DNA from: an uncultured bacterium
GTDB lineage: Bacteria; Bacillota_I; Bacilli_A; RFN20; CAG-826
Assembly: GCA_949284685.1 (NCBI GenBank)
Contig: CASDWE010000003.1
Span: 52,870-116,869, forward strand
Direction of reading: 5' to 3'
DNA length: 64,000 nucleotides
The notes beneath the pieces were generated by a model. The model saw nothing but the letters and a program-made list of their open reading frames with translations. It ran no database searches and had not been told where the DNA came from. This document shows positions 1 to 64,000 of this stretch, in pieces. The position numbers and the translations under genes are program-made. Position 1 is the first letter of the stretch. Every line of letters starts with the position of its first letter.

Positions 1-381
1 TCTAAAGCAGATATCGATCGTATGGTAAGAGAAGCCGAAGAAAATCGTGAAGCCGATGAAAAGCGTAAAGAAGAAGTTGAATTGAAAAACAAAGCTGAAA
101 GTTATATCAACGATATTGACGCTGCATTACGTGAAAAAGGTGATAGCATTGATCCAGCTCAAAAAGAACAAACCGAAAAATTGCGTGATGAATTAAAAAC
201 CGCTCTTGATAACAATGATATTGAGACTTTAAAAAATCGTATTAATGAATTAGAACAAGCCGCGGCTTATATGGCGAATGCTCAAGCTAACGCTAACAAC
301 AACACCAACAACGGACAAAGCGGTACTCCTGGCAGTAACCCTGATGATGTTGTTGATGGCAATAGCGATGGTCAAGCCTAA
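1..381 (+). CDS. dnaK: DnaK chaperone, C-terminal part (5' truncated by window)
   Basis: MVREAEENREADEKRKEEVELKNKAE is the Hsp70 lid region; directly upstream of dnaJ. Confidence 0.93.
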   Translation, partial: SKADIDRMVREAEENREADEKRKEEVELKNKAESYINDIDAALREKGDSIDPAQKEQTEKLRDELKTALDNNDIETLKNRINELEQAAAYMANAQANANNNTNNGQSGTPGSNPDDVVDGNSDGQA

Positions 382-394
382 AAATTATAAATAT

Positions 395-416
395 GAAAGG
401 GGCATTCGCCCCTTTC
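395..416 (+). terminator. GC-rich hairpin after dnaK (terminator/attenuator)
   Basis: GAAAGGGGC-ATTC-GCCCCTTTC perfect stem. Confidence 0.65.
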
Positions 417-445
417 TAAATGTATTTTAAAGAAAGGAGAACGTT

Positions 446-1564
446 ATGGCACAAAAAAAAGATTTGTATGAATGTCTTGGGGTTAAAAAAAGTGCTAGTA
501 AAGATGAAATTAAAAGTTCATATCGTAAATTAGCAAAAAAATATCATCCAGACAACAAAGAAACTGGCGATGAAGCAAAATTTAAAGAAGTCCAAGAAGC
601 CTATGACATTTTATATGATGATAAAAAACGTGCTGCCTATGATCAATTTGGCTTTGCCGCATTTGATCAAGCAGGAACAAATCCCGGACAAGGTAATCCT
701 TTCAGTGGTTTTAGCCAGGGTTTTGCCTCAGGAAATCCATTTGGTGATGAAGGGATTGATATAGGGGATATTTTTTCTAGTTTTTTTGGCGGCGGAAGAA
801 GTTCTAGACGTTCTTCTAGCGGTCCGACAAGAGGAAGCGATGTTGTCATGCGCTTAACTATTGATTTTATGGACACAATAAACGGAAAAGATGTATCGAT
901 TCCTTATACATATGATATGCCATGTCCAGATTGTAATGGTACAGGTGCTAAAACGCCAAACGATGTTAAAACTTGTCCTCAATGTAATGGTAGAGGATAT
1001 ATTAGAACACAAAAAAGATCATTATTTGGTGTTGTTGAGACGCAAGATGTTTGTCCAACATGTGGTGGAAGTGGAAAAATAATTTCTAACCCATGTTCTA
1101 AATGTAATGGTAAAGGATATGTTAGAAGTAAGATTGATTTAAAAATACACATTCCTGCTGGTATTAATAATGGTCAACAAATTCGTGTCAATGGAAAAGG
1201 AGAACGTGGCAGAAATGGTGGACCAAATGGGGATTTATACGTTCAAATGGATGTAAAAAAACATCCAATATTTACAAGGAATGGAAATGACATTTATATT
1301 GATTTACCAATTTCAATGGTTGATGCTGCTCTTGGAGAAGACATCGAAGTTGATACAGTTTATGGTAAAAAGATTTTGACTATCCCATCTGGAACCCAAC
1401 CAAACACAACATTAAGAATGCGAGGCTATGGTGTTAAAGATTTAAAAACACAAAAACCTGGTGATCAATATGTTAATGTTAAGATTATTATACCAACTTC
1501 GCTTAAAAGAAATGAAAAAGACTTGTTAATGCAATTTAAATCTATGCGACAAGGAAAAAAATAA
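446..1564 (+). CDS. dnaJ: Chaperone DnaJ
   Basis: J domain with HPD, G/F-rich region, four CxxCxGxG zinc repeats. Confidence 0.98.
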   Translation: MAQKKDLYECLGVKKSASKDEIKSSYRKLAKKYHPDNKETGDEAKFKEVQEAYDILYDDKKRAAYDQFGFAAFDQAGTNPGQGNPFSGFSQGFASGNPFGDEGIDIGDIFSSFFGGGRSSRRSSSGPTRGSDVVMRLTIDFMDTINGKDVSIPYTYDMPCPDCNGTGAKTPNDVKTCPQCNGRGYIRTQKRSLFGVVETQDVCPTCGGSGKIISNPCSKCNGKGYVRSKIDLKIHIPAGINNGQQIRVNGKGERGRNGGPNGDLYVQMDVKKHPIFTRNGNDIYIDLPISMVDAALGEDIEVDTVYGKKILTIPSGTQPNTTLRMRGYGVKDLKTQKPGDQYVNVKIIIPTSLKRNEKDLLMQFKSMRQGKK

Positions 1565-1586
1565 TTTAAATATTGTATAAAAAAAA

Positions 1587-1622
1587 TTAGCACTTCTTAA
1601 AAAGATTACCTATAGGTAATTA
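1587..1622 (+). promoter_or_regulatory. Shared bipartite motif TTAG-N19-CTATAGGTAATTA (putative alternative-sigma promoter/operator), copy 1
   Basis: Same motif and 19-nt spacing recur at 31108-31143 and 58059-58094 (minus strand), each directly before an RBS; contains perfect palindrome ATTACCTATAGGTAAT (1605-1620). Confidence 0.6.
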
Positions 1623-1636
1623 AGGAGTGCTTTTTT

Positions 1637-2827
1637 ATGTATTTTATAAAACAATTAAATGAATCAGATTGCGGATTTGCCACTTTAAAAAATTTATTAG
1701 CAAATATTTATAAAGATAAAAAATATTTATATTTAAAACAAGATTTGAATAAAGAAAAATATTCTTATTATGAATTAATTACAAAAGCCAAAGACTTTGG
1801 ATTATTTTTAAACGGAATTGCATTTAATGAAGCAAAAGATTTAAAACAATTTAAAGATAAAATGTTTTTAGCATGTTTATCATTAAATAATCAAAAGCAT
1901 TTAGTATTAGTAAAAAAACATAAATTATTTTTAACGATATTAGATCCAAACTATGGTAAATATAAAATGAGTTATAAAAAGTTTTATTCAATTTGGGATA
2001 AAACGATTTTATGTATTTTAAATTATAGTGAAAAGATAGTCAAAAAAGATTATTTTTTGGTCAGAAAAAATAATGTGAAATTTAGGACAGTATTTGCAGT
2101 TTTATCGCGTATATTATCTATTATTAGTAGTTTTTTAGCACTTTATTTTATAGATAATTATAATTTTATATATGTTTCGATTATACTTTTTATTTCAGCT
2201 TTTATATTTGAGGCAATATATCGTATTATGATGATATTTTTATTAAAAAAAGTTGATGAAAATTTTAAAAATTTTTATCGAATTAAAAGCGAATATAAAA
2301 AAGATTTTTTTAGCAAATTTCAAAAATATAAAAAAGATAGTGTTTCTATTTGGCCTAATTTTTTCTCTAGCTTTTTATTGTCAAGTTTTATAGTTTTATT
2401 ATTACTTTTAAATAATGTCTTCAGCATATATTTTATATTTTTTACAATGCTAGTTAGTTTTATAAACGTTGCATTTATAAAAAATATTTTTTTAAAGGAA
2501 GCAAAACACATTGCTTTAAAAGAAAAAAATATGTTAGACGTAGATTATTCTTTTTTAGATCTTAAAAGATTATCTAATCTCTCTTATAAAATTGCCGCAA
2601 AATATTTGTTTATACAATCTATTATCACCGGATTAATTGTATTGTTAGTGACAATTAGTCTTTTAATAAATAATGCATTTAGTATTCCGTTTATAGTATT
2701 TTACAGTGTTTTATTAATATTTTTCAAAAAGCAATTTGAAGTTATAATTCAAATAAAAAGCGAACAAATTAAATCAAACACCAATTACTGTTTGATTTTA
2801 AATATGCTTAATTATATTGATGAATAA
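1637..2827 (+). CDS. C39 cysteine peptidase domain + multi-pass membrane domain, no ABC ATPase domain
   Basis: N-terminal QLNESDCG (Q6, C12), H88 (KHLVLV), D103 (ILDP) match the C39 pattern; several hydrophobic helices follow; no Walker A/B. Confidence 0.75.
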   Translation: MYFIKQLNESDCGFATLKNLLANIYKDKKYLYLKQDLNKEKYSYYELITKAKDFGLFLNGIAFNEAKDLKQFKDKMFLACLSLNNQKHLVLVKKHKLFLTILDPNYGKYKMSYKKFYSIWDKTILCILNYSEKIVKKDYFLVRKNNVKFRTVFAVLSRILSIISSFLALYFIDNYNFIYVSIILFISAFIFEAIYRIMMIFLLKKVDENFKNFYRIKSEYKKDFFSKFQKYKKDSVSIWPNFFSSFLLSSFIVLLLLLNNVFSIYFIFFTMLVSFINVAFIKNIFLKEAKHIALKEKNMLDVDYSFLDLKRLSNLSYKIAAKYLFIQSIITGLIVLLVTISLLINNAFSIPFIVFYSVLLIFFKKQFEVIIQIKSEQIKSNTNYCLILNMLNYIDE

Positions 2828-2910
2828 ATTTTATACAACGTAAGAAAAAAATTCCGTTAACATCTTTTTTTCTTAGCAATGAAAAGTTAAGATAAAGCGG
2901 AGGTTAAATT

Positions 2911-4998
2911 ATGAAGAATATAAAACATTTCAAATTTGCTTTTTTTATTCTTTCTTTATTTGGACTTATCATGTCTTCATGTGGTCCTACATCTTCTTCA
3001 TCTAGTAGTTTGATTAATCAAGGTGATTCATCTACACTTAATTCTTCTATAACTACCACATCTTCTCAAAAATACGACATTATTTCTATTAGCGAAGCTT
3101 TAGAAATTGGTCAAAACGCTCCAAGTGATGGAACAAGTGAAAAATATTATGTTTCTGGGACAATTCAAAATATTGACAATACCACTTATGGAAATATGAC
3201 AATCGCCGATGATACTGGCGAACTTTATATTTATGGTTTGTATAATTTTGATGGTTCAATTCGATATGACAGTTTCATCGACAAACCCGTCGAAGGCGAT
3301 GAAGTAATTCTTTATGGTGTAATCGCTAATTATAAAGGCACTATCGAGATGAAAAATGCTTGGTTAATCGAACATAAAGTTCAACAGCATCCTCCTGTTA
3401 CATATGAAAATTATACAATCGAAGAAGCTCGAAAACTCGACAATGGAATTGGTGTCATTTTAAAAGGATATGTCGCATCTATTCGTTTAGGGGGAGGATA
3501 TTCTCCTGCTGGATTTATATTAGTAGATGAAAAGTCGTCGATATATATTTTTACTAGTGATGCTAGTAAAGTAAGTGTTGGAAATAAAGTTACTATCCAA
3601 GGTATCAAGGATTATTGGATTTTGGAAGATGAAGTTTCTTCTGCACAAAAATTTGGCTATAAAGGAGCAAATCAAATCGGCAATGCTTCCGTTATTGAAA
3701 ACGATAATCAAGTCCATAGTTTACCAATGTCTTGGGTTGAAGAAACAACTGTTAAAAATCTACTTAATATTCCAGTAGAAAATGATATAACTAGTTTGGT
3801 TTACAAAGTAAATGCACAAATTATTCGTCAACAGGGGACTGGATTTATTAATTATTATATAAATGATTTTGATGGAACTGGTTCGTATATTTACACTAAT
3901 AATAATGGAAATGAACTTGATGATGAATTGTTAGAATATGATGGGAAACTATGTACACTATATATTACGGCATTGAATGCAAAATGTGATACTAGTGGAA
4001 CGCTTTATCGTTTCATGCTTGTCGACATAATAAGTGATTCCTATACGATGCCTGAAGAACAATTTCCTGAATTTGCCTTAGATTATTATGTGATTAATCA
4101 ATTTAACGAAAAATATCAAAGCGATCCTGCAATTAGTCTGATACAAACTGTTAATAATGACATTTTAAACTTTTCAGGAGTAAACATTTCTTATTCTTCA
4201 TCTAATAATAATATTTTTACGATAACAGAAGAAAATAACGAATTGAAATTCCACTGGACTGGAATTGAAGGTGAGTCAGTTATTACTATGAACGCTACTT
4301 ACAATAACTATCAAGCAACACGCACTTTAACTATCAAAGGTGAAGATATCGGTGATATAGAAACATCGACCATTGAAGAAGTTATTGAAGGTAATTATGG
4401 TGAAACATATACTGTTCGTGGTATAGCAGCAGGGAGTTATCCTCACGCCTTAAATAAAGGTTTTATGCTTGTTGATGAGACAGGTGTTTTAGCTATTATT
4501 ACAACAGATGAAATCATGAAAGATATCGCACAAGGTAATGAAGTTATTTTTAAAGGAGAAAAATATAATTATGGCGAAGCAGGAAATACAAAAGGAACAA
4601 TTTGTTTAAGAAATGCTGTACTAATCCAAAATTTATATGGAGAACATGAATATAGTAAAAACGCTATTAAAAAGGCTAGTGTGAGCGAACTATATAATTT
4701 AGATGTCACAATTGATCATTCATTTGAATTATATGAAGTTAATGCTATTGTCGAATTTGAACGTGCACAGCACTATACAAATGTAAAAATCAAAAGTGAA
4801 GATGGTTCTTCATCTGTTCGTTTATACACAAATAATGGCGATTCAAATTATGGTTGGGTTGAAAAGTTAGCTAACAAAGTAATCAAACTTCATTTAATTC
4901 CAATCAATTGGAATAGCAAAAATTATTATACTTACGTTCTTATTATGGCAAGTGATGGTGTAACAACTCTTTATAATGAAACTACCTTTGGTCGTTAA
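2911..4998 (+). CDS. Surface lipoprotein with repeated OB-fold-like modules
   Basis: Signal peptide ending LIMSSC, Ser/Thr linker, repeated modules of type TIEEA..V.V.G.V...GF.LVDE.G.I.I. Confidence 0.6.
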   Translation: MKNIKHFKFAFFILSLFGLIMSSCGPTSSSSSSLINQGDSSTLNSSITTTSSQKYDIISISEALEIGQNAPSDGTSEKYYVSGTIQNIDNTTYGNMTIADDTGELYIYGLYNFDGSIRYDSFIDKPVEGDEVILYGVIANYKGTIEMKNAWLIEHKVQQHPPVTYENYTIEEARKLDNGIGVILKGYVASIRLGGGYSPAGFILVDEKSSIYIFTSDASKVSVGNKVTIQGIKDYWILEDEVSSAQKFGYKGANQIGNASVIENDNQVHSLPMSWVEETTVKNLLNIPVENDITSLVYKVNAQIIRQQGTGFINYYINDFDGTGSYIYTNNNGNELDDELLEYDGKLCTLYITALNAKCDTSGTLYRFMLVDIISDSYTMPEEQFPEFALDYYVINQFNEKYQSDPAISLIQTVNNDILNFSGVNISYSSSNNNIFTITEENNELKFHWTGIEGESVITMNATYNNYQATRTLTIKGEDIGDIETSTIEEVIEGNYGETYTVRGIAAGSYPHALNKGFMLVDETGVLAIITTDEIMKDIAQGNEVIFKGEKYNYGEAGNTKGTICLRNAVLIQNLYGEHEYSKNAIKKASVSELYNLDVTIDHSFELYEVNAIVEFERAQHYTNVKIKSEDGSSSVRLYTNNGDSNYGWVEKLANKVIKLHLIPINWNSKNYYTYVLIMASDGVTTLYNETTFGR

Positions 4999-5083
4999 TA
5001 TTTAAAAATATTATAAAGTTGTTTTGATTATTTGGTCTAGACTTTGAAATTAATATTTTGTGTGTTAAAATAAATTTCCAAGG

Positions 5084-5575
5084 ATGGAATTAGATTTTAG
5101 TTCATTTAAAAAGCAGTACAATCGGTTCAAAAGAAAATATCTTGAAATAATGGATATTACTTTTAAAAAATTAAAGATTAAAGCCGATATATATCTTAGT
5201 GTCGCTATTGTTGATAATGACTATATTCATGCGATTAATCGTGAATATCGAAAAATCGACAAAGAGACCGATGTAATTTCGTTTGCCTTTTTAGATGATA
5301 AACATGATTTTTCTACACTTTATAAAAGAAAAGAAAAAATCATTCTTGGTGAAATTTACATATCATATGATAAAGCCAAACAACAAGCTATTGAATATGG
5401 TCATTGTTTTACTGACGAAATGATATTTTTATTTATTCATGGCTTGTTACATCTTTTAGGATTTGATCATATGACAAAAAAAGAAGAAGAAATTATGTTT
5501 CCTCTTCAAAAAGAAATCTTAAATTTTTATAAGGAGAAAAACAATGGACAACAAAGAACTAGTCGAAAGAGCTAA
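5084..5575 (+). CDS. ybeY: rRNA maturation endoribonuclease YbeY
   Basis: TDVISF and HGLLHLLGFDH motifs. Confidence 0.96.
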   Translation: MELDFSSFKKQYNRFKRKYLEIMDITFKKLKIKADIYLSVAIVDNDYIHAINREYRKIDKETDVISFAFLDDKHDFSTLYKRKEKIILGEIYISYDKAKQQAIEYGHCFTDEMIFLFIHGLLHLLGFDHMTKKEEEIMFPLQKEILNFYKEKNNGQQRTSRKS

Positions 5576-5945
5576 ATTAGCCCGCAAGTTATCTTACTCA
5601 CCATATTCGAAATTTGCAGTAGGTGCAGCATTATTGTGTAATGATGGCAGCGTTTATTTAGGAGCAAATATTGAAAATTCGTCTTACCCACTTTCAATGT
5701 GTGCTGAAAGAAATGCTATTTACAACGCTATGTTAAATGGAAAAGGGAAAAATGATTTTGTGGCTTTAGCAATTGTTGCGAATACTCCTGATATTTGTGC
5801 ACCATGCGGTGCTTGTCGCCAAGTAATTAGTGAATTAATGCCAAAAGATGCAAAAGTTATTATGGCAAATTTAAATGATGCTATAAAAGCAGTAACAGTG
5901 GATGAATTATTACCTTTTGCCTTTTCTAGTGAGGATTTAAATTAA
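5544..5945 (+). CDS. cdd: Cytidine deaminase
   Basis: YSPYSKF, CAERNA, PCGACRQ. Confidence 0.97.
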   Translation: MDNKELVERAKLARKLSYSPYSKFAVGAALLCNDGSVYLGANIENSSYPLSMCAERNAIYNAMLNGKGKNDFVALAIVANTPDICAPCGACRQVISELMPKDAKVIMANLNDAIKAVTVDELLPFAFSSEDLN

Positions 5946-5947
5946 TA

Positions 5948-6841
5948 ATGAAATCGGGTTTTGTAGCAATCATAGGAAGACCAAATGTAGGCAAGTCTAC
6001 TTTGTTAAATGCAATTTTGCAAACAAAAATTTCTATTGTAACAAATAAAAGTCAAACAACTAGAAACAATATCAAAGGAATTTATACTGAAAAAGATAGC
6101 CAAATTGTTTTTGTCGATACACCAGGCATACATAAATCACATTTTAAACTAGGTGATGAAATGAACAATATGGCACTAAATAGTTTTAAAGATGTTGATG
6201 CTATTTTATATATTGTAGATTCTAGCAAAGATTTTGATGAATTAGATGAACAGTTATTAACATCAAATAAAATAAATAGTCAAATTCCACTTTTTTTAAT
6301 ATTTAATAAAATTGATTTAACTAACATAATTAAAATTAATAACTTAAAAAAGAAGTATTTGTCTTATTTCCCTAACGCAAAAGTAATTGAAACTGTTGCT
6401 ATTAAAAATTTTAATGTTGATGATTTGATTAAAAACATAATAGAAATATTGCCAGAAGGTCCTTTTTATTATCCTGAAGATCAATTATCTGATCGCGATC
6501 TTCGTTTTCAAGCCAAAGAAATTATAAGAGAACAAGCCTTGATTTTATTAGATAAAGAAGTTCCGCATTCTCTAGCAGTCGAAATAGAAAATTTTAAAGA
6601 ATTAGAAACCAAAATCGATATTGATGCATTAATCATTGTTGAAAAAGATAGCCAAAAAGGAATTGTAATTGGAAAAAATGGAACAATGATTAAAAATATA
6701 GGAATGCGCTCTAGAAAAGAACTAGAAAAAATATTACAAACACATGTAATTTTAAATTTATATGTAAAAGTAATTAGGGATTGGCGGAATAAAAACACTA
6801 TCTTAAAGCAATTTGGATACACCAAAAATTCAAATTATTAA
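5948..6841 (+). CDS. era: GTPase Era
   Basis: GRPNVGKSTL, DTPG, NKID, KH domain VIGKNG. Confidence 0.98.
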   Translation: MKSGFVAIIGRPNVGKSTLLNAILQTKISIVTNKSQTTRNNIKGIYTEKDSQIVFVDTPGIHKSHFKLGDEMNNMALNSFKDVDAILYIVDSSKDFDELDEQLLTSNKINSQIPLFLIFNKIDLTNIIKINNLKKKYLSYFPNAKVIETVAIKNFNVDDLIKNIIEILPEGPFYYPEDQLSDRDLRFQAKEIIREQALILLDKEVPHSLAVEIENFKELETKIDIDALIIVEKDSQKGIVIGKNGTMIKNIGMRSRKELEKILQTHVILNLYVKVIRDWRNKNTILKQFGYTKNSNY

Positions 6842-6844
6842 AAT

Positions 6845-7558
6845 ATGAAATTAGTAATTATTAATATTTCTCAATATAAAGATAATGACGCTATTTTGAC
6901 TTGTTTTAATGCGGAAAATAGTTACACACTTATTGCACGAGGATTATTTTCAAATAAAAGCAAAATCTCTTTTTTAAATAACCCTTTAACTTACGCTGAT
7001 ATTGATATTTCAGTGTCAAAAAGAAATAACTATCAATCGGTAAAAAGTGCAAATTTGATTTTTTCTCCAATGCAAATAATGAACGATTTTAATGACATTA
7101 TTTATGTAATGATTCTGGCTGATGTTATAAAAAGATGTTTATCAGATGAAGAAAGATGTCAAATTTTTAGTGAGTTGTTATATACACTCAGCGCTATAAA
7201 AAATAATTCGAATAAAGAAACATATATATTATCTCTTTTAGCTAAAATATTAAAAATTGCTGGATTTGCGATTTCTATTGACGAATGTTGTATATGCCAT
7301 AATAAACAAAACATAGTCTCTTTTTCGTTATCTGATGGTGGTTTTATATGCAAAAACTGTTTTGACAAAGGCATATATACAAAATATAGCAAAGAACAAC
7401 TTATAATTTTTTATAATGTTTTTAAAAACTTTTTATCAGCTAAAAATAATTTTACAATCGGTGATAAAGATTTTTTTATGATTTTAGATGTTATGATTAA
7501 ATTTATCGAGGAATCATTTTCAATTAAAATTAAAAATTATCAACTTCTATTCAAGTAA
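6845..7558 (+). CDS. recO: DNA repair protein RecO
   Basis: Follows era; N-terminal OB region and CCIC..GGFICKNC zinc finger. Confidence 0.85.
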   Translation: MKLVIINISQYKDNDAILTCFNAENSYTLIARGLFSNKSKISFLNNPLTYADIDISVSKRNNYQSVKSANLIFSPMQIMNDFNDIIYVMILADVIKRCLSDEERCQIFSELLYTLSAIKNNSNKETYILSLLAKILKIAGFAISIDECCICHNKQNIVSFSLSDGGFICKNCFDKGIYTKYSKEQLIIFYNVFKNFLSAKNNFTIGDKDFFMILDVMIKFIEESFSIKIKNYQLLFK

Positions 7559-7587
7559 AACATAAAAATAATAACACTTATAATGGG

Positions 7588-7616
7588 TTGACAAAATGTA
7601 TATAATTAAATATAAT
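7588..7616 (+). promoter_or_regulatory. Consensus sigma-A promoter of glyS-dnaG-rpoD
   Basis: TTGACA-17 nt-TATAAT exact. Confidence 0.9.
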
Positions 7617-7655
7617 GTTTGCTTGTCGCGCGCCTAGGCGTGTCGGAGGTAGATT

Positions 7656-9032
7656 ATGGCTAACAAATTTAGTTTTGATAAAATTACGACCCACCTTATC
7701 ACAAGTGGGTTTTTCTTTCCTGGTTCAGAAATTTATGGTGGACTTTCAAATACTTGGGATTATGGTCCACTTGGTGTAGAAATTAAAAATAATATTTCTA
7801 AAATGTGGTGGAAAAAATTTGTCCAAGAATCTTCTACGAATGTTGGAATCGATGCGGCAATATTAATGAATCCACGCGTTTGGGAAGCTACAGGACACGT
7901 CAATAGATTTAACGATCCTTTAATTGATTGTAAAAATTGTAAATCTAGACATCGTGCTGATGAATTAATCGCAAATCAATTTAAAGATGTCGATGTAAAT
8001 AAAATGAGCAATGAAGAAATGGATGATTTTATTTCTTCTCATGATGTCAAGTGTCCTATTTGCGGGAAACACGATTTTACAAAGATACGCCAATTCAATA
8101 TGATGTTTAAAACTCATATCGGAGTAACGCAAGATTCTTCCAGTGTGGTTTATTTAAGACCAGAAACCGCACAAGGAATGTTTGTTGATTTTAAAAGCGT
8201 TTTACGTTCTGCTAGAAGAAAGTTGCCAATAGGCATATGTAATATTGGTAAGTCGTTTAGAAATGAAATTACTCCAGGACAATTCACTTTTAGAACAAGA
8301 GAATTTTCTCAAATGGAAATGGAATTTTTCTGCGAACCAGGAACAGATTTAAAATGGTTTGATTATTGGAAAAAATATTGCTTTAATTTTGTTTTATCCT
8401 TGGGAATAAACGCTGATAATCTTCGTTTCCGCGATCACGAACAAGACGAACTAGCTTTTTATAGCAAGGCTACTTCTGATATAGAATACGAATTTCCTTT
8501 CGGATGGGGTGAAATTTGGGGCATTGCTGATCGAACTGACTATGATTTGAAAAGGCACATGGAATATTCAAAACAATCATTAGAATACTTAGATCCATTG
8601 ACAAACGAAAAATATATTCCATATTGTATTGAACCTAGTGTTGGTTTAGATCGTTTGATTTTAATGACACTTTGTGATGCTTACGATGAAGAAGTTTTAG
8701 AAAATGGTGAAACACGTGTTGTCATGCACTTACATCCAAGTATTGCAACTTATAAGATTGCTGTTTTGCCTTTGGTAAAAAAACTAGAAGAAAAAGCTCA
8801 TGAAATTGAAGCGATCTTAAGAACATATTTTTCTATAGTTTATGATGAAACTGGAAGTATTGGAAAAAGATATCGCCGTCAAGACGCTATTGGAACGCCA
8901 TTTTGCTTAACTGTTGATTTTGATACATTAGAGGACAATTGTGTTACTATACGTGACAGAGATACCATGCAACAAATTCGTTTGCCAATTAAAGATTTAG
9001 TTAATTATTTTTCAGTTAAAGTGTTTTTTTAG
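7656..9032 (+). CDS. glyS: Glycine--tRNA ligase (alpha2, single-subunit type)
   Basis: [29 protein letters not shown], anticodon domain [11 protein letters not shown]. Confidence 0.96.
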
Positions 9033-9041
9033 GAGTAAATA

Positions 9042-10823
9042 ATGCCTTTTGATCAAAGCCTTATTAATGATGTTTTAAAACATTGTGATATTGTTGATAT
9101 TATCTCGCGATACATTGATGTAATACAAAAAGGAAGAGAATATGTTGCTCTTTGTCCGTTTCATGATGACAACAATCCATCAATGCAAATTTCTAAATCC
9201 AAACAGATTTTTAAGTGTTTTGTATGTGGAACAGGTGGTAATGCAATTAAATTTGTAGAACTTTATGAACACATCTCGTTTTTTCAAGCTATGCAAAAAG
9301 TTGCATATTTGTCTGGATATGATGATCCAAGATTAAAAGAAAAAGTAGTTGCAAAAGCTAAAAATCCACAAATTGAAAGTCTAGAAAATTGCATTAATGA
9401 TTTAACAACATATTATCAGTATGGTTTAAACACAAATGAAGGGCAAGACGCTTTAAATTATTTGAATAACAGGGGAATTGATGAGAAATTCCGAAAGAAA
9501 TTTTTAATCGGTTATTCTTTTAAAGATGGTGTTAACACTTGCAAATATTTACTTAGCAAAGGACATTCATATCGTTCTATGGAGTTAATTGGCATAGCAA
9601 GTGGGAATAACAACATATATTCCGATTTAAATCAAGGTAGAATAATTTTTCCAATTTGTGACGAAAATGGGCAAGTTATTGGTTTTTCGTCTCGTCGATA
9701 TTTACAAGATGATGCTTCTCCAAAATATATTAATTCGCCAGAAACAATGCTATTTCATAAAAGCAACGTATTATATAACTTTAATAACGCTAAAAATGAT
9801 GCTAAAAAATATGGCTATGTTTACGTGGTTGAAGGTTTTATGGATGTTTTTGCTTTAGAAAAAATAAACATTACAAGTGTTGTTGCATTAATGGGGACAG
9901 CGTTTACTTCTCAACATTTGAATATGTTAAGATCATTAGGGGTCGAGATTAGATTTTGTCTAGATGGAGATGAAGCTGGACAAATGGGCCAAATGCGTAT
10001 CATTAATCTTTTGAAAAACAATGATGTCAATTGCCGTTTTGTCAAAAAGAAAAATTTTGGTAAAGATTGTGATGAAATATTATCCAATCACGGGGAGGAA
10101 ACATTAAGATTATATTTAAAAGATCTTCTCACCAGGAGTGATTTTATAATCGATTATTACGAAAATACATCACAATTATCAACAATAAAAGATCGCGAAA
10201 ATCTAATTAAGCATTTTCTTCCAATTTTATTAAATTGTAAATCTAGTCTACAATTTGATGACTATATTTTAAAACTTGCAAAAGTTAGCAGATTTAACGC
10301 TGATTCAATTCGAAAGATGGTTAATCAAGCACGCCTAGAAAAAGAATACGATCCTGATAAAATTGTGTCTAATTTTCATCCCGAAAAACGTTTGTTACGC
10401 AAATTCAATCTAGCAGAAAAAGAAATACTTTTTTACATGTTAAAAGATGTTAACGCTATTGAATTTTATGAAACGAGGATCGAATCATTTTATAACGATA
10501 TGTATCGTCGTATCGCGGATTATATTCTTGATTATTATCACCAAAATAATTCGATTAGTGTGAGCAATCTTCTCAGCAGTATCGAAATAAAGCAAGACAA
10601 AAACAATGAAGAATTAATAAAAACAATAACTAATATTTCTTTTGAACCAAATCATCAAGAAACGGTTGATAATGATTATTTAGAAACGATTCTTAATACA
10701 ATTAATGAAGAAAAAAACAAATTATATAGAAAAAAGACATTAGAGAAAATGTTAAAAGATAAATCTCCAGAAGATAAAGCAAGAATTCTTACCGACTGGA
10801 ATAAAAAAATACAAAAAGATTAA
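9042..10823 (+). CDS. dnaG: DNA primase
   Basis: CPFHDD..CFVC zinc domain, [27 protein letters not shown]. Confidence 0.98.
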
Positions 10824-10839
10824 AATAGGAGGAAATAAA

Positions 10840-12093
10840 ATGGCTAGAACAAAAGAAAAAACTGTAGAAAAAACTTCTACAAAATCACCAAAAAAAGAAA
10901 AAAAGTCGCCAGTATTGCTTAAAGAAATATCAAGCGTGGATGAAATTAAGCAAGAATTATTAAAAAAAGCAAAAGAAAACGACAATTATTTAGACCAAAG
11001 TGAAATATATGATGCATTAAGTAAATACGACATGGATGATTCTCTTATTGATGATTTAATCAATTTTTTTAGAGAGAATAATGTTGAAGTTTCCACTGAC
11101 GAAGAAGAAGTCGAAGAAGAAATCGACGATAGCAATATCGAGTTAGATGAAGACAATCTCGATGATGATTTTTTAGAAAGTGATGAAATGAGCGATGAAG
11201 ACGAAGAAATTTCTAGTGCTGATCACTTTGATTCGATCATGGCCGGCGATGTTCGAGTAAACGATTCTGTCAAATTATATTTAAAAGGAATTGGAAAATT
11301 TGAATTATTAAAACCAGAAGAAGAACCTATTTTAGCACAAAGAATTCTTGAACATGACGAAGAAGCAAAAGAACGATTAATAAACGCTAATTTGCGTCTT
11401 GTAGTAAATATTGCAAAACATTATGTTGGACGAGGACTTCAGTTTTTAGATCTGATAGAAGAAGGAAACCTTGGTTTGATGAAAGCTGTTGATAAGTTTG
11501 ATTACACTAAAGGATATAAGTTTTCAACATATGCAACGTGGTGGATAAGACAAGCTATCACAAGAGCAATCGCTGACCAAGCTAGAACAATTAGAATTCC
11601 TGTTCATATGGTCGAAACAATAAATAAAATGACAAGAACTCAACGTCAGTTAGTACAAGATTTTGGGCGCGAACCAACCGCAGAGGAATTATCTGATGCG
11701 ATGGATGGATTATTATCTCCTAAAAAAATACGTGAAATTCAAAGAATTGCAATGGATCCAGTGTCTTTAGAAACTCCAATTGGTGAAGAAGATGATTCAC
11801 ATTTAGGAGATTTTATTGAGGATAAAGAATCTGTATCACCAAATGATTTTGCAACACGTCAACTTTTAAAAGAAGAATTGTACAATATTTTAAAAGATTT
11901 AACTGATCGTGAAGAAAGAGTCATACGTCTACGTTATGGATTGGATGATAATCGACCAAGAACGCTTGAAGAAGTTGGAAAAGAATTTGGAGTTACGCGA
12001 GAAAGAATTCGTCAAATTGAAGCAAAAGCAATTAGAAAATTGCGTCATCCAACTCGTGCAAAAAAATTAGGGGACTATACTGATAAAGTTTAA
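10840..12093 (+). CDS. rpoD: RNA polymerase primary sigma factor
   Basis: [33 protein letters not shown]. Confidence 0.98.
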
Positions 12094-12095
12094 TT

Positions 12096-12758
12096 ATGAT
12101 TAAGTTATCGAAACGTTTACAAAAAATATATGATTTTATCGATGATGGCAGTGTTGTAAAAGATATTGGTGCTGATCATGGAAAATTAATTATTTCTTTG
12201 ATTGAAAATCATAAAGTTAGTCACGCTTACGCTAACGAGAACAAAAAAGGACCTTATAAAAGACTTGAATTGGCTACCAAAGATTATCCAAATATCAACA
12301 TATCTTTTAGCGATGGTCTTGAAAAACTAGCTAAGGATGTTAATACGCTTGTTTTAGCTGGGATGGGCGGTCATCTTATTGCTAAAATATTATTAGACAA
12401 TGCAAAAAAATTAGATCAAATTGAATATATTATTATCGATGCACATAATGATAATGCTTTTATTAGAAAAACTATCGCGAATTTAAATTATAAAATCATC
12501 GATGAAGATATTGTTTTAGAAAATAAAGTTTATTATGAAATAATAAAATTTCAAAAAACTGACAAAACTAAAATTTATAACGATGTAGAATTAAAATATG
12601 GTCCGATTCTTGTTAAAAATAAGCCAGTATTATTCATTCAAAAGTATCAAAAAAGATTAGAAGTAATTGATAAATTGTTAACTATTAAGAGTTTATCTTC
12701 TTATAGAAAAACAAATTTAAAAAAAGAAAGGAATGTTCTTAACAATATTTTAAAATGA
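12096..12758 (+). CDS. trmK: tRNA (adenine22-N1)-methyltransferase
   Basis: LSKRL, DIGADHG, AGMGG; conserved position after rpoD. Confidence 0.92.
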   Translation: MIKLSKRLQKIYDFIDDGSVVKDIGADHGKLIISLIENHKVSHAYANENKKGPYKRLELATKDYPNINISFSDGLEKLAKDVNTLVLAGMGGHLIAKILLDNAKKLDQIEYIIIDAHNDNAFIRKTIANLNYKIIDEDIVLENKVYYEIIKFQKTDKTKIYNDVELKYGPILVKNKPVLFIQKYQKRLEVIDKLLTIKSLSSYRKTNLKKERNVLNNILK

Positions 12759-13525
12759 AAACAAATAGTTTGTTAATTAAACTTAGCAAATATTTCCCCA
12801 AAAAAATTGCTAGACAATATCATGATTATGTTGGACTGATGTGTGGTAAGTTAAAAAATGACACAAATAAAGTTTTAATTTGTTTAGATTTTGATGATGA
12901 AGTATTGCCATATGTCAAATCATTTAAACCAGATATTGTATTTACTCATCATCCTTTTATTTATGGAAGAAAAAGTTATGTGTTAAAAAATGATTTGATT
13001 AAAAAAAGACTATATGATGAAATGTTGTCATTAAATGTTCCTATTTATAGCATGCACACTAATTTTGATGCTGGAAAAGGCGGGATGAATGATACTTTAA
13101 TTAGGCTTTTAGATGTTAAAAATATCCATAGAAGTAGTATTGATTCAATGATGTGTATAGCAAATTTAAATCATCCTTTAAGTGCATTAGAGTTATCTAA
13201 ACAAATAAAAAAAGCATTTGATGTTGATTATGGTTTACTAGTTTGTAATGATAATGACAAAATCATTAATACAATTGCTTTGATTGCAGGTGGTGGCTCA
13301 AGAAGTTGGCAAATTGCTAAAGAAGAAAACGCTGATATGTATATTTCTGGTGATGCACCACATCATGTTCGTAGAGACATTATTAACAATAATTATTGCT
13401 ATTTAGATTTACCGCACGAAATCGAAAAAATATTCATGCCTAGACTAAAAGAAATATTGCTAAAAATAGATGAAAAATTAGAAATATTAATTGTTGATCA
13501 TGAAAAATTACCTTACGTTATTTAA
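12755..13525 (+). CDS. Nif3-like dinuclear metal protein
   Basis: THHP, HTNFD, HEIE motifs; follows trmK. Confidence 0.9.
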   Translation: MKTNSLLIKLSKYFPKKIARQYHDYVGLMCGKLKNDTNKVLICLDFDDEVLPYVKSFKPDIVFTHHPFIYGRKSYVLKNDLIKKRLYDEMLSLNVPIYSMHTNFDAGKGGMNDTLIRLLDVKNIHRSSIDSMMCIANLNHPLSALELSKQIKKAFDVDYGLLVCNDNDKIINTIALIAGGGSRSWQIAKEENADMYISGDAPHHVRRDIINNNYCYLDLPHEIEKIFMPRLKEILLKIDEKLEILIVDHEKLPYVI

Positions 13526-14389
13526 TATAAAATTTTTAATATTTTCTAATTGATTGATATGACAACTTGTACCGCCTAAAACAATTATGTGGTGCAAGTT
13601 TTTTAATTTATCTAAATTGACTTCTTTTTCGTCTTGAACAAATAATATTGTACAGTCTGAATATTTATTTAAGCACATCTCGTATAACCGCATTGTATTA
13701 GAAGATTTTTTAGAGCCAACAACAACGATTCCATCAACATTTTTTGGCAAATTTAATATTTCTTCTTGGCGATTGCGAGTGAATTTGCAAATTTCATCCG
13801 CGATAGTAATTTTGTTTGTAATTTTTTTTAAATCGTTATGTATTTTATATAAATCAATAAAACTCAATGTTGTTTGATTAATGCAAAAATAACTATCATT
13901 AGTATTTATTTGGTTATAAATTGGTAATTTATAATCTATAAATATAATATCTTTATTAATAGATAACATTGCATTTGTTTCAGGATGATTCTTAATTCCT
14001 ATGTATATTATCTTTTGATTTTTATTTAAAGCATCTAAAATTAATTTCATACATTGTTGTACCATCGGACAAATAGCGTCAATTTTAATTAGCTTTTTTT
14101 CTTCGACAATTTTATCAAGATTTATATCATGACCATGTGCGGAAAAAATAATTACAGAACCACATTCTAAGTTTTTAATAGCTTCTTGATATTCATTAAG
14201 AGAAACATCAAGCGTTTCTATGCCGTATTTATTCAAGATGTCTACAACATAATTATTATGAATTAACATACCTAGCACATATATTTTTTTGTTTGGATAT
14301 TTTTTTCTTGCATTGATAGCAATATCAATCGCATTTTTAACTCCAAAACAATATCCAGAATTTTTTAAAAGTTCTACTTTCATGCTCAT
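13508..14389 (-). CDS. ispH: 4-hydroxy-3-methylbut-2-enyl diphosphate reductase
   Basis: GYCFGV, SAHG, DAICP, HPE, QTT, SSNT. Confidence 0.96.
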   Translation of the reverse strand: MSMKVELLKNSGYCFGVKNAIDIAINARKKYPNKKIYVLGMLIHNNYVVDILNKYGIETLDVSLNEYQEAIKNLECGSVIIFSAHGHDINLDKIVEEKKLIKIDAICPMVQQCMKLILDALNKNQKIIYIGIKNHPETNAMLSINKDIIFIDYKLPIYNQINTNDSYFCINQTTLSFIDLYKIHNDLKKITNKITIADEICKFTRNRQEEILNLPKNVDGIVVVGSKKSSNTMRLYEMCLNKYSDCTILFVQDEKEVNLDKLKNLHHIIVLGGTSCHINQLENIKNFILNNVR

Positions 14390-14450
14390 ATTTTAACACG
14401 TTTGAGTTTATTTAAGATTAAAAAATAAATATAATAATGGAGGAGGAAAT

Positions 14451-15803
14451 ATGAATTTTAAAAGTTTTAATTTAAAAGAAGACTTAATTGATGCGTTAGA
14501 AAAGTTAGGTTATACGACAGCGAGTCAAATTCAAGAACTAGTTATTCCAAGAGCGTTAAAAGATAAAAATTTAATAGTTAAATCGATGACAGGTTCAGGA
14601 AAAACTCATTGCTTTATTATTCCTATTCTTAATAATTTGAACTTTCAATTAAAACAATTACAAGCAATTGTTATTTCTCCAACTAGAGAATTAGCAAAAC
14701 AAACTTATGATTTTTTCTTTCAATTTGAAAATTTTTATAAAGAACTAAATGTTAAACTTCTTATTGGTGGTCATCAAAAAAAAGATGATTTAAATTTAAA
14801 AAACAATCCACCTCAAATAATAATTGCCACTCCAAAACGTCTAAAGGATATTTTAGTTGAAGAAAGTGTTATAAAACTTGGCTTTGTTAATTATTTAATA
14901 TTAGATGAAGTTGATATGATGATGGATTTAGGATATTTTAACGACATTGACACCATTTTAAGTCATTTAAAAGCCGCTAAAATCATGGTCTTTAGTGCAT
15001 CATATCCAAATAAAATATTACATTTATTAAAAAAATATATTGATTGTGATGAAATAATTTCATTAGGTAAAGATATTACAAATAATAATGTGGTCCATTA
15101 TGCAATAGATCGAAAACATCAAGATATAAAAAAAGCCACTCTTGATTTTATTAATAAAAATAATCCATACTTTTTATTAATTTTTTGTAGTTATAAAAAA
15201 GATGTCAGCAATCTTTATGACTATTTAATAAAAAATGGGATTAAATGCGGCATTTTACATGGAGATTTGACTCAAAGAGAAAGAAAAAATACTTTAAAAT
15301 TGTTAAAAAACGGCAATTATCATATTGTTGTTTGTTCTGATATGGCTTCTCGTGGTCTAGATTTTAAAGATGTCAGCGATGTTTTAAATTATGATTTGCC
15401 AAACAACGAAGAGTTTTATTTCCATCGAGCAGGACGATGTGGAAGAATGAACAATCAAGGAAATTGCTATACTTTTTATAATGTTGATACATTACCGCAA
15501 ATTGAATATTTTCAAAAGTCAATCCATCTTAATTTTTTAACATATAAAAATGGTGATTTTATTTCATCAAGTAAAGCAAAAAAAGTTATAAATAAAAAGA
15601 AAATGAGCGAGGAAGAGATTAAATTAAATCGCGATATCAAACTCGCAAAAAGTAAAGCAACAACAAAAAAAGTCAAACCTAATTATAAGAAGAAAGTTAA
15701 ATTAGCCGTCGAAAATGTTGTAAAAAAATATAAAAAAGATAAAATTCGTAAAGAAATACATAAGCAAATTAAAGAAAAATATAGGAAGGGGTCTAATTAT
15801 TAA
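14451..15803 (+). CDS. DEAD-box RNA helicase (CshB-like)
   Basis: TGSGKT, PTREL, DEVD, SAS, HRAGRCGR; synteny ispH/helicase/nfo. Confidence 0.92.
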   Translation: MNFKSFNLKEDLIDALEKLGYTTASQIQELVIPRALKDKNLIVKSMTGSGKTHCFIIPILNNLNFQLKQLQAIVISPTRELAKQTYDFFFQFENFYKELNVKLLIGGHQKKDDLNLKNNPPQIIIATPKRLKDILVEESVIKLGFVNYLILDEVDMMMDLGYFNDIDTILSHLKAAKIMVFSASYPNKILHLLKKYIDCDEIISLGKDITNNNVVHYAIDRKHQDIKKATLDFINKNNPYFLLIFCSYKKDVSNLYDYLIKNGIKCGILHGDLTQRERKNTLKLLKNGNYHIVVCSDMASRGLDFKDVSDVLNYDLPNNEEFYFHRAGRCGRMNNQGNCYTFYNVDTLPQIEYFQKSIHLNFLTYKNGDFISSSKAKKVINKKKMSEEEIKLNRDIKLAKSKATTKKVKPNYKKKVKLAVENVVKKYKKDKIRKEIHKQIKEKYRKGSNY

Positions 15804-15804
15804 T

Positions 15805-16695
15805 ATGAATGAATTGTTAATTGGATGTCATGTTAGTTTAAATGCGCCTGATTTTTATTTAGGAACAGTTAAAGAAGCATTAAGCTATGGTGCTACAACT
15901 TTTATGTTTTATACAGGAGCGCCACAAAATTCTTATCGTCGAGACATTAAAGATATGAAAATAGATGAAGGTAGGGAATTATTAAAAGCAAATGGAATTG
16001 ACGAATCTAAAATTGTAATTCACGCGCCATACATCGTAAATTTAGCTAATGATACAGATAAAAACAAGCACGAAAAAGCAAAAGAATTTATTTTAAATGA
16101 ATTAATCAGATGCCAAGCTTTTAATGTTAAAACGATGGTTTTGCATCCTGGTGCGCACGTTAATCTTGGAGTTGAAAGAGGTTTAAATAACATTATTAAA
16201 TCGTTAGATGACATTTTCGATAATCTTCCAAATGAAAACAAAGTTAATATTGCATTAGAAACGATGGCAGGAAAAGGGAGCGAATTAGGCACATCTTTTG
16301 AACAAATTGCTTTTATGATTAAAAATAGCAAACATCAAGATAGACTTGGAGTTTGTTTAGATACTTGTCATATTAGTGATGCTGGATATGATATATTCGA
16401 TGAGAATAAAATAATTGAAGAATTTGATAAAATTATCGGCTTAGATAAATTATTAGTCATACATGTAAATGATTCGAAAAATCCGCGTGGAGCACACAAA
16501 GATCGTCATGAAAATATTGGTTATGGTGAGATTGGATATGAAGCGTTAAGCAAATTTGTTTTAGACAAACGCCTATCAAATATCCCAAAAATTTTAGAAA
16601 CACCATATGTTAATGGCAAACCACCATATAAAACAGAGATTGATATGTTTAAAAACAATAAATTTGAAAAAGATTGGAAAAATCAGTTTATTTAA
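15805..16695 (+). CDS. nfo: Endonuclease IV
   Basis: HAPYIVNL, HPG, ETMAGKG, DTCH, DRHENIG. Confidence 0.97.
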   Translation: MNELLIGCHVSLNAPDFYLGTVKEALSYGATTFMFYTGAPQNSYRRDIKDMKIDEGRELLKANGIDESKIVIHAPYIVNLANDTDKNKHEKAKEFILNELIRCQAFNVKTMVLHPGAHVNLGVERGLNNIIKSLDDIFDNLPNENKVNIALETMAGKGSELGTSFEQIAFMIKNSKHQDRLGVCLDTCHISDAGYDIFDENKIIEEFDKIIGLDKLLVIHVNDSKNPRGAHKDRHENIGYGEIGYEALSKFVLDKRLSNIPKILETPYVNGKPPYKTEIDMFKNNKFEKDWKNQFI

Positions 16696-17746
16696 TCATT
16701 TCATTAATTTCGTTTATTAATTCTTGATAAACATTTTTTTCTTCAATTTTTCGAACTATTTTACCTTTTTTAAAAAGAACAAAATTACCTTTACCACCTG
16801 CTATTCCAATATCTGCACTTTTTCCTTCGCCAGGACCATTTACTATGCAACCCATAATTGCTACGGTTAGATTGATATTGTTATTTTCTAAATAATTTAA
16901 TACTTTTTTGGCAAGATTTGTCACATCGACCATTGTTCTTCCGCAAGTAGGACAAGAAATTATTGTTGGATAATTTGGATATAATCCCAAATCATGAAGC
17001 AATCTTTTTGCCGCTACTATTTCTTGATATGGATTACCGCTTATAGAAATGCGAATCGTATCTCCTAATCCAAGCAATAGTAAAGGCGATAGGCCGGCAC
17101 TTGAACGAATAAGCGATATTTCATTAATACTTGCTTCGGTAATTCCAATATGCAATGGATAATTGTATTTTTTAGCGGCAGAAATATATGCTGCAATAGT
17201 TGTTTTAATATTTGAGCCTTTTAAAGACAAAACAATGTTATCAAATCCGTATTTATTAAATATTTTTATTTGTTTGTTTATAGATTTAATCATGTCATTT
17301 TCGTTGATGGGTCTTTGATAATCGTTGATTGTTTTATCGATTGATCCAGAATTAACTCCTATTCGAATAGGAATATTTTTTTCTTTAGCGAGAAATAAAA
17401 TCTCTTTAACATGTTCTTCATTTGATATATTTCCTGGATTAATACGAATAGCATCAATGCCATTTTTAATAGCTAAAATTGCTAATTTATAATCAAAATG
17501 TATATCGCCAATCAATGGTATGCTAATATGCTTTTTAATACTTTTTATAGCGTTAGCGTCCCTTTTATCCATAATTGAGACACGCATTAAATCTGCACCT
17601 AAATTTTGACATTTATTAATTTGTTTAACTATAGCAGAAACATGGCTAGTTTTAATATTGCACATCGATTGAATTAAAACTTTGTCGCTCCCTCCAATAA
17701 ATATATTTCCGACTTTGATTTTCTTAGTGTTTTTTCTTGTATACAT
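16688..17746 (-). CDS. ispG: HMBPP synthase
   Basis: QSM, DIHF, RINPGN, RIGVNSGS, CPTCGR, MGCIVNGPGE. Confidence 0.97.
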   Translation of the reverse strand: MYTRKNTKKIKVGNIFIGGSDKVLIQSMCNIKTSHVSAIVKQINKCQNLGADLMRVSIMDKRDANAIKSIKKHISIPLIGDIHFDYKLAILAIKNGIDAIRINPGNISNEEHVKEILFLAKEKNIPIRIGVNSGSIDKTINDYQRPINENDMIKSINKQIKIFNKYGFDNIVLSLKGSNIKTTIAAYISAAKKYNYPLHIGITEASINEISLIRSSAGLSPLLLLGLGDTIRISISGNPYQEIVAAKRLLHDLGLYPNYPTIISCPTCGRTMVDVTNLAKKVLNYLENNNINLTVAIMGCIVNGPGEGKSADIGIAGGKGNFVLFKKGKIVRKIEEKNVYQELINEINEMIK

Positions 17747-17837
17747 ACAAAAATAATAAATTATTTAATAAAAAAAGTCTATGAAATAGCGTCAACTTAT
17801 GATAAACTCTATTTTGCGTAATTAAGGAGAAAAAAAT

Positions 17838-18002
17838 ATGGCAAAAAATAAGGGACGTGAAAGTATTATCTTAAAGTGTACTGTATGTGGTGAAGAGACA
17901 TATTTAAGTTCTTCTAACAAGAAAAAACATCCTGAAAGATTAGAAAGAAATAAATATTGTCCTCGCTGTCAAAAAGTTACTGTTCATAAAGAAAAGAAAT
18001 AG
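17838..18002 (+). CDS. rpmG: 50S ribosomal protein L33, zinc-binding (C+) form; absent from the ORF track
   Basis: Own translation MAKNKGRESIILKCTVCGEETYLSSSNKKKHPERLERNKYCPRCQKVTVHKEKK; RBS AAGGAG. Confidence 0.95.
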   Translation: MAKNKGRESIILKCTVCGEETYLSSSNKKKHPERLERNKYCPRCQKVTVHKEKK

Positions 18003-18020
18003 GTTAAGAACCTATTTTTT
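17997..18020 (+). terminator. Rho-independent terminator after rpmG
   Basis: AAATAGGTT-AAG-AACCTATTT followed by T run. Confidence 0.75.
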
Positions 18021-18035
18021 TGTATTGTTTAAATT

Positions 18036-18653
18036 ATGAAAATTAAAAAATTCGCTGATTTCTTAGCAAATTCATATTTAATTTATGATGATAATAAAGC
18101 TATTATTATCGATATTGGTCTTTTAAATATCGAGCCATTAATAAAATTCGTTGAATCAAATAATTTAACAGTTTGTGCATTATTTTTAACGCATGGTCAT
18201 TTTGATCATTTTTATGCATTAAATCAACTAATTATATATTATAAAAATATTAAAATATACATAAATAAAAATGACTATGAGCTATTAACAAATCCAATTT
18301 TAAATTGTTCAAAAATGATGATGAATGAAAACATAATCGTTGATTGCGAAAATATAAATTTTCTTTCAGACGATAAAACATATAATATTTTTATCGACCA
18401 CCCAATGAAAATTATTGAAACGCCATTTCACACATACGGGAGTGTATGTTTTTATTTTTATAACGATAATATTCTTTTTAGCGGCGACACACTTTTTTAT
18501 CATAGTGTTGGTCGTTATGATCTAGAAACATCTAATCCATCATTATTAAAACCATCTTTAAAAAAATTGATGGAATTACCTGACTGCACAATCGTTTATC
18601 CCGGTCATGGGCAAAATACTTATATCAAAGATGAAAAAGAATTATTTTTCTAA
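18036..18653 (+). CDS. MBL-fold metallo-hydrolase (glyoxalase II-like)
   Basis: THGHFDH, TPFHT.GS, SGDTLF, PGHG. Confidence 0.92.
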   Translation: MKIKKFADFLANSYLIYDDNKAIIIDIGLLNIEPLIKFVESNNLTVCALFLTHGHFDHFYALNQLIIYYKNIKIYINKNDYELLTNPILNCSKMMMNENIIVDCENINFLSDDKTYNIFIDHPMKIIETPFHTYGSVCFYFYNDNILFSGDTLFYHSVGRYDLETSNPSLLKPSLKKLMELPDCTIVYPGHGQNTYIKDEKELFF

Positions 18654-18687
18654 CATTATTATGCTATAATTATGAACAGGAGTTATT

Positions 18688-20805
18688 ATGCCGAAAATTA
18701 AACCGATAAAAGATTTACGAAACACAAACGAAATTTCAAAAGAATGCCATAACTTAAACGAACCAATTTTTATTACTAAGAATGGTTATCAAGACATGGT
18801 TTTGATGTCAAATGAATATTTTGATTGCCATTTTAATAAATCTAATGGATCGGTCAAAATTTCCAATGAACAAAATAAAAATCAATATTTTTGTTTAAAA
18901 AATAAGACAACAGAATTTGGCTTTGTACGCGTTGGATGTGCAAATTTTGATATTAGTGTATCAAACGTTTCTAAAAACATCATAAAAATAAAAAAAATCA
19001 TTGATAAAGCTAAACAAAACAAAATCCACGTTTTAGTTTTTAGCGAATTATGTTTGACCGGTTATTCTTTAAGAGATTTATTTTTTCAAGATGAAATTTT
19101 AAAATCAGCAAGTTTAGGGTTAATAGATTTAGCTTCATATACAAAAAACTTAAATATGATGATATTTGTTGGAACACCGCTTATTTATAACAATGGTATA
19201 TATAATTGTGCTGTTGGAATATCGAATGGGAAAATATTAGGCGTAGTCCCAAAATCTTATATACCAAATTACAATGAATTTTACGAGGGAAGACAATTTA
19301 AAAGCGGATTAAATATTAGTGATAAAATTTTAATTAATGACAAATTTTATCCTTTTGGAACCGATATTTTATTTAGATGCGAAAATTATTATGATTTGTG
19401 TATTGGCGTTGAAATATGCGAAGATCTTTGGGTTAATTTATCGCCAAGCACAATTCTTTGTCAAAATGGTGCGACACTTATATGTAATTTGAGTGCATCA
19501 AATGAACTTGTGAGTAAGGAAGATTATAGACTAAATCTTGTAAAAATGACTTCTGGACGTTTGATTTGTGGATATGCTTACGCTAGTGCTGGAAATGGCG
19601 AATCAACAACTGATGTAGTTTATAGTGGGCACAATATTGTATGCGAAAATGCTCATTTGCTCATACAATCTAAATTATTCGAGAACTCTTTGATATATTC
19701 CGACATGGATATAGAAAAATTAGTTAACGAGCGAAGAAAAACTACTACTTTTATTACAAAAGATGATAATTATAGAAACATTGGTTTTGAATTGGATTTA
19801 AAAATCGATGAATTAAAATATGAAATAAATCCAAATCCATTTTTAATTCCTAACAAAAAAGATTCTCTTTCTAGATACCGCAAAATTTTAAAAATGCAAG
19901 CGTTGGGATTGAAAAAAAGAGTGGAAGCTAGTAAAAGTGATTGCTTAGTTATTGGTTTAAGTGGTGGATTAGATTCAACACTTGCACTTTTAGTTAGCAA
20001 AGAAACATTTAAGATGATGAATCGTGATTTAAAAAAAGTCTATGCTATAACACTTCCATGCTTTGGAACAAGCAAACGCACACATGATAATGCTCTAGCC
20101 TTAGCAAATTCTTTAGGAGTATCGTTTAAAGAAATAAATATCAATGAAACAATCAAATCACATTTTTTAGATATTAACCACGATATTAACAATCAAAATT
20201 CAACTTTTGAAAACGCCCAAGCACGTGAAAGAACACAAGTATTAATGGATTTTGCTAATGATATTAATGGATTAATGGTTGGAACAGGAGATTTGAGCGA
20301 ATTATGTTTAGGCTGGACTACTTATAATGGCGATCATATGTCGATGTATGGAGTTAATGCTTCAATTCCCAAAACATTAGTCATCGAGTTAGTCAAAACA
20401 TATGGCTTAGATCATCCAGAAGTAGAAGCGATATTAGAAGACATTATCTTGACTCCTATTTCACCTGAATTACTTCCATTAAACAACGGTCAAATCATTC
20501 AAAAAACCGAAGAAAAAATTGGTCCTTATGAATTGGTGGACTTTTTCATTTATTATTTTTTAAGACATAATTTTTCGCCAAAGAAAATCGTTTATCTTGC
20601 ACAAAATGCATATCGTAACAAATATAAAAAAGAAGAAATAGTAAAATGGTTAAAAATATTTTTAAAACGATTTTATCAAAATCAATTTAAACGTTCTTGC
20701 CTGCCAGATGGTGTAAAAGTTGGCTCTGTATGCATTTCACCAAGAGGAGATTTGAGAATGCCATCAGATGCTGATGTCGATGATATGTTAAATTCTATCG
20801 ATTAA
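18688..20805 (+). CDS. nadE: Glutamine-dependent NAD+ synthetase with N-terminal Phd/YefM-like domain
   Basis: Nitrilase-type domain (ELCLTGY, K, EICEDLW), SGGLDST, ENAQARER; first ~47 aa resemble a Phd/YefM antitoxin N-terminus. Confidence 0.93.
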   Translation: MPKIKPIKDLRNTNEISKECHNLNEPIFITKNGYQDMVLMSNEYFDCHFNKSNGSVKISNEQNKNQYFCLKNKTTEFGFVRVGCANFDISVSNVSKNIIKIKKIIDKAKQNKIHVLVFSELCLTGYSLRDLFFQDEILKSASLGLIDLASYTKNLNMMIFVGTPLIYNNGIYNCAVGISNGKILGVVPKSYIPNYNEFYEGRQFKSGLNISDKILINDKFYPFGTDILFRCENYYDLCIGVEICEDLWVNLSPSTILCQNGATLICNLSASNELVSKEDYRLNLVKMTSGRLICGYAYASAGNGESTTDVVYSGHNIVCENAHLLIQSKLFENSLIYSDMDIEKLVNERRKTTTFITKDDNYRNIGFELDLKIDELKYEINPNPFLIPNKKDSLSRYRKILKMQALGLKKRVEASKSDCLVIGLSGGLDSTLALLVSKETFKMMNRDLKKVYAITLPCFGTSKRTHDNALALANSLGVSFKEININETIKSHFLDINHDINNQNSTFENAQARERTQVLMDFANDINGLMVGTGDLSELCLGWTTYNGDHMSMYGVNASIPKTLVIELVKTYGLDHPEVEAILEDIILTPISPELLPLNNGQIIQKTEEKIGPYELVDFFIYYFLRHNFSPKKIVYLAQNAYRNKYKKEEIVKWLKIFLKRFYQNQFKRSCLPDGVKVGSVCISPRGDLRMPSDADVDDMLNSID

Positions 20806-20875
20806 AATAAAATTTTACATTTACATGTAAACCGTTAAAGTATTAAAATATTATGGACAAAAGGAGGAAATAATT

Positions 20876-21433
20876 ATGGTTAATGTTACAGAATTAAGAC
20901 CAGGCAACTTTTTCGAGGAAGATGGTAATATTTATCGTGTGCTCGATATTTTATTAAACAAAACGGCAATGAGAAAAATGGTTGCTAAGGTTAAAGTAAA
21001 AAATTTAAGAACAGGTGCTGTTACAGAAATTGCACGTAATAGCGGATATCAAATTGAAACGATTCGTTTAGATAAAAAACAAATGCAATATCTTTATGAT
21101 AGTGGGGATGCTTTGGTTTTTATGGATCAAAATACTTTTGAACAAATCGAAATTCCAAAAGAAAGATTACAGTGGGAATCTCAACTTTTAAAAGGCGATG
21201 AAATAGTGGAAATTATTTCGTATGGAAGTGAAATACTTGGTGTAAACTTACCAGCTAAAGTTGCCTTAAAAGTTACTCAATGTGATCCTGCTACTCGTGG
21301 TGATACGATTAATAAAGCCATGAAAGAAGTTACACTTGAAACAGGATTAAAAACTAAAGTACCAATGTTTATTGAAGAAGGAGAAGTCGTCATAGTTCGC
21401 ACTGATAATGGTGAATATGACGGTCGTGCATAA
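20876..21433 (+). CDS. efp: Elongation factor P
   Basis: KNLRTG, QYLY, RGDT, LETG..VPMFI..G. Confidence 0.96.
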   Translation: MVNVTELRPGNFFEEDGNIYRVLDILLNKTAMRKMVAKVKVKNLRTGAVTEIARNSGYQIETIRLDKKQMQYLYDSGDALVFMDQNTFEQIEIPKERLQWESQLLKGDEIVEIISYGSEILGVNLPAKVALKVTQCDPATRGDTINKAMKEVTLETGLKTKVPMFIEEGEVVIVRTDNGEYDGRA

Positions 21434-21439
21434 TCAGAT

Positions 21440-21658
21440 ATGGAACCATGGGCAATTGCACTTTTGTGTATAGGATGTGCACTAGCATCAGCGATACTTA
21501 CATTCTTTCTCACGCGTTTTCTATTTAAGAAACAATTAAGAGATAACCCACCTATTAACGAAAAGATGATTCGAGCAATGTTTATGTCAATGGGTCGTCC
21601 TGCGACTGAAAAACAAATTCGCGAAATAATGCGAAATGTGAGAAATCAAAATAAATAA
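21440..21658 (+). CDS. yneF: YneF (UPF0154) family membrane protein
   Basis: TM helix then NPPINEKMIRAMFMSMGR. Confidence 0.9.
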   Translation: MEPWAIALLCIGCALASAILTFFLTRFLFKKQLRDNPPINEKMIRAMFMSMGRPATEKQIREIMRNVRNQNK

Positions 21659-21672
21659 AACCATTAAATTTA

Positions 21673-21706
21673 TAAAGCGGTATGTCAACATATCGCTTTT
21701 ATTTTT
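21673..21706 (+). terminator. Terminator after efp-yneF
   Basis: AAAGCGGTATGT-CA-ACATATCGCTTT plus T-rich tail. Confidence 0.75.
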
Positions 21707-21913
21707 GCACTAAAATTAATTATTTTTTATGGACCATTTTGGTGTGTAAATATTACATAAAAACTTTAAAAAATAATAAAGTAGGGGATTTTTTGATATT
21801 TTCATAATAAATCAATAATAATTATTTTTACAGTCAACGTAAAAGTTAGACCTATAGTAATTAAATTTTATTATTTTTAAAATGTGGATTAATTATTAAC
21901 ATATGCAACATCT

Positions 21914-21940
21914 ACTAAATATCTACTAATTTGTTACTAA
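21914..21940 (+). repeat. Triple ACTAA array with 11-bp period (site A)
   Basis: ACTAAatatct ACTAAtttgtt ACTAA. Confidence 0.75.
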
Positions 21941-21942
21941 AA

Positions 21943-22680
21943 TCACATCCAAGATATTTTTCTTTCATTGCCATTTTTAATTCGTATGATGTTGTCTTTA
22001 TGACGAATAATTAACACTATCATAGCAAGTGTCATAACTAATGCAAATACCCATCCTGGACATAACGTATTACCATACATTGCAATCAAATCAAAATTAG
22101 GAATACAAGTTAACCAGCTTGCTATTGCAGCAACGATTGAACCTATAATGGAACTTAAAGAAATATATTTTTTAATTTTCAGTGTAACAAAAAAAGTAAT
22201 AATTGATGTTATTCCTACAAACCAAGATGAAAATAGTGCACTTGAAAAAGTTATCGCTGCAGCTTTCCCGCCTTGGAATTTTGCAAATATCGGATAACAA
22301 TGACCAATAACCGCACTTATAATAATCAGCCAATATATTGGCCATTTGATTAGATAATTATCAGTGTTTCCACTAATCATCATTTCAGCGGTTGGGATTA
22401 GCGGTATATTATCAAACATATTAACGTAAGTTAATATAGCCCAAACTGACCAAAGTGGAATCGCCAATTTTATGAAATCTAAAATATAAACGATGATTCC
22501 ATATTTGAATCCCCATAATCTAGATGCATTCGTGCCACCAGAATTTTTAGAGCCAAAATGTCGTGGATCTTGTTTGAATAACAATTTACCAACTATAACG
22601 CCGCTTGGAATTGAGCCAAACAAATAGCCAATTATTATGATGATAACCGAACAAATTATGTTTACTGCAATCTCATTCAT
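21943..22680 (-). CDS. plsY: Glycerol-3-phosphate acyltransferase PlsY
   Basis: YLFGSIP, GSKNSGGTN, GH.YPIF..FQGGK, RHKDNI.R; divergent from parE. Confidence 0.95.
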   Translation of the reverse strand: MNEIAVNIICSVIIIIIGYLFGSIPSGVIVGKLLFKQDPRHFGSKNSGGTNASRLWGFKYGIIVYILDFIKLAIPLWSVWAILTYVNMFDNIPLIPTAEMMISGNTDNYLIKWPIYWLIIISAVIGHCYPIFAKFQGGKAAAITFSSALFSSWFVGITSIITFFVTLKIKKYISLSSIIGSIVAAIASWLTCIPNFDLIAMYGNTLCPGWVFALVMTLAMIVLIIRHKDNIIRIKNGNERKISWM

Positions 22681-22767
22681 AGGTTTATAAAATTCTTTTT
22701 TATTTTACTAAAAATAAATATAAATTCAATTTATTTTTGTGTATAATATGAAAGGGTATACAAAATA

Positions 22768-24711
22768 ATGGCTGAAAATATCGATAAAATTAGTTATGCC
22801 GCTGATGACATTGAGTTATTGCGAGGTTTAGAAGCGGTTAGAAAAAGACCAGGCATGTATATAGGAAGTACAAACTCAAGTGGTCTTCATCATTTGGTTT
22901 GGGAAATTGTTGATAACTCGATTGATGAAGCGATGTCTGGCTTTGGCAATAAAATTAGTATAACTATCCACAAAGATGGTTCAATTACTATCAGCGATGA
23001 AGGGCGTGGAATTCCTACGGGAATTCAAAGTCAAACACATAAACCGGCAATTGAATTAGTATTTGGTGAACTTCACGCTGGAGGAAAGTTCAATAATTCT
23101 TCTTATAAAAGTGCAGCTGGTTTACATGGTGTTGGTGCTAGTGTTACCAATGCTTTAAGCAGTTGGCTTGATGTTATAGTCCATCGTGAAGGAAAAATTT
23201 TTCATATTCGTTATAAAGATGGTGGAAAAATTGATATTCCTCTTGAAGTAATTGGAACAACAAATAAGCATGGTACGACAGTAACATTCAAACCAGATCC
23301 AACTATATTTTCAACTGTGGAATTTAAATGGGACACAATATATAATCATTTACAAGAATCAGCGTTTTTATTAAGAAAAGTTCACTTTTATTTAAAAGAC
23401 GAACGTTCAAATTTAAATCAAGAATTTTATTATGAAGATGGTTTAAAAGAATACATTCTCACTGTTAATCAAAACAAAAGACCGCTGACAGATATTATTT
23501 ATTTTAATGGCAACGTCTCTGATATTGAAATTGAAATCGCTATGCAATATTGTTATAGCGATTATAACGAAACTATTTTTTCTTATGCTAATAATGTTAG
23601 AACAAGAGATGGTGGAACTCATGAAACAGGTTTTAAACTTGGCGTGACGCGTGCTGTTAACGAATTTATTGATAATAACAAATTAGCGAAAGGCAAAAAA
23701 TTAGAAGGTAGCGATATTAGAGAAGGATTAACTAGCGTTATTTCTTTAAAAATTCCTGAAAAAAAATTAGAATTTGAAGGACAAACAAAATCTAAGTTAG
23801 GTACTCCAGAAGCTACCAGTGCAGTTAGTAACTTTATTTATGAAAAATTTTCTTACTATCTAACTGAAAATAAAGAAATCGCATTAAATATTATTTCTAA
23901 ATGCATTGATTCGTATAACACTCGTCTTGCTGCTAGAAAAGCAAAAGAAGAAGCTCGAAGTAATAAAAAAGTTAAACAAGAAATTATTTTATCCGATAAA
24001 TTAACTCCTGCCCAAAGCAAAGACTATTTAAAAAATGAATTATTTATCGTCGAGGGTGATTCTGCCGGTGGTACTGCAAAAAAAGGAAGAGATAGAATTC
24101 ATCAGGCGATTCTTCCACTTCGTGGAAAACCTTTAAATACTGATTCCATTACCGTAGAAAAATTATTACAAAATGAGGAATTTGCAACAATTATCAATAC
24201 CATAGGTGCGGGTTTTGGACAATCTTTTGATATTGATGATATTAAATACGGAAAAATTATTATCATGACTGATGCTGATACTGATGGTGCACATATTCAA
24301 ACCTTGCTTTTAACATTTTTTTATAATTATATGCGAAGTTTAATTACTACTGGTCATGTTTATGTTGCTGCACCTCCTTTGTATCGAGTCTATAAAGAAG
24401 AAAAAAATCATAAAGTAAACGAAAAATATGCTTGGAATGATCAAGATTTGGAAAAAGCTAAAAAAGCAATAGGACCAGGATATAAAATTAACCGATATAA
24501 AGGTCTTGGCGAAATGAATGAAGTTCAATTAAAAAAGACGACGATGGATCCTGCTTCTCGTTTATTAATTCAAGTACGAATCGATGATCCTTTATTTGTT
24601 GAAAAACAAGTTGGCATTTTAATGGGAAAAGACACTTCCAATCGTCGACGCTGGGTAGAAGAAAACGTTGATTTTAATAAAGTTGATACATTTATTAATG
24701 AGGTCAAATAA
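22768..24711 (+). CDS. parE: DNA topoisomerase IV subunit B
   Basis: EAVRKRPGMYIGS, VEGDSAGG, PLRGK, DADTDG; plsY-parE-parC synteny near terminus. Confidence 0.9.
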   Translation: MAENIDKISYAADDIELLRGLEAVRKRPGMYIGSTNSSGLHHLVWEIVDNSIDEAMSGFGNKISITIHKDGSITISDEGRGIPTGIQSQTHKPAIELVFGELHAGGKFNNSSYKSAAGLHGVGASVTNALSSWLDVIVHREGKIFHIRYKDGGKIDIPLEVIGTTNKHGTTVTFKPDPTIFSTVEFKWDTIYNHLQESAFLLRKVHFYLKDERSNLNQEFYYEDGLKEYILTVNQNKRPLTDIIYFNGNVSDIEIEIAMQYCYSDYNETIFSYANNVRTRDGGTHETGFKLGVTRAVNEFIDNNKLAKGKKLEGSDIREGLTSVISLKIPEKKLEFEGQTKSKLGTPEATSAVSNFIYEKFSYYLTENKEIALNIISKCIDSYNTRLAARKAKEEARSNKKVKQEIILSDKLTPAQSKDYLKNELFIVEGDSAGGTAKKGRDRIHQAILPLRGKPLNTDSITVEKLLQNEEFATIINTIGAGFGQSFDIDDIKYGKIIIMTDADTDGAHIQTLLLTFFYNYMRSLITTGHVYVAAPPLYRVYKEEKNHKVNEKYAWNDQDLEKAKKAIGPGYKINRYKGLGEMNEVQLKKTTMDPASRLLIQVRIDDPLFVEKQVGILMGKDTSNRRRWVEENVDFNKVDTFINEVK

Positions 24712-27318
24712 ATGGCTAAGAAGACAAAAAAAGAAGAAGTAGAAATCAAAGAAAATATATCGAGTGAACCATTAGAAGAGGTTATGGCTGATCGTTATGC
24801 CACATACGCTAAATATGTCATACAAGATCGTGCTATTCCAGATGTTAGAGATGGTTTAAAACCAGTTCAAAGACGTATTTTGTTTGCTATGTATAATAAT
24901 GGCAATACTTTTAATAGACCAACTAGAAAATGTGCTCATAGCGTTGGCGAAGTTATGGGTAAATACCATCCACATGGTGATACATCAATTTATGAAGCTC
25001 TTGCCCGTATGAGTCAAGATTGGAAAGTGCGAGCTCCTTTAATAGATTTTCAAGGAAATAATGGTAGTATCGATGGCGATTCTCCAGCCGCGTATCGTTA
25101 TACCGAAGCAAGACTAAGTCAACTTGCTAATGAAATGTTAAAAGATATTGATAAAAATACTGTTGATATGCAATTAACATTTGATGATAGTGAATTTGAG
25201 CCTACTGTTTTACCTGCCCGTTTTCCAAATTTATATGTTAATGGCAGTGAAGGTATTGCTGTTGCTTTAGCAACAGAAATTCCAACACACAATTTGCGTG
25301 AAGTTATTAATGCGACAATTTATCGTATTAATCATCCAAATTGTTCATTAGATGATTTATTAAATATAATTCCTGGACCAGATTTTCCTACAGGTGGAAT
25401 TATATACAATAGTGATGGGCTTAGATCTATTTATGAAAATGGACGTGGAAGAATAGAAATAGCTGCTCGTTATCAAATTGTCGATAATGGTTCTATTAAA
25501 CAAATAGTTATTAATGAAGTTCCTTATAAAGTAGTTAAAAAGAATATCGTTTATGAAATTGATAAAATTCGCCACTCCAAATCAATAGATGGAATTATTG
25601 AAGTGCGAGATGAAAGCGATTTTAATGGTATACGAATTGTTGTTGATGTTAGAAAAAATGCACCAGTCGATTTAATTGTTTCGTATTTGTTAAACAAAAC
25701 TTCCATGAAAGTTTCATATAGTGCAAATATCGTAGCAATTGTTGATGGCCGTCCAAAAACACTATCATTAACTGATTATCTTGATGCTTACATTTCTCAT
25801 CAAGTAGATGTTTTAACCCGCTTATTGAAATTTGAATTAGATAAATTATCTGCTCGATTACACATAGTTGAAGGTTTGATTTTAGCAGCTTTAAATATTA
25901 ATGATGTTGTTGAAATAATTCGCCATAGTAAAGATAAACAAGACAGTAAATTAAATATTATTGCCAAATATGATTTATCTAACGAACAGGCTGAAGCTAT
26001 CGTTATGATGCCTCTATATAAGTTAAGTCACACTGATATTGAGACTTTACAAAACGAAAAGGAACAATTAATTAATGATATAAATTATCACAAAGAAACT
26101 TTAGCGGATCCTAAAAAAATTAACAAGGCTATTATCAACGATTTAAATCAAATTAGCAAAACATATGGTGACGCTAGAAGAACAAGTTTTGAAGACAAAG
26201 TTGAACAAGGTCCAATCGATAAGAGATTTTTAATTAGTAAAGAAAAAATATATTTTTCTATTACAAAGGATGGATATTTTAAACGTTCAAGTCAAAAATC
26301 GTATTTATCTTCGTTAGAAAAAAATCCTTATCCTGAAGTCAAACAAGGTGATGCACTAATTGCGATTGATTGTGCTTACACAACCGATTTCCTTCTTTGT
26401 TTTACGAATTTAGGAAATTATATGTACGTACCTATTTTTGAAATCGAAGATAATAAATGGAAAGATAAAGGTGTTCATATTAATTCACTTATAACTATGA
26501 ATGGAAATGAAAAAATTGTCTCTGTAATAGTCGCAGATAAATTAAGAGATGATTTATTTACAATATTATTAACTAAAAATGGTCAAATTAAGCGTACACC
26601 AACTAATTTTTATCAAACAAATGTCAGAGCAAGACCAATCAAATGTATTAAGTTAGCAAATGGTGATGAACTTGTTGATGTTAAATTATCTACTGGAAAT
26701 GCAAATATTATGGTATTTTCTAGTCTTGGATATTATGCAATGTTTAATGAAAACGAATTGCTACCATTATCTTTAAAAGCTTCTGGTGCTAAAGCAATGT
26801 CATTAAAAGGTGGACAATCCGCGGTTGATTTGGTTATTTCTCAATTGGAAGAAAAAACCAAAATAGTTTTAATTACAGATAAATCATGCTTAAGAATTTT
26901 TGATACTAGCCGTGGGGTAGTTTCAAATCGTTTAAGCAAGAATCAAATTGTTTTTAAATCATTTAAAAGCGACATTCATCATTTAGTCTACGCTCATAAA
27001 GTTATTTTAGATGATAAAGACAATATGAATGTGTTACTATATGATAACAATTACGATTCGAAAGAACTCACAATTGATGATTTCCATTTGACTGATATTG
27101 AAAAATATGCCAAGAAAAACATTGATTTAATGTTAGTAAAAGAAAGAATTAGACATGTTTTTGCTAAAGGATGCGATTACATTAATGATGAAATCAAATC
27201 CCAACCAATCATTCTTAAAAAAGACATTTCAAATTTAGAAAAAGAAGAAATGCAAGAAAATAATGATGAAAGCAAATCCAATGTTGAACAAATTACTTTA
27301 TTTGATGATTTTGAATAA
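24712..27318 (+). CDS. parC: DNA topoisomerase IV subunit A
   Basis: DVRDGLKPVQRR, HPHGD, catalytic RYTEARL. Confidence 0.9.
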   Translation: MAKKTKKEEVEIKENISSEPLEEVMADRYATYAKYVIQDRAIPDVRDGLKPVQRRILFAMYNNGNTFNRPTRKCAHSVGEVMGKYHPHGDTSIYEALARMSQDWKVRAPLIDFQGNNGSIDGDSPAAYRYTEARLSQLANEMLKDIDKNTVDMQLTFDDSEFEPTVLPARFPNLYVNGSEGIAVALATEIPTHNLREVINATIYRINHPNCSLDDLLNIIPGPDFPTGGIIYNSDGLRSIYENGRGRIEIAARYQIVDNGSIKQIVINEVPYKVVKKNIVYEIDKIRHSKSIDGIIEVRDESDFNGIRIVVDVRKNAPVDLIVSYLLNKTSMKVSYSANIVAIVDGRPKTLSLTDYLDAYISHQVDVLTRLLKFELDKLSARLHIVEGLILAALNINDVVEIIRHSKDKQDSKLNIIAKYDLSNEQAEAIVMMPLYKLSHTDIETLQNEKEQLINDINYHKETLADPKKINKAIINDLNQISKTYGDARRTSFEDKVEQGPIDKRFLISKEKIYFSITKDGYFKRSSQKSYLSSLEKNPYPEVKQGDALIAIDCAYTTDFLLCFTNLGNYMYVPIFEIEDNKWKDKGVHINSLITMNGNEKIVSVIVADKLRDDLFTILLTKNGQIKRTPTNFYQTNVRARPIKCIKLANGDELVDVKLSTGNANIMVFSSLGYYAMFNENELLPLSLKASGAKAMSLKGGQSAVDLVISQLEEKTKIVLITDKSCLRIFDTSRGVVSNRLSKNQIVFKSFKSDIHHLVYAHKVILDDKDNMNVLLYDNNYDSKELTIDDFHLTDIEKYAKKNIDLMLVKERIRHVFAKGCDYINDEIKSQPIILKKDISNLEKEEMQENNDESKSNVEQITLFDDFE

Positions 27319-27323
27319 ATATT

Positions 27324-27842
27324 ATGAATATTAATAAATACATTCCAACTTATTATCACGCATCAATATTTGAATTAAATCCAAATGATATAATCAAAAA
27401 AGGATATAAAATTGTGTTTTCTGACTTAGATAACACCTTAGATTGCTATATTGATAAAATTCCTTCTAAAATAGTTTTTGATAAAGTTAAAGAGTTTAAA
27501 GAAGCCGGCATCAAATTTATTATAATTAGCAACAATTATAAAAGAAGGGTAAAACCATACGCTGATAAATTAGGTTTACAATGCGTATGGTTATTATTAA
27601 AACCATTAAAGTTTCGTCTTAACCATTTTATTAAGAAAAATAATATCAATAAGAAAGAAGTATTGATGATTGGGGACCAACTATTTACTGATATCGCGTT
27701 GGCTAATAAGTTAGGTATCGATAGCATATTAGTGAAACCTTTAACTGATAAAGATCAAAAATTTACTTCTTTTAGAAGAAAAAAAGAAAAATTATACTTT
27801 AAAAAAATTAAAAAAGAAAATAAACTCAAATTGTGGAGGTAA
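27324..27842 (+). CDS. yqeG: YqeG family HAD IIIA phosphatase
   Basis: DLDNTL, SNN, IGDQLFTD. Confidence 0.92.
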   Translation: MNINKYIPTYYHASIFELNPNDIIKKGYKIVFSDLDNTLDCYIDKIPSKIVFDKVKEFKEAGIKFIIISNNYKRRVKPYADKLGLQCVWLLLKPLKFRLNHFIKKNNINKKEVLMIGDQLFTDIALANKLGIDSILVKPLTDKDQKFTSFRRKKEKLYFKKIKKENKLKLWR

Positions 27843-27851
27843 TAAAATAAT

Positions 27852-28988
27852 ATGGGAAAATTATCGCGCGTCTTACGCTGCAACAATTGTGGTGAAATAT
27901 TACAAAGTAATGATAAAACAAAATCAGGCTACATACCAAAACTAGATTTTACCAATGAAACTGATCGAGTTTTATATTGCGAATCTTGTTACCAAAAAAA
28001 GATGGTTAATAGGGGATTTCTAGCAAAAGAAATCGATGATGATTCATACACAATTTTAAAAAAAGCCGCTATTGAGCATTGCTTAATTGTTTATGTTATC
28101 GATACGTTTGCTTTTAATGGAATAATTAAGTCACAACTTATAGAATTAATCAAAGATTTACCAATTTTAATTGTCGCAAATAAAAAAGACTTGTTTTTAG
28201 AAAAAGATAGTAATAATACATTAAAATCGTTTATTTATGATCGTTTTAAAGAATTAAATATCGTTCCAAAAGAAATTATTTTAGTGAGTGCAAATAAAAA
28301 TTATCAAATCGATCTTGTTAAGACAAAAATAGAAGAATATCGAAATCAAAAAGATGTTTATTTTATTGGTGAAAGAGCAAGTGGAAAAACCGCAATCATC
28401 AATTGTTTATTAAAAAACTACAAAAATAATACAACACGAAATATTACCTCATTTTTATATCCAAACACTAATAGTAAACTATTAACAATACCATTAGATG
28501 AAAACACTAATTTATATGAATTACCAGGATTTAACCTTGATGATTCTTGCTTAGGACTAGTTGAAAAAAATATCGCAAATAAATATTTAAGTTTAAAAAC
28601 GCCTGTAAAAGCAAAGAAAATTAAACTTTTAGAAGGCCAGTGCTTAGTTTTTGGCGGGCTTGCTATGATAGGATTGCATCAAGGAAAATCTTTAGAATTT
28701 AAAGCATATTTTAATGATAAAATCGAAACAAAAAAGATGGGATTAGATAAAGAAAGAGTCTTTTTTAAGACAAATTTATTAAAAAAAGATTTAAGACCTG
28801 TCAGCGATTTATTAATGGATTTTGATAATTATGATTTATTCCAATATAAGATGGAAAATGATAATAAATTGCACGAAATAGCAATAAAAGGTTTAGGATT
28901 TATTACATTTATAGCGAAAGGTCAAATCATATATATTATGGCTCCAAAAGGTGTTGGAATTAAGGAAGGAACTCCTAGAGTAATATAA
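27852..28988 (+). CDS. yqeH: YqeH-like circularly permuted GTPase (degenerate motifs)
   Basis: CxxCG..CxxC zinc finger, NKKD, GERASGKT; yqeG-yqeH-yhbY-nadD synteny. Confidence 0.82.
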   Translation: MGKLSRVLRCNNCGEILQSNDKTKSGYIPKLDFTNETDRVLYCESCYQKKMVNRGFLAKEIDDDSYTILKKAAIEHCLIVYVIDTFAFNGIIKSQLIELIKDLPILIVANKKDLFLEKDSNNTLKSFIYDRFKELNIVPKEIILVSANKNYQIDLVKTKIEEYRNQKDVYFIGERASGKTAIINCLLKNYKNNTTRNITSFLYPNTNSKLLTIPLDENTNLYELPGFNLDDSCLGLVEKNIANKYLSLKTPVKAKKIKLLEGQCLVFGGLAMIGLHQGKSLEFKAYFNDKIETKKMGLDKERVFFKTNLLKKDLRPVSDLLMDFDNYDLFQYKMENDNKLHEIAIKGLGFITFIAKGQIIYIMAPKGVGIKEGTPRVI

Positions 28989-28993
28989 ATATT

Positions 28994-29284
28994 ATGTTAA
29001 CCAATGATAATAAAAGACATTTAAAATCATTATCCAATCAAATAAAATTACGATATCAAATTGGCAAAAACGGATTAACAAAAACTAGTTTTGATTTATT
29101 TGATAAAGCTTTAACCGCACACGAATTAATTAAAATAGATGTTTTAAAATCATATTCTAATCCAATTAATGAATTAGCGTTTGATTTATCTAGTAAATTA
29201 AACGCTGATATTGTCAGTATTGTCGGGCGCGTTATTTGTCTTTATCGTTATTCTGAAAAAAATGGAGTAAAACATATTTTATGA
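28994..29284 (+). CDS. yhbY: YhbY/CRM RNA-binding protein
   Basis: QIGKNG, HELIKI, IVGRV..LYR. Confidence 0.92.
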   Translation: MLTNDNKRHLKSLSNQIKLRYQIGKNGLTKTSFDLFDKALTAHELIKIDVLKSYSNPINELAFDLSSKLNADIVSIVGRVICLYRYSEKNGVKHIL

Positions 29285-30384
29285 TAAAAAATATCGTCCT
29301 ATTTGGTGGATCTTTTGACCCAATTCATAACGGACATATTAACATGGCTATAAAAGCTCAACAGTTTTTAGGTGGAATAAATAATTGTAAAGTAATTTTT
29401 TTGCCAAATCGTGTCAGTGTTTGGAAAGAAGAAAGCGTCGATGCAAATGACAAGCTAAACATGATTAAATTAGCAATAAAAGATTATGTTAACCTGGATG
29501 TTGATGATTTCGAATTAAATTCACAAACAGAAAATTATACATATTTATCAATTCAACACTTTATGAATATTTATAAAAATGAAAAAATTAAACTTTATTT
29601 TTTAATTGGAAGCGATCAGGTTGAATTGTTTCACTTATGGAAAAATGCTAAAGAAATATCAAAGCTTGTACAACTTATATATTATCCACGTCCTAATTTT
29701 AAATTTACAAACGATAATATTAATAAATTTAAAATAATCAAAGTAAGTGGTGATGAATTAGTGGATGTTTCAAGCAATTCCATTCGCGATTTAAATAATT
29801 TAGACATCCCAGATGTGGTTTTAAATTATATAAATAATCATGATTTATATTTTTTAAGAAAAATTGCTAAATATATCGATAACAAAAGATATTTGCATAG
29901 CAAGTCAGTTGCAATGCTTGCAAAACAAATAGCGGTTTCAAATAATATTGAAAGGCCATGGCGATATTATATAGCTGGCATTTTGCATGATGTTGGAAAA
30001 AATGTTTCAGAAAGTCAACAAAAGAAAATCGAAAACGAATATAAAGAATATATGCCAATGTCATATAAACTATATCATCAATTCAATAGTGCTTATATCG
30101 CACATGACGATTTTAAAATAACCGATGAAGATATTTTATTTGCCATAAGATATCATGCGACAGGGAATAAGAATATGTCGTTATTAGCAATGACAGTTTA
30201 CGCTGCGGATAAAATCGATCCATTAAGAGGATATGATTCTAGTGATATGATTAATAAAATGAAATCAAATATCATTGAAGGATTCAAATACGTATTAGGG
30301 CAAAATAAAGAATATTTAATGAGTAAAAATTCTAATATTGATAACATATTAACCAAACAATGTTTTGAATGTTATCTAAATTGA
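29281..30384 (+). CDS. nadD: Nicotinate-nucleotide adenylyltransferase fused to YqeK-like HD domain
   Basis: GGSFDPIHNGH, VSSNSIR; C-terminal RYLHS..LHDVGK..YHATG..ADKI. Confidence 0.92.
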   Translation: MIKNIVLFGGSFDPIHNGHINMAIKAQQFLGGINNCKVIFLPNRVSVWKEESVDANDKLNMIKLAIKDYVNLDVDDFELNSQTENYTYLSIQHFMNIYKNEKIKLYFLIGSDQVELFHLWKNAKEISKLVQLIYYPRPNFKFTNDNINKFKIIKVSGDELVDVSSNSIRDLNNLDIPDVVLNYINNHDLYFLRKIAKYIDNKRYLHSKSVAMLAKQIAVSNNIERPWRYYIAGILHDVGKNVSESQQKKIENEYKEYMPMSYKLYHQFNSAYIAHDDFKITDEDILFAIRYHATGNKNMSLLAMTVYAADKIDPLRGYDSSDMINKMKSNIIEGFKYVLGQNKEYLMSKNSNIDNILTKQCFECYLN

Positions 30385-30404
30385 TTTTTTTAATTTATAT
30401 AACA

Positions 30405-30432
30405 ACTTCGCATAATGACTATTATGTAAACC
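30405..30432 (+). other. dif chromosome dimer resolution site
   Basis: ACTTCGCATAA-TGACTA-TTATGTAAACC, 11-6-11 layout resembling Firmicutes dif; lies exactly where gene orientation switches. Confidence 0.92.
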
Positions 30433-30526
30433 AAATATTATATTATTTAGGCTAGAACCACATTAATTATGTATTAATAATAATTTAAATTACATACATT
30501 TAAAAGATTTCCACATTTTAATTTTA

Positions 30527-30553
30527 ACTAAATAACTACTAAATAACTACTAA
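30527..30553 (+). repeat. Triple ACTAA array with 11-bp period (site B)
   Basis: ACTAAataact ACTAAataact ACTAA. Confidence 0.8.
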
Positions 30554-31096
30554 TTACAACGCTCCATTTATGATTAAAAAATAGTAATTGCGTAAAATTA
30601 AATCGACTTTTTCTTTAGATAAATAAAGACGATCGTTTTCATGCTGCGGACCATTTATTACTTGTTTTGTATAAAGTCTTAATTTATCAATCGTTCTGAT
30701 TTGATTTATGACCGCTAAAGTTTGCTGACCATCTTTTAATCCTTTGACTTCTCCGATATTTATGTCACTTCTTGGATGCGGTCCAAAACGATTTGTTTTT
30801 AAAGGACATACTATTACTAATGGATTATGTATACCAGAATCTGCTAATACAACTCCGTAGTGACGATTTGAAAATTCTGCATTAACATTTATTCCCCAAT
30901 CAAATTCATAAATTTCACCTTTCTTTAAATTATACTTAACACTATGATTTAACGAATAAATAGAATATTCTAATTGCCTTTTTATCCATTCTACTTGTCC
31001 TAGAAGCTTTTTAAATGCCTCGTTTTTTTCTTGTGTTAAATTTGTTGTTTGAAAATTCATTTCTTTTTTAAAATTTAATTCATTTTGTTCAATCAT
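30554..31096 (-). CDS. PemK/MazF-like family protein, no adjacent antitoxin
   Basis: KGEIYEFDWGINVNAEFSNRHYGVVL, VIVCPL, NQIRTIDKLRL. Confidence 0.78.
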   Translation of the reverse strand: MIEQNELNFKKEMNFQTTNLTQEKNEAFKKLLGQVEWIKRQLEYSIYSLNHSVKYNLKKGEIYEFDWGINVNAEFSNRHYGVVLADSGIHNPLVIVCPLKTNRFGPHPRSDINIGEVKGLKDGQQTLAVINQIRTIDKLRLYTKQVINGPQHENDRLYLSKEKVDLILRNYYFLIINGAL

Positions 31097-31107
31097 AAAA
31101 AACCTCC

Positions 31108-31143
31108 TAATTACTAATAGGAGGAAATTTTTAATATTGCTAA
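31108..31143 (-). promoter_or_regulatory. Shared motif TTAG-N19-CTATTAGTAATTA, copy 2
   Basis: Minus strand reads aaaaaaaTTAGcaatattaaaaatttcctcCTATTAGTAATTAggagg before the PemK-like ATG. Confidence 0.6.
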
Positions 31144-31148
31144 TTTTT

Positions 31149-31937
31149 TTAAAAAGAATATTTATTTTTTAAATATCGTTTAAGAAAATACATGATTATG
31201 TCAACCAAACCTATAATAATAATCGCATGTAAAGAATATGCCATGATTTGATCAACAAAAGCAAAATTATATGCTTGTCTAATTAATATTCCTAATCCAT
31301 GTATCGAATTGTTTCCAATTAAAACTTCCGCCATAAGGCTAACTTTCATACCTAATCCTAATGTTTGAAATGATGCTAAAAGTAAATATGGTATCAAATT
31401 TGGTATTTTTATATTTAAAATAGCTTTAATATTATGTAAACCAGCATCTACTTTTATTGAATTGACTATATTTTTATCTAAACTTTCATATCCATTGATT
31501 ACAGCTTCATAAATTATTGGAAACATAACCAAAAAAACGATTAAAAATAAAGACATAAATGGTTTAAATAAAACAATTAAAATTAAAATTACCGCCGCGG
31601 TTGGAACGGTTTTTAAAATTAAAACTAATGGTTTTAAAATTAAACGTATAATATGAAATTCACCCGCTAATATACCAAATATAAATCCAATAGCAAAACT
31701 TAATAAAAAAGATAGAATGAGTCTAAGAAAAGTCCATCCTATCGCTATATATAATTCACTTGTTGCAAAATAATTAAAATATAAATTTAAAACTTCAGTT
31801 GGCGTTGGAAATAAAGAATTATTAATAGTTATTGCTAAAATATACCAAATCAGAAAAATAGCAACTATGCCAATTACGATATATAATACATTTAAAACTT
31901 TTTTTAATAATTCTTTTTCCCTAGCGTTTAATTTCAT
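31149..31937 (-). CDS. ABC transporter permease (SsuC/TauC-like)
   Basis: LFPTP, multiple TM helices, AEV..G..GLG..I. Confidence 0.85.
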   Translation of the reverse strand: MKLNAREKELLKKVLNVLYIVIGIVAIFLIWYILAITINNSLFPTPTEVLNLYFNYFATSELYIAIGWTFLRLILSFLLSFAIGFIFGILAGEFHIIRLILKPLVLILKTVPTAAVILILIVLFKPFMSLFLIVFLVMFPIIYEAVINGYESLDKNIVNSIKVDAGLHNIKAILNIKIPNLIPYLLLASFQTLGLGMKVSLMAEVLIGNNSIHGLGILIRQAYNFAFVDQIMAYSLHAIIIIGLVDIIMYFLKRYLKNKYSF

Positions 31938-32884
31938 AATATGTAGTCAGAATAATCTTCAGTAATACCTAATATTTCAAAAAATTTATTAATATCTAAA
32001 TTATTTTCCTCTAGTAAAGCAAATCCATTAGGAGTGTCTTGACTACTTTGAACTTTATACGCAATGTTTGAATTAAAACCAAATAATTTTTGTTGATCTT
32101 CTAAACTTAATTGTTCATCCATTGTTTGTTTCATATGTAAAGGATCATTTATGCATGTATCGATTCTTTCATCGATTAAGGCCATTTGTTCATCAAAATA
32201 TCCTTTGTGTTCATTATAATAATTCATATTAACAAATAATCCAGCTTGAGGAATTCCAGACTGTCCTGTTTCTTCTTCCCACATATCTTTAAATGAAGCA
32301 ATAACTGTTAAGTGATTATATGTTGCAGCTTTTTCATTTTCCATAATTGTTGACAAAACTGGTTGTGCTACAACAACATAATCAACTTTTTCTCCTTCAT
32401 ACATTCCTGATGCTAAAATAGCACCAGCTTCTGACGTACTAGCAACATATGAAGTATTATCGATTATATCTTGATTTTCTCTATATAAATATTTAAAAGC
32501 TAAATCTGGTATAAGTCCCTCACCAAAAGAAACGATTTTATCCTGACTTGTTGGCTGATTTGTTTTATCGATTCCGACTAAATATAAATTACCACCAGTA
32601 ATTATTCTAGCTAATTTATAATGACCATTGTTTGCTTTTAAGTTTTTTAAACCATTATAAAAATCAAAAACAACCATTCCATAGTCATCAGTAGATAATT
32701 GCGCTAACACATTAGCAGGTGTTTGATTAGTTTCAAATGTGCCACTTGTTCCTTGATCATAAAACGCAATTGCTGGTGCACCTGATGGCGATATTGTTTT
32801 CATATATGGCAAGATTTCTTTTGGTGTACATCCAACCAATAAACTAGTTAAAACTGCAAATCCTAAAATAACATTTTTTTTCAT
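31934..32884 (-). CDS. ABC transporter substrate-binding lipoprotein (SsuA/NMT1-like)
   Basis: Likely start MKKNVILG with lipobox LLVGC; PSGAPA, IPQAGLFV; adjacent permease. Confidence 0.72.
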   Translation of the reverse strand: MKKNVILGFAVLTSLLVGCTPKEILPYMKTISPSGAPAIAFYDQGTSGTFETNQTPANVLAQLSTDDYGMVVFDFYNGLKNLKANNGHYKLARIITGGNLYLVGIDKTNQPTSQDKIVSFGEGLIPDLAFKYLYRENQDIIDNTSYVASTSEAGAILASGMYEGEKVDYVVVAQPVLSTIMENEKAATYNHLTVIASFKDMWEEETGQSGIPQAGLFVNMNYYNEHKGYFDEQMALIDERIDTCINDPLHMKQTMDEQLSLEDQQKLFGFNSNIAYKVQSSQDTPNGFALLEENNLDINKFFEILGITEDYSDYIL

Positions 32885-32894
32885 AATACCTTCT

Positions 32895-34106
32895 TTAAAA
32901 TAATTCTTTAATAACGCTACCAATTAAATTATTTGGCTTTTCTAATTTAAAATTATATAGAATAGTCGCACCTATATCAGCGAAAGAATTTCTTTTATCT
33001 AACATTTTTCCATTATCAAATAATTTACTATACATTAATAATGGAACTCGTTCTCTAGTGTGATCAGTGCCATGCCAAGTTGGATCGTTTCCATGATCAG
33101 CAGTAATGATCAAAAGGTCATCTTGTCGCAAATCTTTCAATAATGAATTTAATTTGACATCAAACTGTTCGATGGCTTTTCCATAGCCAAGAGGATTTCG
33201 CCTATGGCCAAATTCAGAATCGAATTCAACAAGATTAACAAAACATAAGCCAAGATTAAAATTAGAATTATTAACTTCGTTTTGTGTGATATCCATACCA
33301 TTATCATTTGAAATAGTTTTTTGTGTTTTTGTTACACCATATCCATCAAATATATCGCCAATTTTTCCCACACAACTAACCATTATTCCATTGTCATCTA
33401 AAATATTCATAACAGTTTTATGAGGTGGCTTTAAAGCTAAATCGTGACGGTTCGGCGTGCGTTTGAAATTATCTTTGTTTGTACCAACAAAAGGTCTTGC
33501 GATAACTCTTCCAACACGATATTTACTTTGCATGCATAATTTTCTAGCAATTTCGCAACAACGATAAAGTTCTTCTAAACCTGTAACTTCTTCATGTGCG
33601 GCAATTTGCAAGACTGAATCAGCACTTGTATAAACAATTAAAGAATTTTCTTTCATTTGTTGCTCGCCAAGTTCTTTAATAATTTCTGTTCCGCTGGCGG
33701 CAATATTTCCAATAATTTTATGACCAGTTTCTTTTTCAAGTTCATCAATTAATTCTTTTGGAAAACCTGTCTCGGTAAATGTAACAAATGGCTCGACAGT
33801 TTTAATTCCCATCATTTCCCAATGGCCAGTCATTGTATCTTTTCCAACACTTTCTTCTTGTGCTTTGCAAACAAAACTATTTGGATGTTCTACTTTATTG
33901 GTGCCTTGAATATTATCTAAATCACCTAACCCTAAACTATTTAAAGTTGGAATATTAAGACCATGACATTCATTAGAAATGTGGACTAAGGTGTTTGCAC
34001 CTTCATCGTTATATTGATAAGAAGTTTCATCATAACCAATACCGACACTGTCCATAACAATGACGAATACTCTTTTAAATTTTTTAAAGCGTTCAGCGTT
34101 ATTCAT
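32895..34106 (-). CDS. deoB: Phosphopentomutase
   Basis: [38 protein letters not shown]. Confidence 0.97.
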
Positions 34107-34161
34107 TTTTTACCTCCGTATTTATAATAGTGAATTTCATCTATATATTCTATGAATATGC

Positions 34162-35043
34162 TCAGTTATTTTTCATAAAAGAATCATAGGCAGAAATAAT
34201 TCTTTTAGATGACACGTGCGTGTAGATTTGTGTGGTGGCAATATTAGTGTGTCCTAACATTTCTTGAACTATTCTTAAATCCGCACCATTTTCTAACATG
34301 TGTGTCGCAAAGCAATGTCTTAAAGTATGAGGAGAAATATTTTCTTTAATTCCTGCTAATAAAGCATACTTTTTTATTCTTTTGAAAAAATATTGTCTAG
34401 ACAAAGGCTCACCATATTTACTCAAAAATAAATATTCAGATTTTGCTTTAACATTTTTGCTTCTCACATCGTTTATATATTTTATCACAAATTCACTAGC
34501 AAATTCTCCAAAAGGAACTTTTCTTTGTTTTTTACCTTTTCCCATTACTGTTACAATGTTTTCTTTTAAATCAATATCACCTTTTTTAAGATTCAATAAT
34601 TCGCTGACACGTAAACCGCTTGCGTACATCATTTCAAGCATAGCTTTATCTCTTATTTCGTCATCTTTTTCTAAATTTGGTGCATCCAACAAAGCTTCTA
34701 CTTCCTCAAATGAAATTAAAGTTGGAAGATGAAAAGGCTTTTTTGGTGCATCAACTTCTTCAATAGGTATATTTAATATTTCTTCTTTAACTAAAAACAT
34801 AAAAAATCCTTTTAAAGATGATAATCTTCGCAGTGCTGTAGTGACACTTTTTTTGTTTTCTAATTGGAATTTTAAAAATTCTGATAAATCATCTTCTTCA
34901 ATTTCGTTTGTATCAGTTATTTTTTTAAAAACATCGGTGTACAAATTAATATCTTCTAAATAAGCTTTGCAAGTCAAAATCGAGAGACCTTTTTCCGCTA
35001 AAAGATATTGATAATAATTATCTATTGCGTCTTTTATGTCCAT
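34162..35043 (-). CDS. xerD: Site-specific tyrosine recombinase XerD-like
   Basis: YASGLRVSEL, GKGKKQR, HTLRHCFATH, LGH..IATTQIYT; 3.7 kb from dif. Confidence 0.88.
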   Translation of the reverse strand: MDIKDAIDNYYQYLLAEKGLSILTCKAYLEDINLYTDVFKKITDTNEIEEDDLSEFLKFQLENKKSVTTALRRLSSLKGFFMFLVKEEILNIPIEEVDAPKKPFHLPTLISFEEVEALLDAPNLEKDDEIRDKAMLEMMYASGLRVSELLNLKKGDIDLKENIVTVMGKGKKQRKVPFGEFASEFVIKYINDVRSKNVKAKSEYLFLSKYGEPLSRQYFFKRIKKYALLAGIKENISPHTLRHCFATHMLENGADLRIVQEMLGHTNIATTQIYTHVSSKRIISAYDSFMKNN

Positions 35044-36229
35044 TGTCTTTCTCCTTTATAGCGTCTATAGCTCTAAATAACATTGGCTTTGATAAATGCC
35101 GATTTAATTCATTAATGAGCAATTTTGTTTGTGATTGTTTAATACCTTCTTCGTAATCATAAAAAGTCATTTGAACAGCAACATCTTTAATATCGACAAA
35201 ATGAGAAACACCAACTCCAATTAGTCTTATTAAACGATTGTCATAAAATTTGTCCAGTAGATCTAAACAAACATCAAAAATAGTATCTTCATCACTAATT
35301 GGCTTATCTAATGTAATTGATTTACTTTTGCTAATAAAATCAGTATCTTTGATGACTAATGTAATTGTTTTTGCTAATTTATTTTCTTTTTTTAATCGAT
35401 AGGTAACATCTTTTGATAAATTTTTAATAACGCTCCTCATTTCCATATACTCATTTGTGTCATATTTTAAAGTAGTCGATGTTTGAATTGATTTTGGATT
35501 TCTTTCCTCATCAAAATTAATTTCGTCATCACCTTCGCCATTAAGCCATTTTTCGATTGTAAAATAAAATTTACCCAAAATATTTCTGACATCTTCATCA
35601 TTATTTTTTATTTTATTTGCTAAATCTCCAATAGTTTGTATCCCTAAATCAATAAGTCTTGGTGACGTTTTCCTTCCTATGCCATACATAGAAGATAAAT
35701 CTAATGGATAAATAATATTTCTAAAATCTTTTTTTCTTAAAATAGTAATTCCATTTGGCTTTTTATAATCAGAACCCATTTTGGCAAGAAATTTGTTTGT
35801 CGATACCCCAATTGAACAATATAATTTAGTTTTATCATATAATTTCTTTTGAAAATTTTTAAAAAAATCAATCGGATTTTTAACATCTTTTAAAACATCG
35901 CTAAAATCAGCGTAACATTCATCAATTGATGCCACTTCTACTTTTTTGGTATATGATTTAACATACAAGATAAACTCTCGCGACATCAAACTATAAAAAT
36001 CAAAATCAGCAGGTTTAATAATTAAATCTGGACATAAAGTTGTTGCTTGAAACATCGGCATACCGCTTCGCACACCATATTTTCTCGCGGCATAAGAACA
36101 CGTAGATACGATTCCAGCACGTCCTTGATGACCAACCGCGACCGGTTTATTAATTAAAGTAGGATCTTTGATTTCTTCACAACGGACAAAGAAATAATTT
36201 AAATCAATATGAACAATAATTTTTGCCAT
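35018..36229 (-). CDS. dinB: DNA polymerase IV
   Basis: HIDLNYFF, SYAARKYGV, SIDECY, KPNG. Confidence 0.95.
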   Translation of the reverse strand: MAKIIVHIDLNYFFVRCEEIKDPTLINKPVAVGHQGRAGIVSTCSYAARKYGVRSGMPMFQATTLCPDLIIKPADFDFYSLMSREFILYVKSYTKKVEVASIDECYADFSDVLKDVKNPIDFFKNFQKKLYDKTKLYCSIGVSTNKFLAKMGSDYKKPNGITILRKKDFRNIIYPLDLSSMYGIGRKTSPRLIDLGIQTIGDLANKIKNNDEDVRNILGKFYFTIEKWLNGEGDDEINFDEERNPKSIQTSTTLKYDTNEYMEMRSVIKNLSKDVTYRLKKENKLAKTITLVIKDTDFISKSKSITLDKPISDEDTIFDVCLDLLDKFYDNRLIRLIGVGVSHFVDIKDVAVQMTFYDYEEGIKQSQTKLLINELNRHLSKPMLFRAIDAIKEKDNGHKRRNR

Positions 36230-36245
36230 GTTTAGATTATATCAT

Positions 36246-36257
36246 ATTATGTTAACC
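36246..36257 (+). promoter_or_regulatory. XerD-arm-like site in the dinB-xerD promoter region
   Basis: ATTATGTTAACC; extended identity to the dif right arm and flank; next to minus-strand TGATATAAT extended -10. Confidence 0.6.
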
Positions 36258-36262
36258 AAATG

Positions 36263-38119
36263 TTATTTTTTTACTAAATAATCAAAAACATTATTTGGTA
36301 AGATATTTGATATTTCCAATTGTTCTTTAAATGCCATGTGCGGATAATAAAAATCATCGATGGCAAAAATTTTAATAATTCCTTTATAATTATTTTCAAT
36401 TAATAAATTTTCTAAATGAAGTGCAAATCCTGATTTATTAGCGTAAGGATCATAAATAACAATTTCATTATACTTAAGCAATTGGTTAACATAATCTTTA
36501 TGTATTGGTTTTAAATAGCAAGCATCATAATAATCAATGCTTAAATTGTTATCCTTAATTAATTTGAATAATTCATAACCCAAATTACCAACTCCAATAA
36601 CGCAAATTCTTGAATCTGAATTCAAATTTAATAAGTGCCAATCTAAAAAATTGGTTTTTGGATATTTTAAAATATCATTTGCTTCATCTTTTGGATAGCG
36701 AATGACAAACAAGCCATGATTGTTGATTGATTCTTTTAATAAATCAAGGCAAGTTTTCTTATTATTTGCCATTGTAATAACAGAATTTGGTAAATCATAA
36801 ATAAAAGATTCATCAAAACTTCCTTGATGAGTTTCACCATCAAAACCACCAGTACCAGCACGATCCACTAATAAAGTAATATTAACATTCATTCTAGCAA
36901 TATCGTGATTTAATTGATCGTATGCTCTTTGTAAAAATGTAGAATACATCGAAACAATTGGATGAAATCCTTCCAAAGCTAATCCTAAAGCCATCGTTAT
37001 AGCGTGTTCTTCACAAATTCCAACATCAAATGTTCTATTTGGAAAATCTTCATATATTTTTTCTAAACAAGATCCTTTCATTGTCGCTGGTGTTATCAAG
37101 ACAATTTTTTCATTATCTTTCATTAATTGGTAAACTCCATCGGCGTATACTTTTGAATAAGTTTCGTTATTTGAAACAAAAAGAGGTTTTCCAGTAGAAA
37201 TATTAAATGGTTCGACACCATGCCATGAACCAGAATTATCAATTTCACTATATTTATATCCTTTTCCTTTTTTTGTCTTAAGGTGAACCACACAAGGTTT
37301 GTTCATTTTTTTGGCCTTTTTAAATATTTTTTCCATTTTTTTAATATTATGGCCATCGCATGGACCAAAATATTTTAATGATAAATTATCAAAAATGGTT
37401 GATGGAATAAGCATTTTGGCAATTTTATTTTTAATAGCCGAAGTAAAAATATAAATCTTTTTACCTACTTTTGTTTTTTGCATAAACGTTTTATAGCGTG
37501 TCTTAGCACTCATATAGGAAGTGGAATTAGAAATTTTCCTAAATAAATTGCCGAGTCCGCCTATTGATTTTGAAATAGACATTTCATTATCGTTTAATAC
37601 AATAATCAATTTATGCTGATTGAAAGATAAATTATTTAAACCTTCAAACGCTAATCCATTTGCAATACTCGCATCGCCAATAAAAGCGATAATGTTATAA
37701 TCTTCTTTTTTTAAATCTCGTCCAATGGCCATACCATAGGCAGCGCTTATTGATGTTGAAGAATGCCCTGCTTCAAAAACATCATATTTAGATTCGCTTC
37801 GTTTTTGAAAACCGCTTACACCATCCTTATGGCGTAGATTAGATAAATCTCTACCTGTTAATATTTTATATGTATAGCTTTGATGTCCAACATCAAATAA
37901 TATTTTGTCTTTATTAAAATCAAAAACGCGACATAATGCAATGCTTACATCAATTACTCCCAAATTGCTGGAAAGATGGCCACCATTTTTTGCTACAGTT
38001 TCTATGATATATTGTGTGATTTTATCTTTAAGAAGTAAAATTTCATCATACGTTAATTCTTTAACAAAATTTGGATTTGTAATTTTTGATATATCAATGT
38101 TGTGAATTTCTTTTTTCAT
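36263..38119 (-). CDS. dxs: 1-deoxy-D-xylulose-5-phosphate synthase
   Basis: GGHLSSNLG, DVGHQSY, GHSSTSIS, GDA..LNDN, YSTFLQRAYDQ. Confidence 0.97.
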   Translation of the reverse strand: MKKEIHNIDISKITNPNFVKELTYDEILLLKDKITQYIIETVAKNGGHLSSNLGVIDVSIALCRVFDFNKDKILFDVGHQSYTYKILTGRDLSNLRHKDGVSGFQKRSESKYDVFEAGHSSTSISAAYGMAIGRDLKKEDYNIIAFIGDASIANGLAFEGLNNLSFNQHKLIIVLNDNEMSISKSIGGLGNLFRKISNSTSYMSAKTRYKTFMQKTKVGKKIYIFTSAIKNKIAKMLIPSTIFDNLSLKYFGPCDGHNIKKMEKIFKKAKKMNKPCVVHLKTKKGKGYKYSEIDNSGSWHGVEPFNISTGKPLFVSNNETYSKVYADGVYQLMKDNEKIVLITPATMKGSCLEKIYEDFPNRTFDVGICEEHAITMALGLALEGFHPIVSMYSTFLQRAYDQLNHDIARMNVNITLLVDRAGTGGFDGETHQGSFDESFIYDLPNSVITMANNKKTCLDLLKESINNHGLFVIRYPKDEANDILKYPKTNFLDWHLLNLNSDSRICVIGVGNLGYELFKLIKDNNLSIDYYDACYLKPIHKDYVNQLLKYNEIVIYDPYANKSGFALHLENLLIENNYKGIIKIFAIDDFYYPHMAFKEQLEISNILPNNVFDYLVKK

Positions 38120-38146
38120 ACTAAAAATTAACTAAATTTCCACTAA
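38120..38146 (+). repeat. Triple ACTAA array with 11-bp period (site C), filling the whole xseB-dxs gap
   Basis: ACTAAaaatta ACTAAatttcc ACTAA. Confidence 0.75.
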
Positions 38147-38335
38147 TTACTCAATTATTTTCTCTATTTTCTCTTTTACATTTTTTAAAGCATCCTGAAT
38201 GTTGTCGATGATAATTTTAGCGTCTTCATATAATTTAATGCTCTCATCGATGCTTGTATTTTCATCGTTAATTTTCTCTAATATTTCTTTTAATTTATTC
38301 AACGATTGCTCAAAATCAATATTTTTATTTTCCAT
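38147..38335 (-). CDS. xseB: Exodeoxyribonuclease VII small subunit
   Basis: FEQSL..L..I....SIDESIKLYE; follows xseA. Confidence 0.92.
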   Translation of the reverse strand: MENKNIDFEQSLNKLKEILEKINDENTSIDESIKLYEDAKIIIDNIQDALKNVKEKIEKIIE

Positions 38336-39476
38336 TTTTTATTACCTCCAAAATAGTGCTTTTGATTGTACCGTCACTTATTGTAGTAAAAATTATATCA
38401 CCTTTATTAACGTCTCCACATGATTTAACTACACTTTTTTTATCTTCTTTTCGCGTTAATGAATATCCTCTTTTTAATATATTTAAGGGATTTAAATCAT
38501 TTAAACGATTATTATATAGTTCAATTTGCTTTATTAAATTTTCCAATTTAATTTTTATACTTTTGTGTAAATTATCTTTTAGATAATTGTAATCCGTCAT
38601 AAAACTATTCAATTTGTTTTTAATTTGATTTTTCATTTCATTTTCATAACTATTACAAATTTGTTTTATTTCTCTTATATCGATAGTTGCTAATTCAGCG
38701 GCGCCTGTAGGTGTTGACGCTCTTTTATCAGCGATATAATCGATTAAAGTCAAATCTATTTCGTGTCCAACGGCACTTATAATAGGACATTTGCTATTTG
38801 ATAATGCAATTATTAGCGTTTCATCATTGAAAGCACTTAAATCTTCACTTGATCCACCGCCACGTCCAATAATTAAAGTATCAATATCGTATTCTTGCGA
38901 CTTAAAATATGCTTTTAATATTTCTTTAGCGGCCCCATCACCTTGAACTTGACAAGGGAAAACATAAATATCACAAAACGGATATCTTCGTTTTAAATTA
39001 ACAATAATATCTTTTAAAGCTGCACTATTTTTAGCGCTTATCACACCAATTGCTTTTGGAAATATATTTATTGGGCGCTTTCTTTTTTCATCAAACAGCC
39101 CCATTTTATATAATTTTTGTTTTAATTCTTCAAATTGCAATAGCTTGTTTCCCAGTCCTTGATTTATAACATTATATACTTTTAATGAATAACTTCCCCG
39201 ACCAGTAAAAACACTAATTGCACCATATAAAATAACTTTATCACCAGTTTTAATCTCAAATTTTAATTTTTGATAATTGTTTTTAAATAATACACAGTTT
39301 ATTGATGCATTTTTTTCGACGTCTAACAAAGAAAAATAATAAACGCCATTGCTGGCTAATTTAAAATTGCTTACTTCGCCTTGAACAAGTATAGATTGTA
39401 AATTTTCATCTTCTTCTAAGCGTGATTTTATATAATCATTTAATTGACTAACACTAGGTATATCAGCATAATCCAT
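38325..39476 (-). CDS. xseA: Exodeoxyribonuclease VII large subunit
   Basis: GEVSNF, RGGGS.EDL, SAVGHE.D, TPTGAAE. Confidence 0.97.
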   Translation of the reverse strand: MDYADIPSVSQLNDYIKSRLEEDENLQSILVQGEVSNFKLASNGVYYFSLLDVEKNASINCVLFKNNYQKLKFEIKTGDKVILYGAISVFTGRGSYSLKVYNVINQGLGNKLLQFEELKQKLYKMGLFDEKRKRPINIFPKAIGVISAKNSAALKDIIVNLKRRYPFCDIYVFPCQVQGDGAAKEILKAYFKSQEYDIDTLIIGRGGGSSEDLSAFNDETLIIALSNSKCPIISAVGHEIDLTLIDYIADKRASTPTGAAELATIDIREIKQICNSYENEMKNQIKNKLNSFMTDYNYLKDNLHKSIKIKLENLIKQIELYNNRLNDLNPLNILKRGYSLTRKEDKKSVVKSCGDVNKGDIIFTTISDGTIKSTILEVIKNGK

Positions 39477-39889
39477 TATAAAAGATTCTCCAATATTCCA
39501 TTTACAAAGCGATAATTATTTTTATCTAAAAAAGTTTTAGCTTGTTTAATAGCAACATTTATAATTATTTTACGATCGGTTTTTTCAATATAATGATAAT
39601 GTGCATACGCTAAAAAAAGAATAGCTTGCATGATTTTAGAAAGTCGATTAAAAGACCAATCTCTTAAATATTTTGTAATATTTTCTTTAATTTCATCTTT
39701 ATGTGCAATCGCACTTACCACTACACGCCTAACATAAAGGTCAACCTCATCAAAAGGTTCATCCAAGTTATCACTTATTAATTCTTTGATATCATATTTT
39801 AAATTCATTTCATCATAGCAAAGACATTGATAAATTATAATCATTGCAATATTTTGAGCTTTATTTCTTGTCATCAACATTTTCTTCAA
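39476..39889 (-). CDS. nusB: Transcription antitermination factor NusB
   Basis: DWSFNRL, IIINVAI..AK, FVNGIL; asp23..nusB-xseA synteny; real start may be a few codons downstream. Confidence 0.85.
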   Translation of the reverse strand: MKKMLMTRNKAQNIAMIIIYQCLCYDEMNLKYDIKELISDNLDEPFDEVDLYVRRVVVSAIAHKDEIKENITKYLRDWSFNRLSKIMQAILFLAYAHYHYIEKTDRKIIINVAIKQAKTFLDKNNYRFVNGILENLL

Positions 39890-40538
39890 CCTTTGTTATT
39901 TTATCACTTTCAGCGGTGTTTTGCTTATAAATTTTTTCAATTGCGAAAAGATGATAATATTCATAAATAGAAATTATTAAAAAGAACCAAATTATTACAT
40001 GTAAACCGAGCATTATCCAAAGATATTCGCTAGCTTCGCCTATTAAGTAACACGCTACAATCATAATTGTATCAACTAAATAAAAAATAATTTGTCCATA
40101 AAAAGCAATCTTTTTGCCCTGACTAGCGTAAATTCCAGCTAAAATCGCTAAGGAAGAAAAAATAAGACTAATGGCCATGATTATGACAATAAACCAAACA
40201 AAATCTAAAGATGGATCTCCTAAACGATAAAAAGTAAGCATTTCAAAAATGCGAAACAAAAATGAATTGCTAGAAAAACAAAATGCATATTGATAAGTTG
40301 AAAAACTTAAACTATTTCCTAATAGTGTTCCTTCAATAAAAGTTGCAGGTGAAATTTGTTGAGTCGCATTTTGTATTAAACCAATCATCAAACCAAAAAT
40401 ATTAAAAACACCTGCCCAAATCATTATCCGTGAAGATTTTTGATAAGAACGCAAAGCTTTATTATGAGCTTGAGCGTAGGTCAGAACTTTTTTACTTTTC
40501 TTTTTTTTGACTTGCTTTTTGCTCATTTGTCTTTTCAA
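39861..40538 (-). CDS. Hypothetical multi-pass membrane protein
   Basis: Basic N-terminus, about 4 hydrophobic helices. Confidence 0.65.
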   Translation of the reverse strand: MKRQMSKKQVKKKKSKKVLTYAQAHNKALRSYQKSSRIMIWAGVFNIFGLMIGLIQNATQQISPATFIEGTLLGNSLSFSTYQYAFCFSSNSFLFRIFEMLTFYRLGDPSLDFVWFIVIIMAISLIFSSLAILAGIYASQGKKIAFYGQIIFYLVDTIMIVACYLIGEASEYLWIMLGLHVIIWFFLIISIYEYYHLFAIEKIYKQNTAESDKITKVEENVDDKK

Positions 40539-40863
40539 TTTTTATTTCAATATCAAAAGGAACTTGCTCAGTAGCTTCATTTAACGCTAAATGAATTTCT
40601 TTTTCTAATAATTGTTTTACTTCATCTTTATCGACGTTTGAATTTATTTCAATCGCTAACCAAACATGAACAACGCCATTTCTAATTGTTATTTTAATTG
40701 GTCTATTTAGACGAAAACGTTGATCTTTTTTTAATTGTCGACTACTTTTTGCAACTCCTGGCACATTTAAAATAGCTTCATTTACAAGATTTTCAAAAGC
40801 TAAATATGAAATGCCAATTTTTCCTTTATTTGTTAAGTTATCTATAAAAACATAATCCGCCAT
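40492..40863 (-). CDS. Asp23/Gls24 family protein
   Basis: GKIGIS..AFE.LV..A...VPGV; position upstream of nusB. Confidence 0.75.
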   Translation of the reverse strand: MADYVFIDNLTNKGKIGISYLAFENLVNEAILNVPGVAKSSRQLKKDQRFRLNRPIKITIRNGVVHVWLAIEINSNVDKDEVKQLLEKEIHLALNEATEQVPFDIEIKIEKTNEQKASQKKEK

Positions 40864-40916
40864 AAGTAAACCTCAGTTTAATTATTATATTTAAACACAA
40901 AAATTTCCACAACTAA

Positions 40917-42902
40917 TTAATTCTTAATTAATTCTAATAGTTGATTCAAAACACTTTCTTTGTCAAATTTAAAGTGTTTTATAGCATCTGATGCTGGTGC
41001 ACTAGTGCCAAATGTATCGATTCCAATATTGTGTTTTGCAAATTTTGACCAACCAAATGTTGATAGCATTTCAATAGATACTCTTTTATCGTATGGAAGA
41101 GATAAAATTTCATCTTGATAAGTTTTATCTTGTCTTAAGAATATTTCTTGTGATGGCATTGATACAACACGAATATCGATTCCTTTTTCTTTTAACATGG
41201 TTTTAAGTTCAATTGCTAATGAAACTTCACTACCTGTCGCTATTAAGATTAAATCAGCTTTATTTTCTTCTTTTGCAACAACATAAGCACCTTTTTTAAC
41301 ACCATCAAGAGATGTTGTTTTCAAATTCGGTAAGTTTTGACGCGACAAAATAATTGCTGTTGGACGGTCTAATGATTTTAATCCAAGATACCAAGCAGCA
41401 TAAGTTTCCATTTCATCGCAAGGTCTAATGACATCTAAATTAGGAATACTACGTAACATCGCTAGATGTTCGATTGGCTGATGGGTAGGACCATCTTCAC
41501 CAACTGCAATACTATCATGCGAAAACAAATAAATAACTGGCAAATGAGATAATGCCGCTGTTCTAATAGCGGATTTCATATAATCAGAAAATACTAAGAA
41601 GCATCCAATATAAACTCTTAATCCATGATGTAACATTATTCCATTAGCAGCACTGGCCATTAAAAATTCACGAATACCCCAGTTTATATTATGTCCGCTT
41701 CGATTAGATGGAGTAAAATCAGTTCCACCATTTATCTTAGTTATAACACTTCCAGCAACATCAGCGCTTCCTCCAATAAGATTTGGAATAGAAAGAATAT
41801 AGTCATTTAAAGCTTTGCCAGATGCATTACGTGTGGAAATTGAACTCCCTATTTCAATATCTGGCATAACATCGCTTAAATATTTGCTGACGTCATTTTT
41901 AATTAAGTTAGTAAAACGTAAAGCATCTTTTTTATTGTGTTTAGCATATGAATCAAATTCTTTTTTATATTCTTCATAAGCTTTCGTTCCACGTTTAATA
42001 AAGCTGTCGGCGAAATTTTTATAAACTTCTTCAGGAATAAAAAATGGTTCATAATCGTAATGATATATTTCTTTTTTAGCGTAATTTCCATCTTCTTCTC
42101 CTAATGGAGATCCATGAACTTTACTTGTTCCTTGTTTTTTAGAACCATAACCTATTATCGTTTTTACAATAATTAATGTTGGTTTATCTTTTGATAATTT
42201 AGCTTGCTTAATAGCGTTATCAATTGCGATGATATCATTACCGTCTTCAACTTTTAAAACGTTCCATTCGCTAGCTAAAAAACGATTTTCAACTGATTCA
42301 GAAAACGACATTTCTAATCCACCATCAAGGGTAACATCATTTGAATCATAAAATAAAATTAATTTATTTAATTTTTGATGGCCAGCAAAAGAAATTGCTT
42401 CTTGTGAGAGTCCTTCTTGAAGACAACCATCACCGCATAAACAATATGTATAGTGATTAATTAATGTCTTTCCGTCTTCATATTGGGCTTGTAGCGACTG
42501 TTCAGCAAGTGCAACACCGACGGCTTGAGCAATTCCTTGACCTAAAGGTCCGCTTGTGGCATCAACTCCAGCTGTATGACCATATTCAGGATGCCCAGGA
42601 GTTAAACTATTCAATTGACGAAAAGATTTAAGATCATCAATAGTTAATCCATAACCGCACAAATGCAACATTGTATATAACAAACTAGAAGCATGTCCAG
42701 CACTTAAAATAAAACGATCGCGATTAATCCAATTTGGATGGTTAGGATCGGCTATTAAATGATTTTTAAATAAAGTATAGACAATAGGTGCAGAACCTAG
42801 AGCCATTCCAGGATGTCCGCTTTTTGCCTTGTTAATTACATCGATACACGTTGATCTAATTGCTGCTATTGATAGTTCATCAATTTTCATTCTTTCTGCC
42901 AT
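40917..42902 (-). CDS. tkt: Transketolase
   Basis: SGHPG, TPGHPE, GPLGQG, GDGCLQEG, GEDGPTHQPIE. Confidence 0.98.
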   Translation of the reverse strand: MAERMKIDELSIAAIRSTCIDVINKAKSGHPGMALGSAPIVYTLFKNHLIADPNHPNWINRDRFILSAGHASSLLYTMLHLCGYGLTIDDLKSFRQLNSLTPGHPEYGHTAGVDATSGPLGQGIAQAVGVALAEQSLQAQYEDGKTLINHYTYCLCGDGCLQEGLSQEAISFAGHQKLNKLILFYDSNDVTLDGGLEMSFSESVENRFLASEWNVLKVEDGNDIIAIDNAIKQAKLSKDKPTLIIVKTIIGYGSKKQGTSKVHGSPLGEEDGNYAKKEIYHYDYEPFFIPEEVYKNFADSFIKRGTKAYEEYKKEFDSYAKHNKKDALRFTNLIKNDVSKYLSDVMPDIEIGSSISTRNASGKALNDYILSIPNLIGGSADVAGSVITKINGGTDFTPSNRSGHNINWGIREFLMASAANGIMLHHGLRVYIGCFLVFSDYMKSAIRTAALSHLPVIYLFSHDSIAVGEDGPTHQPIEHLAMLRSIPNLDVIRPCDEMETYAAWYLGLKSLDRPTAIILSRQNLPNLKTTSLDGVKKGAYVVAKEENKADLILIATGSEVSLAIELKTMLKEKGIDIRVVSMPSQEIFLRQDKTYQDEILSLPYDKRVSIEMLSTFGWSKFAKHNIGIDTFGTSAPASDAIKHFKFDKESVLNQLLELIKN

Positions 42903-42914
42903 TTTTAAATCTCC

Positions 42915-42941
42915 TTAGTAATTATTTAGTATATATTTAGT
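42915..42941 (-). repeat. Triple ACTAA array with 11-bp period (site D, inverted)
   Basis: Minus strand ACTAAatatat ACTAAataatt ACTAA. Confidence 0.72.
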
Positions 42942-44661
42942 TTTTTAAACTAATCCCAAGTTCATCTAATTGATCATCATCAACTTTATTAGGTGCTCCT
43001 GATACTGGATCAACTGCATTAAGATTTTTAGGAAATGCAATAACATCGCGTATGTTATCCGTTCCACCTAAAATCATCGCTAGACGATCTAAGCCAAACG
43101 CTATTCCACCATGTGGAGGCGTACCATATTTTAAAGCTTCGATAAAATAACCAAATTTTTCTTGTATTTGTTCATCGCTCAAACCTAATATTTCAAAAAT
43201 TTGTTTTTGAATATTTTGATCATAAATTCTTAATGTTCCACCACCAGCTTCATAACCGTTTATAACAATATCATATGCGTATGACAAAACTTCTAATGGA
43301 TTAGTTTTTAATTGATTTAGACATTCATCTTTTGGTCTAGTAAAAGGATGATGTGTCGCGACAATTTTGTTATCTTCGACGTTTTTTTCAAACATTGGAA
43401 AATCTACTACCCACAATAAATCGTAAGTGTTTGGTTTGATTAGTTTAAGTTGTTTGGCGTAATTATTTCTTAATGAGCCTAAAAAAGAACAAACACGATT
43501 ATATGAGCCGTGGCTGATGATAAGAATATCACCATTGTTTAAATTTGCTCTATTTATCAAATTTGAAATCGATTCATCATCAAGATATTTTGCTAAAGAT
43601 CCATGAAATTCATTATTTTCATATTTTAAAACATTTACAAAATCTAAATTGAATTTTTTGGCTTCTAAATTTAATGAATCAATAACTTTTCTTGATGTTT
43701 CAGCGGCAATATTTTCTACTTTTATTGCTCTAATGGACAAATTGCCTTGATAAAATGGAATATTTAATTTTTGTAAAATATCATCAACGTCAAATAATTT
43801 CATGTCAAAACGTGTATCTGGTTTATCACTTCCATAATTTTTTATAGCATCACTATATTTAATTTGACGTAACGGCAAAGAAATTTCTACACCAATAGTA
43901 TCTTTGAATATTTTATATAACAATCCTTCCATCAATTTTAATAATTCGCCTTGACTTAAAAAGGAAGTTTCAATATCAATTTGAGTAAAATCAGGTTGGC
44001 GATCAGCTCTTAAATCTTCATCGCGAAAACATCTAGCGATTTGATAATATCTTTCAAGACCACCTACCATTAACATTTGTTTAAACATTTGTGGACTTTG
44101 TGGTAAGGCATAAAAATTACCTTTATGTATTCTTGATGGAACTAAATATTCTTTCGCCCCCTCAGGAGATGATGCACATAACATTGGGGTTTCAATTTCG
44201 ATAAAATGGTATTGATTTAAGTATTCATGCACCGCCATTTTGATTTTATGACGTATATCTAAATAATGCTGCATGATTGGTCTTCTTAAATCTAAATAAC
44301 GATATTTTAAGCGAGTTTCTTCCAATGCATCAGTGTTATTATCAATGATTAAAGGAGGGTTAATTGCACTATTTATTAAATTGACTTCATCAGCAATTAT
44401 TTCAATTTCTCCGGTTTTAAGTTTAAGATTTGGTGTTTCTTTTTTTGAAACAACACCTTTGACATTAATTACATATTCATTTCTGATTTCGCAACATTTG
44501 ACATTATCTTTAACTAAAACTTGAATTATTCCACTTCTATCACGTAAATCAATGAAAAGTAATTGTCCTAAATTTCTTTTTTTGGCAACCCATCCCACTA
44601 AAGAAACATGCTTTCCAACATCTTTTAAAGATAATTCTGTATTAAATAAGTCTCTATACAT
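42937..44661 (-). CDS. aspS: Aspartate--tRNA ligase
   Basis: FIDLRDR, LPQSPQ, FRDEDLRADRQP, PPHGGIAFGLDR; start placed at MYRD. Confidence 0.97.
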   Translation of the reverse strand: MYRDLFNTELSLKDVGKHVSLVGWVAKKRNLGQLLFIDLRDRSGIIQVLVKDNVKCCEIRNEYVINVKGVVSKKETPNLKLKTGEIEIIADEVNLINSAINPPLIIDNNTDALEETRLKYRYLDLRRPIMQHYLDIRHKIKMAVHEYLNQYHFIEIETPMLCASSPEGAKEYLVPSRIHKGNFYALPQSPQMFKQMLMVGGLERYYQIARCFRDEDLRADRQPDFTQIDIETSFLSQGELLKLMEGLLYKIFKDTIGVEISLPLRQIKYSDAIKNYGSDKPDTRFDMKLFDVDDILQKLNIPFYQGNLSIRAIKVENIAAETSRKVIDSLNLEAKKFNLDFVNVLKYENNEFHGSLAKYLDDESISNLINRANLNNGDILIISHGSYNRVCSFLGSLRNNYAKQLKLIKPNTYDLLWVVDFPMFEKNVEDNKIVATHHPFTRPKDECLNQLKTNPLEVLSYAYDIVINGYEAGGGTLRIYDQNIQKQIFEILGLSDEQIQEKFGYFIEALKYGTPPHGGIAFGLDRLAMILGGTDNIRDVIAFPKNLNAVDPVSGAPNKVDDDQLDELGISLKN

Positions 44662-44662
44662 A

Positions 44663-45952
44663 TTAATTTTCCTCGTGATTATGCTCAAATTGTTTGCAAA
44701 AATATAAAACTAAGTCATCATATTTAACAACATCTTGTGTTTGATTAGTTAAATTTTTAACAGTTAATTCATTATTATTAATTTCATCTTCACCGATGAA
44801 AATAACATAATGGGCCTGTTTTTTTAAGGCTATTTTTATTGCAGAAGATGGCTTATGAAATTGATAATCACTGTCGCATACAAAGCCATGCATTCTTAAT
44901 AAATTACTGACATTAAATGCACTTAAATTTGCACTTTCATCAATCGCAGCAACATAAATATCGATTGAATATTCAGGATTTGGTATTAATTCATCATCTT
45001 TAAGAATTGAGTAAATTCTTTCAATACCAAACGAAAATCCAACACCTTGCAAGTTTGGACCGCCTAATTCATTTATTAAATTCGAATAGTGTCCACCTGC
45101 ACCAATTGCGCCATAATCAAAACCTTTTTTGCTTACATAATGGAATTCAAAAACGGTCTGGCTATAATAATCTAAACCTCTAACTAAAGTATCATCGACT
45201 TCATATGGAATATAATTTTCATCTAATATTTCTTTTAAATGTTTAAATCTAATTTTAGAATCTTTGCTCAAATAGTCTGACATTTTAGGTGCAGCACGCA
45301 CAATTTCTTTATCGGTATCAACCTTACAATCTAAAATACGTAATGGATTTAATTTAAACCTTTGTTTACAATCATCACACATATTATCGATGTATTGTGA
45401 AAAATATTCTTTCAAAGCATTTCTATATGATGTTCTTGATTCTTCATCTCCTAAAGAATTTATTTTTAATTTAACATTTTCTAAGCCAAATTGTTTTAAT
45501 ATCGTATATCCTAGGATAATTGCTTCGGCATCAAAATATAATGAATCAGTCCCTAAAATTTCAACACCAAATTGATCAAATTGACGATATCGTCCTAATT
45601 GAGGTCTTTCATAGCGAAAAACTGGACCATGATAATAAGCCTTAATAGGCAAATTAGAATTTGCATATAATTTATTATTAACAAAGCTTCGAATTATTGA
45701 AGCGGTAAATTCTGGTCGTAAAGAAATTAGTCTTTCTCCTTTATCTAAAAAAGTATACATTTCTTTTCTAACGATATCGCTGCTTTCGCCTACACCCCTT
45801 TGAAATAAATTAGCGTTTTCTATAACTGGTACTTTAAACAATTTATAAGAAAAAAGACGACAAACATCAGACATTAAATCAACGATGAATTGATAATCTT
45901 GAGCTTCTTTTAATATAACATCATGAGTTCCTTTAAGATTTTGATATTCCAT
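44663..45952 (-). CDS. hisS: Histidine--tRNA ligase
   Basis: LRPEFTA, FRYERPQ.GR.RQF, LVRGLDYY, GFSFGIER. Confidence 0.98.
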   Translation of the reverse strand: MEYQNLKGTHDVILKEAQDYQFIVDLMSDVCRLFSYKLFKVPVIENANLFQRGVGESSDIVRKEMYTFLDKGERLISLRPEFTASIIRSFVNNKLYANSNLPIKAYYHGPVFRYERPQLGRYRQFDQFGVEILGTDSLYFDAEAIILGYTILKQFGLENVKLKINSLGDEESRTSYRNALKEYFSQYIDNMCDDCKQRFKLNPLRILDCKVDTDKEIVRAAPKMSDYLSKDSKIRFKHLKEILDENYIPYEVDDTLVRGLDYYSQTVFEFHYVSKKGFDYGAIGAGGHYSNLINELGGPNLQGVGFSFGIERIYSILKDDELIPNPEYSIDIYVAAIDESANLSAFNVSNLLRMHGFVCDSDYQFHKPSSAIKIALKKQAHYVIFIGEDEINNNELTVKNLTNQTQDVVKYDDLVLYFCKQFEHNHEEN

Positions 45953-46000
45953 ATATCCTCCAACTAAACATTATATAGAATTGCTATTCTATATACAAAG

Positions 46001-48217
46001 CTAATGTATCACACGCGACACATTTATTACACCTTTTAAAGATAATAGCAATGAAAATACATTTTCTAATTTCTTAGCGTTTTCAACATGAATTGTGGCG
46101 GTAATTGTCGTAATAAGTGTTTGAGTATTTAATTTAGCGTTAATTGCTGTGAGCATAATATTTTGTGACGCTAATGCGGACATCACATCATTTAAAAGAC
46201 TTGTCCTATCGCTAGCGTCTAAAGATATATCAACTTGATATTTTTTGTTTTGTAAATCATCACGCCAATAGACATTGACTAGACGCAATTTTTCTTTAGC
46301 AATATTTGGACAATTTATGCGATGAACACTTATTCCCTTTCCTCTTGTAATATAGCCGACAATTTGATCGCCAGGTATTGGGTTACAACATGATGCTAAA
46401 TTTATCATAATTTTGCCAACGCCTTTGCAATAAACAGGACAATCATCATCACTATTGACTTTATTATTTTTAAATGTTGGCAGAGAGTTTATTTTTTTAA
46501 GTCCAAGATAATCCGCTAAGTTACTTGGTAGTATTTCTTTATTGCTAACAGCTAAAAATAATTCATCTAAATCATTGACATTAAAGTGATTAAAAACATC
46601 TTTTTTATCGATATATCTTATTATTTCATTTTCACTAGTTATACCACGATCTCTAAATCCATCAATACAAATATTTTTACCTTTATTAATATTTTCTTGA
46701 CGCATGTAAGCAGCGTTTTTCTTAAATAAATATTTTTTAATTGCACTTTTTGCATTATGGCTGACAACAAAATCTAACCATTTTTCATTAGGTCCAGGTG
46801 CATTTTTGCTCGTTTTTATTTCGCACACATCACCAGTTTTTAATTTGGTATTAAGCGGAACCATTAAATTATTTATCAAAGCACCAACAGTGGATTCTCC
46901 AACTTTTGTATGAATACGATATGCAAAATCTAAACAAGTTGCACCGCGTGGCAATTCCACTACTTTTCCTTTTGGAGTAAAAACATATACATTAGCACCA
47001 AAAATATCATTAGTTAAAGATTCCATATATTCTTGAGCATCGCCATCAGTGTGATCGGACATCGATACAAAATCTCTAAACCAATGCAATTGGTTTTCTA
47101 TTTCTCTTTGTTCTTTTTGAGAATTATAAGATCCTTCTTTATAGGCCCAGTGAGCGGCAACACCACTTTCAGCGACATCATCCATTTTTTCGGTTCGGAT
47201 TTGCACTTCATATATGTTTCCGTCACCAGAAACAATGCTGGTATGCAATGATTGATAAAGATTTGGTTTTGGCATAGCAATATAATCTTTAAATCTTCCT
47301 GGTATTGGACGATATGTTTGATGAATTAATCCTAATATTTCATAGCATTGTAAATCAGTTTTAGTTATTATTCTTAAAGCTAAAACATCATAAATTTCAT
47401 CAAATTTTTTACCTTTATGATACATTTTTTCATAAATGGAATATATTGACTTAATTCTTGTTTTAATATCAAAAGGAATATTATGTTCGAATAATATATC
47501 AGCGATGCGTTTAGCTAATGCATCTAATGATTTTTTTCTTGTTTTAAAACGATTAGACAATAATTTTGATATTTCTTGATATTTATCAGGTTCAAGATAT
47601 TTTAAAGATAAATCTTCTAATTCGCTTTTTATAACATTGATACCTAAACGATGAGCTATAGGAACAAAAACATCAAGAGTTTCACGCGAAATAATTAATT
47701 GACGGTCTTTAGTTAATGAGTCTAATGTTCTCATGTTGTGAAGACGATCTGCTAATTTGACAATAATAACACGAACATCTTGAGCCATTCCTAAAAATAT
47801 TTTCATGTGATCTTCGGCTTCAAATTCTTCTTTTGAAATTTTAGAAAGTTTTAATCTTTGAATTTTTGTTAAAGAATCGACAATTTTTGCGACATCTTTT
47901 CCAAATTTATCTTCAATTTCTTTTAGTGGTGTGTTCGTATCTTCGACAACATCGTGTAATAAACCAGCACATAAGGTTACTGGTCCACATTGTAAAGTTG
48001 CTAAAATATAGCATACTTCCACTAAATGATGATAATAAGGTTCACCTGACCTACGATATTGACCTTCGTGTTTTTGCAAAATGTATTCATAAGCCGTGCG
48101 AATCATTTCCCGGTCTTTTAAATTTGAAATATATACATCATATAAAGACTCAACTTCTTCGAAATTGTGTAATTTATATCCGCCATTAAATTGTGTTTTG
48201 ATTTCCGTTGTTTCCAT
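46001..48217 (-). CDS. relA: Bifunctional (p)ppGpp synthetase/hydrolase Rel
   Basis: RRSGEPY, LHDVVED, KLADRLHNMRTL, YQSLHT, EVQIRT, TGS and ACT domains. Confidence 0.97.
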   Translation of the reverse strand: METTEIKTQFNGGYKLHNFEEVESLYDVYISNLKDREMIRTAYEYILQKHEGQYRRSGEPYYHHLVEVCYILATLQCGPVTLCAGLLHDVVEDTNTPLKEIEDKFGKDVAKIVDSLTKIQRLKLSKISKEEFEAEDHMKIFLGMAQDVRVIIVKLADRLHNMRTLDSLTKDRQLIISRETLDVFVPIAHRLGINVIKSELEDLSLKYLEPDKYQEISKLLSNRFKTRKKSLDALAKRIADILFEHNIPFDIKTRIKSIYSIYEKMYHKGKKFDEIYDVLALRIITKTDLQCYEILGLIHQTYRPIPGRFKDYIAMPKPNLYQSLHTSIVSGDGNIYEVQIRTEKMDDVAESGVAAHWAYKEGSYNSQKEQREIENQLHWFRDFVSMSDHTDGDAQEYMESLTNDIFGANVYVFTPKGKVVELPRGATCLDFAYRIHTKVGESTVGALINNLMVPLNTKLKTGDVCEIKTSKNAPGPNEKWLDFVVSHNAKSAIKKYLFKKNAAYMRQENINKGKNICIDGFRDRGITSENEIIRYIDKKDVFNHFNVNDLDELFLAVSNKEILPSNLADYLGLKKINSLPTFKNNKVNSDDDCPVYCKGVGKIMINLASCCNPIPGDQIVGYITRGKGISVHRINCPNIAKEKLRLVNVYWRDDLQNKKYQVDISLDASDRTSLLNDVMSALASQNIMLTAINAKLNTQTLITTITATIHVENAKKLENVFSLLLSLKGVINVSRVIH

Positions 48218-48218
48218 A

Positions 48219-48866
48219 TTAGTAATAAAGTTGTATCTCCATAATATTTGTTTGATCTAAACCAGCAAAAATATTTAATGTTGATGAATCAAGTTTAAAA
48301 ATGATTTCACTTTTTTTCACATCATTATTTTCAATAGTGCTATCTAATTTAATGTAATTTGTTTCATCAATTGATAAAGCACTATCATAAACATCAATAT
48401 TGGTTTTGCCGCTATCATAATCGATTGTTTTAACATAAACGGGTGTAGCAATTATTTTGACGAATTTATATGTATTAGAAAAATGAAATGAAATTTGTCC
48501 ATCATCATTTGAAAATTCACCAATTAATAAACCATTTATTCCTTCATAACAATTTTTAAAATTTGTTATTTCTAGTTCGATTTGATTAGAGTTATGCATA
48601 TCTTCCACTATTTGATTAGAATCAGTATATTTTTCACCAATCGTTTGATTTTCATTATAAAAAGATAAAGTATGATAATTTAAACCCTCGCCGATAGAAA
48701 TGTCATTACTCGTATAGTTATACGATATTGTTGTAGTGCTTGCTATAAAATTGCTATCGAAAATAGAACCATTTGGATTGTTGCTAATAGAAAAATCACA
48801 ACTAGTAAGTGGTAGTATTAATAATGATAAAAATAAAAAAACACGTTTCATATTTAAATTATACAT
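48219..48866 (-). CDS. Hypothetical lipoprotein
   Basis: MKRVFLFLSLLILPLTSC lipobox. Confidence 0.65.
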   Translation of the reverse strand: MYNLNMKRVFLFLSLLILPLTSCDFSISNNPNGSIFDSNFIASTTTISYNYTSNDISIGEGLNYHTLSFYNENQTIGEKYTDSNQIVEDMHNSNQIELEITNFKNCYEGINGLLIGEFSNDDGQISFHFSNTYKFVKIIATPVYVKTIDYDSGKTNIDVYDSALSIDETNYIKLDSTIENNDVKKSEIIFKLDSSTLNIFAGLDQTNIMEIQLYY

Positions 48867-48869
48867 AAT

Positions 48870-50429
48870 TTAGCTCGGATTATTAAAATATTTATTAACA
48901 AGAAATTGAACACGACTTGTACCATGGTAATTATGGAGCGAAATTGTGCCATAAAGATCGACCATTGAACCATTTTTAAAGAAATCATCATCGATATTAA
49001 AAGCAACAATTTGACTGAAAATTGATAAATTTGTAATTATGTGTTTTCTTGTTTTATTCAATTGCAAAAATGATTTGCTTACATTACAAATTTTAAATAT
49101 TGGAGGTTTAAATTCTTCACCAAATGGTGAAAAGCTCTCCACTAAACGACAAAGAGATAAATTGATGTCGCTAATTGAAATCTCAATAGATTTGAAAGGT
49201 TTTTGAATTTGTATATTTTTTTGACAAATCGAGATGATTTTTTCTTTAAATTCATTATATTTGTCTTTTTTTATCGTCACACCCCCTGCAAAAGCATGAC
49301 CGCCATAATTAATTAATAAATTCTCAACATTTTTTAATAATTCAATCGCATCATAACCTTCGTCGACACGTATTGAGCCTTTTAAGATTGTAGAATCATT
49401 ACTGTCATATGTAAAAATAATTGTTGGTTTATGATAAATATTTAAAACTTTATTAGCGAGCAAGCCAACCATGCCTTCTTCAATATCATAAATAGATACA
49501 ATCGCACTGCTATCAGTGTCGCTTTCATCAATTGAAATATTTTTCGATATAAATTTTCTTTGTTCGTTAATACTATATATATCTTTATAAATTTGTTTTA
49601 TTAAATCTTTATCATCAGAAGTTAAAAACTTTATTAAACAATTGATTTTATTAGTTTTTAATAAACGCCCTACCGCATTAATTTTTGGTGCCATTTTCAT
49701 TTGTATGCATAAATAATTAAATACATCATCTTCTTTTAATAAATCTAAGGCGTAATATTTGTTGTTTTCGTATAAAGAAGACGCTAAACGCACAATATCA
49801 CGATTAAAATCTTTTAATGGCATCATATCGCTAATTACTGAAATAGCTCCTAATATCAATAAATAAACATCGATTTTTTTTAAAATGGCATATGACACCA
49901 TAAAGGAACAAAATCCAGCACTTGTAGCGATTTGTGAAAAATTGGAGACTAATGGATGTATTATCGCATCAGCGTCAGGCAAAACATCTCCTGGCTTATG
50001 ATGATCGATGATTATAACTTTTATATTGTTGTCTTTTAAATATTTAATTTCTTCATTAGCAACAATGCCATTATCACAAAGAATTACTAATTTATAACCC
50101 TTTTCAATAATTTGTTTAGCACGTTGAATATTTATACCATACCCATCAATGTAGCGGGAGGGAATATAATAACCAACATCCTTATTCAAATAAGAAAACA
50201 TTTTAACTAAAATCGATGTTGCCATGATACCATCGCAATCATAATCACCATAGATCATAATTTTTTCATCATTTGCTAAAGAATAATTTACAATATCAAA
50301 AACTTTATCCATATCTTTAAATGAATACGGATTTTTAATATCAGAAAGTGATAATTCTCTAGTTAAATAGTCATAATCACTTAACGATAAATTGTAATAT
50401 GATAATAATTTTTCAAATAAAGTATCCAT
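48870..50429 (-). CDS. recJ: ssDNA exonuclease RecJ (DHH family)
   Basis: YGDYDCDG, DNG, DHH, GGHAFAGG. Confidence 0.93.
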   Translation of the reverse strand: MDTLFEKLLSYYNLSLSDYDYLTRELSLSDIKNPYSFKDMDKVFDIVNYSLANDEKIMIYGDYDCDGIMATSILVKMFSYLNKDVGYYIPSRYIDGYGINIQRAKQIIEKGYKLVILCDNGIVANEEIKYLKDNNIKVIIIDHHKPGDVLPDADAIIHPLVSNFSQIATSAGFCSFMVSYAILKKIDVYLLILGAISVISDMMPLKDFNRDIVRLASSLYENNKYYALDLLKEDDVFNYLCIQMKMAPKINAVGRLLKTNKINCLIKFLTSDDKDLIKQIYKDIYSINEQRKFISKNISIDESDTDSSAIVSIYDIEEGMVGLLANKVLNIYHKPTIIFTYDSNDSTILKGSIRVDEGYDAIELLKNVENLLINYGGHAFAGGVTIKKDKYNEFKEKIISICQKNIQIQKPFKSIEISISDINLSLCRLVESFSPFGEEFKPPIFKICNVSKSFLQLNKTRKHIITNLSIFSQIVAFNIDDDFFKNGSMVDLYGTISLHNYHGTSRVQFLVNKYFNNPS

Positions 50430-50436
50430 AAATTTT

Positions 50437-50459
50437 AAAAAGACTGCGTTAAGCAGTCT
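50437..50459 (-). terminator. Hairpin after secDF
   Basis: AGACTGC-5 nt-GCAGTCT with T run on the minus strand. Confidence 0.6.
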
Positions 50460-50467
50460 ATATTATT

Positions 50468-53131
50468 TTAGTCATTAATTCCAATAAATATAGCTTCCTC
50501 AGGTTCGCTAGATTTAACTTTTGGAGTTTTTTTATGTTTTCGTTTGATTTTAAGATTTGGCAATTTGATATTCAATTTACGCATAATTTTATAAATGAAC
50601 ATATAAACAGGACCAAAACAAGTTAAAATCAAAGCCAAGCCCACTATTAATCCAACAAAGGCAAACAAATAATAGTTGGAAGTTGCTAAAGGTCCAAAGC
50701 CAAAATTATTTAAACATAAATAGGCAACAATAATTCCGGCAACCGCAATAGTGCTCACACTTAAAGAAACGGCTTTATTCATTATTTCGACACGTTTTTC
50801 AACGCTGTTATCCTTGCTTCTAACCAATTCATCTTTGACCATTTCTTTATCTTTGTTAGCAAATAATGTCATTAACAAATAACTAACAGCAATAATAAGT
50901 GGTAAAGCAATAAATAAATCTAAACCGACGCTGATGCGAGTTAAGACAAATACTCCAACGCTAATAAATCCAATTACTCCGCTAAATAAGACAGTTGCTA
51001 ATCCTTTTGATAATCCATAGCGAAGTGTCAAATACAATGACATAAATCCAATTGCCACAGCACTCGCCACTACAATCCAAATATAGTCTGGTTGTTGAGC
51101 GTTAACATGTCTTGTCATTTTAACAGATGCCATAGCATTAGCGTCGACGTTTGCGTTTTCAATATAATCGACATATAAATTGTTCAACGTATCTTGATAA
51201 CCATCATCTAAATTGAGTTTTGCCATTTGTTCACCATCAATTGGACGATTTAAATCAACGACGATATATGTATAATTTGTTGTTACACCTTCGATAACTT
51301 CTTCACGAGAATATATTGTCATATATTCATTAAGATTAGTGCCTTCTTCAAACAAATCTTCATATGTTGTTTCTTCATTTTCCTCATAAACTAATTGAGT
51401 GTTTTTCAATAAATTTTCCACATAAGAAAGATTGACAGATGAATTATTTGTTGTTGTTTCGAAATATAAATATGTATTTCCTTGTGAATAAGTTCCTGGG
51501 TTAAAAATTGTTCCGTTATCTAAAACACCAAAGGTGATAGAGCCAGCAATAGATGCGGCAAACAAAATTAATCCAACAATCATAAATGGTTTTTTATGTT
51601 TGGTAAAATTAGTATTTTGGAATGTTCCATAAAAAGATTGTTTTTCTTCATTTAAAATATTTGGAACATTTTCATTTTTAACACCAATGACACTATATTT
51701 ATTTGTAAATTTTGTAGTGTTAGTTAATAACCACATCAATGCTTTTAATCCTAATGTATTTAAAAGCAATGAAGCAATTCCACCAAAAACACATACAGCA
51801 GCAAATGAAATCATCATTTCACCACCTAGCCAATAAAATATCGCGCCAATAATAACTAATAAAACATTTAAATCAACTATTGGAAGCAAGGCTCTTTTTG
51901 CACCTTCCGCGTTAGCTTTTTTAAGTGAACGTCCACGATAACATTCTTCTTTTACTTTATTGATATAAACAACACCGCACACAACACTGACAATAGCCAC
52001 CAATGCTAATCCAACAACCATTGCGGTATTAAATTCAACTGTAAATAAAATTGAAAATAAAAGTGCAAGGTAAGTTGAACCTATACCTAAAGTAGCAATA
52101 GCAAGTGCAGCCCAACGATAAAATGCTGCTAATAACAAAGATAAAATTAAAATTGCAAATAATGTAGCAATTAATGTTCTAGACATAGCAACAGTTTCTC
52201 TCATGCCATAAGAAATAATATTTTCAAAATAAGCAGGAACTGTTTTTTCAAAAATAAATGTGACATCATATGGCAATTCATCACTATTTAAGAGATTGAC
52301 ATAATAATTTGCAATTTGTGTACCATTACTTACATCATTAGTTGTAATAGATCCATCGCCATCTGTATCGATATTCACGCTACTAGCGATTGCCGTATGA
52401 GTATCATCACTCCAAATTCTTGAAATATCAAATTGCATGAGCAATTTATCGGCTTTATCTTCATCATAATCATCACTTGAAGATATTAATTCAGAAATAG
52501 TATCAGTTTCTTCATTAAAGTTGTAAGCTAAATAAACATAAGTAGCAGTATCTTCAGTAGTTTCCCCTTCTTCTTCGGTTGAAGTATTATTGTTTGCTTC
52601 TTCTTGCAATCTTTCCGCTTCTTCTATAACAGCTTGAAATTCTTCACTTTCACTATTAATTGGAATGACAACGGTTGGATAATGATTAACAAAAGTCACA
52701 TAACTTTCGCGTGAAGTATCCATAAATTCATCACCAATGGCGACTGTATTTGAACTAGTACCAAGAGCAAAAGCACCATTAAATGACAAATATGTTTCGA
52801 TTTGTTCATAATATGCGGTTTGTTCTTCGCTTAAAACAACTTCTACAATATCATTACCTTGGGTATAAATATCATATCTTGTTTCGCCATATGTATTTAA
52901 TCTTTGTTCCATAATACTAGCAATTTCGCTAGAAGCGTCTTCAGGAAGGACGCTATCATCATCGGTGCTAGAAAGTTGGAAAGTTAAAGATTTGCCATCA
53001 GCGTATTCAATATTTGTATGACTTTTTAAAAAAGCGGTATTAAATGTGACGCCAACTGCGGTTAATCCAAGAACAGATAAGGCTAAATAAGCAATAAATC
53101 TTCTCATAAATCTCAATTCCTTTTTAATCAA
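50468..53131 (-). CDS. secDF: Protein translocase SecDF fusion (divergent)
   Basis: Two halves each with TM, large extracellular domain and 5 TMs; ruvB-secDF-recJ synteny; start may be MRRF at 53107. Confidence 0.8.
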   Translation of the reverse strand: MIKKELRFMRRFIAYLALSVLGLTAVGVTFNTAFLKSHTNIEYADGKSLTFQLSSTDDDSVLPEDASSEIASIMEQRLNTYGETRYDIYTQGNDIVEVVLSEEQTAYYEQIETYLSFNGAFALGTSSNTVAIGDEFMDTSRESYVTFVNHYPTVVIPINSESEEFQAVIEEAERLQEEANNNTSTEEEGETTEDTATYVYLAYNFNEETDTISELISSSDDYDEDKADKLLMQFDISRIWSDDTHTAIASSVNIDTDGDGSITTNDVSNGTQIANYYVNLLNSDELPYDVTFIFEKTVPAYFENIISYGMRETVAMSRTLIATLFAILILSLLLAAFYRWAALAIATLGIGSTYLALLFSILFTVEFNTAMVVGLALVAIVSVVCGVVYINKVKEECYRGRSLKKANAEGAKRALLPIVDLNVLLVIIGAIFYWLGGEMMISFAAVCVFGGIASLLLNTLGLKALMWLLTNTTKFTNKYSVIGVKNENVPNILNEEKQSFYGTFQNTNFTKHKKPFMIVGLILFAASIAGSITFGVLDNGTIFNPGTYSQGNTYLYFETTTNNSSVNLSYVENLLKNTQLVYEENEETTYEDLFEEGTNLNEYMTIYSREEVIEGVTTNYTYIVVDLNRPIDGEQMAKLNLDDGYQDTLNNLYVDYIENANVDANAMASVKMTRHVNAQQPDYIWIVVASAVAIGFMSLYLTLRYGLSKGLATVLFSGVIGFISVGVFVLTRISVGLDLFIALPLIIAVSYLLMTLFANKDKEMVKDELVRSKDNSVEKRVEIMNKAVSLSVSTIAVAGIIVAYLCLNNFGFGPLATSNYYLFAFVGLIVGLALILTCFGPVYMFIYKIMRKLNIKLPNLKIKRKHKKTPKVKSSEPEEAIFIGIND

Positions 53132-53211
53132 TAAAATCCATATAAAATAATCGCATAAAATATGCTTTTATAATTTACAACAAAAGTAAGTATTTTTCAA
53201 CAATTTATTTA

Positions 53212-54219
53212 TTAAAATAAATTACCTTGATAATCGATTTTTAAATGTTTGTATGCTTTATTTGTTACAACTCGCCCTTTACTAGTTCTATTAATAAAGC
53301 CGATTTGTATTAAATATGGTTCATAAACATCTTCTAAGTTGGTTGTTTCTTCTCCAATTGCACTTGCGATGGCTTCAACACCAACAGGACCACCTTTATA
53401 CCTATCAATAATTGTTTGTAAATATCTAATATCGACATCATCTAATCCAAGCGGATCAACTTTTAAAGCATTAAGAGCTTTCAATGCATGTTCCAAATTT
53501 ATATCATCATAACCTTCATAATTTGCAAAATCACGAACACGTCTAAATAAACGATTAGCAATTCTAGGTGTTCCACGACTTCTTTTAGCTATTTCATAAC
53601 TAGCGTCATCTTCAATTTTACAATTATAAACTTTCGCTGTTCTTTTGACGATTTGATTTATTTCATCGACAGTATAAAAATTTATTTTTTCGCATATACC
53701 AAATCTAGCTCTTAATGGAGATGATAAATCTCCAGCCCGTGTTGTTGCACCAATTAAAGTAAAAGGAGCAATATCAATTGTTAATGTTTTCGCGGAAGTT
53801 TCACGCGACACCACTAAAGAAATTGTATAATCTTCCATTGCTTGATATAAAATTTCTTCCACGACACGAGGTAAACGATGTATTTCATCAATAAATAATA
53901 CTTCGCCAGGTTCTAAATCTGTTAATATCGTTGCTAAATCGCCAGCTTTTTCAATTGAAGGTCCACTGATGACACGAATTTTTGCATGCATTTCATTTGC
54001 AATGACGTGAGCTAAGGTCGTTTTACCAAGACCAGGAGGACCATAAAACAAACAATGATCAAGACATTCACTTCGATGCAAGGCAGCGTAAATAAAAACA
54101 CGAAGATTGCTTTTTAAATGTGTTTGTCCGACGTACTCATCAAGAGTTTGAGGGCGCAAAGAAATTTCTTCTGTCTCTTCTTCTTTATTTAAATGATTAT
54201 CCATTAATCTTTTTTTCAT
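53212..54219 (-). CDS. ruvB: Holliday junction helicase RuvB
   Basis: LRPQTL.EYVGQ, GPPGLGKTTLA, FIDEIHR, RGTPRIANR. Confidence 0.98.
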   Translation of the reverse strand: MKKRLMDNHLNKEEETEEISLRPQTLDEYVGQTHLKSNLRVFIYAALHRSECLDHCLFYGPPGLGKTTLAHVIANEMHAKIRVISGPSIEKAGDLATILTDLEPGEVLFIDEIHRLPRVVEEILYQAMEDYTISLVVSRETSAKTLTIDIAPFTLIGATTRAGDLSSPLRARFGICEKINFYTVDEINQIVKRTAKVYNCKIEDDASYEIAKRSRGTPRIANRLFRRVRDFANYEGYDDINLEHALKALNALKVDPLGLDDVDIRYLQTIIDRYKGGPVGVEAIASAIGEETTNLEDVYEPYLIQIGFINRTSKGRVVTNKAYKHLKIDYQGNLF

Positions 54220-54773
54220 TATTTTTTCCTCAAGTTTTTAAGTGCTAAGGCTAATATTTCTTCATTAGTAGCGTTTTCAATATTAATTTGTGCTAATACA
54301 TTTTCGATTTGAGTATTTTTAAATCCTAGTTGTTTTAATGCTTGTTTAACATCTTCGTATTGTTCGGGATTTCCCTTTTCGCCAGTTAATTGACCTTTTA
54401 AATCTAAAATGATTTGACTCGCGGCTTTTTGCCCAATGCCTGGTAGTCTTTTTAAATACGCAACATTGTTGCTAGCAATAGCTTTCATTAACATATCTGG
54501 TGTCGTCATAGACAAAGCATTGATTGCCAATTTTGGACCAATTCCCTTGACATTAATCAAAGACATAAAAGCTTGTTTTTCTAAAAGATTATTAAATCCA
54601 ATAAGATATTGTTCATCTTCTCTAACAACTAAATAAGTGTAAACAAAAGATTCTTCGTTAAGAATAAATTCATCAGGATGAGAAACAATAATTTGATATC
54701 CGACCCCATTAACATCGATTACAATAAATTGTTTGTCTTTATAAATAATTTTTCCTTTTAAAGAATAATACAT
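54219..54773 (-). CDS. ruvA: Holliday junction binding protein RuvA
   Basis: VNGVGY, VRED, GIGPKLA, PGIGQKAA. Confidence 0.97.
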   Translation of the reverse strand: MYYSLKGKIIYKDKQFIVIDVNGVGYQIIVSHPDEFILNEESFVYTYLVVREDEQYLIGFNNLLEKQAFMSLINVKGIGPKLAINALSMTTPDMLMKAIASNNVAYLKRLPGIGQKAASQIILDLKGQLTGEKGNPEQYEDVKQALKQLGFKNTQIENVLAQINIENATNEEILALALKNLRKK

Positions 54774-54799
54774 TTTGTTTACCTCTTATAATTATTATT

Positions 54800-56068
54800 T
54801 TAGTTTATATATTCGAATTCAAAATCACATAATATAACTGTATCGCCATTTTTAGCTCCTAATTGTTCTAATCTGTCATCGACACCAATATGTCGTAAAT
54901 GGGAAATTAATTTTAAAATTCCTTCATCGGTTGATAGATTAATCATCGCATAATATTTTTCGATTTTTTCCCCATAAATTCTAAATGTATTCGAATTTAC
55001 TTTTTCAATATTAAACGATTCTTCTTCTTGTAATGAATAAACTTTAATTGTTTCTTTTTCTTGCAAATCTTCTAGTGTCAAATTTGGACAATCTTGCAAT
55101 TTCAAATAACATCCTTTTTTAAATTCATCGATATTTTCATTTGTTAAACAACTAATTGGATAAATTTTAGCTTTGACTTTGCTTTTAAATTCTTTTAATA
55201 AATCAAGCGCTCCATCTTCATCCATCTTACTAGCAACAATTATATAAGGACGATTGATTAGATTGTATCCATATTCTTTTAACTCTTCTCGTAATTCTAT
55301 AAATTGTTGATAAGGATCCATGCTTCCATCCATAGAAATTGCATAACAAATAAGGCGACATCTTTGCACGTGTCTTAAAAATGTTAATCCTAGTCCTTTT
55401 CCTAAATGTGCCCCTTTAATTAAGCCAGGCAAATCCGCTAAAACAAAATAATCGTTATTATTTAGATAAACCACGCCTAAATTAGGTTCGATTGTAGTAA
55501 AAGGATAATCAGCTATCTCAGGTTTTGCATTACTTATTAAAGATAATAATGTGGATTTTCCAACGCTTGGAAAGCCAACTAACCCGACATCCGCTAGTAA
55601 TTTTAATTCCAAAGTTAATTTTTTAATTTGTCCAGGCTCACCATTTTCAGCAATTTTTGGTGCACGATTAATGCTAGATTTAAAACAAGCATTTCCTCGT
55701 CCACCTCTTCCACCCTTTGCGACCATTACCATCTTATTATTTTCATCTAAGTCAGCAAAAAAAGTATGTTCTGGTTCAATATAAATGACAGTGCCAACTG
55801 GAACATCGACAATAACATCATCCGCACATCGGCCATATTTATTTTTAGAGCCACCTTTTTCACCATCATTTGCGATAATTACTTTTGAGTGACGAAAATT
55901 AAAAAGAGTATTTAAATTTTTATTAGCACGAAAATAAATTGATCCACCTCGACCACCATTTCCTCCGCTTGGACCACCGAATGGAAGATATTTTTCACGC
56001 AGGAAAGCAATCATTCCGTCTCCGCCTTTTCCTGAACGAACCTCAATTTTAACTTGATCAATAAACAT
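54800..56068 (-). CDS. obgE: GTPase Obg
   Basis: Gly-rich Obg fold, GFPSVGKST, YPFTT, DLPG. Confidence 0.98.
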   Translation of the reverse strand: MFIDQVKIEVRSGKGGDGMIAFLREKYLPFGGPSGGNGGRGGSIYFRANKNLNTLFNFRHSKVIIANDGEKGGSKNKYGRCADDVIVDVPVGTVIYIEPEHTFFADLDENNKMVMVAKGGRGGRGNACFKSSINRAPKIAENGEPGQIKKLTLELKLLADVGLVGFPSVGKSTLLSLISNAKPEIADYPFTTIEPNLGVVYLNNNDYFVLADLPGLIKGAHLGKGLGLTFLRHVQRCRLICYAISMDGSMDPYQQFIELREELKEYGYNLINRPYIIVASKMDEDGALDLLKEFKSKVKAKIYPISCLTNENIDEFKKGCYLKLQDCPNLTLEDLQEKETIKVYSLQEEESFNIEKVNSNTFRIYGEKIEKYYAMINLSTDEGILKLISHLRHIGVDDRLEQLGAKNGDTVILCDFEFEYIN

Positions 56069-56092
56069 TTTATTCTCCGAAATATATTTTAT

Positions 56093-56124
56093 AAAAAGAC
56101 CACATTGTTTTCAATGTGGCTTTT
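56093..56124 (-). terminator. Terminator after rpmA
   Basis: CCACATTG-TTTT-CAATGTGG stem with A/T tails. Confidence 0.7.
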
Positions 56125-56130
56125 ATTATT

Positions 56131-56418
56131 TTATTTAGCTTCAATTACATTAACGCGAGTTCTATTTTTTCCCCAACGTTCATATTTTACAATACCAGAC
56201 TTAGTAGCAAATATTGTATCATCTCCACCACGCTTTGTATTAAGTCCTGGATAAATTTTTGTTCCGCGTTGACGATAAATAATATTTCCCGCCAAAGCAA
56301 ATTGACCATCAGCTTTTTTAGCACCAAGTCTTTTTGATTCACTATCACGTCCGTTTTTAGTGGAACCGACACCCTTTTTACTAGCAAAGAGTTGTATATC
56401 TAATCTAAAGTTCATCAT
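56131..56418 (-). CDS. rpmA: 50S ribosomal protein L27 with Prp-cleaved N-terminal extension
   Basis: LDIQLF|[15 protein letters not shown]. Confidence 0.98.
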
Positions 56419-56424
56419 CTTTTT

Positions 56425-56739
56425 TTATCCTTTCTTTATAAATTCAATTTTGATATTTTTTGGATAACTTTCAGCAATTGTTTTTAAGGAAGTAATTATC
56501 GTTTCGATGACAATCTCGTCATGATACGTTAATTTTCCTTTTAATTTCAATAATGCATATCCATTTTCAAGAATCATTTCAAATTCTTGATTTTCTTTGA
56601 TGGAATTAAATCCTCCAGTTAATACGCTTGATACGCCTGCACAAATCAAATCTTGACCATGTACATCGCTTCCAGCATGACCCCTAACTATTAATGATTC
56701 AAATTCTTCGTTTTCTCCATCAATTTTTACAATAATCAT
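56425..56739 (-). CDS. prp: Ribosomal-processing cysteine protease Prp
   Basis: GHA....GQDLICAGVS; between rplU and rpmA. Confidence 0.93.
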   Translation of the reverse strand: MIIVKIDGENEEFESLIVRGHAGSDVHGQDLICAGVSSVLTGGFNSIKENQEFEMILENGYALLKLKGKLTYHDEIVIETIITSLKTIAESYPKNIKIEFIKKG

Positions 56740-56741
56740 AT

Positions 56742-57050
56742 TTAAGCATTAATACTTTCAATGACTAAGCATGTATATGGTTGACGATGACCTAAAGTTT
56801 TGCGTTCATTGTGCTTGGCTTTGTATTTGTAAATACGAATTTTTTTACCTAAGCCGTGCTTTTCCACTTTAGCGACAACGCTGGCGCCTTTGACATATGG
56901 TTTACCGACTTTATTAGATTTATCGCTTACCAATAACACTTTATCAAAGGTATAAGACGCTCCTGATTCAACATCAAGTTTTTCAACATAAATTTTTGAA
57001 CCAACTTCAACGCGTACTTGTTTACCACCAGTTTCGATAATTGCGTACAT
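56742..57050 (-). CDS. rplU: 50S ribosomal protein L21
   Basis: [18 protein letters not shown]. Confidence 0.98.
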
Positions 57051-57075
57051 AAATGTCCTCCTTTTTTTAAACTAA

Positions 57076-57152
57076 TGACTCGCTTTCAAGGTATAATGCA
57101 TAGCATTAATTTATAACCTTTTTAAGGCGGTTGTAGCCAAATATAGGCGACA
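57076..57152 (-). ncRNA. L21 leader-like cis-regulatory RNA
   Basis: 5' UTR of rplU containing GCTACAACCGC...GCGAGTC elements typical of the L21 leader; boundaries approximate. Confidence 0.65.
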
Positions 57153-57160
57153 ACGAGAGT

Positions 57161-57189
57161 AATATAACATCAGTTATATATTTTGTCAA
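57161..57189 (-). promoter_or_regulatory. Sigma-A promoter of rplU-prp-rpmA
   Basis: TTGACA-17 nt-TATATT on the minus strand. Confidence 0.8.
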
Positions 57190-57190
57190 A

Positions 57191-57883
57191 TTATATTTGA
57201 TTTTCTAAAAATGAAAAATAACCATTTGGATAAATTACGATATGATCTACTAGTAAAATTTTCTCCTTTTTTGCTTTGTTTTTCAATTCGTAAGTAAATA
57301 AAATATCTTCATCGCTTGGATAAGGATAATTTTCGATATGATTATGCAATAAAATAAATTTGCTTTTACGTTCTTTTTTAATGAATTTTATTATTTCTTG
57401 GCTAGAAACATAAACATATTTTTCACTGCCTTGATAAATTAATGTTTCATTAACAATTTTGTTTTGATAGTTAAGTAAAATAATGAAGACTAACTCTTGA
57501 TTTTTATTATTTAATAGGTTTTGATATTTATTTGTTAAATAGGTTAAATTATCCTTATAAAGAAAAAAGGAATTTTTCACATTTATTCTTTTATAAAATT
57601 CAAAAATAGTTTTTAGTAAAAGTGCTTTATTTTTATTAATTCCTTTAATGCTAATAAGTCTTTCATAATCCATACTTATTACATTGATCAACCCACCATT
57701 TTGATAATATATTTCATGAGCAAGTTGCAATACATTTTTATTTTTATAACCGCTGTTTAAAATAATAGCAAATAATTCAATATCGCTCAAAGTTTCAATT
57801 CCATACCGCAAAGCTTTTTCTTTAGGACGCTCAATTATCGGCAAATCCTTTATTTTATAATTTATTCCCAAGTAAATTTCCAC
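57191..57883 (-). CDS. radC: RadC family JAB-domain protein
   Basis: KDLP..ERPKEK, LSDIELFAIIL, HNH......PSDED, LVDHIVI; GTG/TTG start overlapping the upstream peptide gene. Confidence 0.88.
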   Translation of the reverse strand: MEIYLGINYKIKDLPIIERPKEKALRYGIETLSDIELFAIILNSGYKNKNVLQLAHEIYYQNGGLINVISMDYERLISIKGINKNKALLLKTIFEFYKRINVKNSFFLYKDNLTYLTNKYQNLLNNKNQELVFIILLNYQNKIVNETLIYQGSEKYVYVSSQEIIKFIKKERKSKFILLHNHIENYPYPSDEDILFTYELKNKAKKEKILLVDHIVIYPNGYFSFLENQI

Positions 57884-58047
57884 CCACCAGGAATTGTAAC
57901 ATTTGCTTCGTTTGACAAAAATAATCGATAAATAATAACGGCGACAACTGCAACTGCAATAACTGCCATGACTGTTGTTAGTGTAATAGCTTCACCAACA
58001 TAATGTTGTTTTAATTCTTCATCACTTAAAATTCTTAATTTATTCAT
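57862..58047 (-). CDS. 61-aa peptide with double-glycine-like leader and hydrophobic core
   Basis: Strong RBS AGGAGG; MNKLRILSDEELKQHYVG|EAITLTTVMAVIAVAVVAVIIYRLF.. Confidence 0.75.
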   Translation of the reverse strand: MNKLRILSDEELKQHYVGEAITLTTVMAVIAVAVVAVIIYRLFLSNEANVTIPGGWKFTWE

Positions 58048-58058
58048 TTTTTTCCTCC

Positions 58059-58094
58059 TAATTACTTATAGAGAAAAAACAAATGAAAAACTAA
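58059..58094 (-). promoter_or_regulatory. Shared motif TTAG-N19-CTATAAGTAATTA, copy 3
   Basis: Minus strand reads ttttTTAGtttttcatttgttttttctCTATAAGTAATTAggagg before the peptide ATG. Confidence 0.6.
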
Positions 58095-58098
58095 AAAA

Positions 58099-60696
58099 TT
58101 ATTGGAGTTGTTTTAATTGATTTTCTAAATTTTTTAAATTTTCTTCATGAGCTTTTAATTTTTCTTGTTCTAAAATTATTTTTTCTGGTTTTGCTTTGCT
58201 CATAAAGTTTGGATTATTAAGCATTTTATTGCAACGAATAATCTCGGCTTTTTCATTTTCAATGTTTTTCAAAATTAATTTTTTAATGTCATCCTTATTA
58301 GCGTTAACTTGAATTAAAATATCGCCATAATTGTGAATAAAAATTGCCCCATTTTGGTCAATCAAACTTTCTTCAACGCTTTCAATTTTGCTAGCAAAAG
58401 TAAATCTTTTTAAATAATTTATGAAATTATCAAAAGTATTTATTCGCATATTTATTTTGAGTTGACATTCAGCATTTGGTGCTAATTTATTATTAGTTTT
58501 ATAATTTCTAACATCTTTTATATAGTCTAAAAGTAATGATACAGAATTATCAAAATAAGAATTTACAAATTTCCTTTTCACTTTTGGATAATTTTCAAGC
58601 ATTATCGATTCAAGATGTTCTGGTAATGATAAATATATTTCTTCACTTATAAAAGGTGTATATGGATAAATTAGTAATATAATAGTTTTTAAACACTTAT
58701 ACAATACTTGATAAATAATATCTTTATACTTATCGTTGTTATTTTGTAATGATATTTTAGACATTTCTAAGTAGATCGAACAAAAGTCGTCATAGACAAA
58801 ATTATATAAATGTCCGCTAGCAGCATTAAAATCATATTTATCCATGTTTTTAGTAACATTTTTTATAGTGATTTGTAATTTATTTAAAATCCACGTTTCA
58901 AAGCCATCGAGTTTTGCTTTGTTAATGTCTTTTACCTTAAAATCGCTTGGTAATACATTTAAAATATAGCGTGCAGAATTCCAAATTTTATTTAAATAAT
59001 TATATGATGATTCAACTTTTTCTTTGCTATATCGCATATCTAGTCCTGGTGTTGAATTTGTTGTTAAAAAATAACGCAGTGCATCCGCACCAAATTCATT
59101 AACTACATCATTTGGATCAACACCATTTCCTAACGATTTTGACATTTTTCTGCCTAATTCATCTCTTACTAACCCATGGATAATGACATTTTTAAATGGT
59201 GGTTTTTTTAAATTATATAATGATTGAAACATCATTCTAGAAACCCAAAAGAAAATAATATCATAACCTGTTGATAAAACATCTGTTGGAAAATATCTTT
59301 TTAAGTCTTCGGTTTGATTTGGCCAACCTAAAGTGGAAAAGGGCCATAATCCAGAAGAAAACCACGTATCAAGGACATCTTCATCTTGGACATAATTTTC
59401 AATGTCTTTTGGAGGATTGACATCAACATATATGCTCCCATCATCTTTTTTATAATATGCTGGTATTTGGTGACCCCACCACAATTGACGAGATATACAC
59501 CAATCTTCAACATTTTCCATCCATCTTAACAATACTTTGTTAAAACGTCCTGGAACAAATTTAACTTTATTTTTGCTTTTTTGATTTTCCAAAATTAGTT
59601 TAGCTAATGGTTTCATTTTCACGAACCATTGTTTTGATAAAACTGGTTCAACAACTGCATTGCTTCTTTCTGAATGGCCAACACTATGAACAATTTCTTC
59701 AATTTTTACTAAATTTCCTGAATTTTTAATATCATTAACTAATTGTTCGCGGCAAACAAAACGATCTAAACCAGCGTATTTTCCACATAAATCATTCATA
59801 GTCGCATCATTATTCATGATTATTGGTCGTGCTAAATTATGTCGTTTTGAAATTTCAAAATCGTTTGGATCATGTGCTGGCGTACATTTCATGACACCAG
59901 TTCCAAAACTAATATCGACATATTCATCCCCTATCACAGGTATTTTTTCATCGTTTGCAGGATTTATTACGTATTTTCCAATGTAAGATTTATAACGTTC
60001 ATCGTTTGGATTGACACAAACGCAAACATCACCAAACATCGTTTCTGGTCGAGTCGTGGCGACTAATAGATAATCACTATTGTCTAGCAAACGATATTTA
60101 AAATAATAAAATTTTCCTTTGTCATCATGATGAATAACTTCAATATTTGATAAAGCTGTTTTTTGTATTGGATCCCAATTAATTATTTTTTCACCTCTAT
60201 AAATAAGGCCATCATTATATAAATCAACAAAAACTTTTTTTACTGCTTTATTTAATCCTTCATCCAAGGTGAATCTTTCTCTTGTATAATCGAGCATCAA
60301 TCCAAGACTAGCCCATTGCTGATGAATGTTTTTTGAATATTCATCTTTCCATTTCCAAGCGATGTCTAAAAATTGTTGTCGGCTTAATTTGGATGTATCA
60401 ACACCATCGTCTTTTAATTTGTTCATAATTTTGGCTTGTGTTGCGATTCCTGCATGATCGCAGCCAGGTAACCATAATACATCGTAGCCTTTTGCTTTTT
60501 TATATCTAGCAATAATATCTTGAATTGTCGTATCCCATGCATGTCCTAAATGTAGTTTGCCAGTTACATTTGGAGGAGGTATAACCATAGAAAAAGCCGG
60601 TTTATTTTTCTTATTAGCAATAAAATAACCTTTTTCTAACCATTTTTGATAACGATTTTGTTCTACAGTTTTATGATCGTAACGACTAGATAACAT
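58099..60696 (-). CDS. valS: Valine--tRNA ligase
   Basis: PPPNVTGKLHLGH, KMSKS, DWCISRQLWWGH; real start MLSSRY at 60696 after RBS AGGAGG. Confidence 0.98.
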   Translation of the reverse strand: MLSSRYDHKTVEQNRYQKWLEKGYFIANKKNKPAFSMVIPPPNVTGKLHLGHAWDTTIQDIIARYKKAKGYDVLWLPGCDHAGIATQAKIMNKLKDDGVDTSKLSRQQFLDIAWKWKDEYSKNIHQQWASLGLMLDYTRERFTLDEGLNKAVKKVFVDLYNDGLIYRGEKIINWDPIQKTALSNIEVIHHDDKGKFYYFKYRLLDNSDYLLVATTRPETMFGDVCVCVNPNDERYKSYIGKYVINPANDEKIPVIGDEYVDISFGTGVMKCTPAHDPNDFEISKRHNLARPIIMNNDATMNDLCGKYAGLDRFVCREQLVNDIKNSGNLVKIEEIVHSVGHSERSNAVVEPVLSKQWFVKMKPLAKLILENQKSKNKVKFVPGRFNKVLLRWMENVEDWCISRQLWWGHQIPAYYKKDDGSIYVDVNPPKDIENYVQDEDVLDTWFSSGLWPFSTLGWPNQTEDLKRYFPTDVLSTGYDIIFFWVSRMMFQSLYNLKKPPFKNVIIHGLVRDELGRKMSKSLGNGVDPNDVVNEFGADALRYFLTTNSTPGLDMRYSKEKVESSYNYLNKIWNSARYILNVLPSDFKVKDINKAKLDGFETWILNKLQITIKNVTKNMDKYDFNAASGHLYNFVYDDFCSIYLEMSKISLQNNNDKYKDIIYQVLYKCLKTIILLIYPYTPFISEEIYLSLPEHLESIMLENYPKVKRKFVNSYFDNSVSLLLDYIKDVRNYKTNNKLAPNAECQLKINMRINTFDNFINYLKRFTFASKIESVEESLIDQNGAIFIHNYGDILIQVNANKDDIKKLILKNIENEKAEIIRCNKMLNNPNFMSKAKPEKIILEQEKLKAHEENLKNLENQLKQLQ

Positions 60697-60711
60697 ACTA
60701 ATTCCTCCTAA

Positions 60712-60920
60712 AAAATAAAAAAACGTCCTCCATAAGGACGCAATTATGCGCGGTACCACCTTAATTTATTAATTAATTAATACACTCGATTCGTTAACGC
60801 CGATATACGTAATTACTTAATCCTTACAAACTGACTTCAATAATCTTTTCTAGACCCCACTTCCACCTTAAGGGGCTCTCTATCTAGCAGTATTATTTAC
60901 TACTTTTTGTTCAACGGACA
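60712..60920 (-). ncRNA. T-box riboswitch (Val) upstream of valS
   Basis: T-box AAGGTGGTACCGCG (60749-60762), terminator CGTCCT..AGGACG-T run, AGAGA/GGTGGAA stem I elements, likely specifier GUC at 60833-60835. Confidence 0.92.
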
Positions 60921-60961
60921 ATTAAATTATACTTAAAAATCAAATTCTTACAATAAATAAT

Positions 60962-61543
60962 TTATAGATGAACTTCGATTATTTGTTTAAGCGTATCAAG
61001 ATTTTTATTAGAGTATGTTGAAGTAAATATTAAATCGTCTTCAACGATATCAAAATTATTTTTAATTTCTTTTAAAATCGCATGTTTTTCTTTTTGATTT
61101 ATTTTATCGGCTTTTGTTAAAACGACTATAAAAGGAATATTTTCACTTTTTAAAAAAGAGTATATATCTAAATCATCTTGATTAATTTTTCGGCGTGAGT
61201 CTAATAAAAATACCACAAATGAAAGAAATTTATTGTCGGTAAAATAATTTTCCATTAATTTAGCAAAAAAATTAATCTCATCTTTGTTAGAAAATGAAAA
61301 ACCGTATCCTGGTGCGTCTACCAAATAAAATTTTTTATCGACATTATAATAATTCAAAAGTTTAGTATGGCCAGGTTTAGATGAGACAAACGCTAAATTT
61401 TTATTATTGCAAAGGCAATTTAAAAGGCTGGATTTTCCTACATTACTTCGTCCCACAAATAATACTTCTTTAAGATTATCATTTGGTCTTGATAACTTAT
61501 CATTAGAAGATTTTATAAATTGGGTATTGCGAAAATTAATCAT
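60962..61543 (-). CDS. engB: GTP-binding protein EngB/YihA/YsxC
   Basis: GRSNVGKSSL, SSKPGHT, DAPGYG, TKAD. Confidence 0.96.
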   Translation of the reverse strand: MINFRNTQFIKSSNDKLSRPNDNLKEVLFVGRSNVGKSSLLNCLCNNKNLAFVSSKPGHTKLLNYYNVDKKFYLVDAPGYGFSFSNKDEINFFAKLMENYFTDNKFLSFVVFLLDSRRKINQDDLDIYSFLKSENIPFIVVLTKADKINQKEKHAILKEIKNNFDIVEDDLIFTSTYSNKNLDTLKQIIEVHL

Positions 61544-61559
61544 ATCCAGCCTTTATGTT

Positions 61560-63872
61560 TTATTCTTTTATCAAAGCAACTTTTAAAGCATCGTCAACAT
61601 TTTTCATAAATACAATGTTTAATGAGTTTTTAACTTCTTCTGGAAGTTCTTCAACGGTTTTTTTATTTTCTATTGGAACGATTATTGTTTTAATTCCCGC
61701 TCTTAATGCAGCTAAAGATTTTTCTCGAAGACCTCCAATAGGTAAAGCGTGACCACGTAAAGTTACTTCGCCAGTCATTGCAATATTTGGATCGATTGGT
61801 GTCTTGCTTAAGCAAGAAATTATAGCTGTTGTAATCGCAATGCCTGCACTAGGTCCATCTTTTGGGACAGCACCTTCTGGAACATGAATATGAACATCGT
61901 TATCGATAAAGATTTTTTCATCAATGCCATATTTTTTAGCGTTAGCACGAACATAATCTAAAGCAATTGTCGCACTTTCTTTCATTACATCGCCTAAATG
62001 ACCAGTTAAAACCAAGCCACCTTTTCCTTTAAAGTAAGTTACTTCAATTGGTAAAATATCGCCACCATATTCCGTGTAAGCTAAACCAGTAACAACACCT
62101 ATTTGTTTGATGCTTTCTTTTTTGGTTGAATCAAATATTTCAGTTCCTAAATATTCTTTAACCTTACTTATATTTATCGTTATAGATTTTGATTTAGGAT
62201 TTTCAACAAAATGAAGTGCGGTTTTTCTTAAACAAGAAGCAATTTGTCTTTCTAATTCGCGGACTCCTGCTTCGCGAGTGTAATGTTCAATAACATATGC
62301 GATTGCATCATCGTTAAATTTAACATCGTGTTTTAATAAACCGTTAGCGTCAAGTTGTTTTTTTATCAAATGTTGTTTTGCAATTTGAATTTTTTCAAGA
62401 GAAGTATAAGAATTTACTTCAATAAGTTCTAATCTATCTCTTAATGGTGCTGGAACATTTTCTAAATAGTTTGCAGTACAAACAAATAAAACATCACTTA
62501 AATCGTATGGTTCTTCAATAAAATTATCATTGAAGGCAAAATTTTGTTCTGGATCTAAAACTTCTAATAAAGCACTTGAAGGATCACCTTTATAAGATGA
62601 ACCTAATTTATCAACTTCATCCAATAAAAATACTGGATTGGTAACACCGGCTTTTTTCATACCAGCAATAATACGGCCAGGCATAGAACCGACATATGTT
62701 CTTCTATGACCACGAATTTCAGCTTCGTCACTAATTCCACCTAAACTAGCCTTGACAAATTTTCTTCCTAACGCTCTTGCTATACTTCTGCCTAAGGAAG
62801 TTTTTCCACATCCTGGCGGGCCATAAAAACAAAGAATAGGCGATTTTAGATTGCCAGTTAATTGCTTGACCGCTAAATACTCGACGATTCTTTTTTTAAC
62901 TTTTGCTAAACCATAGTGATCTTCATCTAATATCTTTTTGACATTACTGATATCATCATTATCAATAGTTTTTTGCCACCAAGGCAAATTTAATAATGTG
63001 TCAATATAATTTTGAATAAGTGAAGTCTCAAGAGAACCAGGTGGCATCATTTCGGCTTTTTGAAGTTCGCTTAAAATCTTGCTTTTAATATTTTCTGGAT
63101 ATTGCCCTTGTTCCAAACGTTTTTTTATAGAATCGGAGCGATCTTCATTTTCATTTCCATTAATTTCTTTTTTAATTGCTTTTAATCTTTCACGTAAAAA
63201 ATATTCTTTTTGGGCCTGTTCACTAGAACTTCTAATCTCACTATTTATTTCTTTTTCAATATCTAGATTAATTTGTTGAAGATCTAATGCTTTGCTAGCT
63301 AAATCGAATAAATCACCAACTTTATCAATTGTCAACGCTTTAAATTTTTCTTCAAATGGAATATTAGAAAATTGAATAATAGTATACGCTAAAAGATAAA
63401 AATCAGTTTCGATATTAATATTTGCTCCTTCGTGTCTTTTATACACCTCAAGCAAATTTAAATTTTCGCATTTATCTAATAAGCGATTTAAATAACCATA
63501 CAATGTTGCTTGATCATTGGTTTCGTTTTCTAAAATTTCGCCTGTGGCAAAAAAACAATCATCTTTAAAATAAATGTTTGTAAAACGAACACGTGAATTT
63601 GAAATAATACGTAAAGTAAAATTTCTTCTATCCTGATTTAATGAAATTATACGACAAAGACTACCATATTCATATACATCATCGTTGGTAATATCATCAA
63701 CATCGGCATTTTTTTGAGCAGTTGCAAAAATCAAAGAATCATAAGAATCTTTGCTAGCGTAAACTGCTTTTGATGAAATTTTGCGGCCCACTCCAATTGA
63801 TTGAGTAATGCTTGGCAAAATTATTGTTTCTTTTGTTATAAGCAATGGAAGTTCCAAAGTTTTGTTCTTCAT
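61560..63872 (-). CDS. lon: Lon protease
   Basis: GPPGCGKTS, RGHRRTYVG, PKDGPSAG, IGGLREK. Confidence 0.98.
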   Translation of the reverse strand: MKNKTLELPLLITKETIILPSITQSIGVGRKISSKAVYASKDSYDSLIFATAQKNADVDDITNDDVYEYGSLCRIISLNQDRRNFTLRIISNSRVRFTNIYFKDDCFFATGEILENETNDQATLYGYLNRLLDKCENLNLLEVYKRHEGANINIETDFYLLAYTIIQFSNIPFEEKFKALTIDKVGDLFDLASKALDLQQINLDIEKEINSEIRSSSEQAQKEYFLRERLKAIKKEINGNENEDRSDSIKKRLEQGQYPENIKSKILSELQKAEMMPPGSLETSLIQNYIDTLLNLPWWQKTIDNDDISNVKKILDEDHYGLAKVKKRIVEYLAVKQLTGNLKSPILCFYGPPGCGKTSLGRSIARALGRKFVKASLGGISDEAEIRGHRRTYVGSMPGRIIAGMKKAGVTNPVFLLDEVDKLGSSYKGDPSSALLEVLDPEQNFAFNDNFIEEPYDLSDVLFVCTANYLENVPAPLRDRLELIEVNSYTSLEKIQIAKQHLIKKQLDANGLLKHDVKFNDDAIAYVIEHYTREAGVRELERQIASCLRKTALHFVENPKSKSITINISKVKEYLGTEIFDSTKKESIKQIGVVTGLAYTEYGGDILPIEVTYFKGKGGLVLTGHLGDVMKESATIALDYVRANAKKYGIDEKIFIDNDVHIHVPEGAVPKDGPSAGIAITTAIISCLSKTPIDPNIAMTGEVTLRGHALPIGGLREKSLAALRAGIKTIIVPIENKKTVEELPEEVKNSLNIVFMKNVDDALKVALIKE

Positions 63873-63900
63873 CTATACTAACCTCCTTCAAACGGATAGA

Positions 63901-64000
63901 TTAGTTATTGTTGTTATAAAGATAATCTTCCGCTTGTCCTAATAAAATTTGTGTTTTTAATTGTTCTTCTTGCGATTCTAATGCTTTTTTGACATCTTCA
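63901..64000 (-). CDS. 3' end of a CDS, probably trigger factor (5' outside window)
   Basis: Reads EDVKKALESQEEQLKTQILLGQAEDYLYNNNN*; tig-lon-engB synteny. Confidence 0.55.
   Translation of the reverse strand, partial: EDVKKALESQEEQLKTQILLGQAEDYLYNNNN

Follow-up and report, generated by a model that had tools for sequence, protein, structure and literature searches.

A putative late-competence promoter box ahead of dispersed genes in an uncultured Bacilli gut bacterium with a reduced genome

Three loci with a common upstream element

The window (the whole stretch of 64,000 nt that was analysed) contains three full matches to TTAG-N19-CTATWRGTAATTA, whereas 100 shuffles that preserve dinucleotides give none (mean 0.00, maximum 0). 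They lie at 1587-1622 (+), 31108-31143 (-) and 58059-58094 (-), as the earlier note had placed them, and its gene identities are borne out by the Peptidase_C39, PemK_toxin and RadC profiles and by a 61-aa ORF running into the start of radC. The extra sequence that it described as common to two sites, AAAAAAATTAGCA, is present at sites 1 and 2 and has one further genomic copy. Promoter calling gives nothing of the sigma-70 type at the three window boxes.

Competence box 1 (1587-1622, + strand) has the housekeeping gene dnaJ (446-1564, +) upstream and consists of TTAG (1587-1590), the 19-nt spacer and CTATAGGTAATTA (1610-1622), the last A of which is the putative transcription start. A hairpin (1590-1636, +; GCACTTCTTAA ... 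TTAAGGAGTGC) holds the RBS AAGGAG in its 3' arm and is followed by TTTTTT; its dG is -10.8 kcal/mol, the Shine-Dalgarno sequence (SD) is fully paired, the inner loop contains the -10 part of the box, and the stem shows a compensatory change in G006 and G005 (GCACCT / AGGTGC). The gene behind the box (1637-2827, +) codes for a 396-aa protein in which a C39 peptidase domain (residues 1-127; PF03412, 48.4 bits, E 1.1e-12) is fused to a multi-pass membrane region. Q6, C12, H88 and D103 are invariant in all six sequences from the genus, and an invariant Gln, Cys, His and Asp are also a trait of the C39 domain of peptidase-containing ABC transporters (PCATs; ComA, LagD). Unlike in PCATs, no ABC ATPase domain was found in profile searches of this protein, and its match to NF045998 covers the N-terminal 234 residues only.

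Competence box 2 (31108-31143, -; TTAG 31143-31140, 19-nt spacer, CTATTAGTAATTA 31120-31108) has an ABC permease gene (31149-31937, -) upstream. Its hairpin (31097-31124, -; CCTCCTA-TTAGTAAT-TAGGAGG, then TTTTTT), the 3' arm of which is the RBS, is called terminator-like (0.0 expected from shuffles), with a dG of -10.9 and a fully paired SD. The gene that follows (30554-31096, -) is present in four of seven genus genomes and codes for a PemK/MazF-like protein of 180 aa with a 57-residue N-terminal extension ahead of the domain (PF02452, PemK_toxin, 33.8 bits, E 4.2e-8, residues 58-144). No antitoxin ORF lies beside it, there being no ORF of at least 50 aa between this gene and its neighbours.

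Competence box 3 (58059-58094, -; TTAG 58094-58091, 19-nt spacer, CTATAAGTAATTA 58071-58059) has the valyl-tRNA synthetase gene (58099-60759, -) upstream. A weaker hairpin (58049-58079, -; TTTTTTCTC... / ...GGAGGAAAAAA; dG -7.9) fully pairs the SD, lacks a T-run after it and is not called a terminator. The 61-aa peptide (57862-58047, -) has a double-glycine-type leader up to V17-G18, followed by a transmembrane helix and the sequence TIPGGWKFTWE. The start of radC (57191-57883, -; GTG 57883 or TTG 57871; PF04002 and PF20582, RadC E 9e-22; NF000642, 146.9 bits, aligned from ORF residue 21) overlaps the end of the peptide ORF, and so the two form one operon.

The GG-like leader proposed in the earlier note recurs in the wider peptide family (1119 related clusters, none of them named), in the pattern (L/M)(T/S/N)xxE(L/M)xx(H/I)x(V/G)G. 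G18 is invariant in 26 of 26 members; unlike in double-glycine leaders, position -2 is mostly Val, and GG is found in one member. Concerning the mature peptide, it is 60-70% identical across many genera and linked to radC, unlike fast-evolving bacteriocins. The proposed link between this peptide and the C39 protein, 56 kb apart, gains support from a complex model, in which the leader is predicted on the peptidase active site with a score of 0.64 (0.00 for controls) and leader residues 3-20 are laid over peptidase residues 10-13 and 86-89; both the leader pattern and the modelled complex are in keeping with PCAT/double-glycine systems.

Box-led genes, their conservation and their hairpins

Taken alone, the 13-mer with up to one mismatch is not significant in the window (three found, 1.12 expected; eight of 100 shuffles reach three), so the weight rests on the fixed TTAG spacing and on the evidence from the whole genome. 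There (1,112,366 bases, three contigs) CTATWRGTAATTA occurs six times, each with TTAG exactly 19 nt upstream; the spacing claimed earlier thus holds at three of three window sites and six of six genomic 13-mers. A matrix built from the six strict copies gives 12 genomic matches above a score of 14, i.e. the strict ones and six weaker ones; this matrix scores TTAG, and therefore the TTAG of the weaker sites is not independent evidence. With a matrix from all 12 sites, which is circular, they score 22.6-27.6 and the next match 16.7. Each of the 12 is closely followed by a gene in the same orientation. TGA is a stop codon here (table 11) and not Trp: of the 85 in-frame TGAs in 400 table-4 ORFs with a length of 350 aa or more, 79 are in the outermost tenth at either end of the reading frame.

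As expected for a competence regulon, for which the earlier note had named comEA/EC, comG, dprA, ssb and recA as supporting genes, the nine sites other than those of the C39 protein, the PemK-like gene and leader peptide-radC precede recA, comEA-comEC, comFA-comFC, dprA, rpsF-ssb, the operon of the genome's only type-IV-filament (T2SSE) ATPase, which we take as a pilus operon, and further genes, namely a thioredoxin-like lipoprotein gene (followed by pcrA-ligA), two ABC exporters and one unknown gene. The assignments are based on PF00154 for RecA (E 5e-133), TIGR00732 for DprA (202 bits, cut-off 191), TIGR00426 for the ComEA helix-hairpin-helix domain (58.5, cut-off 53.1) and, for ComEC/Rec2, TIGR00360 above its cut-off and TIGR00361 below it (180 bits, cut-off 190). 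The ComF family is matched at E 4.5e-19, and the ComFA-like helicase by generic helicase models only. In the pilus operon the profile search recognises the ATPase alone, the membrane and pilin-like proteins having no family match, and a search for an A24 prepilin peptidase found none. The claim that no full copy precedes housekeeping genes is nearly right: a weaker copy lies 120 nt upstream of the start codon of rpsF-ssb-rpsR, a distance at which it may be non-functional. pcrA-ligA and topA are downstream of box-led genes, and the 12 sites are not placed before random genes. Nearly all box-led groups serve the uptake or recombination of foreign DNA, hence the motif is most likely a natural-competence on-switch. 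We read it as the promoter ('competence box') of a late-competence regulon, probably recognised by an alternative sigma factor, for which a SigH/ComX-family protein is the best candidate; judged from sequence, we give this reading a probability of about 0.75.

Upstream of orthologues the box is kept across the genus. The pattern is found in four of 31 related genomes, all of the same genus (reversed control, no matches); G003 has N20 throughout, and in G002 TTTTTGKWCATTT replaces TTAG at all five genes examined. Twenty-three upstream regions were read in G003-G006 (comEA, comFA, recA, PemK, peptide-radC, C39, dprA): 17 have an exact TTAG at the species' own spacing, and in six the tetramer is off by one or two bases. 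The site of box 1 is kept in all five other genus genomes, each in its own species' version; that of box 2 in G003 (ATAG-N20) and G004 (TTAG-N19); and that of box 3 in G003-G006, plus the G002 variant. Across five other species of the genus the spacers of orthologous boxes are unrelated while the box is kept. The ATG of comFA begins exactly at the last box base in G000, G001, G005 and G006 and one base before it in G003 and G004, and that of the thioredoxin-like lipoprotein gene exactly at this base in G000 and G005. We give next to no credence to the view that the repeats arose by chance or are mobile-element or insertion-site scars without a regulatory role. The genes do look 'wedged' behind housekeeping genes, but zero copies are expected by chance, every site points towards a gene, the gene set is functionally coherent, orthologous positions are kept while flanks diverge, and the alignments show no extended homology of the kind left by repeated-element ends.

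Most boxes lie in the loop of an SD-sequestering hairpin. The SD is fully paired at a dG of -6 or below in six of eight SD-led box genes, compared with 22 of 428 SD-led genes genome-wide, four of the 22 being box genes. Before dprA (30 loci read, 28 with a recognisable SD) such a hairpin is found in 24 of 28 family genomes with differing stem sequences, and before comEA it is kept in seven of seven genus genomes while the stem changes; recA, comFA and the thioredoxin-like lipoprotein gene have boxes without a hairpin. Because the 13-mer partly overlaps the stem and borders on the SD, RNA-level constraint may account for some of its conservation. The element could thus be mainly an RNA device, i.e. 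a terminating, SD-sequestering hairpin opened by a protein, a small RNA or temperature, with the loop as recognition site rather than a promoter. The strong enrichment of these hairpins, their persistence with changing stems and the one terminator-like call fit this. Yet TTAG stands outside the hairpin at a fixed 19 nt (20 in G003) across an unrelated spacer, the hairpin-less boxes keep the motif, the leaderless genes have their ATG at a fixed box position, and G002 alters the upstream element alone. As a sole explanation the RNA device fails, and we consider it quite unlikely; an RNA role alongside the promoter belongs to the best explanation.

Candidate readers of the box

The search for a SigH/ComX-like sigma factor found a divergent SigH-family gene outside the window (G000:C2:533028-533627, 199 aa). 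The protein has a weak full-length match to the SigH model TIGR02859 (E 1.4e-4; 3.6e-7 for the G005 orthologue), stays below every curated cut-off (TIGR02937, 25.8 bits vs 42.9) and matches nothing in Pfam at E 0.01; its best solved relative is 3mzy, a 'sigma-H factor' (E 1.3e-18; sigma-E, 6.9e-12). Immediately before its gene in G000 is a SpoU/RlmB methylase gene, and a methylase-like C-terminus precedes it in all 26 relatives read. A family profile detects it in 60 of 61 family genomes, including all 49 high-quality ones. The altered -35 element of G002 has no obvious counterpart among the residues of its region 4.2. Factors of the SigH family are direct activators of late com genes in S. 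aureus, L. sakei, Listeria and streptococci (PMC3364868, PMC4754846, PMC6560143), and this family role, together with distribution and gene neighbourhood, suggests that the candidate reads the box.

Two ordinary ECF-type sigma factors (C1:74071-74586 and C2:742654-743175) have clear region 2 and region 4 matches; behind the second comes a membrane protein of 352 aa, an arrangement that resembles a sigma/anti-sigma pair. It is very improbable that either reads the box: each occurs in only 43 of 61 family genomes (dprA, 59 of 61), neither was found in G005, which has the box, and a close copy of the second is absent from G002 and of the first from G003. Also, the box spacing does not fit ECF promoters as commonly described.

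An activator might instead bind the box and leave the rest to the housekeeping sigma factor. The protein in question would perhaps be one of 105 aa of the MG284/MPN403 family (NF045770, 58.6 bits, cut-off 37.3), which could alternatively supply the -35 recognition itself. Its gene is the first of the pilus operon and has a strict box of its own, in keeping with autoregulation; it opens the same operon in all 28 other related loci compared, and each locus that extends far enough has one or more of the operon's downstream genes. Its AlphaFold model is confident (pLDDT 91.8) and comes closest in structure to region-4 domains of sigma factors (3hug, probability 0.92, rmsd 2.0 A over 59 columns; 2h27; 1rp3), though with Foldseek E-values of about 2, which are not significant, and the profile finds nothing below E 0.49 among solved structures. 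The family model has no copy in G004 and G005 (88% and 93% complete), both of which have the box, and a single-sequence search finds the protein in only 33 of 61 family genomes. Its asymmetry sets the box apart from typical dimer sites, and the T at the end, on which the housekeeping sigma factor depends, is missing from its -10-like part. We regard this activator as unlikely, and the SigH-family protein remains the preferred reader.

Proposed switch and related systems

In the promoter reading, TTAG(NN) would be the -35 element, TAWWAG about 18 nt downstream the -10 element, GTAATT the stretch from there to the start, and the last A of the 13-mer the transcription start. Against it stand a putative -35 element of just four fixed bases, a putative -10 element whose last base is G rather than the T of sigma-70-type promoters, and the lack of a match between the box and either the known SigH consensus or the pneumococcal ComX motif. 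The start A would be either the A of the ATG (the leaderless comFA and thioredoxin-like lipoprotein genes) or the base that immediately precedes GGAGG. At most sites the 5' arm of the hairpin would act as anti-SD towards the SD in the 3' arm, often with a T-run after it; read-through RNA from the upstream housekeeping gene would then be terminated or translationally masked, and RNA begun at the box, without the 5' arm, would be translatable. The regulon would switch on DNA uptake (comEA/EC, comFA/FC and a Tad-like pilus), DNA processing (dprA, recA, ssb, radC), a peptide module (the C39 protease-membrane protein, the leader peptide and two ABC exporters) and, in some species, the MazF-like protein.

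This resembles streptococcal ComX (sigma-X) and its 'cin-box', where a SigH-family alternative sigma factor reads a conserved box directly upstream of the start site of dispersed late genes. There is close overlap in gene content (comEA/EC, comFA/FC, pilus operon, dprA, recA, ssb, radC), and both include bacteriocin-like functions; cibAB are competence-induced double-glycine peptides. Here the pilus is Tad-like and not ComG-like, and recA has its own box downstream of cinA instead of one before cinA. The ComX regulon as listed in PMC6560143 includes radC, dprA, cinA-recA, comG and cbpD, and the motif given there is TTTTTNHNNNYTHTTMCGAATADWNWRRD followed by the start site, compared with TTAG-N19-CTAWWAGTAATTA here.

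Concerning SigH, that of S. aureus, L. sakei and L. monocytogenes is cryptic and very divergent, directly activates com genes in these non-sporulating Firmicutes and has a conserved gene neighbourhood (PMC3364868, PMC4754846). The SigH consensus given in PMC4754846, RMAGGRWWW-N11-12-RRMGAAW, has no resemblance to the box. The sigma gene here likewise adjoins an rlmB-like methylase gene, but has an ECF-transporter ATPase gene after it and neither yacP nor rpmG-secE-nusG as neighbour, and its similarity to SigH models is far below the cut-offs. In B. subtilis the gene order is reportedly yacO-yacP-sigH.

MG_390 of M. genitalium carries a C39 domain, and to our knowledge this species has no com uptake genes. 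According to PMC4446450, its recombination regulon, which includes recA and the ABC transporter MG_390, is controlled by a small, barely recognisable sigma factor, sigma-20 (MG428), as may be the case here, through promoters with an unusually long spacer (TTGTCA-N18/19-ATTWAT, ending 7-26 nt from the ATG); the G002 -35 variant (TTGGTCA / TTGTACA) resembles its TTGTCA / TTGGCR. Unlike in that regulon, ruvA-ruvB (window 53212-54773) has no box. A Tad-type ATPase operon rather than comG beside comEA/comEC is also known from the Tad/Flp-pilus-dependent transformation of Micrococcus luteus (PMC4322843), with the difference that here profiles recognise only the ATPase and no prepilin peptidase of type A24.

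The genome scan, the orthologue conservation and the SigH-family gene all support the alternative-sigma, competence-like regulon proposed in the earlier note. Its word 'undescribed' applies to the lineage and the motif, but not to the kind of regulon, SigH/ComX late competence genes being well known. If the reading is true, this small gut bacterium would have a hidden natural-competence programme.

Box sites in the window and across the genome

The box, a putative competence promoter consisting of TTAG, a 19-nt spacer and a 13-mer, is found at three sites in the window: at 1587–1622 (+) before the gene of the C39 protein (TTAG-N19-CTATAGGTAATTA), at 31108–31143 (−) before the PemK-like gene (TTAG-N19-CTATTAGTAATTA) and at 58059–58094 (−) before the peptide–radC genes (TTAG-N19-CTATAAGTAATTA). 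The gap from the end of each box to the start codon is 7 to 14 nt. The bipartite pattern is matched three times in the window and in none of 100 shuffles; the 13-mer alone, with at most one mismatch, is found three times vs 1.12 expected, which is not unusual. All three sites were described in an earlier note from the sequence alone, and they lie at the positions it gave; the genes behind them are also those claimed, encoding a 396-aa protein with an N-terminal C39 peptidase, a 180-aa PemK/MazF-like protein and a 61-aa ORF overlapping the radC start. A short tandem repeat (TAGTAGTTATT twice, 30515–30553, −) is located directly 3' of the stop codon of the PemK-like gene. ruvB and ruvA (53212–54773, −), also in the window, have no competence box.

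The assembly of the source genome (G000) comprises 1.11 Mb on three contigs, with 29% G+C and 96.5% completeness, and the window corresponds to C3:52870–116869; the sequencing runs that contain its DNA are gut metagenomes, chicken gut included, with no RNA run among them. Genetic code table 4, tried because of the Mycoplasma-like composition, was dropped since TGA is a stop codon in G000. Of 85 in-frame TGAs counted in 400 table-4 ORFs (each 350 aa or longer), 79 lie within one tenth of the ORF length from either end, and table-4 calls gave false N- and C-terminal extensions. ORFs were called anew with table 11, on which all later analysis is based.

The sequence CTATWRGTAATTA occurs in six copies in G000, and TTAG is located exactly 19 nt upstream of each (6/6). 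Outside the window, strict copies of the 13-mer are found before recA (directly after cinA), before the gene of a 146-aa thioredoxin-like lipoprotein (followed by pcrA/uvrD and ligA), which recalls the requirement for BdbDC in competence of B. subtilis, and before a 105-aa ORF heading an operon with the only T2SSE-type ATPase of G000. A matrix built from the six strict sites gives exactly 12 matches above a score of 14; the weaker boxes are found before dprA (TIGR00732 above its cut-off), comFA–comFC, comEA–comEC, two MacB-like ‘bacteriocin export’ ABC genes and the gene of a 250-aa protein with no family match, and 120 nt upstream of rpsF–ssb–rpsR, the least certain site. Scored with a matrix derived from all 12, a circular procedure, the sites reach 22.6–27.6 and the next match 16.7. 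The genome scan proposed in the earlier note thus gave 12 sites, with comEA–EC, comFA–FC, dprA, recA, radC, the ssb operon and the pilus operon among them. Since these boxes stand at dispersed DNA-uptake and recombination genes, the motif marks essentially the whole canonical late-competence set plus the three genes of the earlier note; its observation is confirmed, and its reading as a competence-like regulon is supported at the sequence level.

Concerning the PemK/MazF-like protein, the PemK domain is present, and no ORF of at least 50 aa is found on either side of its gene, where a small antitoxin gene would be expected; the protein has an N-terminal extension of 57 residues instead. Growth arrest at the time of competence is one possible role.

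Proposed promoter layout and hairpins

comFA and the lipoprotein gene have no Shine–Dalgarno (SD) sequence, and the A of their ATG is the final base of the 13-mer itself (comFA of G000 and of the genus members G001, G005 and G006; lipoprotein gene of G000 and G005) or, in comFA of G003 and G004, the base before it. In the other box genes, GGAGG directly follows the last A of the 13-mer. The simplest reading of these sequences is that transcription would start at this A. TAWWAG, separated from the start by 5 nt, would then serve as the −10 element, and TTAGNN, upstream of it across an 18-nt spacer, as the −35 element. The −10 element of the box ends in G, not T, and no sigma-70-type promoter was called by a consensus scan at any of the three window boxes. 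In recA of G000 (C2:56765–56777), an in-frame ATG lies exactly at the box end, four codons upstream of an SD-led ATG; a leaderless and an SD-led start therefore both seem possible.

At most sites the box lies inside a hairpin: the 5' arm is an anti-SD sequence (e.g. CCTCCTA) that overlaps CTA or lies immediately before it, the remainder of the box is in the loop, and the SD sequence forms the 3' arm, often followed by a T-run and the ATG. The SD is fully paired in six of the eight SD-led box genes, with dG of −7.9 to −16.2, and 80% of it is paired in the operon headed by the 105-aa gene; no SD-pairing hairpin was found upstream of recA. When the same pairing criterion (SD fully paired, dG −6 or lower) is applied genome-wide, 22 of 428 SD-led genes are found, four of which are box genes. 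The hairpin of box 2, before the PemK-like gene, was called terminator-like; those of box 1 (C39 protein) and box 3 (peptide–radC) were not, though box 1 has a nested stem plus TTTTTT. Upstream of dprA, where 30 loci were read, the SD-pairing arrangement is found in 24 of the 28 family genomes with a recognisable SD, and the stems vary (CCTCC/GGAGG, CACC/GGTG, CCCCC/GGGGG, CTCTTTC/GAAAGAG). Compensatory changes within the genus are found in the comEA and C39 hairpins. We infer that the hairpins may insulate the box genes from read-through: RNA reading through from the upstream housekeeping gene would fold and be stopped or untranslatable, while RNA started in the loop, lacking the 5' arm, would be translated.

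C39 protein, leader peptide and pilus operon

The C39 domain of the 396-aa protein (PF03412, 48.4 bits) has Q6, C12, H88 and D103, which we take to be the catalytic positions, invariant in all six genus sequences. The protein contains a membrane region and aligns with NF045998 over residues 5–234, vs 673 positions of the model. It shares the C39 domain with PCATs, but their ATPase fusion was not found, as a search for ABC_tran gave no match in the protein.

Within the genus the 61-aa peptide is conserved, and it belongs to a large unnamed family with 1119 clusters at E ≤0.001; the few entries that carry a name are ‘hypothetical protein’ from Bacilli and Erysipelotrichaceae MAGs. The consensus of double-glycine leaders is LSxxELxxIxGG; in 26 family members the leader follows (L/M)(T/S/N)xxE(L/M)xx(H/I)x(V)G, in which the hydrophobic and acidic positions −12, −8 and −7 are largely kept. 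Gly is found at −1 in 26/26 and at −2, as a true GG, in 1/26, most members having Val there. Following the leader are E-A-I-T-L-T, a transmembrane helix and IPGGWKFTW. When residues 1–140 of the C39 protein were modelled in complex with the peptide, the score was 0.64 vs 0.00 for the best of three controls, a mark that 58 of 80 solved complexes and two of 110 mismatched pairs attained. At least 84% of the contacts agree between runs, the partner pLDDT is at least 54, and peptide residues 3–20 are placed against C39 residues 10–13, 40–48, 59–65 and 86–89, over C12 and H88. As leader–C39 complexes have already been solved, this pass indicates likeness, not binding.

The pilus operon (G000:C2:637959–642544; L001:4959–9541) begins with the 105-aa MG284/MPN403-family gene; then come genes for proteins of 339 aa and 133 aa, a TadA/VirB11-like ATPase gene, two genes for membrane proteins, one for a 113-aa protein and finally one for a hydrophobic pilin-like protein of 60 aa. 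Family matches were obtained for the ATPase and the first gene alone; wherever the loci extend far enough, the family retains the order of the first four genes. Despite this type-IV-filament ATPase and the pilin-like genes, no A24 prepilin peptidase (PF01478) was matched at E ≤1 in the 96.5%-complete genome, in which its absence is unproven. The peptide is conserved to a much higher degree than is usual for bacteriocins, and it is linked to radC; together with the missing A24 match, this makes a structural role in DNA uptake, speculative as it is, worth testing. A bolder model, which we regard as improbable, is that the C39 protein and leader peptide would form a DNA-uptake core and not a bacteriocin system: a cut after V-G would release a hydrophobic, Flp-pilin-like subunit of 43 residues, the C39 protein would replace A24, and the regulon would be silenced because its promoters are buried in hairpins that mask the RBS and stop transcription.

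Conservation of the box and its candidate reader

Among 31 related genomes, the box pattern is found in the same genus only (4/31 counting G000), and the reversed-pattern control gave no match. G001 hardly differs from G000; the species that are informative here are G002–G006. In G003–G006, 23 upstream regions of orthologues (comEA, comFA, recA, PemK, peptide–radC, C39 and dprA) were read: TTAG is exact at the species' own spacing in 17, and the tetramer is off by one or two bases in six. CTWWWRRTA is kept at the orthologous sites, the spacer sequence is unrelated, and the spacer is 20 nt long at all G003 sites. The box is kept before orthologues of all three genes named in the earlier note. 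Of these gene families, C39 and peptide–radC occur in 7/7 genus genomes and PemK in 4/7. In G002, each of the five genes read (comEA, comFA, recA, peptide–radC and C39; loci L078, L085, L095, L180 and L251) carries TTTTTGGTCATTT or TTTTTGTACATTT instead of TTAG. One element altered at every gene of a set in one species is what a changed DNA-reading protein predicts.

The sigma genes of G000 are rpoD, two ordinary ECF-type genes and a third, sub-threshold one. The ECF-type factors as readers of the box were rejected on distribution, each being found in 43/61 family genomes vs 59/61 for dprA; neither gene was found in G005, a box-carrying genome. One of them (G000:C2:742654–744200; L014:1420–2999) is followed by a gene whose 352-aa product spans the membrane once and is acidic in its C-terminal half; the two probably form a sigma/anti-sigma pair that has nothing to do with the box. 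The 105-aa MG284/MPN403 protein was also considered as the sigma and rejected, being too short and not found in G004 or G005. In its confident AlphaFold model the C-terminal part resembles sigma region 4, a likeness that is not significant; a profile search against solved structures gave no match, and a full-text literature search for MPN403/MG284 gave no relevant paper. It may be a co-regulator.

The third sigma gene (G000:C2:533028–533627; L214:1417–2013) encodes 199 aa, with a TIGR02937 match of 25.8 bits and no match in a Pfam search. An alignment with the SigH model TIGR02859 spans the whole protein and lies below the cut-off (E 1.4e-4; 3.6e-7 for the G005 orthologue). Its gene directly follows a SpoU/RlmB methylase gene in G000, and a methylase-like C-terminus is found at the same place in all 26 relatives read, an arrangement that recalls the yacO–yacP–sigH order of Bacillus subtilis. 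A 22-member profile detects the sigma in 60/61 family genomes, the single miss being 66% complete, and its best solved relative is ‘sigma-H factor’ 3mzy (E 1.3e-18, vs 6.9e-12 for sigma-E). The SigH/ComX-like factor that the earlier note suggested looking for is therefore represented in G000 by a SigH-family gene. No recognisable SD precedes its ATG (upstream ...AAAATAAAAGAATCGCT). Weak translation is reported for sigH of S. aureus and, judging from this upstream sequence, could here help to hold the regulon silent. Identity of the protein within the genus is 37%, indicating fast evolution, and the SigH-like factors of lactobacilli are likewise described as fast-evolving in passages of PMC3364868. 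SigH-family factors directly activate late com genes in streptococci, S. aureus, L. sakei and Listeria, according to passages of PMC3364868, PMC4754846 and PMC6560143; on this ground our analysis takes the 199-aa SigH-family sigma as the most likely reader of the box.

As in the SigH/ComX regulon, one box is found upstream of dispersed uptake and recombination genes. Compared by eye with the SigH and pneumococcal ComX consensus sequences quoted in passages of PMC4754846 and PMC6560143, the box gave no convincing alignment. The sigma-20 promoter of M. genitalium, given in a passage of PMC4446450 as TTGTCA-N18/19-ATTWAT, has the same architecture, with a long spacer and a box beside the start codon, but the hexamers of G000 differ. 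Compared by sequence, the G002 replacement (TTGGTCA form) is similar to the sigma-20 −35 element of M. genitalium and M. pneumoniae. The sigma-20 regulon contains recA, ruvA and ruvB together; here recA has a box, whereas ruvA–ruvB are not among the 12 sites. In long spacer and position against the start codon, sigma-20 promoters appear closest to the box. Among the matches listed by a literature search on competence in RF39-like lineages, which may be off target, none mentions RF39. Late-competence regulons of the SigH/ComX kind are already known; as read from the genomes, the novelty lies in the motif, in the lineage, in a design with hairpin-embedded boxes and in the additional regulon members.

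The box and its reader would be a candidate new sigma–promoter pair in a very divergent SigH/ComX family, and the box changes visibly within one genus (N19, N20, altered −35). A hairpin promoter that masks the RBS and is able to terminate would insulate silent genes behind housekeeping genes. The regulon also puts two function-less families in a competence setting, namely the leader peptide of about 60 aa (1119 clusters) and the MG284/MPN403 family. This family of gut Bacilli, with genomes of about 1 Mb, is known from metagenomes only; based on a complete and tightly wired competence regulon, the organisms are predicted to be naturally transformable, which bears on how reduced genomes gain DNA or nucleotides. 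If they are cultured, expressing the SigH-like factor would be a route to their genetics.

Follow-up and report, generated by a model that had tools for sequence, protein, structure and literature searches.

Our results support the view that short intergenic arrays of three ACTAA units, repeated at exactly 11 bp, are selected, lineage-conserved elements tied to the replication terminus. In the window, by which we mean the whole 64-kb stretch of DNA that was analysed, the pattern ACTAA-N6-ACTAA-N6-ACTAA has exactly four matches. It did not occur in any of 100 dinucleotide-preserving shuffles, in keeping with an earlier note on this DNA, which had expected far below one chance copy per window. 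The four positions and strands given there were all reproduced by our pattern search, which returned no further match in the window, and the gene-end contexts described for the four arrays were right. The arrays, dif and a DnaA-box-like sequence are located as follows:

21914 to 21940, plus strand: array A, three ACTAA units that follow the stop codon of plsY at a distance of 2 bp, 8.5 kb left of dif
30405 to 30432, plus strand: dif, the 28-bp XerC/XerD site, ACTTCGCATAA-TGACTA-TTATGTAAACC, at the GC-skew switch
30507 to 30515, plus strand: DnaA-box-like 9-mer ATTTCCACA, between dif and array B
30527 to 30553, plus strand: array B, three units beside dif, on its XerD-arm side
38120 to 38146, plus strand: array C, three units that make up the entire 27-bp gap between the xseB stop codon and the dxs ATG, 7.7 kb right of dif
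42915 to 42941, minus strand: array D, three units, reaching from the aspS stop codon to the tkt ribosome-binding site, 12.5 kb right of dif

Arrays A and B lie between convergent genes. Array B starts 94 bp after the 28-bp dif and abuts the stop codon of a PemK-like ORF of 180 aa; its sequence is a 2.5-copy tandem 11-mer, and the 19-mer that it was said to have in common with array A is indeed identical at 18/19 positions. Array D is oriented opposite to A, B and C, and the stop codon of aspS, TAA, is part of its first unit. As to which arm of this dif belongs to XerC and which to XerD, we assume the analogy with E. coli dif to hold.

The restriction to the terminus is seen at the level of the whole genome of this organism (G000, 1.11 Mb, 96% complete). 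Exact arrays number five, all of them within 64 kb on the terminus contig C3; the fifth (array E, at C3:138622) lies outside the window, 55 kb from dif. For five uniformly placed sites, the chance of falling within so small a span is about 5e-5. The earlier note had called for a genome-wide pattern search, and its outcome (5/5 arrays on the terminus contig) shows that they are not spread round the chromosome. Pairs of ACTAA at 11 bp are distributed in a similar manner, with 13 on C3, one on C2 and none on C1. The period is strict: ACTAA triples at any other spacing from 5 to 24 bp are missing from G000. When all 5-mers were surveyed as triples with periods of 9-13, ACTAA/TACTA was the only complex 5-mer recurring at period 11, both in G000 and in its relative G022, and the same survey found no recurrent period-11 triple in the array-free G028. 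The GC skew of the window switches at about position 30000, and the maximum of the cumulative GC skew is found at C3:85 kb, dif being located at C3:83.3 kb.

Arrays are present in 24/41 relatives, with 74 matches against 3 for the reversed control. Within the order they were found in 123/251 genomes, all belonging to three families (94/172 genomes in f1, 7/30 in f3 and 21/24 in f7), and five other families had none (0/24). In the rest of the class, outside the order, the count of 2/263 genomes is background and falls below that of the control. Where arrays and dif share a contig, 41/42 arrays lie no more than 70 kb from dif, the exception being one array of G022 at 497 kb; these distances do not cover the 17/59 arrays on contigs without dif. 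The arrays of G022 bracket the skew maximum at 185 kb, which is the site of dif. Terminus synteny is kept across the family, so the co-location with dif in relatives is partly inherited rather than independent.

Conservation extends to individual gaps, with units constant and spacers drifting; absence from such gaps would, by the earlier note, have refuted its proposal. Ten genomes have an array after the plsY stop; arrays also occupy the xseB-dxs gap in G001, G006, G008, G013, G018 and G022 with different spacers, and correspond to array D in G001, G005, G006 and G043; at orthologous A, B and C sites the units are retained and the spacers differ. Overall, conserved arrays occur in orthologous gaps 3-68 kb from dif, and their neighbours are housekeeping genes in conserved synteny. 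Across the 59 arrays, each of the four spacer bases after a unit is G or C in only 0-3 cases, the base before the second unit is T in 48/59 and that before the third in 45/59, and the flanks show no conservation. As a separate observation, many arrays begin 0-10 bp from a stop codon, and no intrinsic terminator was found at plsY or at the PemK-like ORF, which could hint at a role at transcript ends.

Part of this pattern follows from the sequence itself. Three ACTAA units at 11 bp put a stop codon into every frame, TAA on one strand and TAG on the other, so that an array is impossible inside a gene. Stops in every frame explain the intergenic placement but leave the restriction to the terminus unexplained. 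Conceivably no protein is involved, and the arrays serve as stop insulators for six frames or represent low-complexity tandem duplications, as the closure of all six frames (by inspection) and the 2.5-copy tandem structure of array B would allow. Such an origin is barely credible, however, given that the arrays are restricted to the terminus, that their units are invariant while the spacers drift and that equally AT-rich genomes of the class have no arrays. Nor are the arrays an RNA element: no Rfam family matched at them and their fold z-scores, ranging from -0.11 to +1.5, gave no signal; no tRNA was found at the arrays either.

The array beside dif belongs to a larger module. The 9-mer ATTTCCACA, which is present three times in the oriC region adjoining dnaA, starts 76 bp after the dif match and ends 11 bp before array B. 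A search for dif in the relatives gave one exact match per genome. Among the 21 dif loci, 20 carry an array of at least two units at the same place and in the same orientation, and 17 have a DnaA box at the corresponding place by script, to which G006 can be added by eye. The layout is that of dif, about eight helical turns, the DnaA box, one to three turns and the array, and in an alignment of dif loci only these three elements line up. The spacing is phase-locked: the distance from dif to the box varies between 64 and 98 bp in steps of about 11 (with clusters at 76-77, 86-89 and 98 bp), and the gap between box and array, taken modulo 11, is 9, 10 or 0 in 15/16 distinct genomes. A comparable box occurs in 92/5877 random 100-bp windows. 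Outside the order the geometry of dif and DnaA box at this spacing is not general, being found in 7/263 genomes, some of the cases clearly coding, against about 6 in the control.

One way to interpret the module is that the array and the DnaA box beside dif may do nothing more than shape or control the XerCD synapse, the distant arrays being by-products. The phase-locking of dif, box and array, the orientation fixed in 20/21 loci and the presence of xerD 4 kb away in conserved synteny all speak for a Xer-related function. There is also a likeness to cer and psi, confined to array B, in that accessory DNA (bound there by PepA, ArgR or ArcA) lies at a fixed, phase-sensitive distance from the Xer core. 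The accessory sequences of cer and psi are, however, known only from plasmid sites, where they flank the XerC side, whereas the present module is on the XerD-arm side of a chromosomal dif and has sister arrays tens of kb away, some of them conserved in orthologous gaps as far as 55-68 kb from dif. We consider the purely accessory role improbable. The suggestion of a Xer accessory factor in the earlier note is plausible for the array beside dif, phase-locked in 15/16 genomes.

The DnaA box invites another interpretation, by analogy with the low-affinity DnaA arrays of E. coli oriC: a strong box might nucleate a DnaA filament on the 11-bp-phased array, forming a terminus site of the datA/DARS kind. 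The shared 11-bp period, the helical phase between box and array and the identity of the box to the oriC boxes of G000 would fit such an arrangement. Yet, by inspection, no more than 5-6/9 positions of the DnaA box agree with the units, whose best register is offset by 3 bp from the phase of the box. Moreover, the spacer between such sites would have to take up the invariant AA. A box is missing from most arrays, and oriC lacks an array. We hold a DnaA oligomer on the arrays to be very improbable.

A role in transcription was considered as well, the arrays being the sites of a repressor or roadblock at gene ends or operon starts that happen to be near the terminus. Arrays C, D and E are directly upstream of dxs, tkt and ftsA, many arrays abut the stops of genes without intrinsic terminators, and MraZ and OmpR-type regulators typically use direct repeats at 10-11 bp. 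MraZ boxes in particular likewise consist of at least three short direct repeats, which are spaced by one helical turn and to which an oligomer binds, but those of G000 (GTGGTA three times at 10 bp) differ from the arrays in both repeat unit and location. Against regulation in general, the convergent genes on either side of A and B offer no promoter that could be controlled there, the flanking genes have no common pathway, and a search of G000 for the Trans_reg_C winged-helix domain of OmpR/PhoB-type proteins gave no match. A regulon also provides no reason for restriction to the terminus over three families, and we give this explanation a low probability.

By analogy with RTP and Ter, the arrays might instead be fork barriers, on which a contrahelicase-type protein would pause replication forks and thereby bring about their meeting at dif. 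According to reviews, a fork trap is not known in most species (available text of PMC10331603). B. subtilis, a Firmicute as well, has nine ter sites around dif, which together span about 10% of its chromosome (accessible part of PMC13220808); the arrays are comparable both in number and in the fraction of the chromosome that they cover. In the Ter consensus of B. subtilis, ACTAA and ACYAA follow each other in direct order, and there is a TACYAAAT core, which the array unit resembles (PMC3317982, as far as its available text goes). The innermost arrays even have the geometry of a trap, since the array right of dif is on the plus strand in 20/21 loci and a mirror-image array lies left of dif in G026, G030 and G036. 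Other properties do not agree with this picture. The RTP family (PF02334) has no match in G000 even at E<=10, the B. subtilis control being positive in the same profile search. The arrays have three or four units at 11 bp, in contrast to the roughly 30-bp Ter site, whose two half-sites, A and B, overlap and are 16 bp apart. Known fork traps are described as fully polar in the available portions of PMC10331603 and PMC13220808, and consist of two opposed groups of sites that admit forks but do not release them. By contrast, the outer arrays of the A and D types, and others besides, are oriented the wrong way, the ftsL-ftsA and lepA gaps carry arrays of opposite orientation in different genera, and only about 9/13 arrays of G000 and G022, or about two thirds, are properly oriented. 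The fork trap proposed in the earlier note therefore finds no support in its classical form, polarity being partial and flipping at orthologous gaps, and we regard a barrier function as unlikely.

Two further known systems act in organising the terminus. MatP is a protein of enterobacteria and their relatives, and its site, matS, is a single 13-bp palindrome. The likeness lies in a short motif restricted to the terminus domain, in multiple copies that grow denser toward dif, as matS does, and with no need for polarity (both points on matS according to the available text of PMC10945525). In site architecture the arrays differ, being three or four direct repeats at 11 bp instead of a palindrome, and one of them is geometrically coupled to dif and a DnaA box. 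The XDS, in turn, resemble the XerD arm of dif. As sites for SMC unloading by XerD in B. subtilis they are, like the arrays, Firmicute terminus sites for chromosome organisation and not for recombination (PMC10945525, in the part available), but the arrays match the XerD arm of dif at only 5/11 positions by inspection.

Candidate binding proteins were sought in G000. The earlier note had pointed to winged-helix and integrase arm-binding domains, and to the likeness of an AGTAGT-type 11-mer, the arm repeat DR2 of the Tn916 integrase. Neither kind of domain turned up: besides the missing Trans_reg_C, the Tn916-type integrase N-terminal domain (PF02920) had no match at E<=10, and the only tyrosine recombinases are two Xer-sized proteins, with frames of 297 and 314 aa. 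The analogy with Tn916 arm sites is not supported, and the arrays differ from such repeats in occupying conserved housekeeping gaps rather than element ends. The iterons of ParR/parC also measure 11 bp, but no RHH_1 and no AbrB/MazE domain was detected in G000, and unit and location differ. For FapR there were only weak matches limited to the HTH, namely a Fic-HTH protein and a DeoR-type rhamnose regulator; its operator fapO is a 17-bp inverted repeat (inverted repeat according to the available text of PMC12281612), whereas the arrays are direct repeats. DnaA is present as a single protein. Several further candidates were set aside: a PadR protein, which forms a pair with a membrane protein, is missing even from the sister genome G001, a MerR protein adjoins an alcohol dehydrogenase and has an ordinary explanation, as do a TetR protein, a Fic-like protein and others, and soj-spo0J, the sole partition genes, are an ordinary pair. 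The PemK-like ORF was rejected, as it has no match in G022 and is present in the array-free G031. Subtraction of the G000 ORFs against two whole genomes, the array-rich G022 and the array-free G028, left 117 that are found in the former and not in the latter, few of them soluble unknowns. The best of them, a clade-specific orphan family of 261 aa, tracks the arrays in 34/41 genomes, but it was not found, profile search included, in the array-bearing G009, G021, G023 and G030, and a confident structure model of the protein gave no fold match; it is a weak candidate for the binder.

Taken as a whole, the observations lead us to favour a reading in which the arrays are cooperative docking platforms for a putative sequence-specific protein that marks the terminus domain, although we see this as about evenly poised between right and wrong. 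Of the terminus-organising binding arrays suggested in the earlier note, the conserved elements and their link to the terminus hold up; the binding of a protein and its function there are our inference, the searches having yielded no binder. In this reading each array presents three or four yTACTAA half-sites on one helix face, in exact 11-bp register and separated by four G/C-free spacer bases. We would expect the putative binder only in a single clade of small-genome gut Bacilli, which spans three families of the order. About 10% of the chromosome is marked by the arrays, with dif at its centre and array density rising toward it, a principle also seen in matS/MatP of E. coli and in Ter/RTP or XDS/XerD of B. 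subtilis. The bound protein would set this domain apart from the rest of the chromosome. Its possible tasks are keeping SMC out or unloading it, holding or positioning sister termini, and presenting dif to XerCD and FtsK. On the XerD-arm side of dif the array and the DnaA box may form a nucleoprotein module of fixed geometry. It is tempting to go further and imagine a putative protein polymerising on TACTAA arrays over about 100 kb and coupled at dif to DnaA and XerCD, a new terminus system altogether; we think of this as possible but doubtful. If true, it would provide a direct molecular link from the replication initiator to dimer resolution or termination in a lineage devoid of RTP.

To our knowledge, terminus-specific cis-elements have been recognised in very few bacteria, namely as matS, Tus-Ter, RTP-Ter and XDS, and a literature search of titles and abstract openings found no published account of arrays such as these. 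A sharply defined new family of sites thus marks the terminus in a whole clade of uncultured gut bacteria, and its members are clean bait for pull-down or DAP-seq. If a binder were identified, we would learn in what way minimal chromosomes of Firmicutes organise or complete their terminus, and it could also reveal an unexpected role of DnaA beside dif.

A search of the whole window for ACTAA-N6-ACTAA-N6-ACTAA recovered the four arrays reported in the earlier note, and its estimate of far fewer than one chance copy per window agrees with the 0 matches obtained in 100 dinucleotide-preserving shuffles. Sequence and open reading frames (ORFs) place the arrays as follows.

21914-21940 (+): array A, 2 bp past the plsY stop
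30527-30553 (+): array B, adjoining the stop of a 180-aa PemK-like ORF and starting 94 bp past the 28-bp dif (30405-30432)
38120-38146 (+): array C, the whole 27-bp xseB-dxs gap
42915-42941 (-): array D, spanning the aspS stop codon to the tkt ribosome-binding site

The GC skew changes sign at ~30 kb in the window, dif is the peak of the contig's cumulative GC skew, and the region around dif is the replication terminus. The gene neighbourhood is Firmicute-like (yneF, plsY, parE-parC, the yqeG-yqeH-yhbY-nadD/yqeK operon, deoB, xerD, dinB, dxs, xseBA), and a T-box leader and a ribosomal L21 leader, at 60731-60923 and 57065-57142 (-), both score above the Rfam gathering scores. Several features adjoining the arrays deserve mention. 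dxs lacks a Shine-Dalgarno sequence, and from the xseB stop to the dxs ATG (38117-38149) there is nothing but array, likewise in six other genera. The PemK-like ORF (30554-31096, -), adjoining dif and array B, encodes an orphan 180-aa protein that combines a PemK/MazF-like domain with a helical N-terminal extension of 57 aa; at 12 of the 21 dif loci, that of array-free G031 among them, a homologue is the neighbour of dif, and a MazE/AbrB-type antitoxin domain was not found anywhere in the source genome (G000). Six to eight genomes share a conserved GTCAACGTAAAA-like motif (about 21828-21840 in the window) some 95 bp upstream of the array at the end of plsY, and several of the spacers with this motif hold DnaA-box-like 9-mers in either orientation.

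The whole 1.11-Mb assembly contains five exact arrays, all within 64 kb on the 157-kb terminus contig, a grouping with a probability of ~5e-5 under uniform placement. No ACTAA triples were found in the assembly at spacings of 5-24 bp other than 11, and pairs at 11 bp number 13 on the terminus contig and one elsewhere in the genome. With partial arrays counted (those of two units or with one mismatch), the set reaches ~63 kb to the left of dif and ~55 kb to its right, about a tenth of the genome. When every 5-mer was tried as a triple at periods 9-13 in G000, the array-rich relative G022 and the array-free relative G028, ACTAA/TACTA was the sole complex word recurring at period 11 in the first two, and nothing comparable appeared in G028. 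It can be seen from the sequence alone that ACTAA contains TAA and its complement TAG; since 11 mod 3 = 2, a row of three units closes every frame on both strands, and the arrays are thereby confined to intergenic DNA, mostly gene ends in a tightly packed genome. This closure explains intergenic placement, not terminus restriction. A transcriptional role at these gene ends seems to us improbable.

A dif of the form TTCGYATAAT-N4-ATTATGTWAA is present in most relatives. The 18 genomes in which a dif of this kind and exact arrays occur together hold 59 arrays in total, 42 on the same contig as dif and 17 on other contigs. All but one of these 42 lie within 70 kb of dif; the sole exception (G022:C1:681046), next to genes for an ABC transporter and a lipoprotein, lies on the origin side, 34 kb away from the GC-skew minimum. 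In G000, arrays are not spread evenly round the chromosome, the outcome that the earlier note named as refuting its reading. Because gene order around dif is well conserved, the dif-linked arrays of relatives are non-independent observations; nevertheless, the sequence between units has diverged freely despite this synteny. That the arrays are purely Xer accessory elements, a role also raised before, is likewise improbable in our estimate.

Exact arrays occur in 24 of 41 relatives (source genome included), with 74 matches versus 3 for a reversed control pattern. Among 251 genomes of the order, each at least 90% complete, 123 carry arrays, all from three families (f1, 94/172; f3, 7/30; f7, 21/24; five other families, 0/24), and the control pattern matches 5 times. 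In the class outside the order, only 2 of 263 genomes, a set including many just as small and AT-rich, have a single match each, compared with 17 for the control. Set against the controls, this distribution marks the arrays as a lineage-specific selected element rather than a by-product of base composition; that no protein acts at the arrays appears very improbable indeed. Nor are arrays missing from the orthologous gaps of relatives, where spacers change and units are kept: they follow plsY in 10 genomes, occupy the xseB-dxs gap in 7, stand beside dif in 20 of 21 loci, and recur at ftsL-ftsA, lepA, aspS-tkt, rpmA-obg and ispG-nfo. Across 59 distinct arrays, G and C are all but absent from the four positions that follow each unit (0-3 of 59), T precedes the second unit in 48 and the third in 45, the position one further upstream is often C, and the flanks carry no information content. 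These preferences define the unit as yT-ACTAA-WWWW, usually three in a row, sometimes four.

Could the arrays pause replication forks as Ter sites do? The B. subtilis Ter consensus shares ACTAA and a TACYAAAT core with the array units, according to an excerpt of PMC3317982, and the arrays closest to dif form mirror images across it. As in a trap, ACTAA stands mostly on the dif strand to the right of dif and mostly on the opposite strand to the left. However, this orientation holds for about 9 of 13 arrays in G000 and G022; the A-type and D-type arrays, which are conserved, face the wrong way, and those at ftsL-ftsA and lepA have opposite orientations in the two genomes. Known E. coli and B. 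subtilis traps, as excerpts of PMC10331603 and PMC13220808 describe them, consist of strictly opposed groups of sites. Given this mixed polarity, we rank a polar fork trap, suggested in the earlier note, below an orientation-indifferent terminus marker, and the 96%-complete genome yielded no RTP; Ter-like pausing is unlikely, if the least so of the alternatives, with the shared Ter core and the symmetry about dif speaking for it. The literature search, covering titles and abstract openings, found no published account of such arrays.

Other readings were set aside. The arrays are not an RNA element: no Rfam family or tRNA coincides with them, and folding z-scores range from -0.11 to +1.5. The expected MraZ boxes of the lineage are different, namely GTGGTA x3 at 10-bp spacing running into the mraZ start codon (G000:C3, about 140420-140450). 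Operators of an OmpR-type regulator, FapR, RHH_1 or AbrB-type protein, as well as RTP sites, were rejected since none of these domains was found in the 96%-complete genome. The likeness to Tn916 integrase arm sites did not hold up: G000 has no Tn916-type N-terminal domain, its only two tyrosine recombinases are Xer-sized, and the search for proteins with integrase arm-binding or OmpR-type domains found none.

The best-supported reading, to which we give an even chance, is the general idea of the earlier note that the arrays are putative docking arrays for a terminus protein. The arrays, their terminus linkage and their conservation are confirmed; family searches and subtraction gave only a weak candidate binder. 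When every G000 ORF was compared with G022 and G028 in full, 117 proved present in the former and absent from the latter, mostly enzymes, lipoproteins or artefacts over rRNA. One orphan 261-aa family (G000:C1:7133-7918, -; outside the window), with no Pfam match, is confined to the arrays' families plus f6, is concordant with arrays in 34 of 41 genomes, and often lies near arrays or dif (near arrays in G012, G016, G019 and G022). It was not found, even by profile search, in array-bearing G009, G021, G023 and G030. Its model is confident (pLDDT 93.9) and resembles no solved fold, Foldseek giving nothing at E<=0.001 and the highest VIA Z being 4.3. This family is no more than a weak lead, and a conserved protein with changed specificity, invisible to subtraction, could just as well be the binder.

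Alignment of 21 dif loci in dif orientation revealed only three conserved islands: dif, a DnaA-box-like 9-mer and the array. The 9-mer, TTATCCACA, TTTTCCACA or ATTTCCACA on the same strand, was detected by script in 17 of 21 loci and by eye in G006, whereas a comparable box turns up in 92 of 5877 windows of 100 bp drawn at random from these loci; it was not found beside dif in G026, G030 and array-free G031. In array-free G028, dif lies in a tiny convergent gap without box or array, and in f3 and f7 (G026, G030, G036; loci L046, L047, L049) dif is bracketed by mirror-orientation arrays 120-310 bp away. Dif-to-box distances cluster at 76-77, 86-89 and 98 bp, and the box is 10-11, 20-22 or 31-32 bp from the first unit, so that the gap modulo 11 is 9, 10 or 0 in 15 of 16 distinct genomes. 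The G000 variant ATTTCCACA also has three copies upstream of dnaA, in the oriC region. The array units are unlikely to be read by DnaA itself, because they agree with the box at 5-6 of 9 positions and not in register, and by inspection the same oriC region has neither units nor an array; we accordingly hold DnaA oligomer sites to be improbable, a little more so than a transcriptional or Xer role. Helical phase-locking of the kind seen beside dif, across variable, unconserved spacers, is the signature of proteins in contact on one DNA face, and it links the array both to dif and to DnaA, or whatever reads the box.
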